Below, piece by piece: positions 1 to 40,000 of a DNA stretch of 40,000 nt. This stretch comes from Haloquadratum walsbyi C23 (GTDB lineage: Archaea; Halobacteriota; Halobacteria; Halobacteriales; Haloferacaceae). The notes beneath the pieces were generated by a model, which worked only from the letters and a program-made list of their open reading frames with translations, had not been told where the DNA came from and searched no databases. The position numbers and the translations under genes are program-made. Where the stretch lies: NCBI RefSeq assembly GCF_000237865.1, contig NC_017459.1, forward strand, positions 568,990 through 608,989, in the 5' to 3' direction. How positions within the stretch are numbered: position 1 is the first letter of the stretch; each line of letters begins with the position of its first letter.

Positions 1-2620
1 TGAGAAATCCGAACCCAACAGCACCAGCAAGCCCGTATGAGAGTAGCCGCCCGCGTGATAATCGCTGATCAAACGCTGATTGTTCCTCTCGTGCTGTTGT
101 TGCTTGTGCTGTTGCCCCAGCTGCGTCAAACTTCTCTGTGGCTTCAGCATACGCCTGTGTGATCATTTGCTGGCGTGCATCAACCCGGTCAAGTGCCCCA
201 ATCCAGAAAATCGGCTGCCCACCAATAGATGTAAGCGTCACTGCTGAAAGATTTGCTTCCGCTTGTCGTGCACGCTGGAGATTATCATTCCCCTCGCTGA
301 CAAGCGTGCTATATCTCTCGAATGCTGTTTGTGACTGCTGTTGGAACTCATTCGCATCATCTGTATTTCCGGTAAGTGCTGCTAATCGCGCTAGTTGACG
401 CTGTGTTTGTGCTGTGGTGAGCACAGCGGTCTCGTTATTCTGTGCACGGTCCTGATAGTATGCCCGCTGTTCATCAATTGCGGTTGCAAGCGATTCATCG
501 GCAGCCGATGCTGCCGTCTCAATTCGATTTTTGACTGGCGTTGTCTCAATTCGGGTTGATGCTGTTTCGAGTGTTCTATACGCTGCCGCTGCCCGAGTAA
601 GTGACCGCTGTGCAGCAGTATAGTTGCCAGCAGCCTGCTGTTCACGCGCGATTGTGATTTGCTCAATGATCAATACTGAACTTCGACCGGCTGCGCTGAC
701 TGTTGTTATATCTCCTCTCGCCGTATCTGATCTTTCATCACTTCCCTCACGAAGTCTGTCTGCTAACGCTTCCATTGCTTCTGCTGATTCTGTTGCAACG
801 ACTGCGCGGTCACTTTCTTCAGGAATATCAGATTCTTGAAGCGATTCGACTGTTGCAGTGAAATCAATCGGTCGGGGAGTCGCTGTAATTGTGATTGTCT
901 CAGTGTCGACATTTGACCCTGTAATTTCATATCTCCATGTATACGTGGTGAAGAACTCCGCTCGCGTATCAAACTGTAATGTGGTCACAAACGGTGCTGA
1001 GTCACCAGCCTCAAGTGATGATGGTCGTTCTTCGACGCGAAGCCACCCACTATCCGGTCCAGACACCTGTTCAATATTGAACCGACGGACATCTTGATAT
1101 CCCAGTCGCTCGCTGATATCGGTACTCCGCGTGACACGCTGGGTTGCAACAACCTGCCCGTATGTCACATCGCTTTGCCCGGCTTCTATGTCCGTCTCGT
1201 GGTCGACAGTCACTGTTGAGGATGTTGTTGTCTGTCCTGGCTCGGCAGCATCGATACTGACGTCAAGCCGCCGATCTCCTTCATCTGCAGTTGCACCAGC
1301 TGCCACCGAGACCTCAACACTCTGTGTTGATTGTGCTGAGATTGTGTCTGGTGCTGAGACAATATCTGCACGCAAACCGCTCCCGCTCACTGACGCATCG
1401 ACATCCTGAATATCCATTGGGAGATCACCACCATTTTCCACAGCGACACGAACAGTCTCACTGAATGACTCACGCTCTGCCTGCGGTTCGTCAAATGAAA
1501 TAATCTTATTACTTGCCCCGACAGCACCGTAGTATGCTGGATATATAACCCGTGCATCAAATCTGAGATTCGCACTCACGCCGTCCGGATCTGCGGGTCG
1601 GAACGTAGCTATCCACTCAAGTTGCTCATATTGTTCAGCATCGTCACTTGCCTGAATTGACACACTTCCATCGTCAGACCCTCCTGCAGAGATTCGATTT
1701 GGCGGTGATAAAGAAAGTGATCCATCCCCACTCCGGCGTGTGTAGTCGACATCAATATCTTCGACTGATTCATCACCACCCTCCTCTCTGAGTGTAAATG
1801 ATTCTTCTGTCGACTCGCCTATGAGAACATCACCAAGATCAATCGTTCGATCCGACGCCGAAAGAACTGGTGCCTTGATAATCGCAACATTAATTCCAAA
1901 TGACTCTGAGCTACCAGTTGAGTCAGAAACTATCACATCAATTGTGTATGTTCCTTCTGAGACCGAGTCTGAGGCGGTGATTTGCGCATTCACCGATTCA
2001 CGAGAGCCCGCTCGAATCTCTCCAGGTGAAGTGAGATCAACACGAATCCCTGATGGGCTATTATCGACTGATGCTGAAATCCCTGTCATAACGCCATCAC
2101 CCACATTTGGTATCTCAACATCAACCGTGGCTGACTCAGTTGATCTACCCTTGAACTTAATTTCAGTGCGCTTTCCATCCACCGACCCAAAGCGTGGCTC
2201 TAACACATTGACATCAACTGAGAGACTCTCAGAATATGATCCGCCACCACTGACATCAACCGTCGGTCTAAAGGAGTATGTTCTTTCGTCTGCACCACTT
2301 CGCGCTGTTGCTCTATATTCAATTGTGTACCGCTGTCCATTCCGAACGGTAAATGAGCTAGCACTCTGTAATTCAAATGTCACGTCACCACCTGCCTGGT
2401 CCTCACTCCGCGGTGTGACACTTGCCGTTCCATTTGCATTCGCGGTGAATGTATAGCTCAATCTCGTTGAATCGCTATCATTGTCTTCAGCTGATTGAAT
2501 CTGTACCGTGCCACTTTCTGCGGCGGTTGCAACACCTCCCGCAGCAATCATCGATATAATGAGAAGAGCAATTACAGCTACCTGCAAAGTGGCACTTTGA
2601 CATCGGCTCAACTCACCCAC
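1..2620 (-). CDS. Large envelope protein, 3' end beyond the left window edge (>=873 aa seen): N-terminal signal/TM anchor, several Ig-like beta-sandwich repeats, long Ala/Gln/Glu-rich helical region, beginning of a C-terminal TM
   Basis: Absent from the supplied ORF track because it is open at the window edge. Hand translation of the minus strand in the frame of GTG 2620..2618 is stop-free to position 1. That GTG overlaps the upstream stop as GTGGGTGA; an alternative TTG lies at 2611. The protein reads VGELSRCQSATLQVAVIALLIISMIAAGGVATAAESGTVQIQSAEDNDSD... and ends ...FDQRLSRGRLLSYGLAGAVGFGFL. Composition is acidic and haloarchaeal. Motifs such as IDLGDVLIGESTEESFTLREEG and EGTYTIDVIVSD resemble PapD/CARDB-type Ig folds. 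No closed minus-strand ORF in this frame is listed, consistent with an ORF leaving the window. Confidence 0.75.
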   Translation of the reverse strand, partial: MGELSRCQSATLQVAVIALLIISMIAAGGVATAAESGTVQIQSAEDNDSDSTRLSYTFTANANGTASVTPRSEDQAGGDVTFELQSASSFTVRNGQRYTIEYRATARSGADERTYSFRPTVDVSGGGSYSESLSVDVNVLEPRFGSVDGKRTEIKFKGRSTESATVDVEIPNVGDGVMTGISASVDNSPSGIRVDLTSPGEIRAGSRESVNAQITASDSVSEGTYTIDVIVSDSTGSSESFGINVAIIKAPVLSASDRTIDLGDVLIGESTEESFTLREEGGDESVEDIDVDYTRRSGDGSLSLSPPNRISAGGSDDGSVSIQASDDAEQYEQLEWIATFRPADPDGVSANLRFDARVIYPAYYGAVGASNKIISFDEPQAERESFSETVRVAVENGGDLPMDIQDVDASVSGSGLRADIVSAPDTISAQSTQSVEVSVAAGATADEGDRRLDVSIDAAEPGQTTTSSTVTVDHETDIEAGQSDVTYGQVVATQRVTRSTDISERLGYQDVRRFNIEQVSGPDSGWLRVEERPSSLEAGDSAPFVTTLQFDTRAEFFTTYTWRYEITGSNVDTETITITATPRPIDFTATVESLQESDIPEESDRAVVATESAEAMEALADRLREGSDERSDTARGDITTVSAAGRSSVLIIEQITIAREQQAAGNYTAAQRSLTRAAAAYRTLETASTRIETTPVKNRIETAASAADESLATAIDEQRAYYQDRAQNNETAVLTTAQTQRQLARLAALTGNTDDANEFQQQSQTAFERYSTLVSEGNDNLQRARQAEANLSAVTLTSIGGQPIFWIGALDRVDARQQMITQAYAEATEKFDAAGATAQATTAREEQSAFDQRLSRGRLLSYGLAGAVGFGFL

Positions 2621-3809
2621 GGAGCATCGCCCCCAGAAGTAATGAATCGCCGCGCGTGGCAGCTGTCATATCACGTTGCCACAAGGCTACCCGCCAGCCG
2701 ATGATTCCGATGATAATCCCAGTAATAGTACTATACCCAAGAATAAGTGTCGTACTCGCGACTGCCAGTGTATCACGCCGTTGGGCAGCAGCTGATTGTG
2801 TTGACTGCACCGTTTCAAGACGCTCTGTCATCTCATGTTTTTCAGCGATTTCGGTTGCTTGGTCCGCGTCATCAACAGCTTCCGTGGCGGATCGATACTG
2901 CTCAAAAACTCCGGCACCGTACGCACTGATCGCGGTTCCTGCTCCATCGCAGTTTGAGCAGGCCGAAATAAATGTCTGCGCTGAAGCGACAGATGCGTTT
3001 AATTCGTCGCGATCGCGCTGAAATGTCTGTTTAAGTCGGTCAACTCGAATAAGTATCTGCGCATATCGTTCTGTTGAACCTGCTCGTTGGTATGCTCGTG
3101 CAGCGTCTTCAAGTGCTTTAATCCGGGTCTCTGTTGCACTGACCGTCTCAGCTCGTGATTGCAATTCTTGGCCAGTATCTGCATAAAACCGATCAATCGA
3201 AACACCAGCTAAGGCAGCGTACTGTCCACCCCCAGCTGTTGAACGTAGTTTTTCACCGACAACTGTGGTATTTTCTGCAGCGCGTATCGCCGCCTCGTAT
3301 TCACCTGCCTGTTGTCGGTCATATGCGGTTGCGAATGTCTGTAACAGATCTAAAACAAGCCGCATCCGTGCTTGTTCAGCAGCGGTGAAATCACCAATCT
3401 GTACGGCAAACACAGCCTGTGATCGAATCACTTCGAACTCGCTATAACTGGTGTACGCGTTGTTTTGCTCAAGTCTGCGGAATGCAGCAAGGTAAGCACC
3501 AGCCGATTGTGGACTATCGCTGGATACACTTACATTATCATCTGTCTGTGTTATTGGTGTCTGATCAAACGTGTTTTGCGTGACTTCATCTGATTGTCCA
3601 TATCCAGACAGTGCTGTTTCTCTTACCGCTTCTACCGGTATCCTCGTCTGGGCCATCGCCGCTCTCCGTTCAACAGTAGGTGCTGTCTTTACAATATCTG
3701 ATTGTGCCGTATTGGTGCTCGTTGCCGTTCCAGCTCCTGGAACAATCCCGGTAAAGGCAAACGCAATAATAACCAGAATGATCGCATAGTTTCTCCAGCA
3801 TGGTGTCAT
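2613..3809 (-). CDS. Membrane protein: N-terminal signal/TM, Ala/Gln/Glu-rich helical region, C-terminal TM anchor; resembles the C-terminal half of the 1..2620 protein
   Basis: ORF track gives 2613..3815 (GTG). The first ATG at 3809 gives MTPCWRNYAIILVIIAFAFTGIV. C-terminal TM is LAVASTTLILGYSTITGIIIGIIGW. Local similarity DRQQAGEYEAAIR (here) vs REQQAAGNYTAAQR (downstream protein). The stop overlaps the next gene's GTG start. Confidence 0.8.
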   Translation of the reverse strand: MTPCWRNYAIILVIIAFAFTGIVPGAGTATSTNTAQSDIVKTAPTVERRAAMAQTRIPVEAVRETALSGYGQSDEVTQNTFDQTPITQTDDNVSVSSDSPQSAGAYLAAFRRLEQNNAYTSYSEFEVIRSQAVFAVQIGDFTAAEQARMRLVLDLLQTFATAYDRQQAGEYEAAIRAAENTTVVGEKLRSTAGGGQYAALAGVSIDRFYADTGQELQSRAETVSATETRIKALEDAARAYQRAGSTERYAQILIRVDRLKQTFQRDRDELNASVASAQTFISACSNCDGAGTAISAYGAGVFEQYRSATEAVDDADQATEIAEKHEMTERLETVQSTQSAAAQRRDTLAVASTTLILGYSTITGIIIGIIGWRVALWQRDMTAATRGDSLLLGAMLRG

Positions 3810-3932
3810 GCCCACACCTCGACGCGTTCATCGACCTCCGATTTCGTCCGCAGTTTCTCCGGTGCACACATATATCGATTCGGATTGTAACGCTGTACGT
3901 AATCGAAATTGATATTCGTTTCTCTACTCATT

Positions 3933-6900
3933 CTAGTATACGGTTCGTTCCATTCGTTCTCGCAGAGGATCGTGTTCAAATAGCTCTTCAACAGCGTTCA
4001 GTAATGCTTCTGCGACAGCAACAAACGCTGCTGATTCTACCTGATCAGTCGTATTTTGATCTCTAACCATTGTTGTTACAGATTCAACCATTTCTCTGGC
4101 AGGTGCAACCTCGGCGACATCACCAACCGCCGATGAAACTGCTTCATCAACCTCTCCAATTTGTTCGTTCACCACACTTCGCTGCTGTCCGATATCCTCG
4201 CGAGCGAGCGATGTAATTCGACTGATATCAACAGACCCACGCCATGTAACCGATACTTCAGCCATGTTCGAGCATGCTGAAAATAAATCGACGTTTCGCT
4301 TTGAGGTCATGACTGATTCCACAGTGTCAGCACTCGTTTCGATGGCATCAAGTAACGACTCTGCAACTGCGTCAGGGCGGGCATTACCACCAGCCGTCAA
4401 GAGCTCATATCCACTCGATGGGATACGCTCAACCGAACGAAGTGCTTTTGCGAGAACACTTGCATAATACAGCGGAATTGCACTATCACGGCGCTCAATC
4501 GATCCTATTTCATCAACACGGCGCTCGAGTTGGCGTCGACGGTTGCTAAGCTCAGATGGAAGTCGATAATCAAATGAAACTGGTAGTTCGATTTGCTCTG
4601 TCTCACCATCGATAACTCTAATTTCTCGTTTACTCTCGGTAAATGCATTATCGTATTCTGAGAGATCCGGTTTGACAGTATATGACCCGACTGGAGTATT
4701 CTTGAATATGACCGAGCCATTTGTATCCGGGTCAAGGACTGCTTTATTACCAGTTTCCTCTCGGATAGCGATAATAGGCACAGTCGAGACTGGTTCATCA
4801 CCAATTGTGATGGTTGCGTGAATCTCTCCAATGAGTTGCCGCATTTGGATATCAACCTGTGCTTGACCCTCTCCGACTGCTACTGTTTGGGTCGTTTTCT
4901 CATATTGATCATGATCAGCAGTTATGTCAACTTCTGATACTGATAATGGCACTTGTTGTCGCCACTGACCGCGCTGATCCGTCTGTCCGCGATAGGATTG
5001 TTTTTGAGAGTTGTCAGTAACTTCAGCTGTTATCTTAGCTCCCGCAATTGGGCTCGGATCCTGAGAACCCGATTGATCAATCGTCTTCACCGCGAGTTGT
5101 TGCCCGTCAAACCTGAGTGTGATACGACTTTCAGTACCGTCCACAGACGCTTTCGCCTGCTTTTGTTGCCCATTAACCACTGCTGTTGCTTGGACATGTC
5201 CCTGCCGCATCGAGATTGTTTCACTTCCACCAGACACAGAAATTAATTTCGAGTTTGACGCTGAGGACGATTGTGGCTTGATTGTGACATCGACTTCTCG
5301 CTCGATTGGAGTACCCGTCGCATCACGTAACTGAATCCGTAATGTGCCTGTTTTGTAGGAGGAAGTAGTCGTCTGTCCTGCTGGCTCCGCTCCAGTTTCA
5401 ACTGAAAGATACGTGATAATCATACTGGAGGTGATAAGTCCATATACGAGCCCATATAATGAATTTTGAATATTACCCAGGTCAATGACTATCGCTGCGA
5501 GCGATATTATCAGCACTACGAGACAGCCCCCAATGATACTAAGCATTGCAGCACCGATATCATCCTCCGCAAGCGATGTCGTCCTCAGTTCGCCCCATCC
5601 AGCAGTAACAGCGACGCTGACGAGCAACGTCGTCAACACTGTCAGTACTAAAGAATCGTTGCTGTACGCCCACCAGCTGAATAGTAATATAAATACAACT
5701 GCGGCAATACCTACACCAATACTAGTCGCACGTGGGAGTGACTGTGTCCGACGCACCACGCTTGCACCACCGAGCACGACGACCCCAAGGACACCACTCA
5801 ACACGAGTAATACCGGATTATCACCCCCGAGAATCGTTGCAATTAGCCCTTCTGAACTGTCGTCGGGTGATTGACCACCTGAGATCTGCGATGCGCCTTC
5901 GCCACTGGATCCAGACGCAATGTTGACATTCCAGATTGTCCCATCTTCATCAACAAGTAAGACGGATTCATTCTCCGGAATCGGATACCCACTTGCGTTA
6001 ATACCCGATGACATACTGGTCACGGAATACTGAGTATAGGAATCATTCTGCGCTATCCAAAGTGTTGCCTGCCCAGATACTTCAGATCCGCCATCCACTA
6101 TAATCTGATCTGTACTAGTATTCCAGGTTGCCGTCTGTCTTTGTGACTGAATATTAATTACGTCGTTCGGGGATCCTCGTCCGTCATATACGATATTTCT
6201 GACTGCTCCATTTTTCTGCTCAATTGTAATACTGAGTGTGTTTGCGAATCGAACTTGTCCAGGGACCGTGAGCGATTGAGTATCGGTAACTTCCTGTGTC
6301 TGTGTGTATGTCCCGTCTGGATTCTTTGTTTGGACAGTCAATGTATACTCTTTACCAGGTGTAATAAGTGGATGCGATATGCTCTGCTGTTGAGCGCTCT
6401 TACTACCGGTGATTTCTGGACGAGGGTTCTGTTCTGTGGTAATCGTGTATTGTTGCGTTGACCCATCCGGCAGAACACGGACATCTATATTACTCGTGAG
6501 TGCGACGCCAGTATCGAGAAACGCTTTCTGTCGGACTACGATTGCACGCTCATCTGAACGATACTCGCCGATAATGGTTTGACTAAGACCGTTTTGAGAA
6601 ATCTGAATCGGGACCTCTGCTTCTGGAACTCCAATCACTGTCGATGAGGGAATTTTGATACCATCAGATGTGATCTGTGGGGTACCATCCCCCTTTTTAA
6701 CATAACGGAGGTCTGCGTTTGTCGATCCAGTCTTGTTCTGATTTACCACAGTCAATGTAATATTAGCAGATTTGAGATTGAGATTCCGATCATTGCTGAT
6801 ATTCCGTATGTTGAATGTAATTGATTGACTCTGATTGAACGAAGTCGGCTTGTTATCAATGACAGTCTGCCCAGCGACGGTGACATTAACTGGCTCTGTC

Positions 6901-7223
6901 CCGTTGATCTCAAATCCTGAGGGCGTGACAGTGACCTCTCCGCTGTTATTATTCACACTCACATCAATCGAGGCAGCCGAGGCAGTTCCGACCCAATCAA
7001 AAGCAACTCCGCCAACAGCAAACACACACACAGCAACAATAATTAAAATGCAGACCCGGCGAGCAATCATCCATACTTGAGTATCAGTATCATCCTCACG
7101 CTGTCTTGGGGGACCCGTCTGCATCTGCTGACCTGATTGTGATTGTGACTGTGGGCATGCTTGAGACGTTTCAGACGATTCGATTGATGCGTGTGGTCGT
7201 GTGTATGGATGCGATGTACTCAT
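3933..7223 (-). CDS. Giant polytopic membrane protein (1096 aa): Gln/Ser-rich N-tail, TM1, sequon-rich beta-rich ectodomain of about 390 aa, 5-TM block, C-terminal region with carboxypeptidase-regulatory/PEGA-like beta-sandwich repeats and a helical tail
   Basis: ORF-track model 3933..7352 overlaps the upstream gene by 125 nt. ATG 7223 lies 4 nt after that gene's stop (TGAgtatATG) and starts MSTSHPYTRPH. TM1 is VCILIIVAVCVFAVGGVAF (about 7000-7075). The TM block NPVLLVLSGVLGVVVLGG...LYGLVYGLITSSMIITYL lies at about 5400-5830. Beta-sandwich motif: GSVIFKNTPVGSYTVKPD. Confidence 0.85.
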   Translation of the reverse strand: MSTSHPYTRPHASIESSETSQACPQSQSQSGQQMQTGPPRQREDDTDTQVWMIARRVCILIIVAVCVFAVGGVAFDWVGTASAASIDVSVNNNSGEVTVTPSGFEINGTEPVNVTVAGQTVIDNKPTSFNQSQSITFNIRNISNDRNLNLKSANITLTVVNQNKTGSTNADLRYVKKGDGTPQITSDGIKIPSSTVIGVPEAEVPIQISQNGLSQTIIGEYRSDERAIVVRQKAFLDTGVALTSNIDVRVLPDGSTQQYTITTEQNPRPEITGSKSAQQQSISHPLITPGKEYTLTVQTKNPDGTYTQTQEVTDTQSLTVPGQVRFANTLSITIEQKNGAVRNIVYDGRGSPNDVINIQSQRQTATWNTSTDQIIVDGGSEVSGQATLWIAQNDSYTQYSVTSMSSGINASGYPIPENESVLLVDEDGTIWNVNIASGSSGEGASQISGGQSPDDSSEGLIATILGGDNPVLLVLSGVLGVVVLGGASVVRRTQSLPRATSIGVGIAAVVFILLFSWWAYSNDSLVLTVLTTLLVSVAVTAGWGELRTTSLAEDDIGAAMLSIIGGCLVVLIISLAAIVIDLGNIQNSLYGLVYGLITSSMIITYLSVETGAEPAGQTTTSSYKTGTLRIQLRDATGTPIEREVDVTIKPQSSSASNSKLISVSGGSETISMRQGHVQATAVVNGQQKQAKASVDGTESRITLRFDGQQLAVKTIDQSGSQDPSPIAGAKITAEVTDNSQKQSYRGQTDQRGQWRQQVPLSVSEVDITADHDQYEKTTQTVAVGEGQAQVDIQMRQLIGEIHATITIGDEPVSTVPIIAIREETGNKAVLDPDTNGSVIFKNTPVGSYTVKPDLSEYDNAFTESKREIRVIDGETEQIELPVSFDYRLPSELSNRRRQLERRVDEIGSIERRDSAIPLYYASVLAKALRSVERIPSSGYELLTAGGNARPDAVAESLLDAIETSADTVESVMTSKRNVDLFSACSNMAEVSVTWRGSVDISRITSLAREDIGQQRSVVNEQIGEVDEAVSSAVGDVAEVAPAREMVESVTTMVRDQNTTDQVESAAFVAVAEALLNAVEELFEHDPLRERMERTVY

Positions 7224-7227
7224 ATAC

Positions 7228-8460
7228 TCACCCAGAATTATCCGAAAGATAATCCTCAAGATTCTGTTTGATCTGTCGAAATCGTCGCGGCGGGAATGTC
7301 TCTCCCTCAAGACTATCGACCTCACTTGAGAGACCGCTGTCTGTCGCCTCATCCATCATTCGTTCGAATTTTGACCATGAGACATCTAATAGTGGATCAA
7401 GATCGAACCCACCGAATAATAACAGCACATCGATACTATCTCGACGAGACTGATGTGGTGTGAGCGTCGGCATCTGATGAACAACATTATCCATCCCATT
7501 GCTTGCAAGCCACCGTTGGAGGCGACGTTCAAGACCAGCCTCTGAGTATTCACCACTATCGATTGCGTGTTGTGGGACCCGAACAATCGCGTACACAACT
7601 TTTGCGGTAGCCGGATCCATTGGTATAAAAAGATTATCTGCGGCTTTATCAAAAAGCAATTCTAACTCAAATATTGATGGCTGCTCCATGGCAGTCCCGG
7701 CAGTAAAATGATATTCATCAAGCCGCCGTGGCCATGCAATAAGATCTCGAACGTCGACCACACTGTACGTCTCTCGACCAGCGCTAATCATCATATCAAC
7801 TGCTTCAATCGCATTTCGATTAACCGTCTCATGACGACTTTCGTCATCCTCTCCAAGTTCTTCATCGTTTGAGACATGTGAGTTTGAGATTAATAATACC
7901 ATCTCAGCGTTTTGACTCCCATCATACCATCGAAGTAACCGTGAAAGTCCGGAAACAGCATTAAAATGACGTTGCCCTCCCTCAAAATCATATGGCCATG
8001 CCGCGAGAGCAACATGCGTGACATCGCGCATCGCATTTGTTGGTGGGTTATTTTTCAAACTATCAATAATATATGGCACTGAGCCATTCCCTGTCCCGCC
8101 GCCAAGAGTCGTCATATAGAGAAATGCATCTGCTTCATCAACCCCACCAGTGGTGATTGCCTCTGTAATTCGTGTTTCATCAACTGCAGCGCATTGCTCA
8201 CCACCAGGGAAGTAATTTCCAACACCGTCGAGCGGACCGAACTCAAGCGTGTGATCAGCTCTAATATCCTGAATGTCGATTGTATTCTGTTCAATACGGT
8301 CAATTGTGTTTGCGATGTCTGCGCGATTCGTGTTCATGACTAATACCCGGTCATCGATTCCAGGATTCTCAGTGCGACTGAACAGTGTCGATGCCATCCG
8401 GCCACCCCCCTCACCCGATGCGAGAACGGCCCAGCGCGTGTACGTGTCTGATTGGGACAT
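7228..8460 (-). CDS. Divergent tubulin/FtsZ/CetZ-superfamily GTPase, paralogue 3 (410 aa)
   Basis: T1-like SGEGGGR (8398..8418). T4 signature TLGGGTGNG (8083..8109). T3-like GVGNYFPGG. WPYDFEGGQRHFNAVSGL matches the CetZ pattern LPxxxEGxxxxxNA. T7-like VVDVRDLIA. ATG start; a TATA-like box lies upstream. Confidence 0.8.
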   Translation of the reverse strand: MSQSDTYTRWAVLASGEGGGRMASTLFSRTENPGIDDRVLVMNTNRADIANTIDRIEQNTIDIQDIRADHTLEFGPLDGVGNYFPGGEQCAAVDETRITEAITTGGVDEADAFLYMTTLGGGTGNGSVPYIIDSLKNNPPTNAMRDVTHVALAAWPYDFEGGQRHFNAVSGLSRLLRWYDGSQNAEMVLLISNSHVSNDEELGEDDESRHETVNRNAIEAVDMMISAGRETYSVVDVRDLIAWPRRLDEYHFTAGTAMEQPSIFELELLFDKAADNLFIPMDPATAKVVYAIVRVPQHAIDSGEYSEAGLERRLQRWLASNGMDNVVHQMPTLTPHQSRRDSIDVLLLFGGFDLDPLLDVSWSKFERMMDEATDSGLSSEVDSLEGETFPPRRFRQIKQNLEDYLSDNSG

Positions 8461-8491
8461 ATATATCGGTATACGTGCAGTGTGTAGTTGT

Positions 8492-8498
8492 ATTTATA
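8492..8498 (-). promoter_or_regulatory. TATA-like box (TATAAAT on minus strand) upstream of tubulin-like gene 7228..8460
   Basis: TATAAAT lies 31 nt upstream of ATG 8460, in an AT-rich 400-bp non-coding stretch. Confidence 0.4.
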
Positions 8499-8869
8499 TG
8501 TGTGCTCGATGTCAACTGCGATTGCGTCTTAGTATCGTTGTTGGTTTGATTGCGTTTTTTATTTTGTCTGTGTTCTTGCTGCAGATGGATATCACAAAGC
8601 AAGGTTCAATATCTCACATAATAGCCGATCCTGTCGGCATATCGATATCCAGAGTGGCTTCTTGAAGTAACCTACTGATGATACTGCTGTCTGGATTGCT
8701 ACCGTGTCGGCTTACTTCCAAATAGTCATTATCCATATACACGATGATGAGTTAATCCGAATGGTATTCGCTGATATATATTTTCGATTCGTATCATCAT
8801 ATATACATTTTTAATTCAGTGCTAACTCATTGATGCATATAATTACATGCGAACGTGTATATGTAAGTC

Positions 8870-9100
8870 TAGTTGTGATTGACATCCTCCTCCACATAAA
8901 CGCGGAGGAATCCTGAGCGTGAGCATTAGAGATTTCAGGTTTGCAGTTCCACCGAACCCCGCATGGTGAGAATCCGTGTGGGGTTCACAAACTGTGACGG
9001 GGCGAGTGGGACTGCTGGGAGTGCCACATCTCAGCGTGGCTATTGCAGCGTAGGATTCATCCTGTGGCTGAACCCGTAGGTATTCTCCTTGACCCTGTAT
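8870..9100 (-). repeat. Hairpin-rich non-coding element, copy A; probably a MITE-like derivative of the 3' end of an IS200/IS605-family (IS1341-type) tnpB gene
   Basis: Shares ordered blocks with the inverted copy at 24185..24440: AACGCGGAGGAATCC (8899..8913 vs 24398..24412), TTTCAGGT, and TGGGAGTGCCA (9016..9026 vs 24277..24287), at similar spacing (117 vs 125 nt). Contains a 10-bp hairpin GAACCCCGCA/TGTGGGGTTC. The GCACTCCC core matches the ETALP-coding stretch of the tnpB remnant at 30996..31406. Boundaries are approximate. Confidence 0.5.
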
Positions 9101-9154
9101 AATAGAAATCATGTGTGCATTTTTATGTTATTCTCAACGACAGTATGAAGTAGC

Positions 9155-11251
9155 TCATGATTCCTTTTTTTGCAGTTCTCCGTCAACTATCATACCGTCC
9201 TCATTATTTGTATTGATGAGTGATTTTATTTCACTATCCGGAACTGGAGCTGAAAGGAATCGCTCTCTCAACCCATCAAGTGAAATTGTCTCACCCTTAT
9301 CAAGATTGTATGTGAGTACGTTTGTTAACTCCTGCCGCAGACGGTCACTATCGTACACGATAATCGTTCCATCGGTATTTTCGATTGCGGTGTGGTCAGC
9401 ACGTTCAGCCCATAACACGAGCAAGCATGGAACGTATGATTCATCAATTTGATATGACATTGTTGAACTCAGGTATGTTTTCTCATCAAACTGCGTCGAA
9501 AACCGTGATGCAAGATCATCAAGATACGCTGAGGCTTCCTCAATTATTCCATCACAGACCCGGTCTTGAAGTGTTATTGATGGTACTGATAGCGATATTT
9601 CAGTATCATCACTCACAGAGATCTCCGTTTCAGCTGACCCGAAGTCATCAACAGCAGCTACTGCTGTAACTGTATATTCGCCGAATGGGACATCACTGAA
9701 CGTTGCGGTCCCAACAAGTGGCGTCTCAACGGTCATTTCATCCGTATAGTCCGTACCGTCCAAAACGATTCGAATTTGACGATCAGAACCACCACGTTCG
9801 AACTGGACAGTCACTGTCACGGTGTATGTTTCAGTTCCCCCAACTCGTCTGAGACTTGGAACATCCATGTTGAGTGTCACATGATCGGGGTGTGACCGAT
9901 AATACAGTCCTAAGAACTGAGTCTCATGATTTCGGACAGGAAGCTCCTCGCCGGTAATTTGCCCATCGCTCTGAAGCGCAGATTCAATCACCGGTTCAAC
10001 TTGATTATATCCGCTGATGACAGCGACTTTTGGCTTGACCTTGTCAATTCCGTTCATCAGTGCATCAACTGCCGTAGCCCATCGCTGTTCAAACGTTTGA
10101 AGGGTATCACTATCCTGCACTTTTCTGAGATAATCTGTCTCAACCGCTGCAGGTGGTGTATAATATCCATCTGGAATATCCGCATCAGCGAGCTCTGCAT
10201 CCATTGAATTGAGCTCTGTGGTCAGCGCGTCAATGATCTCAGTGCACTCTGCTCGCGTTTTCTTTCGATGCATCGCAAGTGTTGAAAGATCGACAGCATC
10301 AGTAAGTTCGGCGACAGATCGCCTTCTCTGAGCGATGTCCGGTGCTGAGTCAGGAAGGTACTGCTCGATATTGTACTCATCAACTGTCTGTAGAAGCGAC
10401 TGAAGTTGCTCTCGATTTGTCTTGAATGTGCTTTCACCCTTGGTTTTAATTGCATCGCGTGCACGGAGGAGTGCAGTCACTGCATCAATTATTTGATAAC
10501 TGCTGGCTGCTTCCCGTGCCGTCTCAACCTCTGTTTCGATCGCTGTCGTCTCAATATCATCAGCACTCCGTGCAATGGATTGAATTGTCTCTGCGGCCGC
10601 ATCAACCGTCTCTACTGCCTGCCCTCGAGCAGCCTCGAGTGACTCACCCGCAGCAGCAACTTCTGCACCTGCGGTTGTCGTTGTGACATCAATCGCACGT
10701 ACAGCGTCTCCACCATCCTCAATGAGTGCATCCAGTCGATCGAGCGACTCAGCGATCGTCTCAATGCGGTCTTCGACAGTCTCAGCGAACGCTGCTGGCA
10801 GTTCCTCCTCAATATCATCGACCTGTCCTGATAATGAATTAATTGTTTCAAGATCTGAAACATTACCAACTGAAAACGCACCAGTTTCTGTGTCGACATC
10901 GATTCCTGCTGTTTGAAGATCACGCTGCAGTGAATCAATCCCAAGTCCAACTCCAGTATCAATGATAGCCGGATATGTTTGTTTCAATTGTTGGCGTGTC
11001 TGCCAGATATCACTGAACGTCTCACCAACTTCTCGCGCACGTCGTCGAGTATACTGCGTTTGGTCCGTCCCGCTTGCGTCAACTCGTCGTTGAATCCAGA
11101 CACCACCGCTGATGAGTAACAACGGTACCATCCCAACTGCTGCATATACTGCCCACTGTGACCCAACAGCGACGAAAACACCTGCACTCACCGCTCCAGC
11201 AAACACAACGAGTCCAATAAGACCGGCGGCTGTCCGAGTTGATGATTTCAT
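9155..11251 (-). CDS. Membrane-anchored protein (698 aa): two N-terminal TMs, acidic alpha-helical region of about 400 aa, carboxypeptidase-regulatory/PEGA-like beta-sandwich, C-terminal alpha/beta domain
   Basis: ORF-track model 9155..11347 overlaps the upstream gene by 100 nt. ATG 11251 overlaps its stop as ATGA and starts MKSSTRTAAGLIGLVVFAGAVSAGVFVAV. A positive cluster follows TM2 (IQRRV...RRRAREV). Helical repeats such as DRIETIAESLDRLDALIEDGGDAVRAIDV. Beta motif: ATFSDVPFGEYTVTAVA. Confidence 0.85.
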   Translation of the reverse strand: MKSSTRTAAGLIGLVVFAGAVSAGVFVAVGSQWAVYAAVGMVPLLLISGGVWIQRRVDASGTDQTQYTRRRAREVGETFSDIWQTRQQLKQTYPAIIDTGVGLGIDSLQRDLQTAGIDVDTETGAFSVGNVSDLETINSLSGQVDDIEEELPAAFAETVEDRIETIAESLDRLDALIEDGGDAVRAIDVTTTTAGAEVAAAGESLEAARGQAVETVDAAAETIQSIARSADDIETTAIETEVETAREAASSYQIIDAVTALLRARDAIKTKGESTFKTNREQLQSLLQTVDEYNIEQYLPDSAPDIAQRRRSVAELTDAVDLSTLAMHRKKTRAECTEIIDALTTELNSMDAELADADIPDGYYTPPAAVETDYLRKVQDSDTLQTFEQRWATAVDALMNGIDKVKPKVAVISGYNQVEPVIESALQSDGQITGEELPVRNHETQFLGLYYRSHPDHVTLNMDVPSLRRVGGTETYTVTVTVQFERGGSDRQIRIVLDGTDYTDEMTVETPLVGTATFSDVPFGEYTVTAVAAVDDFGSAETEISVSDDTEISLSVPSITLQDRVCDGIIEEASAYLDDLASRFSTQFDEKTYLSSTMSYQIDESYVPCLLVLWAERADHTAIENTDGTIIVYDSDRLRQELTNVLTYNLDKGETISLDGLRERFLSAPVPDSEIKSLINTNNEDGMIVDGELQKKES

Positions 11252-12369
11252 AATATTGCTCCTATTGTTCCACTGAGGACAGCGATAATAATCCCAGCAA
11301 GAATCAATGCGCCACCACCACCGAGTTGAGCGGAAATTGCAGACCACTCCAGTTGCCGACCAAAGTCGGCGAAATCCCTAGTTTTCCGTCCAAGTATGTG
11401 TGTCCGATAACCAGCAATAACAGCTCCAAGTGCAATTCCTGGGACCGCACCAATCGCGAGATTACTTAACACGCTAATTCGCGCACGCTGCTCAACGGCT
11501 GCAAGTTTCGTTGCATACTGACTCATGGTTGCATTTACCGCCTGCGATTGGTTCTGTTGTTCTGCTGTAATTTCCTCAAATGCATTTAGATGAGGTTCTG
11601 AGCCGTCGCGCGCACGATTGAACAACTGCCTACGGAGTTCTGCTGCATCCGCGCGGGCAGCCGTTCGTGACGCGTTCAGTGTGTTGAGTGTCCGGTTGGC
11701 TTCCTGAAGTTTGCTTACAGTCATATCGACACGTTGTTCATTGGCTGTGAGTTCCTCAGTAGTCGTATTAAGTGAATTAAGTGATTCTGTTATTGATTCC
11801 GTGGCATTACGGTAATCCTGCTCATTGCCTCGGTATGCAGTAGCATTCGAAAATACAAGTGGCTCCTGTGCTAAATCTGATTTGACAGTCCCCTCACGCT
11901 GTGTCTGTATTCGTACTGTATTATCAACAGATGCGCTCAGGGTGGTGTCATCGAGCGTCACGACTGTACTATCGAAGCCGACCGTCGCTCGATATGTTCG
12001 CCCATTGGCACTCGGTGAAATATCAACCAGATTTTCCGTATCAATATCCCATACTGTTGTCTCTCCTGGCTGAGGTCGCTCCGCACCGTTTGCTGTGCAG
12101 TACCCGATGTATAATTCAGTTCCTGGATACACTGGTGTGTTAGCATCATATTGCTGATTATTTAGGAAGACAACAACTGTATCAGTCTCTCCCTGACACG
12201 CGCTCTCGACGGTCTCCTCAGCGGGTTGAACAGCAGCAACTCCGCCGGTTGCTACCGTGAGTGTCACACCAACATTAACAATTAATATAATGACAACGAC
12301 TCCATATCGTATCCACTGTCGGCATTGCATCGGCAATTCATGTTCTTGTGGACGGTTTGTATTCGTCAT
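11248..12369 (-). CDS. Membrane protein (373 aa): N-terminal TM, beta-rich ectodomain, sequon-dense coiled-coil-like segment, two C-terminal TMs
   Basis: ATG 12369 overlaps the upstream stop (ATGA). TM is IRYGVVVIILIVNVGVTLTVATGGV. There are seven N-x-S/T sequons (NAT, NAT, NTT, NRT, NAS, NQS, NAT) in about 110 residues. C-terminal anchor: EQRARISVLSNLAIGAVPGIALGAVIAGYR, plus GGGGALILAGIIIAVLSGTIGAIL. Confidence 0.85.
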   Translation of the reverse strand: MTNTNRPQEHELPMQCRQWIRYGVVVIILIVNVGVTLTVATGGVAAVQPAEETVESACQGETDTVVVFLNNQQYDANTPVYPGTELYIGYCTANGAERPQPGETTVWDIDTENLVDISPSANGRTYRATVGFDSTVVTLDDTTLSASVDNTVRIQTQREGTVKSDLAQEPLVFSNATAYRGNEQDYRNATESITESLNSLNTTTEELTANEQRVDMTVSKLQEANRTLNTLNASRTAARADAAELRRQLFNRARDGSEPHLNAFEEITAEQQNQSQAVNATMSQYATKLAAVEQRARISVLSNLAIGAVPGIALGAVIAGYRTHILGRKTRDFADFGRQLEWSAISAQLGGGGALILAGIIIAVLSGTIGAIL

Positions 12370-12638
12370 AGCTGATTATCCCAGTACAGAAACACACCAA
12401 TACTCCCAAGAATGCTCCCGATGCCTGCTCCGAGGAGTACACCAGCCCCAATATGTTGTATTGTTTGTTGGCTTGTCTTCACCGCTGCAAGCACTGATTC
12501 TGTCTGCATTTGCATGGTTGATGCGCTCGGTGGTGCTGCACCAGCAACAGGATCTGGTGTGAGAGCAATTATTACGCCTACACAAACAAATATACCAACA
12601 GTGACGACCATCCCAATGGTAATCGGTTCACGTCTCAT
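12366..12638 (-). CDS. Small two-TM membrane protein (90 aa)
   Basis: The ATG shares one base with the stop of the upstream tubulin-like gene (TGATG), and its own stop overlaps the next start (ATGA). TMs are ITIGMVVTVGIFVCVGVIIAL and IGAGVLLGAGIGSILGSIGVFLY. Confidence 0.75.
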   Translation of the reverse strand: MRREPITIGMVVTVGIFVCVGVIIALTPDPVAGAAPPSASTMQMQTESVLAAVKTSQQTIQHIGAGVLLGAGIGSILGSIGVFLYWDNQL

Positions 12639-13927
12639 CAGGCAATCACCGCGTCTGATTCCGTTTCATATTCTTCTGCAAGCGTCTCTAATTCAGTAAG
12701 TCGCTCAAGATCCTCTCGTCGATATGTAAATAAAGTTGTGAATGAAACCAAACTTCGATTTGTCAATGTTGCACCAAGATTCACCTCATCACATCGGGCA
12801 TGGAGAAATGACCGCAACGTCGATGTCTGAATTTGGTAGTCTGTATCAGCAATATACGTCGAAGGTGCACGCAACAGTCCAATTGCCTTTCGTGCCTCCC
12901 GTGTATCGACGTCTGCAACAGTTTGTTTTAGTTCAGCGACTTGTGAGAGTGCTGTTGCATCAATCTCATTTTGTCCAATAAACGGCAATAGATATCCAGC
13001 GAGTGATTTCGTCATCTCCACCGACCGACCCATCGACGCGTATCCGGTTTCGGTATCCTCCCCCAGACCGAATGAAAGGCTCGTTACGATATCTTGAATA
13101 TCAATAATTGGTGGATCAACATCATATTCGCTCCGATCAATCCGCTCAAGAACAGTCCCTGAAATGAGACTCACAATTGCAGAGGCGACGTATTCGTTTA
13201 GATCCGTGAACTGTCCCTCTGCGGCTTCATGATATGAAAGCCGTTCATTATCAATGAGGATGATGCCATCTGCAACCTGCTCAATCTGATTGAGTCCATA
13301 GCGAGCATTCCAGGCTTGTCGACTCGGTGAAGCGCCCTCATCAGATTCATTATTGACCGTCCCAACCGGACCCTGAGTATTTGGAAGCACACAGACCGCG
13401 ATTGTTTTGCATGTTCCGCCGGTGTACTCATCAATCGCATCGATAATATGTGCAGTGATTCCACACCCTGTTCCGCCACCAAGTCCACAGAACACAAACG
13501 CAAACGGTACGTTCGTTTCCTCAGTTTCGACCACTGGGTCTGTCGCTGTTGTTCCGGTATCATCCTCTGAGCTATCACCAGTATTCACCGTCTCTTCTTC
13601 GAATTTAATCTGCTCTGTCAATTCATCATACAATGTATTATCAAGCGCTGCCCGGTTATTCGTGATTACCTCATCAGCTCGAACCGGATTGCGCCCGAAT
13701 CCACCTGTCACCTGCTCTTCGAATCCATCTGTCGTTCCCGGGACCAGTCCTGCACCTTCAGCAATTCCGTACCAACTATTTCGATCGATATTTGTGAGCT
13801 TCCGCAGGTCTCTGACTGTCGAATTGAAAACAAGATGTGTCGCAATCTCATCCATATTATTATGAGCGAATATCTCGTCCACAATAGAACTGCCAGCCTG
13901 TCCTGCACCCACAAAAAGGTATGGCAT
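12638..13927 (-). CDS. Divergent tubulin/CetZ-like GTPase, paralogue 2 (429 aa)
   Basis: T1 GAGQAGS (13889..13909; tubulin/CetZ-type GQAG). T3-like GGFGRNPVRA. T4 GLGGGTGCG (13460..13486). VLPNTQGP...NARYGL and IILIDNERL resemble tubulin DNEAL and CetZ FDNDAW. T7-like PIIDIQDIVTSL. Acidic C-terminal tail EEYETESDAVIA. Confidence 0.85.
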   Translation of the reverse strand: MPYLFVGAGQAGSSIVDEIFAHNNMDEIATHLVFNSTVRDLRKLTNIDRNSWYGIAEGAGLVPGTTDGFEEQVTGGFGRNPVRADEVITNNRAALDNTLYDELTEQIKFEEETVNTGDSSEDDTGTTATDPVVETEETNVPFAFVFCGLGGGTGCGITAHIIDAIDEYTGGTCKTIAVCVLPNTQGPVGTVNNESDEGASPSRQAWNARYGLNQIEQVADGIILIDNERLSYHEAAEGQFTDLNEYVASAIVSLISGTVLERIDRSEYDVDPPIIDIQDIVTSLSFGLGEDTETGYASMGRSVEMTKSLAGYLLPFIGQNEIDATALSQVAELKQTVADVDTREARKAIGLLRAPSTYIADTDYQIQTSTLRSFLHARCDEVNLGATLTNRSLVSFTTLFTYRREDLERLTELETLAEEYETESDAVIA

Positions 13928-13953
13928 TATTGTATCTATGTTTAATCCACTCT

Positions 13954-13959
13954 GATAAA
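13954..13959 (-). promoter_or_regulatory. TATA-like box (TTTATC) for the module starting at 13927, geometry suggesting a leaderless transcript
   Basis: The box ends 26 nt upstream of ATG 13927, within the only sizeable gap (108 nt) between genes 14036..15751 and 12638..13927. Confidence 0.4.
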
Positions 13960-14035
13960 CATGTCTGCTCGCTCAGGATTATATCTGTTATGCGAGTACG
14001 TAACCAACTCTACTGCGTTATGATGATCATCACGG

Positions 14036-15751
14036 TCACCCGCGTAACTGCTCGAGTAGCACACTGTATGCTTGACGCTCATATAGCTCCATCACCCAAT
14101 CAAGTGTCTCATCAGCGGCCTGTAAATACCCAATTGCTCGGTCGGTATTCCCTGCTGCTCGTGCATCATCAGCTGCTTCCTGCAGTGAGCTCACGAGTTC
14201 AAGAAAGTGAATTGGGATGCTATGATCGTGTGTTGGATACTCAGAAGGATACTCTGTACGAAGGGTTGATCGCCGTGATTCAATCTCTTCAGCGAGTGTC
14301 TGAACGCTAAGCCCACTGGATTCTCCGGTCGGCGACTGTAGTTCTGGGCATAATGTTCGATCATAAAATCGTAATTCCTGTCGCGCTGCATATACACTTA
14401 CACGATCTGCGGGTCCTGCTTGTGAGACAGTTGATTCAAGCTCAGCAGCGCGATCAGCCAATATTTTCCCAATTGCTGCATCGGTTTTTTGAAACTCAGT
14501 CACGAGTGACCCCGCTAACTCAGCGACAGAATCAGTCTCAACCCCCTCGAGCCGGTCTGCGGTAACAGCGGCTTCATCAATTACTGTCACAGCCGATTGC
14601 AGCGTCTCAGCGTACCTCGAAGCAGCAACATCATCTGCTCGGATCACATCAATCAAACTCTGACTTCGACTACTTTGTGGAGAAATTGCTGCCCGCTCAA
14701 TGACAGTATTGATGTCAGTCAGTGCCGTGGTAAAGGCGACTTCCTCATTCGTTAGCGCCGTGGTGATTTCGTCGAGCGCTAAATCGGGATTGGTGTTTGG
14801 ATCAGCACTAACTGACTCACCAGCCTGCTCACGAACAGCGTTGCATATTTTCTCAATGCTCGTAACCATTGACGCCTGTGTACTATGACACTCATCTCTG
14901 TCAGTAACGACATCTGCAAGTCGTTCGCCAATAATTGTGATTGCTGACCCAGCGTCTCCATCGATTTTGACCCCCTTTTGTTGCAGTGTTTGTGCTAATT
15001 GCTCTGGTTCAACATGCGGTCGTACTGTTGACAGTGCTTGGTGTGTCTCAGCATCGCGCTCAATTCGTTCAACTGCTGTGGTAAGTGTATCGGTTAGTCG
15101 TCGTTCAGCAGTGTTATTTGTCGCTTCAAGATACCGAAGAAGTCGGTTCGCAGTGTCTGTCTGTGGGTCTGTCCGTGCTGACGCTGTTTCAGCTGCATTA
15201 GCTAATAACGCCGAGACTGTCTTGTTAGTTGTTTCTGTTCCTTCAGTCATCTTTGTGTGAGTATTTTCACCACTGGTAGTGTTCGTGTCACTCATCACAA
15301 CACTCACATCATCATGGCTTCCTGTCGTCTCCTGCCCTCCAGGCGACGCGTCGGAACCTGATGCAGTTGGTGGGATCAGCTTATTTTGATCTGCAGCGCG
15401 GAGGATTGCAGTCGCCTGCGTTGATGGATTTGCATTTTGATCAACGATTTCTCGTTCGATCAACCTGGCTTCAGCGACAATCTTATTGATAGCGTCGATG
15501 AAGACGGCAGGATCGTGATTTATCTTACCTATTGATTCTGTTGCTTCTGTTGGTTCTATTGTTTCTGACCCTGAGTCACCTTGCGTGCGAATCCCGATAA
15601 TAAATCCTATGACTCCACCAAGAAATAAAGAAATCACCGCCGACCCAGCAAATAATGCTATATTCTCGACACCGAAATCATTGAGTATGTTGATAACGAC
15701 TACCACACCCTTACCGGAAGCCACTCCTGCATCAACGAGTATATTCATCAT
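14036..15751 (-). CDS. Membrane-anchored acidic alpha-helical protein (571 aa), single clear N-terminal TM
   Basis: ORF-track model 14036..15871 overlaps the upstream gene by 113 nt. ATGATG at 15751 lies 7 nt after that gene's TGA and starts MMNILVDAG. TM is IALFAGSAVISLFLGGVIGFIIGI. The remainder is Asp/Glu/Thr/Ala-rich and helical (e.g. RLLRYLEATNNTAERRLTDTLTTAVERIERDAETHQAL). Confidence 0.85.
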   Translation of the reverse strand: MMNILVDAGVASGKGVVVVINILNDFGVENIALFAGSAVISLFLGGVIGFIIGIRTQGDSGSETIEPTEATESIGKINHDPAVFIDAINKIVAEARLIEREIVDQNANPSTQATAILRAADQNKLIPPTASGSDASPGGQETTGSHDDVSVVMSDTNTTSGENTHTKMTEGTETTNKTVSALLANAAETASARTDPQTDTANRLLRYLEATNNTAERRLTDTLTTAVERIERDAETHQALSTVRPHVEPEQLAQTLQQKGVKIDGDAGSAITIIGERLADVVTDRDECHSTQASMVTSIEKICNAVREQAGESVSADPNTNPDLALDEITTALTNEEVAFTTALTDINTVIERAAISPQSSRSQSLIDVIRADDVAASRYAETLQSAVTVIDEAAVTADRLEGVETDSVAELAGSLVTEFQKTDAAIGKILADRAAELESTVSQAGPADRVSVYAARQELRFYDRTLCPELQSPTGESSGLSVQTLAEEIESRRSTLRTEYPSEYPTHDHSIPIHFLELVSSLQEAADDARAAGNTDRAIGYLQAADETLDWVMELYERQAYSVLLEQLRG

Positions 15752-15758
15752 TGTCCAA

Positions 15759-17645
15759 TCACCCCATATTTTCTCGACCAAGACAATCAAACAGTGGCTC
15801 GATTGTTTCCCATGCTTCCCGTAGCTCCTGTGCTTCTTTATTTTCGCTTTGCTCAACAAGCTCTCGCGCATGTTTATACATTCGCTCTAGCGTCGGGAGG
15901 TTTGGATTCCATATGAGCCCCCACAAATAGACATTGTCTACGTGTGGCACAACGAGCTGATTAACATAGATATCAACCGAACTAGGTCCATCATATTGCT
16001 CGCGTGCGAGAAAGTCTTGACCGCTTAGGATTGATGTCAATTCACCATCTTGCAGTAGTGGCTCAAGTTCCTCCATCTTCTCTGCTGGACCATACGCCAT
16101 GAACGTGCCACCCCATGCACTCTTTGGATCAAAATCAACGAGTTGCCCTTGCAGAAGCGTCGATCGTGCAAGTGTATCTAATCGCGCTCTATCGAATCGA
16201 CTGGCACTTGTCGTTCCAATCACTGGCGCCATTACCACAGCGGGAGTGTATGCTCGCTCACTAGCGACGCTATATTTTCGTTGGACTGGGCGAAAACTGT
16301 CTGGAACATCAAACACCTCACCACTAATTCGTTCAGTCCCCGTAGTATCTGCTGACTGTGGTGTTGACGACATCGTAAACGCCTCAAGGAACGTCACCAA
16401 TAGGCGATTTACATCAGTGTACATTGGTGGATTATAATGCTCAAGTGCCGCCTGATCAATATCGACAGCAAAATCGGTTCGCTGTGCATCAAGTTTGCTA
16501 TTATCGAATGGGATGATACCATCAACGTGTTTTGAGAGATATGCCATTCCAACTACCCCACGAACCATCTCTGATGCGCCAAATTCAGTCTCCGACGGAA
16601 GGACCACAGAACTCAAAATTGGCTTCGAAAGTGTCGTTGCGTCTGCAACACCTGTTCCCTCACTCACGAGATTTCGAATATTCTTCGCTAAAACTGGAGT
16701 AGATCCACATCCAGTGCCCTTTGTAACGCTGTGGATCAACATCACAGCCTGTGATGCCTCTAAATCACGCTGGTCAACATCAAGCCGGTCCTTGATTGCA
16801 TTTTTTTCATCCTCAAAATCTTTCTGCATGAGTGTTCGACCAACCTTCCAATTACGCCCTGCACCGCTGTAATTATGATGTCGGTAGCCAATCATCCCAT
16901 TTGTAATGAGTTTTTCTCTTGAAAACGCTCGATCCTGCTGTGCATAAAATGTATTTCCTAACTCCGCAATATTGGTATTCAATCCTGCATAGTCTGCTAG
17001 CCCACCATCCCATACTTGTGCAAGCGGACTATTTTGCTCACGCAGCGTCTCTCGACGGAGTAAAATAGCGTCAAGAATATGATTACCAGCCCCACCGACA
17101 CCAATCATCTGCCATTTATTCCCTGTTGCGCCAACCAGCGGCGTTGACCCAGGGACACTCACACTGTTGTCGACACCCTCGTCACTGATTGCATTCACAC
17201 TCTCACTCTCCAAGCGATTTTGTCCGGCGTCATCACGTATCTCGATAGTGTCGGTCGAATTCGACCCGTTCCCTCTATTTACACTTCGTGTCGACCCCGA
17301 TGATCCTTGATTAGTTGAATTCGATGTTGATTGTGTTAAATTATGTGCTCCTTCCGTATTTGAATTGGTATCACTACTTGCGCTGTCGTTATGATGTGAT
17401 TCACTCTCATTTTGACTTCCAGTGCCTGACGTCGTAATATGTAGTGATGAGTCCTCATCATCGCTATCCGAGCTATCATCGCGATACTGCGGTCGCAACT
17501 CGCCATTGCTATCAAAGATTGTATTATATCGGTCTGCGTATACCTCTTGAACGGATGCTGGTGTTCCTGCATGGTCAGCAGCGATGTGTTCTTCAATACT
17601 TTGCTCATCAATTTCGCGCAGGCAGATTTTGCAATTGTCTGTCAT
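15759..17645 (-). CDS. Zinc-finger-fused divergent tubulin/FtsZ-superfamily GTPase, paralogue 1 (628 aa)
   Basis: N-terminal CKICLREIDEQSIEEHIAADH has the pattern C-x2-C-x11-H-x4-H (17571..17633). Ser/Asn/Asp/Thr low-complexity linker at about residues 55-175. T1 GVGGAGN (17082..17102). T3 GAGRNWKVG (16839..16865; compare tubulin GAGNNWAKG). Degenerate T4 KGTGCGS (16701..16721). VVLPSETEFG...IIPFDNSKL. Starts 6 nt after the upstream stop. Confidence 0.8.
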   Translation of the reverse strand: MTDNCKICLREIDEQSIEEHIAADHAGTPASVQEVYADRYNTIFDSNGELRPQYRDDSSDSDDEDSSLHITTSGTGSQNESESHHNDSASSDTNSNTEGAHNLTQSTSNSTNQGSSGSTRSVNRGNGSNSTDTIEIRDDAGQNRLESESVNAISDEGVDNSVSVPGSTPLVGATGNKWQMIGVGGAGNHILDAILLRRETLREQNSPLAQVWDGGLADYAGLNTNIAELGNTFYAQQDRAFSREKLITNGMIGYRHHNYSGAGRNWKVGRTLMQKDFEDEKNAIKDRLDVDQRDLEASQAVMLIHSVTKGTGCGSTPVLAKNIRNLVSEGTGVADATTLSKPILSSVVLPSETEFGASEMVRGVVGMAYLSKHVDGIIPFDNSKLDAQRTDFAVDIDQAALEHYNPPMYTDVNRLLVTFLEAFTMSSTPQSADTTGTERISGEVFDVPDSFRPVQRKYSVASERAYTPAVVMAPVIGTTSASRFDRARLDTLARSTLLQGQLVDFDPKSAWGGTFMAYGPAEKMEELEPLLQDGELTSILSGQDFLAREQYDGPSSVDIYVNQLVVPHVDNVYLWGLIWNPNLPTLERMYKHARELVEQSENKEAQELREAWETIEPLFDCLGRENMG

Positions 17646-17651
17646 TGTCGG

Positions 17652-19580
17652 TTATGCGTATACTGATTGTAGTTGCTTCATTACTCGTCGTGGGCTCACT
17701 CCATCTGCGACTTCAATAGAGAGGAATCCTGGTGGTGGATTCGATGGAACTGCTACGTGAACTACATCGCCTTGTCGCTCGGCGAATGATTTAATTTCAT
17801 TAAGAACGGCTGATTTGATAAACTTCGCCGGGAGTTGCTCAGTTTGGAGTTCGACAGTGCTTTTTCCACGCTGAGATGCGGCATTCGCTTGCAGTTCACC
17901 AAGCACATACAGCACATCATCATGTGGTACCTCTGCATCTTGGGGGTTACCCCCGGTTAATGCTGCATGTTCACCTGTGCTATCTACCGTCCCACTATAT
18001 TCTGCTCCGGTCGAATTGGTGGTGGCATCGCCTCCAGTAGACTCTGTTTCTGGATTGTTACTCTCTGTTATATTTAACACCCCCTCTGCAACCTCATATT
18101 CAATATAATAACTCTGTTCAAATGGCACGCGTAATCTCTCAACAAGAGTAGCATCGATTGACGATGGGACAGGAATTGAACCGGATCCGTACTCAATCGT
18201 CGCTGTGACGCTTTGACCAAAGAACTCGGCAATTTGAACTATCTCTCTTGCCTCTGTCTCTGCTGCGTCAGCCGATTGTATTGCTGCATCAAATCGACAT
18301 TCATGTAATGTTTTGAGTGCTTCCTCACGATAATCATCAACAGTTGGCTTTGTTGGCAGAGATTCACCAGTCGATGACTCCGGTGTCCGACCTTCGAGGA
18401 GATACGCCTCAAGTCGTTCTTGTGCCGGTCCCTCTAATTCATCAAGATTTGCTGTCGCCGTCTCGATTGCTCTCTGTGCTGCATCTAGTGATTCAGCAAT
18501 AGATTCTTCATGTGTCTGAAGTGTTTGCTCAATCGCATCAAGATGTGTATCAATTGTATCAATTGCCCCAGCAACAGCAGCAAGTCCATCCGGATCCGCT
18601 TCGATCGTTTCGGTAAGTCGAGTTGCTATTTCATGCTGCGATCCCCCAATCTGAATAGTTGGTTCATCAATTGTTGGTAATGAGACCGAGTTGTGCGTCC
18701 GCAGATTTCGGATCGTATACTCACGACTGAATCGTGAAACATAGTGCACATCACTGTATCGTTCGTTAATTTTGTCTTCGACTTGTCGCTCTAATGTAGA
18801 TATTACTCGCGTAGCAGTCTCCCCTGCAACATCATTGAGTTTCGCCGCATCAGCTTGCAGTTGTGCAGCTGTATCATGACGCTCACGACTCGATGTTGAC
18901 CCATCGACAACTGCATCCGCTTCATCCTGAACCGCTTGACACCGATCTCGAAACTCACTGCATTGTGATTCGAACGCTGTGACCGCCTCTGGTGCAATTG
19001 TCTTTAGTGAAGATTGTACCTGTTCGCCCACAACTCGCTCAATTTGACTGTTAAACGTTGTGAGCGCCTCCTGTGTGTCTTCGCGGGCAGTAGATAACGC
19101 CTTTGTAGCCTCTGAATCAAGTGTTATACTCCAATCAAAAACAAGCGATGCTGCCCAACTCATCGCTGCGGTTCCGATAGGGACAAACAAGAACCCAGCA
19201 GTTTGAATCGCTGGGAGCCCTGCGGAAGCAACTGGAAGATACACAAGCTCAAATAACACAAGAAATAGTGTCACAAATCCGGTTGCACCAAGCGTTATGA
19301 CACGATGTCGAAGCGCAAATAATCCAACACCCTGTGCAGTCCATGCAAGTGCAATGAGGACAAATAATATAAAGACAATCGTCGAACTTGACCGGAAAAT
19401 ATTACCTGCGACCCTAAACACAGAAATTGACCATAAAAACCGAGTAAGTGACCCGATCAAGGGAATTACTGTGACTGTCGTCTCAAGCAGCGCGACCGTT
19501 GCCTGCACGAAGGATGCAAGAATTGGCAACCCAGCGACAGCCCAACAGCCTGCCGCAATTCGCCGCCTGTTCTGCAACAT
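17652..19580 (-). CDS. Polytopic membrane protein (642 aa): about 5 N-terminal TMs followed by an acidic, largely alpha-helical region of about 470 aa and a small C-terminal domain
   Basis: ATG start MLQNRRRIAAGCWAVAGLPILASF. Hydrophobic segments run to about residue 165. Helical repeats include AVAGAIDTIDTHLDAIEQTLQTHEESIAESLDAAQRAIETATANLDELEG. First gene of the locus, with a TATA-like box upstream. Confidence 0.85.
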   Translation of the reverse strand: MLQNRRRIAAGCWAVAGLPILASFVQATVALLETTVTVIPLIGSLTRFLWSISVFRVAGNIFRSSSTIVFILFVLIALAWTAQGVGLFALRHRVITLGATGFVTLFLVLFELVYLPVASAGLPAIQTAGFLFVPIGTAAMSWAASLVFDWSITLDSEATKALSTAREDTQEALTTFNSQIERVVGEQVQSSLKTIAPEAVTAFESQCSEFRDRCQAVQDEADAVVDGSTSSRERHDTAAQLQADAAKLNDVAGETATRVISTLERQVEDKINERYSDVHYVSRFSREYTIRNLRTHNSVSLPTIDEPTIQIGGSQHEIATRLTETIEADPDGLAAVAGAIDTIDTHLDAIEQTLQTHEESIAESLDAAQRAIETATANLDELEGPAQERLEAYLLEGRTPESSTGESLPTKPTVDDYREEALKTLHECRFDAAIQSADAAETEAREIVQIAEFFGQSVTATIEYGSGSIPVPSSIDATLVERLRVPFEQSYYIEYEVAEGVLNITESNNPETESTGGDATTNSTGAEYSGTVDSTGEHAALTGGNPQDAEVPHDDVLYVLGELQANAASQRGKSTVELQTEQLPAKFIKSAVLNEIKSFAERQGDVVHVAVPSNPPPGFLSIEVADGVSPRRVMKQLQSVYA

Positions 19581-19605
19581 CTATACACAAACATGTTGAC
19601 GGGGG

Positions 19606-19611
19606 ATAAAA
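19606..19611 (-). promoter_or_regulatory. TATA-like box (TTTTAT) for the first gene of the locus, leaderless geometry
   Basis: TTTTAT ends 25 nt upstream of ATG 19580, in the 414-bp gap between this locus and mutS. Confidence 0.45.
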
Positions 19612-19994
19612 TACTTCGTGCATATGATTCTCATACACGTGATGTAGGCATGATTTGCTGTGAAACCCCCTCGAATATAACTGAAACCCTCCTGACCGTC
19701 CCGATGGAAAAAGTCGGCTGGAATTCACACCTGGACACTCCTTACGCCTTATCGGTAGAAGCAGATTATTATTTTCATATATAAATAAGCTGACCGTAAC
19801 TCCTGTCTCACCTGGCGTATAAACCGTTGGGAGGATGTACAGGCGGTTCGAAACGACTACTTCGGGGGTTGACCCAGAGTGAGTTCATGTCACTAGAATA
19901 GCAATCTTTATATCGGCTTTTCAGACCTGTAGGAGCCGTCTCAGAGTGTTTCGGAAACAACAATGGATAAAAATTAGCTATTTGTCATTTCGCA

Positions 19995-22799
19995 TTATTC
20001 CTCACTATCAGCGTCTGTTAGCTGTTTCTGCCACTGCTCGACGGTTTGCAGGAGCGTCACCGGTGCTGTTGATTCAATATCGAGCGATTGGAGTTCATTG
20101 ATTACTTCCTTTGTGTCTGAATCAACTCTGGCATGTTCAGGGTTTTCGGATGTAGCTCGATTATTCTTGAGTTTCCTGTTATCACTCGTAGGAGTCGTTT
20201 GGTTTTCTGTATTTTCGCCTGCTTCAGCAACTCGAATGTCACCACTATTGACGTCAAAGACAACCTGTTGTGTTGTTTCTGCGCTCTTATCGCCTCCAGT
20301 CATATTCTCTTCTTGATCGCGTTTGGATGTATCAGCGTGATTTTGTGTCTCAACCTCGATTGCTTCATCAGCACGAAGTGTTGATAGTACGTCTCTTGCT
20401 CGTGTGAGGACTGGATCCGGAACACCAGCAAGTTCTGCCACATGGATTCCATATGAACGGTCCGCTGGTCCTGATTCAACAGTGCGAAGAAACGTCACAT
20501 CGCCATTACGCTCCTCTGCAGCGACATGGACATTTGAGACGCCTGTGATTCGATCTGCTAATGTTGTGAGTTCATGATAGTGTGTTGCAAAAAGAACGCG
20601 CGGTGATGGTGCTGTTGATTGCGCTGCTGAGAGATACTCTGTTGCAGCCCATGCAATTGATATTCCATCATACGTCGCTGTCCCTCGACCGACTTCATCA
20701 AGAATAACGAGCGACTCAGAGGATGCTGAGTGAAGAATCTTCGAAAGCTCCTGCATTTCAACCATGAATGTTGACCGACCCTGTGCAAGTTCATCTAATG
20801 CACCAACACGCGTGTAAATTCCATCAACAGCCCCAATTGTGGCGGCTGCTGCTGGGACAAAACTTCCAGCGTGTGCAAGAAGAGTAATAAGTGCCACCTG
20901 TCGAAGATACGTTGATTTCCCGCTCATATTTGGTCCTGTAACAAGCAGGAAATTCCGTTCATCTTCTAACTGGAGGTCATTTGGAACAAACTCTGTTGTC
21001 TGCTCGACAACCGGGTGCCGACCGGCCTCAATATCAACTGTATGATCGGCGCGTAGCGTCGGACGTGTCCAGTCGTTTTCGACGGCATGTGTCGCGAGTG
21101 AGTGAAGTGCGTCTATCTCTGCAATAACTTGTCCGACTGTCTGTAACATCGCAGCGTAGTCAGCAATCTGCTCACGGAGTTCACAAAACAACTCATATTC
21201 CATCTCACCACGTGATTCCTCTAATCGAAGGATGTCTCGCTCACGCTCAGCAAGTTCATCTGTTTTAAATCGCTTCGAGTTTTTGAGAGTTTTAATCTCA
21301 CGATAGTGTTCTGGGACTTGATCCGCAACAGATTTGCCAACCTGTATATAATGACCATCAGTTTTGTTTCGATCGACACTGAGGTGATTTAGATTATGTG
21401 TCTCCGTCTCTCGCTGGGCTAGTTTGTCCATCCACTCCTGGGCAGTCTCATGACGTTCTCGAAGGGAATCAAGTTCAGCATCATATCCATATTGGAACAA
21501 GCCGCCGTCTCGAATTGTCTTTGGGGGCTCATCAACAAGCGCTGCTGTAAGTTCATCCCGAACAACTTTTACAGTATCCTCAGTTGGTCGAGTGACCACC
21601 TGCATCAAAGGCGATTCAGACAATATTGATTCTGTGATAACTTCATCGAGCGTTGGGAGTATCTCGAGCGTTTCTCGAATTCTAAGGAGATCAGTGGCAT
21701 CAGCACGTTCAGAGATACACCGCGCAGCTAATCGTTCGAGATCATAGCTTCCATTCAGTGTTTCAGCGATTCGCTCACGAGCCAATGGTGCGTCTACAAG
21801 CGCCTCAATGCAGTCAAGTCGACGAGTTATCTCTGTTTGCACGCGCTGTGGTCGCATTATCCACTCTCGAAGTTGCCGGTGCCCCGCACTTGTTGCGGTA
21901 TGGTCAATCGTCCCGAGAAGCGTTCCATCCCCACCGCGGTCGCCATGCATTGTCTCGGTCAATTCAAGATTACGTCGTGTCGTCGTATCCAGTGCGAGGT
22001 GAGTATCTGAATCCAGCGGTTGTAATCTCGTTATTGCGGCGCGAACACCTGTGTCTGTTTCATCGATATACGTAAGTATTGCACCAGCAGCCTGTATCGC
22101 AACATCAGTCTCAATATTGAGACTATCAATTGCAGTTGTACCAAACTGCTCGCTAAGAATATGACGCGCACGTCCAAGAGCAAAGGCTGCTGTTTCAAAT
22201 GAAGACACTGTCGCATCAGTGCCGTCACGAAGTCGCCGAATAAAGTCATCAGCATTCCTAACGGTTGGACCAGGGAGAATTTCAACTGGGTCAAATCGAG
22301 TGAGCTCTGCATATGCAGTCTCAGCATCCGCAACGTCACCAATAAAAAACGAGCCGGTTGTTACTTCGGCAAACGCAATCCCAATAGTCGTCTCAGTTGT
22401 CTCAGTTGTCTCAGTCGCTGTGAGATCCCCAACAACGGCTGCGATATACCGCGCATCAGCATCATCAGTCGATAATAATGTTCCGGGCGTGACAACTCGA
22501 CTGATGCGACGATAATGATCTCCATCGTCGGCTTCATATTGGTCTGCGACAGCAACCCGATATCCACGCTCAACAAGCGATTTAAGATATGGAGTCAGGT
22601 CATCAACCGGCACTCCAGCCATTGGATATGAGGACCCATGTGAGGATTTTTCTGAAACTGTGAGGTCGAGCTCCGCGGACACTAATTCAGCGTCTTCAGC
22701 AAAGAACTCATAGAAATCACCACATTGCATCGTCAATAGATCCGCGTCTGTCTCAGCGCGAAGGGAGAAAAACTCGTCTACGATTCCCTGCGAGGTCAT
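19995..22799 (-). CDS. mutS: DNA mismatch repair protein MutS (934 aa)
   Basis: N-terminal mismatch-binding region (LLTMQCGDFYEFFAEDAE, YPMAGVP). Walker A GPNMSGKSTYLRQ. STFMVEMQE and DEVGRGTATYDG motifs. Long acidic C-terminal tail. TTTTAT box at 22824..22829, 24 nt upstream of the ATG. Confidence 0.95.
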   Translation of the reverse strand: MTSQGIVDEFFSLRAETDADLLTMQCGDFYEFFAEDAELVSAELDLTVSEKSSHGSSYPMAGVPVDDLTPYLKSLVERGYRVAVADQYEADDGDHYRRISRVVTPGTLLSTDDADARYIAAVVGDLTATETTETTETTIGIAFAEVTTGSFFIGDVADAETAYAELTRFDPVEILPGPTVRNADDFIRRLRDGTDATVSSFETAAFALGRARHILSEQFGTTAIDSLNIETDVAIQAAGAILTYIDETDTGVRAAITRLQPLDSDTHLALDTTTRRNLELTETMHGDRGGDGTLLGTIDHTATSAGHRQLREWIMRPQRVQTEITRRLDCIEALVDAPLARERIAETLNGSYDLERLAARCISERADATDLLRIRETLEILPTLDEVITESILSESPLMQVVTRPTEDTVKVVRDELTAALVDEPPKTIRDGGLFQYGYDAELDSLRERHETAQEWMDKLAQRETETHNLNHLSVDRNKTDGHYIQVGKSVADQVPEHYREIKTLKNSKRFKTDELAERERDILRLEESRGEMEYELFCELREQIADYAAMLQTVGQVIAEIDALHSLATHAVENDWTRPTLRADHTVDIEAGRHPVVEQTTEFVPNDLQLEDERNFLLVTGPNMSGKSTYLRQVALITLLAHAGSFVPAAAATIGAVDGIYTRVGALDELAQGRSTFMVEMQELSKILHSASSESLVILDEVGRGTATYDGISIAWAATEYLSAAQSTAPSPRVLFATHYHELTTLADRITGVSNVHVAAEERNGDVTFLRTVESGPADRSYGIHVAELAGVPDPVLTRARDVLSTLRADEAIEVETQNHADTSKRDQEENMTGGDKSAETTQQVVFDVNSGDIRVAEAGENTENQTTPTSDNRKLKNNRATSENPEHARVDSDTKEVINELQSLDIESTAPVTLLQTVEQWQKQLTDADSEE
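22389..22415. repeat. Three tandem 9-bp units (GTCTCAGTT x2, GTCTCAGTC) inside mutS, encoding TETTETTETT
   Basis: Read directly from the sequence. The repeat is in frame and lies in a loop of the N-terminal domain (DLTATETTETTETTIGIAF). Confidence 0.9.
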
Positions 22800-23111
22800 A
22801 CCGCTTTATCCGCCGCCGATGCGATAAAACGCTATGGTGTTCGTCTCATGAAGACCACCCAACTTGTGAATTTTATCTGAGTAGCCGCTGTGGTCTCTAT
22901 CTCTACAGATGTGTAAGACGGGTGTCTTTGTGATCGTTCAGATTCGTTTAATTACACCTGAATTTCTCTCATTTTTCATATGCAACGTTACGTTCTCAAC
23001 CGGTCCATCGCGTGCTCCAGATTGAATACAGAGACTGGCTGAAAAATAATCAATGGAATAATACAATTACGCGTGGATGATCAATTGATATTTATTACTA
23101 TCAGTAATGAA

Positions 23112-23858
23112 TCAGGCTTCCTGTAGCCGACCGCCGTCAATTGCAATATTCTGCCCAGAAATATATTCGGCTGCATCGGTACAGAAGAATAGTATCGGTG
23201 CGATCACATCATTAAATCGAGCTGGGCGACCACGTGGATAACCACTGACATCAACAACAGTATTCTCAACTGCAAACGGTGAGACGGCATTAACCGTGAT
23301 TCCATTATCCTGTGTATCATATGCAACTGTTCGTGTAAATAATAGAACAGCTTTTTTTGCTGCGAAATATGGAAAATTCATTGGAACAGCACGATCATCA
23401 CGGGCATCAGCAACACCAAAATTAATGATCCGACCCCAGTGAGTATCACGCATTGTTGGTAGAACTGCTTGAGTACAGAGATACGTACCATAGAGACAGC
23501 CCTCGATTGTGCGACGCCACTCTGCAAGTGAAAGTTCATCCCATCGTCCTTGCGGAAGTGGTCCAACAGCATTCACCAATATATCAATCGTATCAAGTTC
23601 TGTCTCACACCTTGCAATCATTGTATCCACCTCATCGGGAACAGTGACATCTGCCTGCACAGTTGTCGCTGCGACATCATATTCACGTGCGGTCTCGGCG
23701 GTTGCCGCTGCCGCCTCGCCACTCTGGCGATAATGAACAGCAACATCAGCACCTGCGTCGGCAAGTGCAAGAAGTACCTCCCGCCCGACACGCTTTGCTG
23801 AGCCAGTTACCAATGCGGTTCGTCCATCTAATGTTGGCGTGAGATTGATGTCAGCCAT
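23112..23858 (-). CDS. Short-chain dehydrogenase/reductase (FabG-like, 248 aa)
   Basis: From ATG 23858: MADINLTPTLDGRTALVTGSAKRVGREV (Rossmann TGxxxxxG), NAVG, and catalytic YxxxK (YFAAK). The ORF-track extension to 24050 has non-protein-like composition. Confidence 0.9.
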   Translation of the reverse strand: MADINLTPTLDGRTALVTGSAKRVGREVLLALADAGADVAVHYRQSGEAAAATAETAREYDVAATTVQADVTVPDEVDTMIARCETELDTIDILVNAVGPLPQGRWDELSLAEWRRTIEGCLYGTYLCTQAVLPTMRDTHWGRIINFGVADARDDRAVPMNFPYFAAKKAVLLFTRTVAYDTQDNGITVNAVSPFAVENTVVDVSGYPRGRPARFNDVIAPILFFCTDAAEYISGQNIAIDGGRLQEA

Positions 23859-24184
23859 AGCAGTTATATTCGGGCTATGGATATCAGTTACCTGGCAGCG
23901 TGAAATGAATATTTCTATAGTTATAGGTGATACAAACGCAATCCAATCATATTCAGACCATGGATACGCGCCGTCGCAGCCGGAGGTTTCCGAACATCTT
24001 TGTGCAATATGACGTATGTATAATTGTCGGCGCACTGGCTCTGACTCCACTGTAGCCGAGCGCCCGAAAAGTGGTGGTTCGAGTGTTGGTGTCCGCCCAC
24101 GCTAGAAACAGAGTGTGCCCCACGTGGGAAGCAAACAACAAGCACCGGGCGAGTGTCAACATAAATGACTCCGAATCTGGTGAC

Positions 24185-24440
24185 ACCGACTACCGACTAC
24201 CGACCACCAATCCTGTAGGGAGACTGATACAGAAACGCGTTTTCGGCTGAGAAAAGGAGTATTGGGGACTAAGATTTGGCACTCCCAATTTAACGAGGCT
24301 GTCCCTTACCCGGCTATATACCGATTCGCACGGCGCGTGAGCTCGGCAATCTGTGAATCTGCACCTGAAACTCCCAACTCAGCGGTGTGGTGCCGTGGGA
24401 TTCCTCCGCGTTCGTGGAAGAGGATATCAACTCGCAGTTA
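24185..24440 (+). repeat. Hairpin-rich non-coding element, copy B (inverted relative to copy A at 8870..9100); probable tnpB-3'-end-derived MITE-like element
   Basis: Shared blocks are listed under copy A. Contains the short tandem CGACTAC CGACTAC CGAC. Residual reading ...ESAPETPNSAV...GIPPRSW vaguely recalls TnpB C-terminal tails. Boundaries are approximate. Confidence 0.5.
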
Positions 24441-24649
24441 TAAACCAACTTACTATTTCTGTCGCGACAATTTTTATTCATGTCTGAACCTGATAGCTTT
24501 CAGCTCGCTATCGTATAATGGCGCAGAGCTCACGCAGTAAGCACTCGGTCTTACCAAGAGATTAACAGACGTGTATTCTGCATTATGATCCATACACAAC
24601 CACCTGCTGTGCTGTGTCGTTTTGTATGCTGACCACGTCATTATCATAT

Positions 24650-25471
24650 ATGCGAACTGAGATACTCGGTCCTGTGGATGTGGACGACGCACCTGATATC
24701 GCTGTAATCGGCGGGATTCACGGCGATGAGCCCTGTGGTGTGCAAGCGATCGAGCGATTCTGCTCAGGGGCATTGATAGACGCTATTCAGCGACCGGTTA
24801 AACTCATTATTGCGAATGAACGCGCGCTTGAAGCAAATATGCGGTATATTGAGGGCGATCTTAACAGATTATTCCCTGGTGACCCAGAAAGTGAACTGTA
24901 TGAAGAACGCCTGGCATTTGATCTCTATCAGGAAATTAAAGATTGCACTACGCTTGGATTTCACTCAACAATCTCATTTGATGAGCCCTTTGGAACATTC
25001 GCAAACCTAACGCCACAGAAGGCAACAATCATGCAGGCGTTGCCACTTGAGCATGCAGCTGACTTTTCTGGGCATGTCACAGGGCGAGGCGTGAATCTAT
25101 CAGAATTTGTGAATGTCGAAGCGGGCTATCAAGGCTCTGAGGCTGCGGTTGAGAACGCCTATGCATGCTTGATTGCATATCTCCGTGTGATGGATGCCCT
25201 CCCAGCAGAAGCTGATATAACGCCAACAACGCACTATCAAGTTCAACATACGATAGAAAAGATCCCAAATGAAACATACGACGTACATGTAAATAACTTT
25301 GAGCAGGTATCTCCAGGAATGGAATATGCAACAACCGGAACAGGAAAATCACTTCTGGCTGACTCAGCATTTTGGCCAGTGCTCATGTCCTCTCACGGAC
25401 ACGATACACTTCTTGGATATGCAGCTAAGCGGACAGGCGAGATCAGTGCCACAGTGACTGATAGTGATTAA
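24650..25471 (+). CDS. Succinylglutamate desuccinylase/aspartoacylase-family zinc deacylase
   Basis: IAVIGGIHGDEPCG (HxxE zinc-ligand motif of the AstE/AspA, M14-like family). The ORF track starts at GTG 24614; ATG 24650 (MRTEILGP) is preferred. Confidence 0.75.
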   Translation: MRTEILGPVDVDDAPDIAVIGGIHGDEPCGVQAIERFCSGALIDAIQRPVKLIIANERALEANMRYIEGDLNRLFPGDPESELYEERLAFDLYQEIKDCTTLGFHSTISFDEPFGTFANLTPQKATIMQALPLEHAADFSGHVTGRGVNLSEFVNVEAGYQGSEAAVENAYACLIAYLRVMDALPAEADITPTTHYQVQHTIEKIPNETYDVHVNNFEQVSPGMEYATTGTGKSLLADSAFWPVLMSSHGHDTLLGYAAKRTGEISATVTDSD

Positions 25472-25855
25472 GACGAATAGTTTCATCGACGGTATCGGAA
25501 GGTGCAGTTTCAGCAACTCCAGTCATTGATACGGATCGCCACGGTGGTAAAGACTCGAAGTAATCACCATGAGTAAGCTACACTAAGTTATCCTGCGGAC
25601 TCGCTCGCTGAGGATACCGAATATGAACAGGAATTTCTCGAGCTATGTTGACTACATATTGCCTGTATCTCCTATCAGGGGCTTCTGAATTATCATCCCC
25701 TATACATTTACTGCGTAATCCATATTCGCAATCACTACTCTTTCAGATTACTTACAGATATACATAAGCCGACACTCAATTCGCTGTAGTTCAACTTATG
25801 TATATATGGGTGGCTCTCGCAGTGCCGTTATCACATGTAGTGTCGATTTGTGCTC

Positions 25856-26749
25856 ATGATTTCGGTTCCTATGTGGATTTTGACTGGTGTTATCGCTGTT
25901 TGCGCTCGAGCAGTCATGAGTCCGTATCAGAAGCGGTTGCTTGCTGACGCTTCGGAGTCAGAGGTATTGTTTGTTCGAGATACCGTTGCGCTTGGACTGT
26001 TTCTACCAGTAGTTGGATGGACCGCAATTAAATATGGATTTTCAGGGACGCCGCGGAGTGCTGTTGCAATGGTGCTGACAGGGGCATTGAATGTCATCGG
26101 TGCATTCATGATATTTGCAGCATTGTCTCGAGAGGATGCATCCGTTGTTATCCCACTAACATCCCTATCACCAGTCATCACATCACTGGTTGAACCTCTT
26201 TTGCGTGACACGGCTATCACACCACTTGTGATCGCTGGAGCTGTTCTAAGCGCTTGTGGGGCTGCAGTAGTGAATTCTGAACAAAATACCATCCAGAGTA
26301 TTTTATACGGCTCAGATACGACAGCAGTCGCATTGGCAGTATCGGTTAACTTTGTTTTCGGCGTGACGTCCACGCTTGATGGCATCGCTACTGCAAGTAT
26401 TAATCCATTATATGTCTCATCAATTATTGTATTATTCGTTGGAATCGGGAGTGCAGGTCGACTGTGGCGAGCTGGCGCTGTTCATGAGCCATCCCAGCGG
26501 AGACAACTTCTCGCGCTTTATAAGGGTGATAAAGGCATTCTTGGCATATTACAATTTGGCGGGCTTGCAGCAACCCTATTTACCTTTGGTGCAGCCCCGA
26601 GTGCTACACAAGCTTCGATTTTATTCCGGGCAAGTATTATTCTAGTTGTCATCATAAGCAGTGTTGGGCTGAACGAGGGTCATCTCCGACGACGCACTAT
26701 TGGGGCAGTACTCATCGCTCTTGGAGTAGGGCTTGGTGTCAGTGGCTGA
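25856..26749 (+). CDS. Polytopic membrane protein, probably DMT/EamA-type transporter
   Basis: About ten hydrophobic helices in two similar halves; Gly/Ala-rich. The family assignment is tentative, based on architecture only. ATG 25856 (the track uses GTG 25850). Confidence 0.65.
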   Translation: MISVPMWILTGVIAVCARAVMSPYQKRLLADASESEVLFVRDTVALGLFLPVVGWTAIKYGFSGTPRSAVAMVLTGALNVIGAFMIFAALSREDASVVIPLTSLSPVITSLVEPLLRDTAITPLVIAGAVLSACGAAVVNSEQNTIQSILYGSDTTAVALAVSVNFVFGVTSTLDGIATASINPLYVSSIIVLFVGIGSAGRLWRAGAVHEPSQRRQLLALYKGDKGILGILQFGGLAATLFTFGAAPSATQASILFRASIILVVIISSVGLNEGHLRRRTIGAVLIALGVGLGVSG

Positions 26750-26821
26750 ATGCACAGTTCACTCTCGATATGATCGACATCTCATGTCATAATATAAATT
26801 ACTTGATTAGATTGATCCTCA

Positions 26822-28069
26822 ATGTCCAGGGAATTTTTACCATTGCTTTCCGAGTCATTGAGTATGCCACCTGCTCATGGGAATCGCCTGGGGACACCAG
26901 AAAGTCCAAACGCTACGACACTGCTGTTACTTGGAAGCGGAGAACTTGGAAAAGAGGTCGTCCTTGCAGCCCAACGATTGGGGATAGAAACGGTTGCTGT
27001 CGACCGATATGAACATGCACCAGCGATGCAGGTCGCACATCGGGACTACATAATTGATATGACCGATGCAACTGCACTCCGAGAGGTCGTCCAGCAAGAG
27101 GATCCCACAATTATTATTCCGGAAATCGAGGCTATTGCGACCGATGAGCTGAAACGATTAGAAACACAGGGCTACGATGTCGTACCGACGGCTCAGGCGA
27201 CTCGACTGACGATGGATCGTGAGTGGATCCGTGAATTTGCTGCTGAGGAAGTCGGTGTTACAACAAGTGAGTATGCCTTCGCTGATAATTATGACACATA
27301 CCGCAAAGCGGTCGAGGATATCGGGATCCCAGTCGTTGTCAAGCCCACGATGTCATCATCAGGGAAAGGACAATCAATTGTGCGTGAAAGCGCCGAAATC
27401 AATGGCGCTTGGGAGACCGCCCGAGCAGGATCACGGTCGGATACCGGTCGTGTCATTATTGAAGAACTTGTTGAGTTTGACTCCGAGTTCACACTCCTCA
27501 CAGTTCGTCATGCCGACGGAACGACATTCTGTCCCCCCGTCGGACATACACAACAAGACGGTGATTATCGAACAAGTTGGCAGCCACATTCATTGACAAC
27601 TGAACAACGAACAACCGCGCAGCAGATGGCTCAGAAAGTAACAGATGGGCTCGGTGGATATGGCATTTTTGGCGTCGAATTCTTTGTGCAGGATGGAACA
27701 GTGATCTTCAGCGAACTCTCACCACGACCACACGACACCGGATTAGTAACACTAAGCTCTCAGCGATTAAGCCAGTTTGATCTCCATCTGCGCGCCATTC
27801 TCGGTCTCCCGATACCTGACATCGATGTTGAGCGCCCAGGTGCAAGCGCAGCATTAGTCGTTGATGAACCACTTACCCGACCTGCGTTCACCGGAGTTGA
27901 TGAGGCGTTATCAATGTCTGACGTTGATATACGATTGTTCGGTAAGCCTGAGGCCTATCCTGGTCGACGAATGGGAGCTGCCGTTGCAACTGCTATCGAT
28001 ATTGAGATGGCACAAGAGCGGGCTTCAGAAGCCGTTGATTGTATTCACGTTAGTGATGATAAGACGTGA
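26822..28069 (+). CDS. purT: Formate-dependent phosphoribosylglycinamide formyltransferase (GAR transformylase 2)
   Basis: Near-collinear match to the remembered E. coli PurT: LLLGSGELGKEV, VDRYEHAPAMQVAH, IIPEIEAIATD, VVKPTMSSSGKGQS. TATAAAT at 26793..26799 ends 22 nt before ATG 26822. Alternative ATG at 26864. Confidence 0.95.
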   Translation: MSREFLPLLSESLSMPPAHGNRLGTPESPNATTLLLLGSGELGKEVVLAAQRLGIETVAVDRYEHAPAMQVAHRDYIIDMTDATALREVVQQEDPTIIIPEIEAIATDELKRLETQGYDVVPTAQATRLTMDREWIREFAAEEVGVTTSEYAFADNYDTYRKAVEDIGIPVVVKPTMSSSGKGQSIVRESAEINGAWETARAGSRSDTGRVIIEELVEFDSEFTLLTVRHADGTTFCPPVGHTQQDGDYRTSWQPHSLTTEQRTTAQQMAQKVTDGLGGYGIFGVEFFVQDGTVIFSELSPRPHDTGLVTLSSQRLSQFDLHLRAILGLPIPDIDVERPGASAALVVDEPLTRPAFTGVDEALSMSDVDIRLFGKPEAYPGRRMGAAVATAIDIEMAQERASEAVDCIHVSDDKT

Positions 28070-28189
28070 ATCGTCCGTGATTGCCTCCACAAAAATCGGC
28101 TTATTATATCTGAAATCTGTTGAATGAGAATTACCACCCAGATACCGAGCTTTATTATGGGTTTGTGGATCACCACTCATGATTGATGC

Positions 28190-29884
28190 TTACTCAGACA
28201 TCAAATCAGAGGTATCAATATGTGAGATAAGTTGTTCATGAACCGAACCATTGCTTGCAAGTAATGGTGTTCGCTGGTCAGTCGCATTGAAGCTCAATTC
28301 ATATGATGACCCATACTGATCCGTCGTTTTCCCACCAACCTCTCGGAGCAAACAGAGTCCAGCCGCAACATCCCACGGATGTGTGTCATGCTCCCAAACT
28401 GCATCGGCACTTCCAGACGCAACATATGCAAGATTGAGCGCAGCACTTCCTAATCGACGAACACCCTGTGTCTCATGATAAAACGCCTGCAAAAACTCAC
28501 CGCTAGGGTCATATCCAGAGAGTAACATGCTTTCATCAAGCTGACTTCTCGATGTTGGTTCTATTTTATGATCATTCTGGTATGCACCTCTTCCATCAAT
28601 AGCATAAAACATATCCGCGGGTTCTGGTGCGTATACAACACCGACAACCGGAATTCTATCCTTCAGCAGTGCAATTGAAATCGAGTAATTTGGGTTTCCA
28701 TGAGCGAAATTTCCAGTCCCATCGAGCGGGTCGATAATCCATGCATAGCCCTCTGTAGGGACAGTTTGATCATTTTCCTCAGATTGTACAATGTGATCAG
28801 GAAATTCACTATTGATGGCTGTTTCGATGATATCATTTGCTTGATAATCTGCTTCGGTGACGATATCTGACTTGTCAGTTTTATATTGAATATTCTCTAC
28901 TTGTCCATGAAGTTCCTGAAGTGGCTCACCAGCAGACCGAGCAGCTTCTCTCGCGACGCGCGCAGCGCGCTCTTTGAAATCTGATGATGTAATATTGTCT
29001 TCAAGCGCTGATCGGGGACCATCATTATCGACGGTTCGAAGACCCCAATCAAGTTTATCAACCATCGCAGTTATAAATGCATCATCATACGGTGTGCGGA
29101 CAGTCTGAACCGGTTGATTTGCACCAGAGATATGCACAACAGTATCTGATTCGAGTCGCTCGAACTGCCGCCCTCCATCAATGTCTATGTCAAAGTCAGA
29201 ATCGAGAACGATATCGATCTCTGAATCTTGACTGACAACTATCGGGTCGACTGCCGCGCTGATTGTCTCATGCGGAATTATCTGCAGCGTTCGGTTGTTT
29301 TGCGGATAATGGACTGGACCACCGTTCGAGTATGCTCGCCCAGTGCTTCCTGTTGGGGTTGAAACAATCAGCCCGCTGCCGAAGTATTTACCAACATACT
29401 CCTTATCGACAAATACATGTAGTGATCCAACCTTCGTCCCATAGCGGTCTTCTGGCGGATGTTTTTGTAAAAACATCTCATTGATACCTGTTGTGTTGAT
29501 ATCTCCGGCAGTGACCTCATACTGCTGTCTTGCGTTAATTGATGCTCGCCCACGGTAGACAGCTGTTAATGCATCCTCAACGTCAAGTGGCTCAACACGA
29601 GCTAAAAATGCTAATGTGCCAGAGTTGATTCCCATCAGTGGGATCTGGAATGGAGCAAACGACCGAGCGGCTTCCAGAAACGTTCCATCACCACCAATTG
29701 AAATTCCAAGTGTTGTTTTCTCTCGTTCGATATGCTCATCAGTTATATCTTCACCGACGTCAAGAACGGTCAATCCAATGTCATTCGATTTCGCCCATGA
29801 TTCGACCATATCTATAATCTTCGCACTTTCTGGTGCTGCCAGTCCAACGATCTCATCGAGCGTAGCAAGGCGTCTCCCGTGCAT
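28190..29884 (-). CDS. Bifunctional fusion: N-terminal NAD kinase, C-terminal inositol-monophosphatase-family phosphatase (564 aa)
   Basis: NADK motifs GGDGTFL, NSGTLAFL and GLIVSTPTGSTGRAYS. IMPase motifs WIIDPLDGTGNFAHG and WDVAAG. Confidence 0.9.
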   Translation of the reverse strand: MHGRRLATLDEIVGLAAPESAKIIDMVESWAKSNDIGLTVLDVGEDITDEHIEREKTTLGISIGGDGTFLEAARSFAPFQIPLMGINSGTLAFLARVEPLDVEDALTAVYRGRASINARQQYEVTAGDINTTGINEMFLQKHPPEDRYGTKVGSLHVFVDKEYVGKYFGSGLIVSTPTGSTGRAYSNGGPVHYPQNNRTLQIIPHETISAAVDPIVVSQDSEIDIVLDSDFDIDIDGGRQFERLESDTVVHISGANQPVQTVRTPYDDAFITAMVDKLDWGLRTVDNDGPRSALEDNITSSDFKERAARVAREAARSAGEPLQELHGQVENIQYKTDKSDIVTEADYQANDIIETAINSEFPDHIVQSEENDQTVPTEGYAWIIDPLDGTGNFAHGNPNYSISIALLKDRIPVVGVVYAPEPADMFYAIDGRGAYQNDHKIEPTSRSQLDESMLLSGYDPSGEFLQAFYHETQGVRRLGSAALNLAYVASGSADAVWEHDTHPWDVAAGLCLLREVGGKTTDQYGSSYELSFNATDQRTPLLASNGSVHEQLISHIDTSDLMSE

Positions 29885-30136
29885 AAAAATAATGACGGTT
29901 TATATCCCATTAACTTCATTGGATGTCTCCTACAATAATATGGACCTATACGAGAGCACTATGATATGCACATTGCGAACATACAGACCAGTACAGTATC
30001 ATATCCCACATTCGATAATAGATTATCAACATGCAGTATAGTATCATAGCACATTCAATCTTGATTCTGCCAAGCGCGATGAGTCATCTATACAGTTCAG
30101 GGCTACTCTCTTGTTGATGGCGCGTTCAACTGTAGT

Positions 30137-30538
30137 ATGGAGCGTCAGCGTGCCTCAACTGGCACAGAATGGGAAACACAGAATGGTTACTCACGAGCGC
30201 TTCGAGCCGGAAACACCATTTATATCGCTGGGACAACAGCAGTTGATCTAGACGGAAATGTTGTTGCCGAAGGAGACCCGTACGCTCAGACCCAACATAT
30301 TCTAGATATCATCGCGGATGCACTTGCGGACGTCGGTGCGAATCTTGACGATGTTGTGCGGACACGAATGTATATCACCGATATCGCTCATCAAGATGCT
30401 GTTGGGCGCGCACATGGTGAGATTTTTGCAGATATCCGACCAGCTGCGACCATGCTACAAATTGAGGGACTCGCCAAACCAGAACTTCTTGTAGAAATTG
30501 AAGCCGAAGCAAAACTAGAGGACATAAACGGATCTTGA
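30137..30538 (+). CDS. RidA/YjgF/TdcF-family (L-PSP) protein
   Basis: 133 aa. GNTIYIAGTTAVDLDGNVV, DDVVRTRMYITD, and IEAEA near the C-terminus are typical of the YjgF fold family. Confidence 0.85.
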   Translation: MERQRASTGTEWETQNGYSRALRAGNTIYIAGTTAVDLDGNVVAEGDPYAQTQHILDIIADALADVGANLDDVVRTRMYITDIAHQDAVGRAHGEIFADIRPAATMLQIEGLAKPELLVEIEAEAKLEDINGS

Positions 30539-30898
30539 TATCCATCACATGACGTGAAAACCGTGTAGTCCATCAAATGAACCCTCTCACGGTGATCCGG
30601 TTTGTCCCGATTCATAAGAACGAGAAATTGGATCTTCCTGACCAAATCGAAATAGAATCCCGGTGAGAATTGTCGTTTGCGTAAGAATGCAATTGTGCAA
30701 TCGTAGGTGATGATATCACTCCAGTATATCATGACTATCCGCACCGTGGTCGAATCGGATGAGAGAGGGTCGATATCACGGAAAACGGTATTTTAACACA
30801 TTCGACCCTGTTAAAATATCATCAAATATCGCCCATCGAACCGATACCAACACCATCGCTGGTCACGAACCTATTGGTAATTGTTTTAGCTGAATACA

Positions 30899-30983
30899 GG
30901 CGCTAAGCCCCCTCCCTCAAGGAGCACCGCAGTCCGCGCGAGCGGACAAGGAGCGCAGTAGGGAGGGAAGGGGATACAGCGCC
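30899..30983. other. 85-nt three-tier inverted repeat / stem-loop with GCGA tetraloop
   Basis: Outer stem GGCGCT (30899..30904) pairs with AGCGCC (30978..30983). Middle stem CCCCTCCCTC pairs with GGGAGGGAAGGGG (one bulged A). Inner stem GTCCGC-GCGA-GCGGAC (30932..30947). The direct repeat AAGGAGC (30919..30925, 30948..30954) forms a symmetric internal loop. Confidence 0.7.
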
Positions 30984-30995
30984 GTCATCATCTAG

Positions 30996-31406
30996 TTGTA
31001 CACTGTGCGTCGGCAGACTCGCCTATGTAAGCAGTTATATTGTCGGACACCGGACAAGAAAAGTAAGACGGGTGTTCCGATCTGTCGGCTTCGATTCGCT
31101 CGTCGTTCCATTCGGAACGACTCGCTCCGTGCGAGGCTGACGGACAGGGATAGCGTTCAAACGCGACAAGAAGCGTGCGTTGCCCCACGGAATCACCCCG
31201 TCGAGCAACTAGGAGTGGGACACCCCGAAGAAACGTCCCCAGAAATCGGAGATTTCTGGTTCTGGTGTGCGAACGGATCGCCCCGCGATTCGTCAACGCC
31301 TGTGGAGACTGCACTCCCTGTGGATACACCTGTATCTGCAAAGTATGTCGTAGAAGCAGGAAGCCCCGCCCTCAGCGAGGCCGTCAGGCCGAGCAGGGCG
31401 GGGTAG
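30996..31406 (+). pseudogene. Decayed 3' portion of an IS200/IS605-family (IS1341-type) tnpB gene with associated hairpins (region where omega-RNA is normally encoded)
   Basis: Residual translation ...LTDRDSV...VEQLGVGHPEET[20-aa insert]TPVETALPVDTPVSAKYVVEAGSPALSE matches, from memory, the conserved C-terminal tail of haloarchaeal IS1341-type TnpB (DRD of RuvC-III, LGVGH, TPVETA, SAKRVVExGSP). The zinc-finger cysteines are lost. Visibly more GC-rich than the flanks. Hairpins at 31102..31121, 31239..31259, 31269..31294 and 31364..31403. Confidence 0.55.
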
Positions 31407-31407
31407 T

Positions 31408-32640
31408 TCACGATGGTGCCATATCGATCCCAGATTCAGACATTCGCCAGACAGAGAATCCCCCTGCGACGCCAAGGCTGCCGGCAAACCAGAGTATTAT
31501 TACATAACTACCAGTGATTGCAACAAGTTCACCGGCGATGACAGGCGCGACAAATGACCCCAGCCAACCAGCAACACTCGCAATCGAGACGGCTGTGCCG
31601 GCAGCCTTTGGATCAACAAATTCCTGTGCTGACTGGTACAGTAGTCCAATTTGAAGTTGAATGACTACTCCCGCCAAAATGAGCATCATGACCAATATGG
31701 TGACGCTGATTGTGTAAAAAAGAGCAACCGTGACCACGATAGCACCAACAAACGATGCGGCGAAGATAGGTCGTCGACGCTGATTCAATACAACATCCGA
31801 GACCCATCCACCAACTGGTCGGGCAATAATACCAACAGCTGGGAATAAGGCAACAAATGTCCCGCTCTCCGCCAATGAAATATCAAACTGCTGGATAATA
31901 TATGTAGGCATCCATGAATTGAATACCATATATAATGAGTATGCAAGGACAGTAACAATAACAATAGACCAGATATTTCGATTAACAAACACCTGTCTGA
32001 ATTCAGCAAATGTAGGTGATTCAGCCGGCGTTTCAAACCGAGTGACATTCCCAACCGCAAAATAAAATACAACTGACGATACCAGAACCGCTGCGCCAAA
32101 GAGTGGAAACACGCCTGGCCAGCCGACGATTTCGGCAACACGGGGGGCGCTAAATTGCCCGAGCGCGTATCCTGCTGGGTATCCAGAGATAATCACCGAT
32201 GTTGCCGTTGCCCGTCGGGTTGGTGGAACAGTACTTGATGCAACATTGATACAAACAACCCATAAGACAAACATTCCAGCACCAGCGAACAGCCGCGAAG
32301 CAATGAGTAACAGTATGTTTCCTGCGCCGCCGGCAAACCAATCACCCACACTCCCGATAAGAAGTACAACAGCAGCGGCAGGGACAACGCCACGAGTTTG
32401 GACACGGTCGAGGTATAGCCCGACTGGTATGCCAACAACTGTTGCTGTAACCTGTGGCATCGAGACAAGGGCTGCAGCCGTGGCTTCGGTGATATCGAGG
32501 TCGTTCATAACTACTGTGAGAATACTCGCTGGAGTGATGAGATATGAGCCGACGAATAACAGCACCAGCCACCCAGTTGCGATGGTGACAACACGCCAGA
32601 ATATTATACTTGTCTTCTCTGTCGACTCAAAAACCTCCAT
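31408..32640 (-). CDS. MFS-family transporter (410 aa)
   Basis: About 12 TMs. MFS loop motif GIPVGLYLDRVQTRG (GxxxDRxGxR-like) between TM2 and TM3. Confidence 0.85.
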   Translation of the reverse strand: MEVFESTEKTSIIFWRVVTIATGWLVLLFVGSYLITPASILTVVMNDLDITEATAAALVSMPQVTATVVGIPVGLYLDRVQTRGVVPAAAVVLLIGSVGDWFAGGAGNILLLIASRLFAGAGMFVLWVVCINVASSTVPPTRRATATSVIISGYPAGYALGQFSAPRVAEIVGWPGVFPLFGAAVLVSSVVFYFAVGNVTRFETPAESPTFAEFRQVFVNRNIWSIVIVTVLAYSLYMVFNSWMPTYIIQQFDISLAESGTFVALFPAVGIIARPVGGWVSDVVLNQRRRPIFAASFVGAIVVTVALFYTISVTILVMMLILAGVVIQLQIGLLYQSAQEFVDPKAAGTAVSIASVAGWLGSFVAPVIAGELVAITGSYVIILWFAGSLGVAGGFSVWRMSESGIDMAPS

Positions 32641-32987
32641 ACTATTGTTGGATTGAGGTCTGAGGAAATTCTATCGATTCGGCGAATATACGGGGCAGTT
32701 GATGACTGGGAACTGGGAACTGAAGCCACCCCATGACTATTAACAGAAAGTCGCCTGCTGGAGCGAGAGTTCGGATATATTATCGACAGTCATCAATCCC
32801 GCTCCAGCATAGAACGAATGTCAGTGGTTCTTTGATGTTCAAAGGTGATAAAGAATAATCCAGCCCTAGTCTCAGCCTCAGTCAACCACAAGATCATCCA
32901 CCTCCACAGTATCGGGACGTAACACAATATCTAGCCGTCTTTGCTATTTATGCTACGACACGGATTCAGACTCGAATTCGACACACA

Positions 32988-33911
32988 TTATCCAAACTTT
33001 CCTGTGATATAATCCTCGACTCGTTCGCTCTGTGGGTTTTCGAAGACCTGATCGGTGTCACCGTACTCAACAAGCTCACCGCCGGTCAGAAACACTGCTG
33101 TCTGCTCTGATATCCGTGCAGCTTGTTGCATATTATGAGTAACAATAACAACCGTATACTCTTTGCTGAGTTCGGCAATAAGATCCTCAATCTTCGCGGT
33201 TGCAATCGGGTCCAGCGCCGACGCAGGCTCGTCCATCAGGATCACTTCCGGATCGACTGATAAACACCGAGCAATGCAGAGCCGTTGTTGTTGACCGCCC
33301 GAAAGGCCGAGAGCGTTGTCATCAAGACGGTCGTGAACCTCATCCCACAGCGCGGCGTCCCGAAGACACCGCTCAACCAGTTCCTCGCGTTGTTTTTCGT
33401 CACTGCGACCGAGTAACCTCGCGAGTACGCCGGTGTCAATATCGCCGTGTTTCTCCGGACCATATGCAATGTTTTCACGGATAGATTTCGGAAACGGGTT
33501 CGGTGACTGAAATACCATTCCAACCCGCTTTCGGAGTTCAACGAGGTTCACACCATCTTGATAGATCTCCTGACTATCAAGCGTAACCGACCCATCAATC
33601 CGCGCGCTTGACACGCGGTCATTCATCCGATTGAGACATCGAAGGAATGTCGATTTTCCACAACCGGAAGGACCAATAAGTGCGGTTACACTCTTTTCAG
33701 GAATTTCCATCGACACGCCTTCTAGCGCTTGGTCATCGCCGTAGTACACATCAAGATCGTCGACCCCAAGCTTTGTCGGGACGTCAAAAGAGTACTCACG
33801 CCACTCTTCGCGGACGTATTCATCGGTTTCGCCGGTCGTCGTTCCGACCATGCTGTCAGTACTATTGGTATCGTCGGTATCCTCGGTCGTAGTGTATGTA
33901 GTTTCACTCAT
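32988..33911 (-). CDS. pstB: Phosphate ABC transporter ATP-binding protein PstB
   Basis: From ATG 33911 (overlaps the pstA stop by 8 nt): acidic Thr/Asp-rich N-tail, Walker [10 protein letters not shown], signature LSGGQQQRL, Walker [12 protein letters not shown]. The ORF-track extension to 34190 lies inside pstA. Confidence 0.95.
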
Positions 33912-35511
33912 GTTGGAGCTTCCTCCGGAAGTAGTATCGCGCTCCGATTCCAACTGCGTAGAACGAAAGCACAATAAAGAGCAGGACGAATGCAGTCGCC
34001 CACTGGAACTGCTCGGGTGAACTGACGGTGTCGCCCAGTCCAACCCCTGCAGTAATAAGCGCATATAATTGGAAAGGCAGAGCGGTTGTTGCCTGAAGCA
34101 ACTCAGGATTCGCAACGAATGGTGGCGTTGCGGTGAACTGGAACCCACCGATGACATCAGCTGTCTGACCGCCTGGTACGAATGTCCCACCGGTCATCGT
34201 TAATAGAATAGGCGCAGTCTCACCTGCAATCCGACCCACACCAAGGATGACACCGGTCACGACGCCAGGCAATGCTGCCGGCACAACCACACTCCGAATC
34301 GTCTGCCATTTCGAGACTCCTAGCGCCGCGCTTGCGTCGCGGTACTCGTCAGGGACGGCGAGTATCGCCTCACGACTCGTGATCAGCACGAGCGGTAGTA
34401 GCATGAATCCGAGCGTCAGCATCCCCGAGATCAGCGACTTGTTGCCGCCGAACCGTGGCACTAAGAATGCAAACCCGAAGAGTCCGAAAACAATGCTTGG
34501 CGTGCTCCATAATCCATTTGTGGCTACCTCAACCACTTGAGTAAACCGACCGCGCTCGGCGTATTCGGTCAGGAAAACCGCTGCTCCAACGCCGAGGGGA
34601 ACCGCAAACAAGACCGCGCCAATCACAAGCCAGATTGTCCCGACAATCGCAGGCAGCACGCCCTGGAACTCGTTGAACAGTGACGCACCGTTCATGACGA
34701 ACGGCAGCGAGATTGGAAGTGTCACGCCAAATACTGTTGGACCGACCCCAAGACCAACTGTCGCGCCTGTGAATAAGCCTGGAACTCCCTTCAAAGTGGT
34801 AAACGCAATGAGAATAAACAGCACCCCAACAATGGAAGAGGCATTCAAGTAGATTAACAGATATGCTCCCATCCGCCGACCACGCGCGCCAAAGCCTCCG
34901 TATGTTTTCGCCGCAGCCCACCCAGTGAGAAGCGCACAAAACAGAGTCCCAACTGGGATCACAAACTCCGCGGTCAGCGACGCCTGCTGTTCCCAACTTA
35001 GCTCCCAGATCCATGCAGGACCGATTGTACCGGTGAGATATACAATACCTACAAACATGGTCACCGCGCCCGCTGGGAGCGTCGAGCCGATGTCCTCTCG
35101 TAGAACGGCTGTCACCGCGAATGCTGCCCCCCCAATAATAAGCGCGATAGGCAGCCATGTAATTCCGCCGACCCCGATTACCTGCGCCATGATCCCACCC
35201 AGGGCGAACCATACGAGCGAGAATGTCGCAGACGCAACGAGACCGGCGCTCGAGCTAGGCTGTGTCTCAACAACGCCTACGTATGACCCGATGCCAAAAC
35301 CAATCACGACACCACCGAGTAGAACCAATATTCCACCTAACAGTGTTACGGTCGAGATCCCAGCGACGGGATCGCTGATTGTGATAATCTCGAACAGTGC
35401 AGCTAGCGACAGTACGAACAATATCGCTGACAGTCCGATAGTGACCGCTGCGATTGCGTCCACCCCTGAGGTGTCGCGACCGATGAGCCGAGTTTCTGTC
35501 GCACCCGCCAT
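33904..35511 (-). CDS. pstA: Phosphate ABC transporter permease PstA with a long N-terminal multi-TM extension
   Basis: ATG 35511 shares one base with the pstC stop (TGATG); the track uses TTG 35514. The C-terminal half carries the permease core ([11 protein letters not shown]...[22 protein letters not shown]). Position in the pstS-C-A-B order supports the call. Confidence 0.85.
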
Positions 35512-36635
35512 CAACTCTCACCCCCGAGTTTCCGTTGCATCTGCCACTCGATATACTGCGAGCCAATTGAAATGACGATGACAGTAATGAACAGGATTAC
35601 GCCTGCTGCGAACAGCGCGTCCATCTGGAGTCCGTCAGCCTCGCCATAGTTATTCGCAATCAATGAAGTAAGCGTAGCCTGACCATAAAACGCGTTATAT
35701 AGTGGTTTCGTTAACTGCGGGACACCCCGGAGCATAACCGTTGCCGCCATTGTCTCACCGATTGCCCGCCCGACTCCAAGCAAAACTGCCGCCGAAACCC
35801 CAGAGAAGGCAGCAGGCAGCGTAATCGAGGTCATCGTCTGCCAGTCGGTTGTCCCCATTGCCAACGACCCACTCTTCATCGACTCAGGGACACTATTGAG
35901 GGCATCCTCGGCGACCGACACAACCGTCGGCAACGCCATCAACCCAACAACGATTCCAACAAACAAGTACGACCCTTGACCGGTGATCTGAAATTGGTCG
36001 GCCGCCCATGGGCTTAGGATGGTGAACCCGATGAACCCATAAACGATCGAGGGAATGCCGGCGAGGATCTCAACGCCTGGCTTGACGAGTTCACGGACGG
36101 TTGTCGGCGCAATCTCTGAGAGAAAAAGCGCTGCTGAAACGCCAAGAGGTGCGGCTACCACTGTCGCAATCGTTGTCACCATAACTGTGCCGTGGATCAT
36201 TGGGACCATTGAGTATCGAATTGGTGGTGACACCGCATCCCACTGAACCTGTGTGAACATCCGGAGCCCTGGCACACTGACACCGAGAACACTCTGGCTT
36301 TCGTATTGAATCACGGGAACTGACTTCATGAAAATAAATAGCGTGATCAAAAGCAGGATCAAGATGGTTGAAACCGTCATCGAGAGTGTCAGCATCCGCG
36401 CAGTTAGTCCCTGATAGTTCAGCCACCCATAGCTAGCTGCGATGAGAAATATGCCGAAGGGAATAATGGTAAATGGCGATACAAGTAGGAATCCAACAAG
36501 CGCTGACACCAGCGCGATTGTCATAATACCAACTGTCGCAACAGCTAGCGGCTCCTGATCCCCGACAAAACTGGATAATCGTTGCCACCGATGCGTGAGC
36601 GCGTTACGCGCAGCGACAACTTGTGTTCCTATCAT
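35511..36635 (-). CDS. pstC: Phosphate ABC transporter permease PstC
   Basis: Polytopic. Permease core LFLSEIAPTTVRELVKP...SLAMGTTDWQTMTSITLPAA. Second gene of the pst operon. Confidence 0.85.
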   Translation of the reverse strand: MIGTQVVAARNALTHRWQRLSSFVGDQEPLAVATVGIMTIALVSALVGFLLVSPFTIIPFGIFLIAASYGWLNYQGLTARMLTLSMTVSTILILLLITLFIFMKSVPVIQYESQSVLGVSVPGLRMFTQVQWDAVSPPIRYSMVPMIHGTVMVTTIATVVAAPLGVSAALFLSEIAPTTVRELVKPGVEILAGIPSIVYGFIGFTILSPWAADQFQITGQGSYLFVGIVVGLMALPTVVSVAEDALNSVPESMKSGSLAMGTTDWQTMTSITLPAAFSGVSAAVLLGVGRAIGETMAATVMLRGVPQLTKPLYNAFYGQATLTSLIANNYGEADGLQMDALFAAGVILFITVIVISIGSQYIEWQMQRKLGGES

Positions 36636-36693
36636 AGTATGTTACGTATGGTTATGAACAAAAAACGGACGGAATATTATCGACGGACGGTAC

Positions 36694-37866
36694 CTACACC
36701 TGATCTGGTAACTTCTCAGCCTCAGCTTGGATATCCTTCGTAGGTAGTGGGATGTAATTATTCTGCTCGACGAATACCTGCTGACCGAATGATGTCAAGA
36801 ACATGTTGAGGAATGCACCTTCCTGCATATCGGTCCCACCTGGAGTCTCCTCAGTGATCCGCGTGTACATGTGGAGGTCACGATTAAGCGGGTAGGCGCT
36901 GTCGAAGATAGTGTTCTCAGCGTCCTTATCCGGCTTGTAGACCGTACCGTCAAAATCGATTGCGACTGGTGGGACCTGGTCGCTCGTGAACGCTAGCGCC
37001 ATATATGCGATTGCGCCTTCGTTGTTTGCGACCGCTTCGGCAACCTGCTGATTCTGCCCGAATCGCGAGCTAACGCCTGACATCGATGCGTCAGCGGCGC
37101 CCAGCATATTCAGCCGGAATGAGGTGTCAGTACCGGAGCCTTCAGCACGACCGATAACGAAGATCTCTTGATCTGGACCACCGATCTCCGACCAATTAGT
37201 AATCTCACCCTGGTAGATCCCTCGGACTTGCTCGCCGGTTATCTGGGTCACGCCTGCATCGAAGATTTCCTTGCTCACAACGACTGGCTGACCGTCGCGA
37301 CCGACAACATGGTCAACGTATTCCTCTGATGCTTTCTCGTCGCTGATCCCGAGTTCAGCGGTGATTGGACCAGAGGAGTTACCAATGTCAACGAGTCCGT
37401 CACGGACTGCTTTACACCCGGTTCCTGAGTGACTCAAACTCACCGTTGTCGGGTATGGCGGGTCGGAACGCGTTTCGGTTGGGTCAAAGCCATATAAACT
37501 CGCGAAGTAATCTGCGAGGTTCATATCGGTATTGTCGAACTCGCTCCATCCTGGCACAGTGCTCTCGTCGGTGGAGCCCCAGTATTCGCCGTCACTCGGC
37601 GGCGCGTTCGCATTCCAGTAGGAACTGCCCTTGTTCGAGATTGGATAGACAGTCGATGACCCCTCTGCGTTGAGGAGGCTGATTTCACTACCACCAGAGC
37701 TGTCACTACTGTCAGAGCTGTCGGAACTATCGCCACCGTCGGATTCCTCACTACTGTTGCCCTCACTTGACGAGCAACCGGCGAGACCGGCTGCGCCGAT
37801 TGCCCCTGAAGTAAGGAGGAACTTTCGCCGCGATACTTGTGTGTCGCCCGCGTTGGCTTTTGACAT
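36694..37866 (-). CDS. pstS: Phosphate-binding lipoprotein PstS
   Basis: From ATG 37866: twin-arginine-type signal SRRKFLLTSGAIGAAGLAGCSS with a lipobox Cys, then a Ser/Asp-rich linker (DSSDSSDSSDSS), then a periplasmic-binding-protein body. The track uses TTG 37890. Confidence 0.85.
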   Translation of the reverse strand: MSKANAGDTQVSRRKFLLTSGAIGAAGLAGCSSSEGNSSEESDGGDSSDSSDSSDSSGGSEISLLNAEGSSTVYPISNKGSSYWNANAPPSDGEYWGSTDESTVPGWSEFDNTDMNLADYFASLYGFDPTETRSDPPYPTTVSLSHSGTGCKAVRDGLVDIGNSSGPITAELGISDEKASEEYVDHVVGRDGQPVVVSKEIFDAGVTQITGEQVRGIYQGEITNWSEIGGPDQEIFVIGRAEGSGTDTSFRLNMLGAADASMSGVSSRFGQNQQVAEAVANNEGAIAYMALAFTSDQVPPVAIDFDGTVYKPDKDAENTIFDSAYPLNRDLHMYTRITEETPGGTDMQEGAFLNMFLTSFGQQVFVEQNNYIPLPTKDIQAEAEKLPDQV

Positions 37867-37946
37867 CGAATAACTGTCTATCAAGTTCAAGTAAAACGAT
37901 TTATAATACCCCTACCGAGGACTCAATAGATGTGACGTTTGAAGCT

Positions 37947-37972
37947 AGTGCTATATATTTCATTATAGCACT
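37947..37972. promoter_or_regulatory. Perfect 9-bp inverted repeat AGTGCTATA-n8-TATAGCACT in the divergent pstS / 37997 intergenic region (candidate operator overlapping TATA-like sequence)
   Basis: Read directly: 37947..37955 and 37964..37972. It lies about 25-50 nt upstream of ATG 37997 and about 80 nt upstream of the pstS ATG. Confidence 0.4.
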
Positions 37973-37996
37973 CCATGCGAGTAATGTTTCCAGGGA

Positions 37997-38983
37997 ATGA
38001 AACTTATCAAGAGTTACCCATTGGAGACGCAGACTGCAAATATGCACACCGAGAAGTCCAGCAGGGTCACCGTTAGCGACGTGGTGACAGCAGTCGACGA
38101 TCCCGACGCCGACGCCGACACTGTCCGCGACGCGCTCAGACCAGTGACTAATGACGGGATGGTCACCCAGGCGGCGATCGAGACCACTGTGTCCGACGTC
38201 TCAAAACTTCTTGCGACAGCAGAGACCCGAATTGAACTCGCCGGAGATGCTTACGACGATATAGCTAGAGTAGCCGAACCTGTTGAGGATATCCCAACGG
38301 TGCGGGCGCGTCTTAACAGATTCAGTGAGCGGTTATCGGCAATCGAATCGCGGATTCCAGAACTCCGTCCTGGGATATCAATCCCAGAGGACGTCGAAAG
38401 CCAGCCCGTCGAAGTCTACAAGTTCGCGGTCCACATCCGAGAGATTATCGTGATTGCACAGGAGGCGATTGAGGCGGCTGAAGATTTCTCGTTCGATGCT
38501 GAGCAGTTCGAGTCGTGGCTGAATCGCCCGGACCGCCGCTACGACGAGTTCGTCGAGGACTTGGAGGTGGTAGTTGACGCAGCCGATGAACTCGCTACCA
38601 CAGTTGATGAGCTGGTGGACGAGTCTATGACCATGACCGTGGATCCGGCGGTCCAGTGGGCGGATGCCACGATGCGGACACAGGTGCTCTTACTTTTACT
38701 CACCGACCTCCATGCAGAACTTGCTGATCTCCGCAGGCTTGCCGACCGCACAGATGCCTATATCCGAACCGGACTCGCCGATCGAATAAACCGGGCGGAG
38801 GAGCAGGTCACTGATCTCAACTCAGCGCTCGATACGCACGCCACTCCAGCATGGCGTGACCGGTTCGGGGACGACGTCGAGGCGTTTGATGCGACCCTCA
38901 AAGGATTCGACCCGCCAGTTGACTGGGGCGCTATTGACCGGGCACTTACGGAACATCAACCGAATTGTCCTGATAAGGAGTAA
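37997..38983 (+). CDS. Acidic alpha-helical hypothetical protein (328 aa)
   Basis: Long ORF with haloarchaeal acidic composition and helical heptad-like stretches (RLNRFSERLSAIESRIPEL; LADRINRAEEQVTDLNSALD). No motif recognised. Alternative ATG at 38042. Confidence 0.7.
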   Translation: MKLIKSYPLETQTANMHTEKSSRVTVSDVVTAVDDPDADADTVRDALRPVTNDGMVTQAAIETTVSDVSKLLATAETRIELAGDAYDDIARVAEPVEDIPTVRARLNRFSERLSAIESRIPELRPGISIPEDVESQPVEVYKFAVHIREIIVIAQEAIEAAEDFSFDAEQFESWLNRPDRRYDEFVEDLEVVVDAADELATTVDELVDESMTMTVDPAVQWADATMRTQVLLLLLTDLHAELADLRRLADRTDAYIRTGLADRINRAEEQVTDLNSALDTHATPAWRDRFGDDVEAFDATLKGFDPPVDWGAIDRALTEHQPNCPDKE

Positions 38984-40000
38984 TGTGACCACATGATGCG
39001 CTTGGCTTAGCTATGCTGGCACTCCGTCGAACAGCATGCGCCATCACTCGCGTTTGAATCTCCCCGTGTATAATGTGCACCTCGCTGAAGTCTCATCTGT
39101 AAGGTCTGCGAGTAAAAACGTATCAGATATAAAATGGTAGTTGTATTGCCAACGACTGTTAAGCAACATGTTGTCGTCCTAATCACCAATTCATTCGAGA
39201 CGGTGAAAACGGACAAATGATAGACTCTACTCTAGAGACTAGTTGCTAGATCTCTTATCACCCTAATGCGTATCTAGATATGGAAACACATTCATTACAG
39301 CGAGTCTGACTCTCTTGATGCTGGGTCTGTTGCACCAACACTCGACTGAAAGAGCGCTTGTTAGCACCTCAAGAACTTTCTCAAAGAATTATTTGAGGCA
39401 GTGAGTTGAACAATGACGTTTTCCCGTCAACATACCTGTCAGCTTGGATATTTAATTCGAGCTGAATTATTTGAGCGGACCAGCGCAGTTCGTCGACTCA
39501 CATCCGCCGGACGTCATTGACCGCCTCCTGAACTCGCTTCGAGACGCAGTTCTTGTTGTCCAGCAGGAGTGGGAACGAGCCGATGAACTTGATTCCGCTG
39601 TTACGTGCTGTGAGTAGGTCCGAATTTTGCTGAGTTCTGATCGACACAAGAAGTCTGTGTTCACTCATAAGATTTATTCGCAGGTGTCTTCGCATCATTC
39701 ATTATCGAGCCCCGAAGCTTCCAGAGGGGTCGGGTCACAAGCCGTTGCACGAGTAGAGCCATATTTGTCTGGATCTCTCGTAACGTCTAAATACCAACCT
39801 TTGGCTGGATATTGGTCCTTCTTCACTACGAGGAAACCCTATCCCTCATTAAAGAAAGCAACGGTGAATAAAGAAGGGGCATAGAGTGATATACTACTCA
39901 GAGCCTATCCCTACTGTCTTTTAATCTATCTGAGAATTTCACTTTGGTATCTCTGATAAGAATCTTCCCTGATCGTATCCCAGAAAACGAAACAGCAGAG

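Follow-up and report, generated by a model that had tools for sequence, protein, structure and literature searches.

In Haloquadratum walsbyi, 11 consecutive genes that are all read from the minus strand encode three tubulin/FtsZ-like GTPases, which we call TubA, TubB and TubC, and eight membrane proteins. On balance, we favor the view that this cluster specifies a single envelope-spanning, multi-protein machine built on tubulin-like filaments and tied to surface glycoproteins, and a filament-plus-tether arrangement is the most economical reading of the locus. The window analyzed here is a 40,000-nucleotide stretch of the genome, and all gene coordinates below lie on its minus strand.

Organization of the cluster

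The 11 open reading frames listed in a first-pass annotation of this DNA are all present, with coordinates that are exact or off by a few codons, and each of the tubulin/FtsZ motifs quoted there for the three GTPases is found in the translations. Internal start codons proposed for 9155..11251, 3933..7223 and 14036..15751 are plausible, and the first of these fits the ortholog consensus MKSSxxTxAG. Neighboring genes within G1–TubA–G3 (module 1), TubB–G5–G6–G7, TubC–G9 and G10–G11 overlap by 1–8 nt or sit a few nucleotides apart, a spacing indicative of translational coupling, and the eight membrane-protein genes are predicted to be co-transcribed with those of the GTPases. TubB falls in module 2 and TubC in module 3. 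G7 and TubC are separated by an unstranded, Haloquadratum-specific spacer of 694 nt (8461..9154), whereas in other genera G7 directly abuts TubC. Positions 8461-8880 of the spacer are 71% identical to strain J07HQW1, in which the remainder is missing; the part at 8880-9154 is an insertion that the strain lacks. An Rfam search of the spacer gave no match, and it probably contains an internal promoter.

Three divergent GTPases of the tubulin superfamily

Membership of the tubulin/FtsZ superfamily, previously proposed from motifs, is borne out by Pfam PF00091 (gathering score 33 bits), which is passed by TubA (50.2 bits, E = 5e-13), TubB (43.7 bits, E = 5e-11) and TubC (40.9 bits, E = 4e-10) at E-values far beyond chance. 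All three retain the nucleotide-binding loops and the two acidic T7 residues, and T1, T4, the T6 asparagine and the T7 DxxD motif are invariant inside each family. In FtsZ and tubulin, the acidic T7 residues complete the active site of the adjacent subunit. The three proteins do diverge strongly from one another, as had been claimed: pairwise BLAST is not significant, and they are related only by profile–profile comparison. TubC and TubA form the closest pair (hhalign 99.9%, E = 6e-35), and the other two comparisons give E-values of 1e-16 and 4e-16. These profiles identify the three as paralogs. Each also carries a distinct, conserved C-terminal motif.

TubB (12638..13927) is a two-domain GTPase with an acidic disordered insert (residues 112-137) and an acidic C-terminal helix. 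The suggested AlphaFold and Foldseek check, applied to this protein, returned a tubulin-family fold with CetZ as the best match. Its AlphaFold2 model (pLDDT 80.6, pTM 0.83) shows the full two-domain fold, and Foldseek against the Protein Data Bank (PDB) places the CetZ structures 3zid, 4b45 and 4b46 at the top (E = 3e-20 to 5e-18, 17–19% identity), with TubZ and FtsZ ranking next; overall, matches to CetZ, TubZ and FtsZ span E = 1e-20 to 1e-16. GLGGGTGCG, N227, D276 and D279 are invariant in the family, and the two aspartates lie in the model between helices 240-260 and 277-283, which is where the T7 loop sits.

By sequence profile, TubC (7228..8460) is the nearest of the three paralogs to CetZ, its best PDB match being Haloferax volcanii CetZ1 (4b46, E = 3.8e-14). 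Its family invariants are GEGGG, LGGGTGNGS, D236 and D239.

TubA (15759..17645), also called Halo.Tub, consists of a zinc-finger-like motif (Cys-x2-Cys-x11-His-x4-His) at the N terminus, a disordered Ser/Asn/Asp-rich linker of ~150 residues, the tubulin/FtsZ core and a conserved C-terminal peptide, LFxCLGRENM. Across 21 orthologs, C5, C8, H20, H25, the T1 motif GGAGN and T7 residues D446/D449 are invariant, and the T4 loop is atypical (TKGTGCG versus GGGTGxG). Against the PDB, the TubA profile only just picks up FtsZ or BtubA (E = 2e-4 to 9e-4). When 1.84 billion representatives were searched with the single TubA sequence, no more than 53 clusters matched at E ≤ 1e-3, and the strong matches among them are full-length TubA relatives, not canonical FtsZ.

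The proposal that these proteins may form an undescribed clade is not supported as it stands: TubA is identical to WP_014555346.1, which is present in the Halo.Tub data of Santana-Molina et al. 2023 (PMC9871819) and is a top match of their C-terminal model for this group; these authors also observed quasi-tandem copies and coiled-coil neighbors. In one source, TubB and the Natronomonas TubC ortholog are named 'FtsZ family protein, noncanonical'. The cluster is partly known already from the 2023 survey and not wholly new. Nor does it correspond to CetZ, FtsZ or FtsZl1.

Membrane partners with predicted domains on both sides of the membrane

Hydropathy prediction finds transmembrane (TM) segments in eight of the eight remaining proteins, in agreement with the earlier view that all of them are membrane-anchored. 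Topology was assigned from TM prediction by simple hydropathy, the positive-inside rule and sequon statistics, three indicators that are mutually consistent. Large cytoplasmic helical or beta-sandwich domains are predicted in four partners (G1, G3, G7 and the C-terminal half of G9) and glycosylation-rich surface domains of Ig-like or helical type in four (G6, G9, G10 and G11); only G9 is predicted to have large domains on both sides.

In module 1, G1 (17652..19580) is polytopic, with four or five N-terminal TM segments and an acidic helical tail of ~494 residues, and G3 (14036..15751) pairs an N-terminal TM hairpin with an acidic helical tail of ~514 residues. Both tails are predicted to be cytoplasmic, and G1 has a low sequon density (0.80× expected, 35 orthologs). 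No Pfam, NCBIfam or PDB family passes threshold for G1, which profile comparison links weakly to G7 (hhalign 85%, E = 6e-6). Family searches with G3 gave no match; its position is kept in about 30 loci, at 80% identity in J07HQW1 and 27–45% beyond Haloquadratum.

G5 (12366..12638) is a 90-residue protein with two TM segments, the start of which overlaps the TubB stop codon; about two-thirds of the inspected loci have a 78–126-residue open reading frame at this position, with sequence similarity gone. G6 (11248..12369) runs from a signal-anchor through a 250-residue, sequon-rich ectodomain (28 sequons per 1000 residues), beta-rich and then helical, to two C-terminal TM segments separated by a Lys/Arg-rich loop. 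A positional equivalent of 333–445 residues is resolved in most loci, and the one in Methanoperedens shares this layout.

G7 (9155..11251) has a TM hairpin, Arg-rich on both flanks, and a predicted cytoplasmic domain of ~650 residues, in which long helical bundles are combined with a prealbumin/CnaB-like beta-sandwich and a C-terminal alpha/beta domain. Its sequons stand at 0.98× expected. When the AlphaFold2 model (pLDDT 83.4) is compared with the PDB, the matches are confined to beta-sandwiches and are all weak (E ≥ 2.7e-3). We regard G7 as a candidate filament tether or regulator.

G9 (3933..7223) comprises an N-terminal TM segment, a 378-residue, predicted glycosylated Ig-like ectodomain, a bundle of about five TM segments and a 509-residue cytoplasmic region containing CarboxypepD_reg/CnaB-like beta-sandwiches and a conserved helical C-terminal domain. 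Sequons reach 3.0× expected in the ectodomain and 1.04× in the C-terminal part (36 orthologs). The CarboxypepD_reg score of G9 itself is 27.6 bits, under the 32.3 cut-off, and in its orthologs the domain is recorded with no mark of being weak or faint; the PDB profile match is the CnaB-type protein 6fwv (E = 9e-7). The beta-sandwiches of G7 and G9 are homologous (hhalign 91.6%, E = 8e-7). CnaB/transthyretin-type beta-sandwiches are unusual in the cytoplasm.

G10 (2613..3809) has a signal sequence, a helical ectodomain of ~317 residues, a C-terminal TM segment and a short basic cytoplasmic tail, and it is 29–51% identical in genera other than Haloquadratum. Its helical part and the C-terminal part of G11 are homologs (hhalign 78%, E = 2e-5). 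G11 (1..2620) is cut by the window edge; the complete protein of 906 residues was taken from a 100%-identical metagenome contig (L049, 3598..6318) and consists of a signal sequence, several Ig-like domains, a helical domain, a C-terminal TM segment and a short tail. Its Ig-like Pfam matches (HYDIN/VesB-like, PKD and NPCBM_assoc) are all sub-threshold, and this predicted external protein is not sequon-enriched (0.51× expected, n = 10). The helical domains of the partners have no detectable relatives, and a tether role is therefore argued from architecture only.

An adjoining AAA+ operon

Beyond the window edge, a convergent operon meets the end of G11 and encodes a Cdc48-like AAA+ ATPase (PF00004, 97 bits) together with a beta-propeller protein of the PQQ_2 family. 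The earlier statement that the locus has no other enzyme or ATPase thus stands inside the window, because the edge cuts off this operon, but fails just outside it, where the conserved AAA+ gene adjoins. The operon lies beside the cluster in seven of eight genomes checked, with AAA+ orthologs 57–66% identical; next to the Halopenitus persicus cluster it was not found. In Methanoperedens, the PQQ_2 proteins are not cytoplasmic but secreted.

A proposed filament-plus-tether machine

TubA, TubB and TubC would each polymerize against the cytoplasmic side of the membrane, held there by the large cytoplasmic domains of G1, G3, G7 and G9; the conserved C-terminal peptide specific to each GTPase is its probable docking site. 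G9, together with the short tails that G6, G10 and G11 extend into the cytoplasm, would couple the filaments to the glycosylated Ig-like and helical proteins of the surface, so that assembly or GTP-driven turnover could position, cluster or move surface components. For the Cdc48-like ATPase and the cytoplasmic beta-propeller protein of the adjoining operon, the probable task is to remodel the complex or take it apart. FtsZ and MreB filaments organize extracellular envelope machinery through bitopic adaptors, and the proposed machine would resemble them in arranging outer envelope parts in this way.

Distribution and alternative readings

The 11-gene order is shared by about 30 haloarchaeal loci in more than 15 genera, which we take to be rod-shaped or pleomorphic, and synteny holds while partner proteins drop to 25–35% identity. 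The proposed linkage of GTPase and membrane-protein genes is conserved in about 30 genomes. Halobellus and Candidatus Methanoperedens carry a two-tubulin form that lacks module 1 and shows the same layouts of membrane proteins. Module 1 is an optional add-on and not one of three equivalent modules, as had been supposed; the comparison suggests that TubB–G5–G6–G7–TubC–G9 plus G10–G11 is the ancestral core and that G1–TubA–G3 was added later.

Distribution is patchy and flanking genes vary between genomes; most copies are chromosomal, but one is carried by a 742-kb plasmid of Natrinema. The copy in H. walsbyi (Haloferacaceae) is nearest to those of Haloarculaceae (TubB identity 77% and 64%, versus 52% to Halopenitus) and looks horizontally acquired. 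The cluster is probably an accessory trait spreading horizontally, not a housekeeping shape or division system. These features, together with the adhesin-like Ig/CnaB folds of the ectodomains and the membrane remodeling also proposed for FtsZl1 operons (PMC2875224), would fit the same machine serving as a mobile accessory surface module rather than in envelope or shape organization, with Ig-like adhesins or receptors outside and tubulins remodeling the membrane underneath. We consider this possible but unlikely: of the candidate roles (cell–cell contact, adhesion, intercellular bridges, vesicles, conflict or defense), the sequences favor none, PADLOC defense models match only through generic AAA and coiled-coil similarity, relatives were not found in IMG/VR viral contigs, and integrase, transposase and toxin genes were not found inside the cluster.

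Improbable, in our judgment, is the idea, raised before for FtsZl1, that the three GTPases are switches or obligate small oligomers regulating a membrane complex and do not form filaments. The extreme divergence evident in the 53 TubA matches, the atypical T4 loop and the long inserts in the T2–T3 region of TubB and ahead of the TubA core are compatible with it, but the acidic pair of T7 does not vary within any of the three families, and a protein that never touches the nucleotide of a neighboring subunit would have no use for it. TubB also retains a complete C-terminal domain and helix H7, both of which FtsZl1 lacks.

A TubZ-like system that segregates the DNA of a plasmid or an integrated element, which we reject as very unlikely, could draw on TubZ ranking among the best structural matches to TubB, on the megaplasmid copy and on the conserved TubA zinc-finger-like motif as a possible nucleic-acid binder; against it, the cluster has no TubR-like DNA-binding gene, iteron- or centromere-like repeat arrays were not found in or upstream of it, most copies are chromosomal with unrelated flanks, and membrane proteins make up 8 of the 11 products. 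Least credible is the earlier guess that the cluster determines the flat, square Haloquadratum shape: it is present and intact in H. walsbyi, and CetZ tubulin-family proteins do control haloarchaeal shape (PMC9856176), but the H. walsbyi copy looks acquired and the idea is already contradicted by the occurrence of the same cluster in more than 15 other, non-square genera and Methanoperedens.

An eleven-gene cluster encodes three divergent tubulin-superfamily GTPases

The eleven minus-strand open reading frames (ORFs) proposed in the first-pass annotation are all present, and every motif that it quoted was found. They form three modules, namely G1 (17652..19580), TubA (15759..17645) and G3 (14036..15751); TubB (12638..13927), G5 (12366..12638), G6 (11248..12369) and G7 (9155..11251); and TubC (7228..8460), G9 (3933..7223), G10 (2613..3809) and G11 (1..2620, cut by the window edge). 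Short overlaps or gaps of a few nucleotides link G1–TubA–G3, TubB–G5–G6–G7, TubC–G9 and G10–G11, and longer gaps separate G3 from TubB (108 nt), G7 from TubC (694 nt) and G9 from G10 (~120 nt). The G+C content of the window is ~48%, as expected for H. walsbyi. Transmembrane segments are predicted in all eight non-GTPase products, none of which scores above threshold for any Pfam or NCBIfam family.

The G7/TubC spacer (8461..9154) is non-coding, and in other genera the two genes abut. Its AT-rich part (8461–8880) is 71% conserved in a second Haloquadratum strain, J07HQW1, whereas its GC-richer part (8880–9154) has no counterpart there and is therefore an insertion. The spacer has no Rfam match, and its predicted RNA fold is modestly more stable than that of shuffled controls (z = -2.2).

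All three GTPases exceed the Pfam gathering score of PF00091 (33 bits), with 50.2 bits for TubA, 43.7 for TubB and 40.9 for TubC, as do their orthologues and the Methanoperedens and Halobellus proteins, which bears out the earlier assignment of the three to the tubulin/FtsZ superfamily. Their strong divergence from each other, also claimed previously, is evident from pairwise BLAST comparisons, none of which is significant. Profiles built from orthologues link all three in hhalign (TubA–TubC, 99.9%, E 6e-35; TubA–TubB, E 1e-16; TubB–TubC, E 4e-16), and TubA and TubC align to each other and to TubB over both domains. The AlphaFold2 model of TubB (25-sequence alignment; pLDDT 80.6, pTM 0.83) has the complete two-domain fold, consisting of a Rossmann-like GTPase domain, helix H7 and a C-terminal domain. 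Its best matches in the Protein Data Bank (PDB) are CetZ proteins of Methanosaeta and Haloferax (E 3e-20 to 5e-18, 17–19% identity), followed by TubZ, FtsZ and tubulins; the matches to CetZ, TubZ and FtsZ are full-length, with target-normalised TM scores of 0.6–0.79, and the proposed structural kinship thus holds for TubB, the GTPase modelled. The TubC profile best matches H. volcanii CetZ1 (E 3.8e-14, N-terminal domain only), and that of TubA only just extends to FtsZ and BtubA (E 2e-4 to 9e-4). Searched as a single sequence with HMMER against 1.84 billion representatives, TubA matched no more than 53 proteins at E<=1e-3; among those identified, the strong matches are full-length TubA relatives rather than canonical FtsZ.

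Within each GTPase family, the T1 loop, the T4 loop, the T6 Asn and the two T7 Asp residues are invariant (alignments A1, A2 and A3). In the TubB model, the T7 Asp pair lies between H7 (240–260) and H8 (277–283), and the T4 loop of TubA is atypical (TKGTGCG versus GGGTGxG). TubA residues 1–25 (window 17571..17645) carry a C-x2-C-x11-H-x4-H motif, spaced as in a classical C2H2 zinc finger and invariant in 21 TubA orthologues, and a disordered Ser/Asn/Asp-rich linker of ~150 residues follows it. The C-terminal peptide of TubA is strongly conserved, and TubB and TubC carry conserved C-terminal motifs of their own.

The central protein family has already been noticed and named, and has never been studied. 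TubA is WP_014555346.1 in the supplementary alignment of Santana-Molina et al. 2023 (PMC9871819) and a top match of the C-terminal model of their Halo.Tub group (E 3e-121). In that paper, Halo.Tub is a Halobacterota group with an unstable placement between CetZ and tubulins, whose C-terminal model matches no other family; the group is also called 'CetZ-like' and placed unstably outside CetZ. The suggestion of an undescribed clade therefore fails for TubA, which sits in a published set. Our literature search found no functional, structural or gene-cluster study of these genes. The H. walsbyi transcriptome literature that we searched does not mention the cluster genes, TubB is 100% identical to an H. 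walsbyi protein that one source annotates as 'FtsZ family protein, noncanonical', and Brown & Duggin 2023 (PMC9856176) mention uncharacterised 'non-canonical TSF proteins'. PMC9871819 and PMC9856176 treat the group by phylogenetic placement; as far as their text shows, they describe neither an 11-gene architecture with three distinct paralogue families nor its membrane topology, nor the two-tubulin core of Methanoperedens and Halobellus, the AAA+/beta-propeller operon or any proposed function.

Partner proteins are predicted on both sides of the membrane

Topology was assigned from hydropathy, the positive-inside rule and N-glycosylation sequon density, which are mutually consistent. A large acidic domain is predicted to be cytoplasmic in G1, which has 4–5 transmembrane segments, and in G3 and G7, which each have a transmembrane hairpin; sequons in this group occur at 0.8–1.4 times expectation. 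In G6, G10 and G11, an N-terminal signal or anchor, an ectodomain and a C-terminal transmembrane segment place the large domain outside the cell by prediction. Sequons are at 1.74 times expectation in G10 and 0.51 times in G11, and the window copy of G6 has 28 per 1,000 residues, an observed density rather than a ratio to expectation. G9 combines an N-terminal ectodomain, a transmembrane bundle and a C-terminal half, with large domains predicted on both sides of the membrane; across 36 orthologues, sequons are at 3.0 times expectation in the ectodomain and 1.04 times in the C-terminal half.

The model of G7 (pLDDT 83.4) contains long bundles of helices, a CnaB/prealbumin-like beta-sandwich and, at the C terminus, an alpha/beta region; the beta-sandwich alone has PDB matches, and these are weak. 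Profile comparison reveals partial paralogy across modules, relating G1 to G7, the G7 sandwich to that of G9, and the helical ectodomain of G10 to the C-terminal part of G11. Searches of Pfam, NCBIfam, PADLOC and PDB profiles found no likeness of any partner to SepF, CdpA, FtsA, ZipA, EzrA, ZorA or defence components.

Several more specific assignments were considered and rejected. The sole lead for G1 as a ZorA/MotA-like motor was an 18.7-bit NCBIfam match in its coiled-coil tail; PADLOC was negative, and the PDB profile matches were sub-threshold coiled-coil or chance matches. Foldseek and profile searches returned nothing significant for the helical region of G7 as EzrA-, spectrin- or syntaxin-like, and archaeal pilins matched the N terminus of G9 only at E 0.02–0.2. 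Residues ~15–125 of G9, comprising the N-terminal transmembrane segment and the first beta domain, give very weak profile matches to Pilin_N and DUF973, and such pilin-type matches are probably not meaningful. The G3 orthologue of Natronomonas moolapensis has a weak Zn_Ribbon_1 match.

The cluster is conserved across haloarchaea and has a two-tubulin form

Two TubB peptide patterns, scanned against one genome per GTDB species, matched 42 loci, about 30 of which have the full gene order by tblastn with the eleven window proteins. Genera represented include Haloarcula, Halovenus, Halorussus, Halorubellus, Halopenitus, Halolamina, Halobaculum, Haloarchaeobius, Haloparvum, Natronomonas, Halobiforma, Halorubrum, Halanaeroarchaeum and Natrinema. 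Halosimplex rubrum has the order and sizes of the window (629, 606 (Tubulin), 542, 407 (Tubulin), 93, 356, 701, 413 (Tubulin), 1,100, 344 and 962 aa). Beyond Haloquadratum, identities are about 24–53% for the partners and 42–79% for the tubulins; similarity to G5 and G6 is no longer detectable in other loci, where ORFs of matching size and topology remain in position. Synteny across ~30 genomes, together with translational coupling, led us to reject ordinary CetZ paralogues with chance neighbours, and the locus is a real, conserved and coherent system.

A shorter form that lacks G1–TubA–G3 and has two tubulins is present in Halobellus sp. Atlit-31R, where the upstream genes encode an aminotransferase and an SBF-family transporter. 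The short form also occurs in two Candidatus Methanoperedens metagenome-assembled genomes (loci L033 and L042), with G10- and G11-like genes in divergent orientation. On the basis of these occurrences, the cassette at the core has two tubulins, and module 1 was added to it. Upstream of the Methanoperedens loci lie a GCS2-family gene and genes for two PQQ_2 proteins that are secreted and membrane-anchored.

Flanking genes vary from genome to genome. The copy in H. walsbyi, a member of the Haloferacaceae, is closest to those of Haloarculaceae and not to other Haloferacaceae copies, and one full copy lies on a megaplasmid (Natrinema sp. 74 plasmid p1, 742 kb). These observations suggest horizontal transfer of the cluster. 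A viral origin was rejected, as IMG/VR contained no relatives.

A convergent AAA+/PQQ_2 operon adjoins the cluster

G11 extends past window position 1, and a metagenome contig that is 100% identical to the window (L049) gives its full length as 906 aa. Convergent to the cluster in this contig is a five-gene operon (L049 6278..15218, minus strand in L049 coordinates), the last gene of which overlaps the end of G11 with its 3′ end. The operon encodes proteins of 368, 354 and 321 aa, a 572-aa AAA+ ATPase (PF00004, 97 bits; best PDB relatives VAT, Cdc48 and p97, E about 1e-41) and a 1,321-aa PQQ_2 beta-propeller protein with no signal sequence. Of 8 genomes examined, 7 have a convergent PQQ_2 gene downstream of the cluster, accompanied by the AAA+ gene wherever the fetched sequence extends that far; in the eighth, Halopenitus persicus, the operon is absent beside the cluster. 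Orthologue identity is 57–66% for the AAA+ protein and 22–30% for the PQQ_2 protein. The first-pass annotation had recognised no ATPase in the locus, which is correct inside the window; because the convergent AAA+ gene lies just beyond its edge, the statement is valid for the window only.

Comparison with known tubulin-superfamily systems

CetZ proteins attach to the membrane by a C-terminal amphipathic helix of their own; the cluster has dedicated membrane-protein genes instead. Like the cluster GTPases, CetZ proteins are archaeal members of the superfamily that are distinct from the division FtsZ, and they provide the best structural match of TubB and, as CetZ1, the best profile match of TubC. 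However, identity to TubB is just 17–19%, and the TubC match is confined to the N-terminal GTPase domain. In the published trees (PMC9871819), Halo.Tub is placed, unstably, outside CetZ, with an unrelated C-terminal model and gene context.

A possible working model for the cluster is offered by MreB–RodZ and by FtsZ with its regulators and membrane anchors (SepF and CdpA in archaea; FtsA, ZipA and EzrA in bacteria). In these systems, adaptors that bind a conserved C-terminal peptide keep a cytoplasmic cytomotive filament at the membrane, and the filament organises machinery on the outer face. The cluster partners differ in having no sequence relation to any such adaptor, and the three GTPases score 28.2, 30.5 and 30.1 bits against the FtsZ equivalog TIGR00065, far below the NCBIfam cut-off of 295.2. 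Canonical FtsZ1 and FtsZ2 are normally also present in cluster-carrying Halobacteria, and ftsZ1 and ftsZ2 are expressed in H. walsbyi according to the transcriptome literature.

The FtsZl1 family (Tubulin_2, PF13809; Makarova & Koonin 2010, PMC2875224) resembles the cluster GTPases in its high divergence, in having genes for membrane-associated and coiled-coil proteins nearby, and in its proposed action at membranes. Membership was rejected because the scores are below threshold and the anatomy differs. Against a cut-off of 27 bits, Tubulin_2 scores 18.9 for TubA, 15.3 for TubB and at most 25.9 for Methanoperedens TubB, with no match to TubC. FtsZl1 carries a coiled-coil fusion and has no recognisable T6–H7 or C-terminal domain (PMC2875224), whereas the TubB model has H7, T7 and a C-terminal domain. 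FtsZl1 and FtsZl2 both differ from the cluster in anatomy as well as gene context (PMC2875224); no vWA, protein kinase or P-loop GTPase neighbours, the FtsZl1-type context, were found at the cluster.

BtubA/BtubB/BtubC and alpha/beta-tubulin share with the cluster the presence of several co-encoded, co-evolving paralogues, and by analogy the cluster paralogues may form heteropolymers. The relation is remote (TubA profile to BtubA, E 9e-4), and a further difference is that all three cluster paralogues keep the T7 acidic residues. A defence system was also rejected, since PADLOC-DB v2 gave only generic coiled-coil (JetC, LmuB, 18 bits) and AAA (IetA, TRIP13) matches.

Proposed function

On the best-supported reading, the cluster encodes an envelope-spanning machine built on tubulin-like filaments. 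Dedicated tethers in the cytoplasm would carry the polymerising GTPases, G9 and the surface-protein tails would link the filaments to glycosylated ectodomains of Ig-like and helical type, and the neighbouring AAA+ ATPase would remodel the assembly. A rival reading makes the cluster an accessory surface or cell–cell module. Another takes the GTPases for non-polymerising switches; the main argument for polymerisation is the conservation of T7, a sequence feature from which filament formation may be expected. DNA segregation, a further rival, is contradicted by the evidence. TubZ matches the TubB model strongly in structure (E about 1e-17), and TubZ and phage PhuZ are likewise accessory tubulins outside division, but in the cluster the partners are membrane proteins. 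No TubR or DNA-binding family was found among the products (Pfam, NCBIfam), nor any centromere repeats or tandem arrays, and the absence of both TubR and iterons contradicts TubZ-type partition. A determinant of square cell shape, an earlier guess, is contradicted by the distribution of the cluster across haloarchaeal genera and Methanoperedens.

A fuller version of the envelope-spanning machine, which we regard as rather unlikely, joins the cluster and the AAA+/beta-propeller operon into a self-contained system, in which two or three co-evolving paralogues, possibly as heteropolymers, assemble on transmembrane couplers, and GTP dynamics and a Cdc48-like unfoldase move, pattern or extrude surface glycoproteins. 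If true, prokaryotes would have their own counterpart of 'microtubule plus MAPs plus remodelling ATPase' working across a membrane; to our knowledge, nothing of this kind has been characterised in archaea. Transmembrane coupling in itself, if real, would give prokaryotic cytoskeletons a new means of acting at the cell surface. We know of no function for archaeal tubulin-family proteins besides FtsZ1, FtsZ2 and CetZ1/2. The parts list is unusually complete, comprising three GTPases with distinct C-terminal motifs (putative docking sites), four proteins that are candidate tethers in the cytoplasm, one with large domains predicted on both sides of the membrane, three further surface proteins and a linked AAA+ ATPase. 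The two- and three-tubulin versions form a natural series bearing on the origin of multi-paralogue tubulin systems, and cluster-carrying genera such as Halorubrum, Natrinema and Haloarcula include genetically tractable species.

Other features of the window

No tRNA or Rfam match was found anywhere in the window. A 564-aa ORF (28190..29884, minus strand) appears by eye to join an NAD kinase-like N-terminal half to an inositol-monophosphatase-like C-terminal half. Some 650 nt without a convincing ORF (30750..31400) are flanked on one side by a 133-aa ORF that is RidA/YjgF-like by eye (30137..30538) and on the other by a 410-aa, transporter-like multi-pass membrane protein (31408..32640). Four minus-strand ORFs (32988..37890) resemble by eye a phosphate ABC transporter operon in the order pstS–pstC–pstA–pstB. 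For the putative ATPase gene, the longest ORF (GTG at 34190) runs ~290 nt into the preceding gene and has probably been extended too far.

Follow-up and report, generated by a model that had tools for sequence, protein, structure and literature searches.

An N-terminal C2H2-type finger module on a noncanonical tubulin/FtsZ-superfamily protein encoded in a three-tubulin gene array of Haloquadratum walsbyi

Tubulin-superfamily proteins are usually coupled to membranes or cargo by short C-terminal peptides or by separate adaptors. In FtsZ, a C-terminal linker leads to a conserved C-terminal peptide that binds FtsA, ZipA or SepF. Haloarchaea possess tubulin-superfamily paralogs that are separate from the division FtsZs, among them CetZ and the protein described here, termed B. 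Haloarchaeal proteins of the latter kind have been placed outside the CetZ family; these Halobacterota paralogs are unstable between CetZ and tubulin, some have N-terminal blocks like those of eukaryotic tubulin, and they occur in several quasi-tandem copies with coiled-coil-rich neighbors (PMC9871819, PMC9856176). The word 'zinc' is absent from both of these articles (0 occurrences) and a link to ESCRT-like proteins is likewise unmentioned in them. Compared by description, the B locus fits the 'Halo.Tub' or non-canonical archaeal set (Santana-Molina et al., 2023; Brown and Duggin, 2023). Another relative, FtsZl1 (Tubulin_2, PF13809), is encoded in operons with membrane proteins and is predicted to act in membrane remodelling (Makarova and Koonin, 2010, PMC2875224). 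Zinc fingers have also been connected to a tubulin homolog in trans: haloarchaeal CdpC is reported to act on FtsZ1 through zinc-finger domains that a disordered linker joins (bioRxiv 10.64898/2026.07.16.738847). Finally, the ESCRT-like Halo_adaptin system has the H. walsbyi C23 region studied here as its representative locus, in which HQRW_RS02575 is listed as 'FtsZ3' (arCOG02202), a CetZ-like protein (Makarova et al., 2024, PMC10936438). The ATPase of this system carries a Cdc48/VAT-type substrate-recognition N-domain instead of a MIT domain, and the published model pairs it with an ESCRT-III-like substrate (PMC10936438).

Gene B lies in a 40,000-nt stretch of the H. walsbyi C23 genome (the window), within an array of eleven genes, A to K, that are listed below in their order along the array.

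17652..19580, reverse strand: gene A, directly upstream of B, a membrane protein of 642 aa; hydropathy indicates about four transmembrane (TM) segments near the N-terminus, and the soluble part is long, helical and coiled-coil-like
15759..17645, reverse strand: gene B, 628 aa, the finger-bearing tubulin homolog
14036..15751, reverse strand: gene C, directly downstream of B, 571 aa, hydrophobic at the N-terminus and helical over a long stretch (membrane/PH)
12638..13927, reverse strand: gene D, the second tubulin/FtsZ-superfamily paralog, 429 aa (PF00091, E = 4.8e-11; synteny conserved)
12366..12638, reverse strand: gene E, 90 aa, two TM segments; start and stop codons overlap those of its neighbors
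11248..12369, reverse strand: gene F, 373 aa, TM segments and a coiled coil; start and stop codons overlap those of its neighbors
9155..11251, reverse strand: gene G, about 700 aa, starting with a TM or signal segment and also containing a coiled-coil-like stretch and a domain of the prealbumin/Ig-like type
7228..8460, reverse strand: gene H (HQRW_RS02575), the third tubulin-superfamily paralog, 410 aa (PF00091, E = 3.6e-10; about 30 loci)
3933..7223, reverse strand: gene I, Ig-like, arCOG04500
2613..3809, reverse strand: gene J, membrane-anchored, arCOG12846
<1..2551, reverse strand: gene K, adaptin-appendage-like, running off the window

The genes are tightly packed, with intergenic gaps of 6-7 nt or overlaps. 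The order A-B-C-D(-E-F)-G-H(-I) is syntenic in about 30 genomes from about 20 genera, and gene G follows 3' of F in about 30 loci. A stands beside B in nearly every locus, the most distant loci among them, and the A-B-C triad is the sole part of the array kept in the most distant relatives (31-32% identity). Protein A has weak matches to coiled-coil families and the Natrinema ortholog of C contains a bPH_2 domain and a zinc ribbon at its N-terminus; the soluble parts of A and C could face outward. The Ig-like call for G comes from a SpaA prealbumin-like domain match that is weak and stays below threshold. Paralog D contains a T1 loop GAGQAGS, a canonical T4 loop GGGTGCG and a T7 motif IDIQD, lacks a finger and has no significant BLASTP match to B. 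Plasmids carry the array, with IS elements or integrases at its flanks, in Halobacterium R1 (PHS2), two Natrinema strains and three Halobaculum species; in H. walsbyi, Halovenus salina and Halosimplex rubrum it is located on the chromosome. A reading of this island-like, plasmid-borne and IS-flanked array as a defense system was rejected, as PADLOC yields only weak coiled-coil matches to ZorA, JetC and LmuB and one marginal HORMA match in F.

The window coordinates match the C23 locus table of the Halo_adaptin study, H being its FtsZ3 and I, J and K its Ig-like, membrane-anchored and adaptin-like proteins (PMC10936438). Genes A to K converge on a module just outside the window that comprises winged-helix, ESCRT-III-like, Vps4/Cdc48-like ATPase and adaptin-like propeller proteins. 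Complete superclusters are found on plasmids of Halobacterium salinarum R1 (PHS2), Natrinema sp. SYSU A 869 and Halobaculum roseum, and the linkage of the array to the ATPase module is seen in four genomes (C23, R1, SYSU A 869 and H. roseum), with about 30 other loci covering A to I. For the 33 genome loci, the 10-kb flanks reach gene I, and the linkage to the ATPase module was read from plasmid records. The published description includes one CetZ-like protein and its table ends at H, whereas the array contains three tubulin paralogs. The accessions of B, A and C have no match in the supplements of that study that were searched, and its H. walsbyi gene list contains no gene beyond H (PMC10936438).

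The open reading frame of B is identical to WP_014555346.1/CCC39500.1 of H. walsbyi C23, labelled 'FtsZ family protein, noncanonical' in the database. The TIGR00065 equivalog scores 28.2 bits against a cut-off of 295.2, so B is not FtsZ proper (cell division) and the database name 'cell division protein FtsZ' is an over-annotation. The word 'noncanonical' in a Halobacterium genome-comparison paper concerns transposons. The ATG of B is located 6 nt past the stop codon of A, which leaves no room for a separate promoter. As a side observation, A and B share one reading frame with a stop codon between them and a combined length of >1,200 aa. B is divided into three parts, given here with the loops of its core.

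17511..17645, reverse strand: finger module, residues 1-45 (alignment, AF2, HMM)
17118..17510, reverse strand: disordered Ser/Asn/Asp/Gly/Thr-rich linker, residues 46-176 (pLDDT, non-conservation)
15759..17117, reverse strand: tubulin/FtsZ-superfamily core, residues 177-628 and stop codon (PF00091, AF2, Foldseek)
17082..17102, reverse strand: T1 loop of the core, GVGGAGN
16839..16865, reverse strand: T3 loop of the core, GAGRNWKVG
16704..16730, reverse strand: T4 loop of the core, SVTKGTGCG
16296..16322, reverse strand: T7/H8 motif of the core, GEVFDVPDS

The core belongs to the tubulin/FtsZ superfamily by sequence, as PF00091 matches residues 180-385 with 50.2 bits (gathering cut-off 33 bits; E = 4.9e-13). 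The initial annotation had left room for a core that does not adopt this fold; instead, AF2 predicts a complete two-domain fold, with pLDDT mostly >90 over residues 178-628 and the Rossmann-like GTPase domain, helix H7 and C-terminal domain all present in the model. In Foldseek searches, CetZ1 (4b46) is the best match (E = 5e-16, TM-score normalized to the target 0.80), followed by FtsZs, gamma- and beta-tubulins and OdinTubulin. Alignments to CetZ, FtsZ, tubulin, OdinTubulin, BtubA and TubZ span 410-515 columns with a probability of 1.00 each, and E-values range from 5e-16 to 4e-12 against CetZ1/CetZ2, FtsZ and tubulins. CetZ1 is also the second-best PDB sequence-profile match of the core, at a sequence identity of 16%. 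In comparison with CetZ (4b46/4b45), B has about 175 aa of finger and linker, a T3 loop GAGxxWxxG like that of tubulin, a T4 loop TKGTGCG and an unrelated neighborhood; no Haloferax homolog of B is found among the matches listed. FtsZl1 differs as well: it is about 1,000-1,150 aa long with a coiled coil and no finger, and its T6-H7 region is not identifiable (PMC2875224), whereas B has a full C-terminal domain and T7. Membership of B in FtsZl1 was rejected, since PF13809 reaches 18.9 bits against a cut-off of 27 and the C-terminal half is a canonical tubulin/FtsZ C-domain. An FtsZl1 gene does occur near distant double-finger relatives of B.

The combination of an FtsZ-like T1 loop (GVGGAGN) with a tubulin-like T3 loop (GAGRNWKVG), described from the sequence at the outset, holds, and T1, T3 and T4 of B are in register with FtsZ and with a beta-tubulin sequence. 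In an alignment of 88 sequences, G182, G184-N188, N382, N413, D446 and D449 are invariant and in register with FtsZ and beta-tubulin, meaning that the nucleotide-contact residues (T1, the T6 Asn and the H7 Asn) and the T7/H8 DxxD are kept, and D446/D449 form an acidic pair, of the type used for hydrolysis in the polymer, at the H7-H8 junction of the AF2 model. The T4 loop departs from the canonical signature GGGTG[ST]G: B reads TKGTGCG, with Thr and Lys in place of the first two Gly and the GTGxG core kept. The initial annotation called this loop degenerate. The first two glycines are indeed missing, but the implied decay does not hold, because the variant is invariant in the family, Lys included (S306, K309, G310, T311, G312 and G314 in the 88-sequence alignment). 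The Lys is also retained in the most distant members (SVVKGTGSG, TAVKGTGSG). Judged by these alignments, the T4 loop x-T-K-G-T-G-C-G with its invariant Lys is a family signature and not a product of decay. Since the first two T4 glycines are replaced, GTP binding by B is not assured.

The N-terminus of B contains a finger in which residues 5-25 read CKICLREIDEQSIEEHIAADH (nt 17571..17633), with the ligands C5-x2-C8-x11-H20-x4-H25. This pattern had been noticed in the initial annotation and proves to be conserved in the 88-sequence alignment, where C5, C8 and H20 do not vary and conservation of H25 and Y36 reaches ≥90%; the finger is followed by a helical extension SVxxVYPDxYxxLF / SVxxVY(A/P)DxYxxIF. 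All full-length family members, including relatives with 30-35% identity, keep the ligands with a spacing of C-x2-C-x(9-17)-H-x(3-4)-H, in agreement with the classical C2H2 spacing C-x2-4-C ... H-x3-5-H; the C-x2-C-x11-H of B is one residue shorter than the PROSITE C2H2 pattern. Homologs that seem to lack the finger (15-20%) begin at an internal Met just past CKIC/CxxC, which indicates miscalled starts. When 38 related loci were scanned with an HMM of the module, all 38 had it at the N-terminus of the open reading frame that also encodes the tubulin core, and no other open reading frame in the neighborhoods of these loci is matched. Between C23 and the J07HQW1 genome, 42 of 45 module residues are identical, with 9 synonymous codon changes versus 3 replacements, so the module is translated and under purifying selection. 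Together with the 6-nt gap to A, these observations place the start of B upstream of the finger and not downstream of it.

The finger is missed by automated annotation, because Pfam and NCBIfam find nothing above threshold at the N-terminus of B and only sub-threshold zf-met2 and zf-Di19 in its homologs. Modelled alone, residues 1-58 reach an AF2 pLDDT of 89.8 and form a beta-hairpin, a helix and two more helices, a secondary structure unchanged from that predicted for the whole protein. The predicted strands 3-4 and 11-12 and the helix 17-24 bearing H20 correspond to a beta-beta-alpha arrangement. Foldseek superposes the module locally on classical C2H2 fingers of ZBTB7A, SALL3, BCL11A and CTCF at 2.0-2.4 A over 26-29 columns, with non-significant E-values (>3); some further neighbors are U1C-type RNA-binding fingers, also with non-significant E-values. 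In a profile search of 1.84 billion representatives, the whole 55-residue module is matched only at the N-terminus of the B tubulin family, and the finger core (profile positions 4-33) matches proteins called by Pfam as zf-C2H2, zf-C2H2_4, zf-H2C2_5, Di19 and Ros/MucR. Beyond the B family, the profile retrieves poly-C2H2 proteins (eukaryotic C2H2 arrays). The earlier designation as C2H2-like is thus borne out by ligand spacing, by the predicted fold of the isolated N-terminus, by the local superpositions and by this profile link. Distant relatives (30-35% identity) contain two tandem copies of the module, which, together with its predicted folding without the rest of B, argues for autonomy. 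The median net charge of the module is -7 over 46 residues, and the positions before the first His are 39-69% Asp/Glu across the family. The models and alignments describe a putatively zinc-binding C2H2-type module that is about 45 aa long, autonomous and strongly acidic. A zinc-finger-tubulin architecture was not found described in the literature searched.

In the linker (residues 46-176), Ser makes up 22% of the residues and Asn, Asp, Gly and Thr 10-11% each; AF2 pLDDT is <50 over residues 59-173. Across the family its length varies from 27 to 140 aa (median 52) with no sequence conservation, and C23 and J07HQW1 share 57 of 117 residues in this region, with 14 gaps. Composition, pLDDT and absent conservation agree on a low-complexity linker between finger and core. 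These observations are compatible with the suggestion that the finger may serve for docking and is held by a flexible tether. B would share with FtsZ a logic of core, variable unconserved disordered linker and small conserved docking element; in B the tether lies at the N-terminus and carries a folded C2H2-type domain, whereas FtsZ uses a short C-terminal peptide. CdpC is a separate protein with zinc ribbons, whereas the finger of B is C2H2-type and built into the tubulin homolog. As far as sampled, this noncanonical tubulin/FtsZ-superfamily protein occurs only in Halobacteria and in some metagenome relatives that are unplaced.

With moderate confidence, at about an even chance, we propose that B combines a finger head on a disordered tether with a polymerizing core, docks to a partner from the array and forms a membrane-associated element. 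Here, the core would polymerize in a GTP-dependent manner like CetZ or FtsZ, and the finger would be a protein-protein docking head, the counterpart of the FtsZ C-terminal peptide at the opposite end of the protein. Through this head, the B filament would be tethered to the product of another gene of the array, which the synteny of the array and its tight packing with 6-7 nt gaps or overlaps suggest; membrane proteins A or C would be the most likely candidates because only the A-B-C triad survives in the most distant relatives. As a whole, the assembly might be the tubulin-based and membrane-associated part of a machine for membrane remodelling or protein sorting. CdpC, which works on a tubulin homolog via zinc-finger domains and a disordered linker, offers a precedent. 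Docking is favored over nucleic-acid binding because of the net charge of -7, the Asp/Glu before the first His and the absence of iteron-like repeats upstream. Haloarchaeal proteins are generally acidic, so the argument from acidity is only a moderate one. A bolder and tentative version, somewhat unlikely in this full form, has the finger docking on A or C, with B, D and H forming a three-tubulin, membrane-tethered cytoskeleton that acts with the ESCRT-III/Vps4-like and adaptin-like proteins.

It is unlikely, by comparison, that the finger binds a tubulin-superfamily subunit (B, D or H) and serves as an autoinhibitor, a filament cross-linker or a zinc- or redox-dependent assembly switch instead of a membrane tether. 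Three co-conserved tubulin paralogs within one array would offer such targets, and a tether of 27-140 aa would reach a site in cis or on a neighboring subunit. In addition, the zinc-finger-containing C-terminal domain of Haloferax CdpC is reported to bind FtsZ1 directly and to promote its assembly, although the fingers described there are zinc ribbons and thus of another class (bioRxiv 10.64898/2026.07.16.738847). However, distant relatives keep the finger, even doubled, with A- and C-like neighbors, while D and H are absent from their sequenced context, and the module is predicted to fold alone with unchanged secondary structure, in a model that needs no docking on the core.

DNA is bound both by classical C2H2 fingers and by the Ros/MucR fingers of bacteria, and a classical finger makes its DNA contacts with the positions that precede the first His. 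In this respect, the finger might bind nucleic acid and B might be a TubZ-like segregation motor for plasmids or islands, or an RNA-binding cytoskeletal protein, which we consider quite unlikely. The plasmid location of the array in Halobacterium, Natrinema and Halobaculum with flanking IS elements or integrases, the Ros/MucR-like hits among the profile matches and the non-significant U1C-type neighbors in Foldseek are in its favor. Against it stand the net charge of about -7 with Asp/Glu at those helix positions that read DNA, and the chromosomal location in H. walsbyi, Halovenus salina and Halosimplex rubrum. Most of what the 24-kb array encodes are membrane, Ig-like, propeller and ESCRT-like proteins rather than partition functions. 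No centromere-like or iteron-like repeats are found upstream of the array and no TubR-like small DNA-binding gene lies beside B, whose neighbors encode large membrane and coiled-coil proteins; a TubZ/TubR type III partition system was rejected on these grounds.

Unfoldases typically engage their substrates at a folded tag that is attached to a long disordered segment. The finger and its disordered tail might accordingly be a handle by which the neighboring Vps4/Cdc48-like AAA+ ATPase extracts or unfolds B and so disassembles filaments, but we regard this as very unlikely. The ATPase adjoins the array in four genera and its N-domain is of the Cdc48/VAT substrate-recognition type; however, no ATPase gene is present within 8 kb flanking the distant double-finger relatives, and the published model assigns it an ESCRT-III-like substrate (PMC10936438). 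Finally, the chance that the finger is an annotation artefact, a fortuitous Cys/His pattern upstream of the true start, is practically negligible: the internal starts called for 15-20% of homologs and the sub-threshold Pfam scores are outweighed by ligand conservation in 88 sequences, the presence of the module in 38/38 loci, the 9 synonymous changes versus 3 replacements, the confident model of the isolated domain and its tandem duplication in distant relatives.

The existing database label of B as a noncanonical FtsZ, the conservation of the T4 variant and the place of B in a three-tubulin, 11-gene array beside Halo_adaptin go beyond the initial annotation. The array lengthens the published Halo_adaptin locus by seven genes, two of them tubulin paralogs, and turns a 'CetZ-like protein nearby' into a defined, testable three-tubulin array. 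Because it is also present on PHS2 of the genetically tractable Halobacterium salinarum R1 (OE_RS12025-12075), deletion, tagging and pull-down experiments are feasible. In B, a folded C2H2-type domain is placed inside a tubulin homolog, at its N-terminus and on a tether resembling the FtsZ C-terminal linker. If the bolder version above is correct, this built-in C2H2 docking domain would represent a new way of coupling a tubulin homolog to its target, and vesicles would be formed or proteins sorted by one prokaryotic machine in which tubulin, ESCRT and coat-adaptor-like modules are combined.

The finger-tubulin protein, referred to here as B, is encoded by an ORF at 15759..17645 on the minus strand (628 aa), and its ATG follows the preceding gene's stop codon by 6 nt. 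Window coordinates convert to genome coordinates by adding 568,989, an offset anchored by gene H, HQRW_RS02575 (576217..577449). An exact-sequence look-up identified B as WP_014555346.1/CCC39500.1 (Haloquadratum walsbyi C23); sources differ in calling it 'FtsZ family protein, noncanonical', 'FtsZ/tubulin family protein' or 'cell division protein FtsZ'. Homologues found among 5.8 billion proteins fall into 108 clusters, and all those with a named source belong to the Halobacteria. The motif C-x2-C-x(9-17)-H-x(3-4)-H opens nearly all full-length homologues; those lacking it are fragments or start at an internal Met right after CKIC. An alignment of 88 sequences shows no variation at M1, C5, C8 and H20 and at least 90% conservation of H25 and Y36; a conserved S-V-x-x-V-Y-P-D-x-Y-x-x-L-F stretch comes after the finger. 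When six-frame ORFs from the window and from the 38 fetched related loci were scanned with a module HMM, the tubulin ORF carried the match at its N-terminus in each locus, and no other ORF matched. The C2H2-like finger claimed for this N-terminus in the initial annotation is thus genuine, with its Cys/His ligands conserved and the module present in all loci scanned. Judged from sequence, the zinc finger is real and family-defining. Between C23 and the J07HQW1 genome, 42 of 45 module residues are identical (codon changes: 9 synonymous, 3 replacement), as are 440 of 452 core residues (148 synonymous changes) and 57 of 117 linker residues, with 14 additional gaps. Across the family the linker is 27-140 residues long and shows no conserved sequence, in which it resembles the C-terminal linker of FtsZ.

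Structure prediction supported the finger and the full-length architecture alike. The AF2 model of B on the family alignment has a mean pLDDT of 82.4, with values of 85-97 for residues 1-55, below 50 for residues 59-173 and above 90 for most of the core. Residues 1-58 predicted alone (pLDDT 89.8, pTM 0.71) form a beta-hairpin, a helix at 17-24 carrying H20 and two more helices, and because this is the fold seen in the full-length model, the module is predicted to be a small domain that folds autonomously. A domain of this size had no significant Foldseek match in the PDB; non-significant local superpositions on classical C2H2 fingers (ZBTB7A, ZBTB20, SALL3, BCL11A and CTCF) span 26-29 columns at 2.0-2.4 A, and BIR, UBZ and U1C-type fingers occur likewise. 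A module profile search of 1.84 billion representatives retrieved 302 proteins at E <=0.001. Among the best 150 of these, the full 55-residue single-stretch matches that were fetched are all B-family tubulins or fragments (seven sequences checked, plus family members known from the homologue search), and the matches to the finger core only are proteins with 3-24 tandem matches. For six of the latter, Pfam reported zf-C2H2, zf-C2H2_4, zf-H2C2_5, zf-met, Di19, Ros/MucR or GAGA, with scores strong in two and below cut-offs in some others. The finger of B itself is unannotated, since the Pfam scan does not recognise it.

The core adopts a tubulin/FtsZ fold, as initially proposed. PF00091 passed its cut-off (50.2 bits, cut-off 33); TIGR00065, the FtsZ equivalog, and Tubulin_2/FtsZl1 remained below theirs (28 against 295 and 18.9 against 27, respectively). 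The model covers both domains of the superfamily fold, and the top Foldseek match is CetZ1 (4b46; E = 5e-16, target-normalised TM-score 0.80). CetZ2 also ranks at the top, followed by many FtsZs, gamma- and beta-tubulin, OdinTubulin, BtubA and TubZ, a mixture also returned by a PDB profile-sequence search. The mixed loop features were largely borne out: T1 is FtsZ-like (GVGGAGN), and T3 (GAGRNWKVG) aligns with tubulin SGAGNNWAKG (an approximate beta-tubulin sequence), the family consensus being GAGRRWxxG with a conserved Trp. The T4 loop had been called degenerate; the variant SVTKGTGCG is indeed present opposite FtsZ GLGGGTGTG, but it is invariant in the family, and its Lys is kept even in the most distant relatives. 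The alignment marks it as a family signature rather than decay. Also invariant are N382 (the T6 Asn), N413 (the H7 Asn) and, where H7 meets H8, the pair D446-x-x-D449, which makes nucleotide binding and polymer-activated hydrolysis by B plausible.

Every gene from 19580 down to the window start lies on the minus strand, forming an array (A to K) in which most junctions are overlaps or gaps of a few nt; gaps of ~60-125 nt separate C-D, I-J and J-K, and 694 nt separate G-H.

Genes of the array and double-finger relatives of B
A: 17652..19580, minus strand, 642 aa; about 4 TM segments, long helical part
B: 15759..17645, minus strand, 628 aa; finger-tubulin protein
C: 14036..15751, minus strand, 571 aa; hydrophobic N-terminus, helical
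D: 12638..13927, minus strand, 429 aa; PF00091 E = 4.8e-11, canonical T4 GGGTGCG
E: 12366..12638, minus strand, 90 aa; 2 TM segments
F: 11248..12369, minus strand, 373 aa; TM segments, coiled coil
G: 9155..11251, minus strand, about 700 aa; TM or signal, coiled coil, Ig-like
H: 7228..8460, minus strand, 410 aa; PF00091 E = 3.6e-10
I: 3933..7223, minus strand, 1,096 aa; Ig-like
J: 2613..3809, minus strand, 398 aa; membrane-anchored
K: <1..2551, minus strand, partial, runs off the window; adaptin-appendage-like, HQRW_RS02560
Double-finger relatives: locus L034, 8001..10127, and locus L036, 2424..4328; proteins P0103-P0108 and P0184; 30-35% identity

The order A-B-C-D(-E-F)-G-H(-I) recurs in essentially every long-enough locus (tblastn, 33 genome loci, ~20 haloarchaeal genera). 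B and D are too divergent for detection by BLASTP; D and H are very divergent from each other, and both have a canonical GGGTGxG T4, a DxxD T7 and no finger. The G-H gap (8461..9154) holds no ORF of at least 150 aa, measures 486 nt in J07HQW1 and ~5-100 nt in other genera, and could contain a small gene, an RNA or an internal promoter. The N-terminus of C is hydrophobic in the window, whereas the orthologue on the Natrinema sp. SYSU A 869 plasmid (L039, 21753..23576) carries bPH_2 (E = 9e-8) and a zinc ribbon, and this membrane-association part appears interchangeable. A MutS homologue (19995..22799, minus strand) lies directly upstream of the array here and adjoins it in J07HQW1 too; its absence from this position in other genera makes the adjacency probably coincidental. 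Elsewhere in the window, 31408..37890 (minus strand) encodes an MFS transporter and a phosphate-type ABC transporter set (PBP, two permeases, ATPase) at 51-57% G+C, compared with about 47%. In the mechanical ORF list the permease ORF (33904..35514) overlaps the ATPase ORF (32988..34190), and their starts are probably miscalled there.

This region is the representative locus of Halo_adaptin, an ESCRT-like system comprising two winged-helix proteins, a PspA/ESCRT-III-like protein, a Vps4-like ATPase with a Cdc48-type N-domain, two adaptin-like propeller/Ig proteins, more Ig-like proteins, one membrane protein and a CetZ-related protein (Makarova et al., 2024, PMC10936438). The Vps4/Cdc48-like ATPase, ESCRT-III-like and winged-helix genes lie convergently just beyond the window start, and the supplementary gene table runs through K, J and I to H ('FtsZ3', arCOG02202) and ends there; the accessions of A, B and C were not found in the supplements searched (PMC10936438). 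On plasmid PHS2 of H. salinarum R1, the array spans OE_RS12075 (A) to OE_RS12025 (K) and is convergent with OE_RS12000-12020, the genes for winged-helix, ESCRT-III-like, ATPase and PQQ-propeller proteins. BLASTP confirmed PHS2 orthologues of A-D and F-K and found no match to E in that array; OE_RS12070 begins MRCKICSL...H...H. The layout recurs on Natrinema sp. SYSU A 869 and Halobaculum roseum plasmids, where the opposite strand encodes an AAA/ATP-binding protein. The 'Halo.Tub' paralogues, described as several quasi-tandem copies with coiled-coil neighbours (Santana-Molina et al., 2023, PMC9871819), are consistent with this locus; zinc is mentioned neither there nor in a review of CetZ diversity (PMC9856176).

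In Halobacterium, Natrinema and Halobaculum the supercluster (~24 kb) lies on plasmids (L038, L020, L039, L040, hits H3 and H5), bordered by IS elements or integrases; in H. walsbyi, Halovenus and Halosimplex it is chromosomal. The plasmid location and these flanks suggest horizontal mobility. Metagenomic relatives with 31-32% identity keep only genes like A, B and C together; an FtsZl1 gene (PF13809, about 1,145 aa) adjoins them, as does a PQQ-propeller protein gene in one of two distant locus types (L036/L037). In the metagenomic relatives at 30-35% identity, which have these neighbours, the finger module is doubled in tandem.

The domain architecture of B, its conservation and its gene context form the observed frame for a mechanism in which the core would form GTP-dependent filaments and the finger module would act as a docking head on a flexible tether. 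Of the array, the most distant relatives keep the A-B-C triad alone, which makes A or C the most likely partner of the finger. A haloarchaeal precedent is CdpC, which, according to a preprint, anchors FtsZ1 to the membrane via zinc-finger domains on a long disordered linker (bioRxiv 10.64898/2026.07.16.738847). By the same precedent, the B finger may instead bind another tubulin paralogue. Alternatively, the finger might be a handle for the neighbouring AAA+ ATPase. A role in nucleic-acid binding or segregation would fit the frequent location of the array on plasmids. In classical fingers, the residues before the first His read DNA; in the B module, these positions are 39-69% Asp/Glu, and the net charge has a median of -7 over 46 residues. 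Since the module is acidic, no repeat array was found upstream of the operon and no small DNA-binding adaptor gene was seen adjoining B, protein docking is favoured over nucleic-acid binding. A reading of the array as a defence system is unsupported.

The B family and its odd phylogenetic position are already known in outline, and the existing manual annotation is sensible. No description was found in the searchable literature of the N-terminal C2H2-type domain and tether, of the invariant T4 lysine, or of B and the second tubulin paralogue as extended Halo_adaptin supercluster members. B is relevant both to work on the archaeal cytoskeleton and to the origin of eukaryotic trafficking systems.
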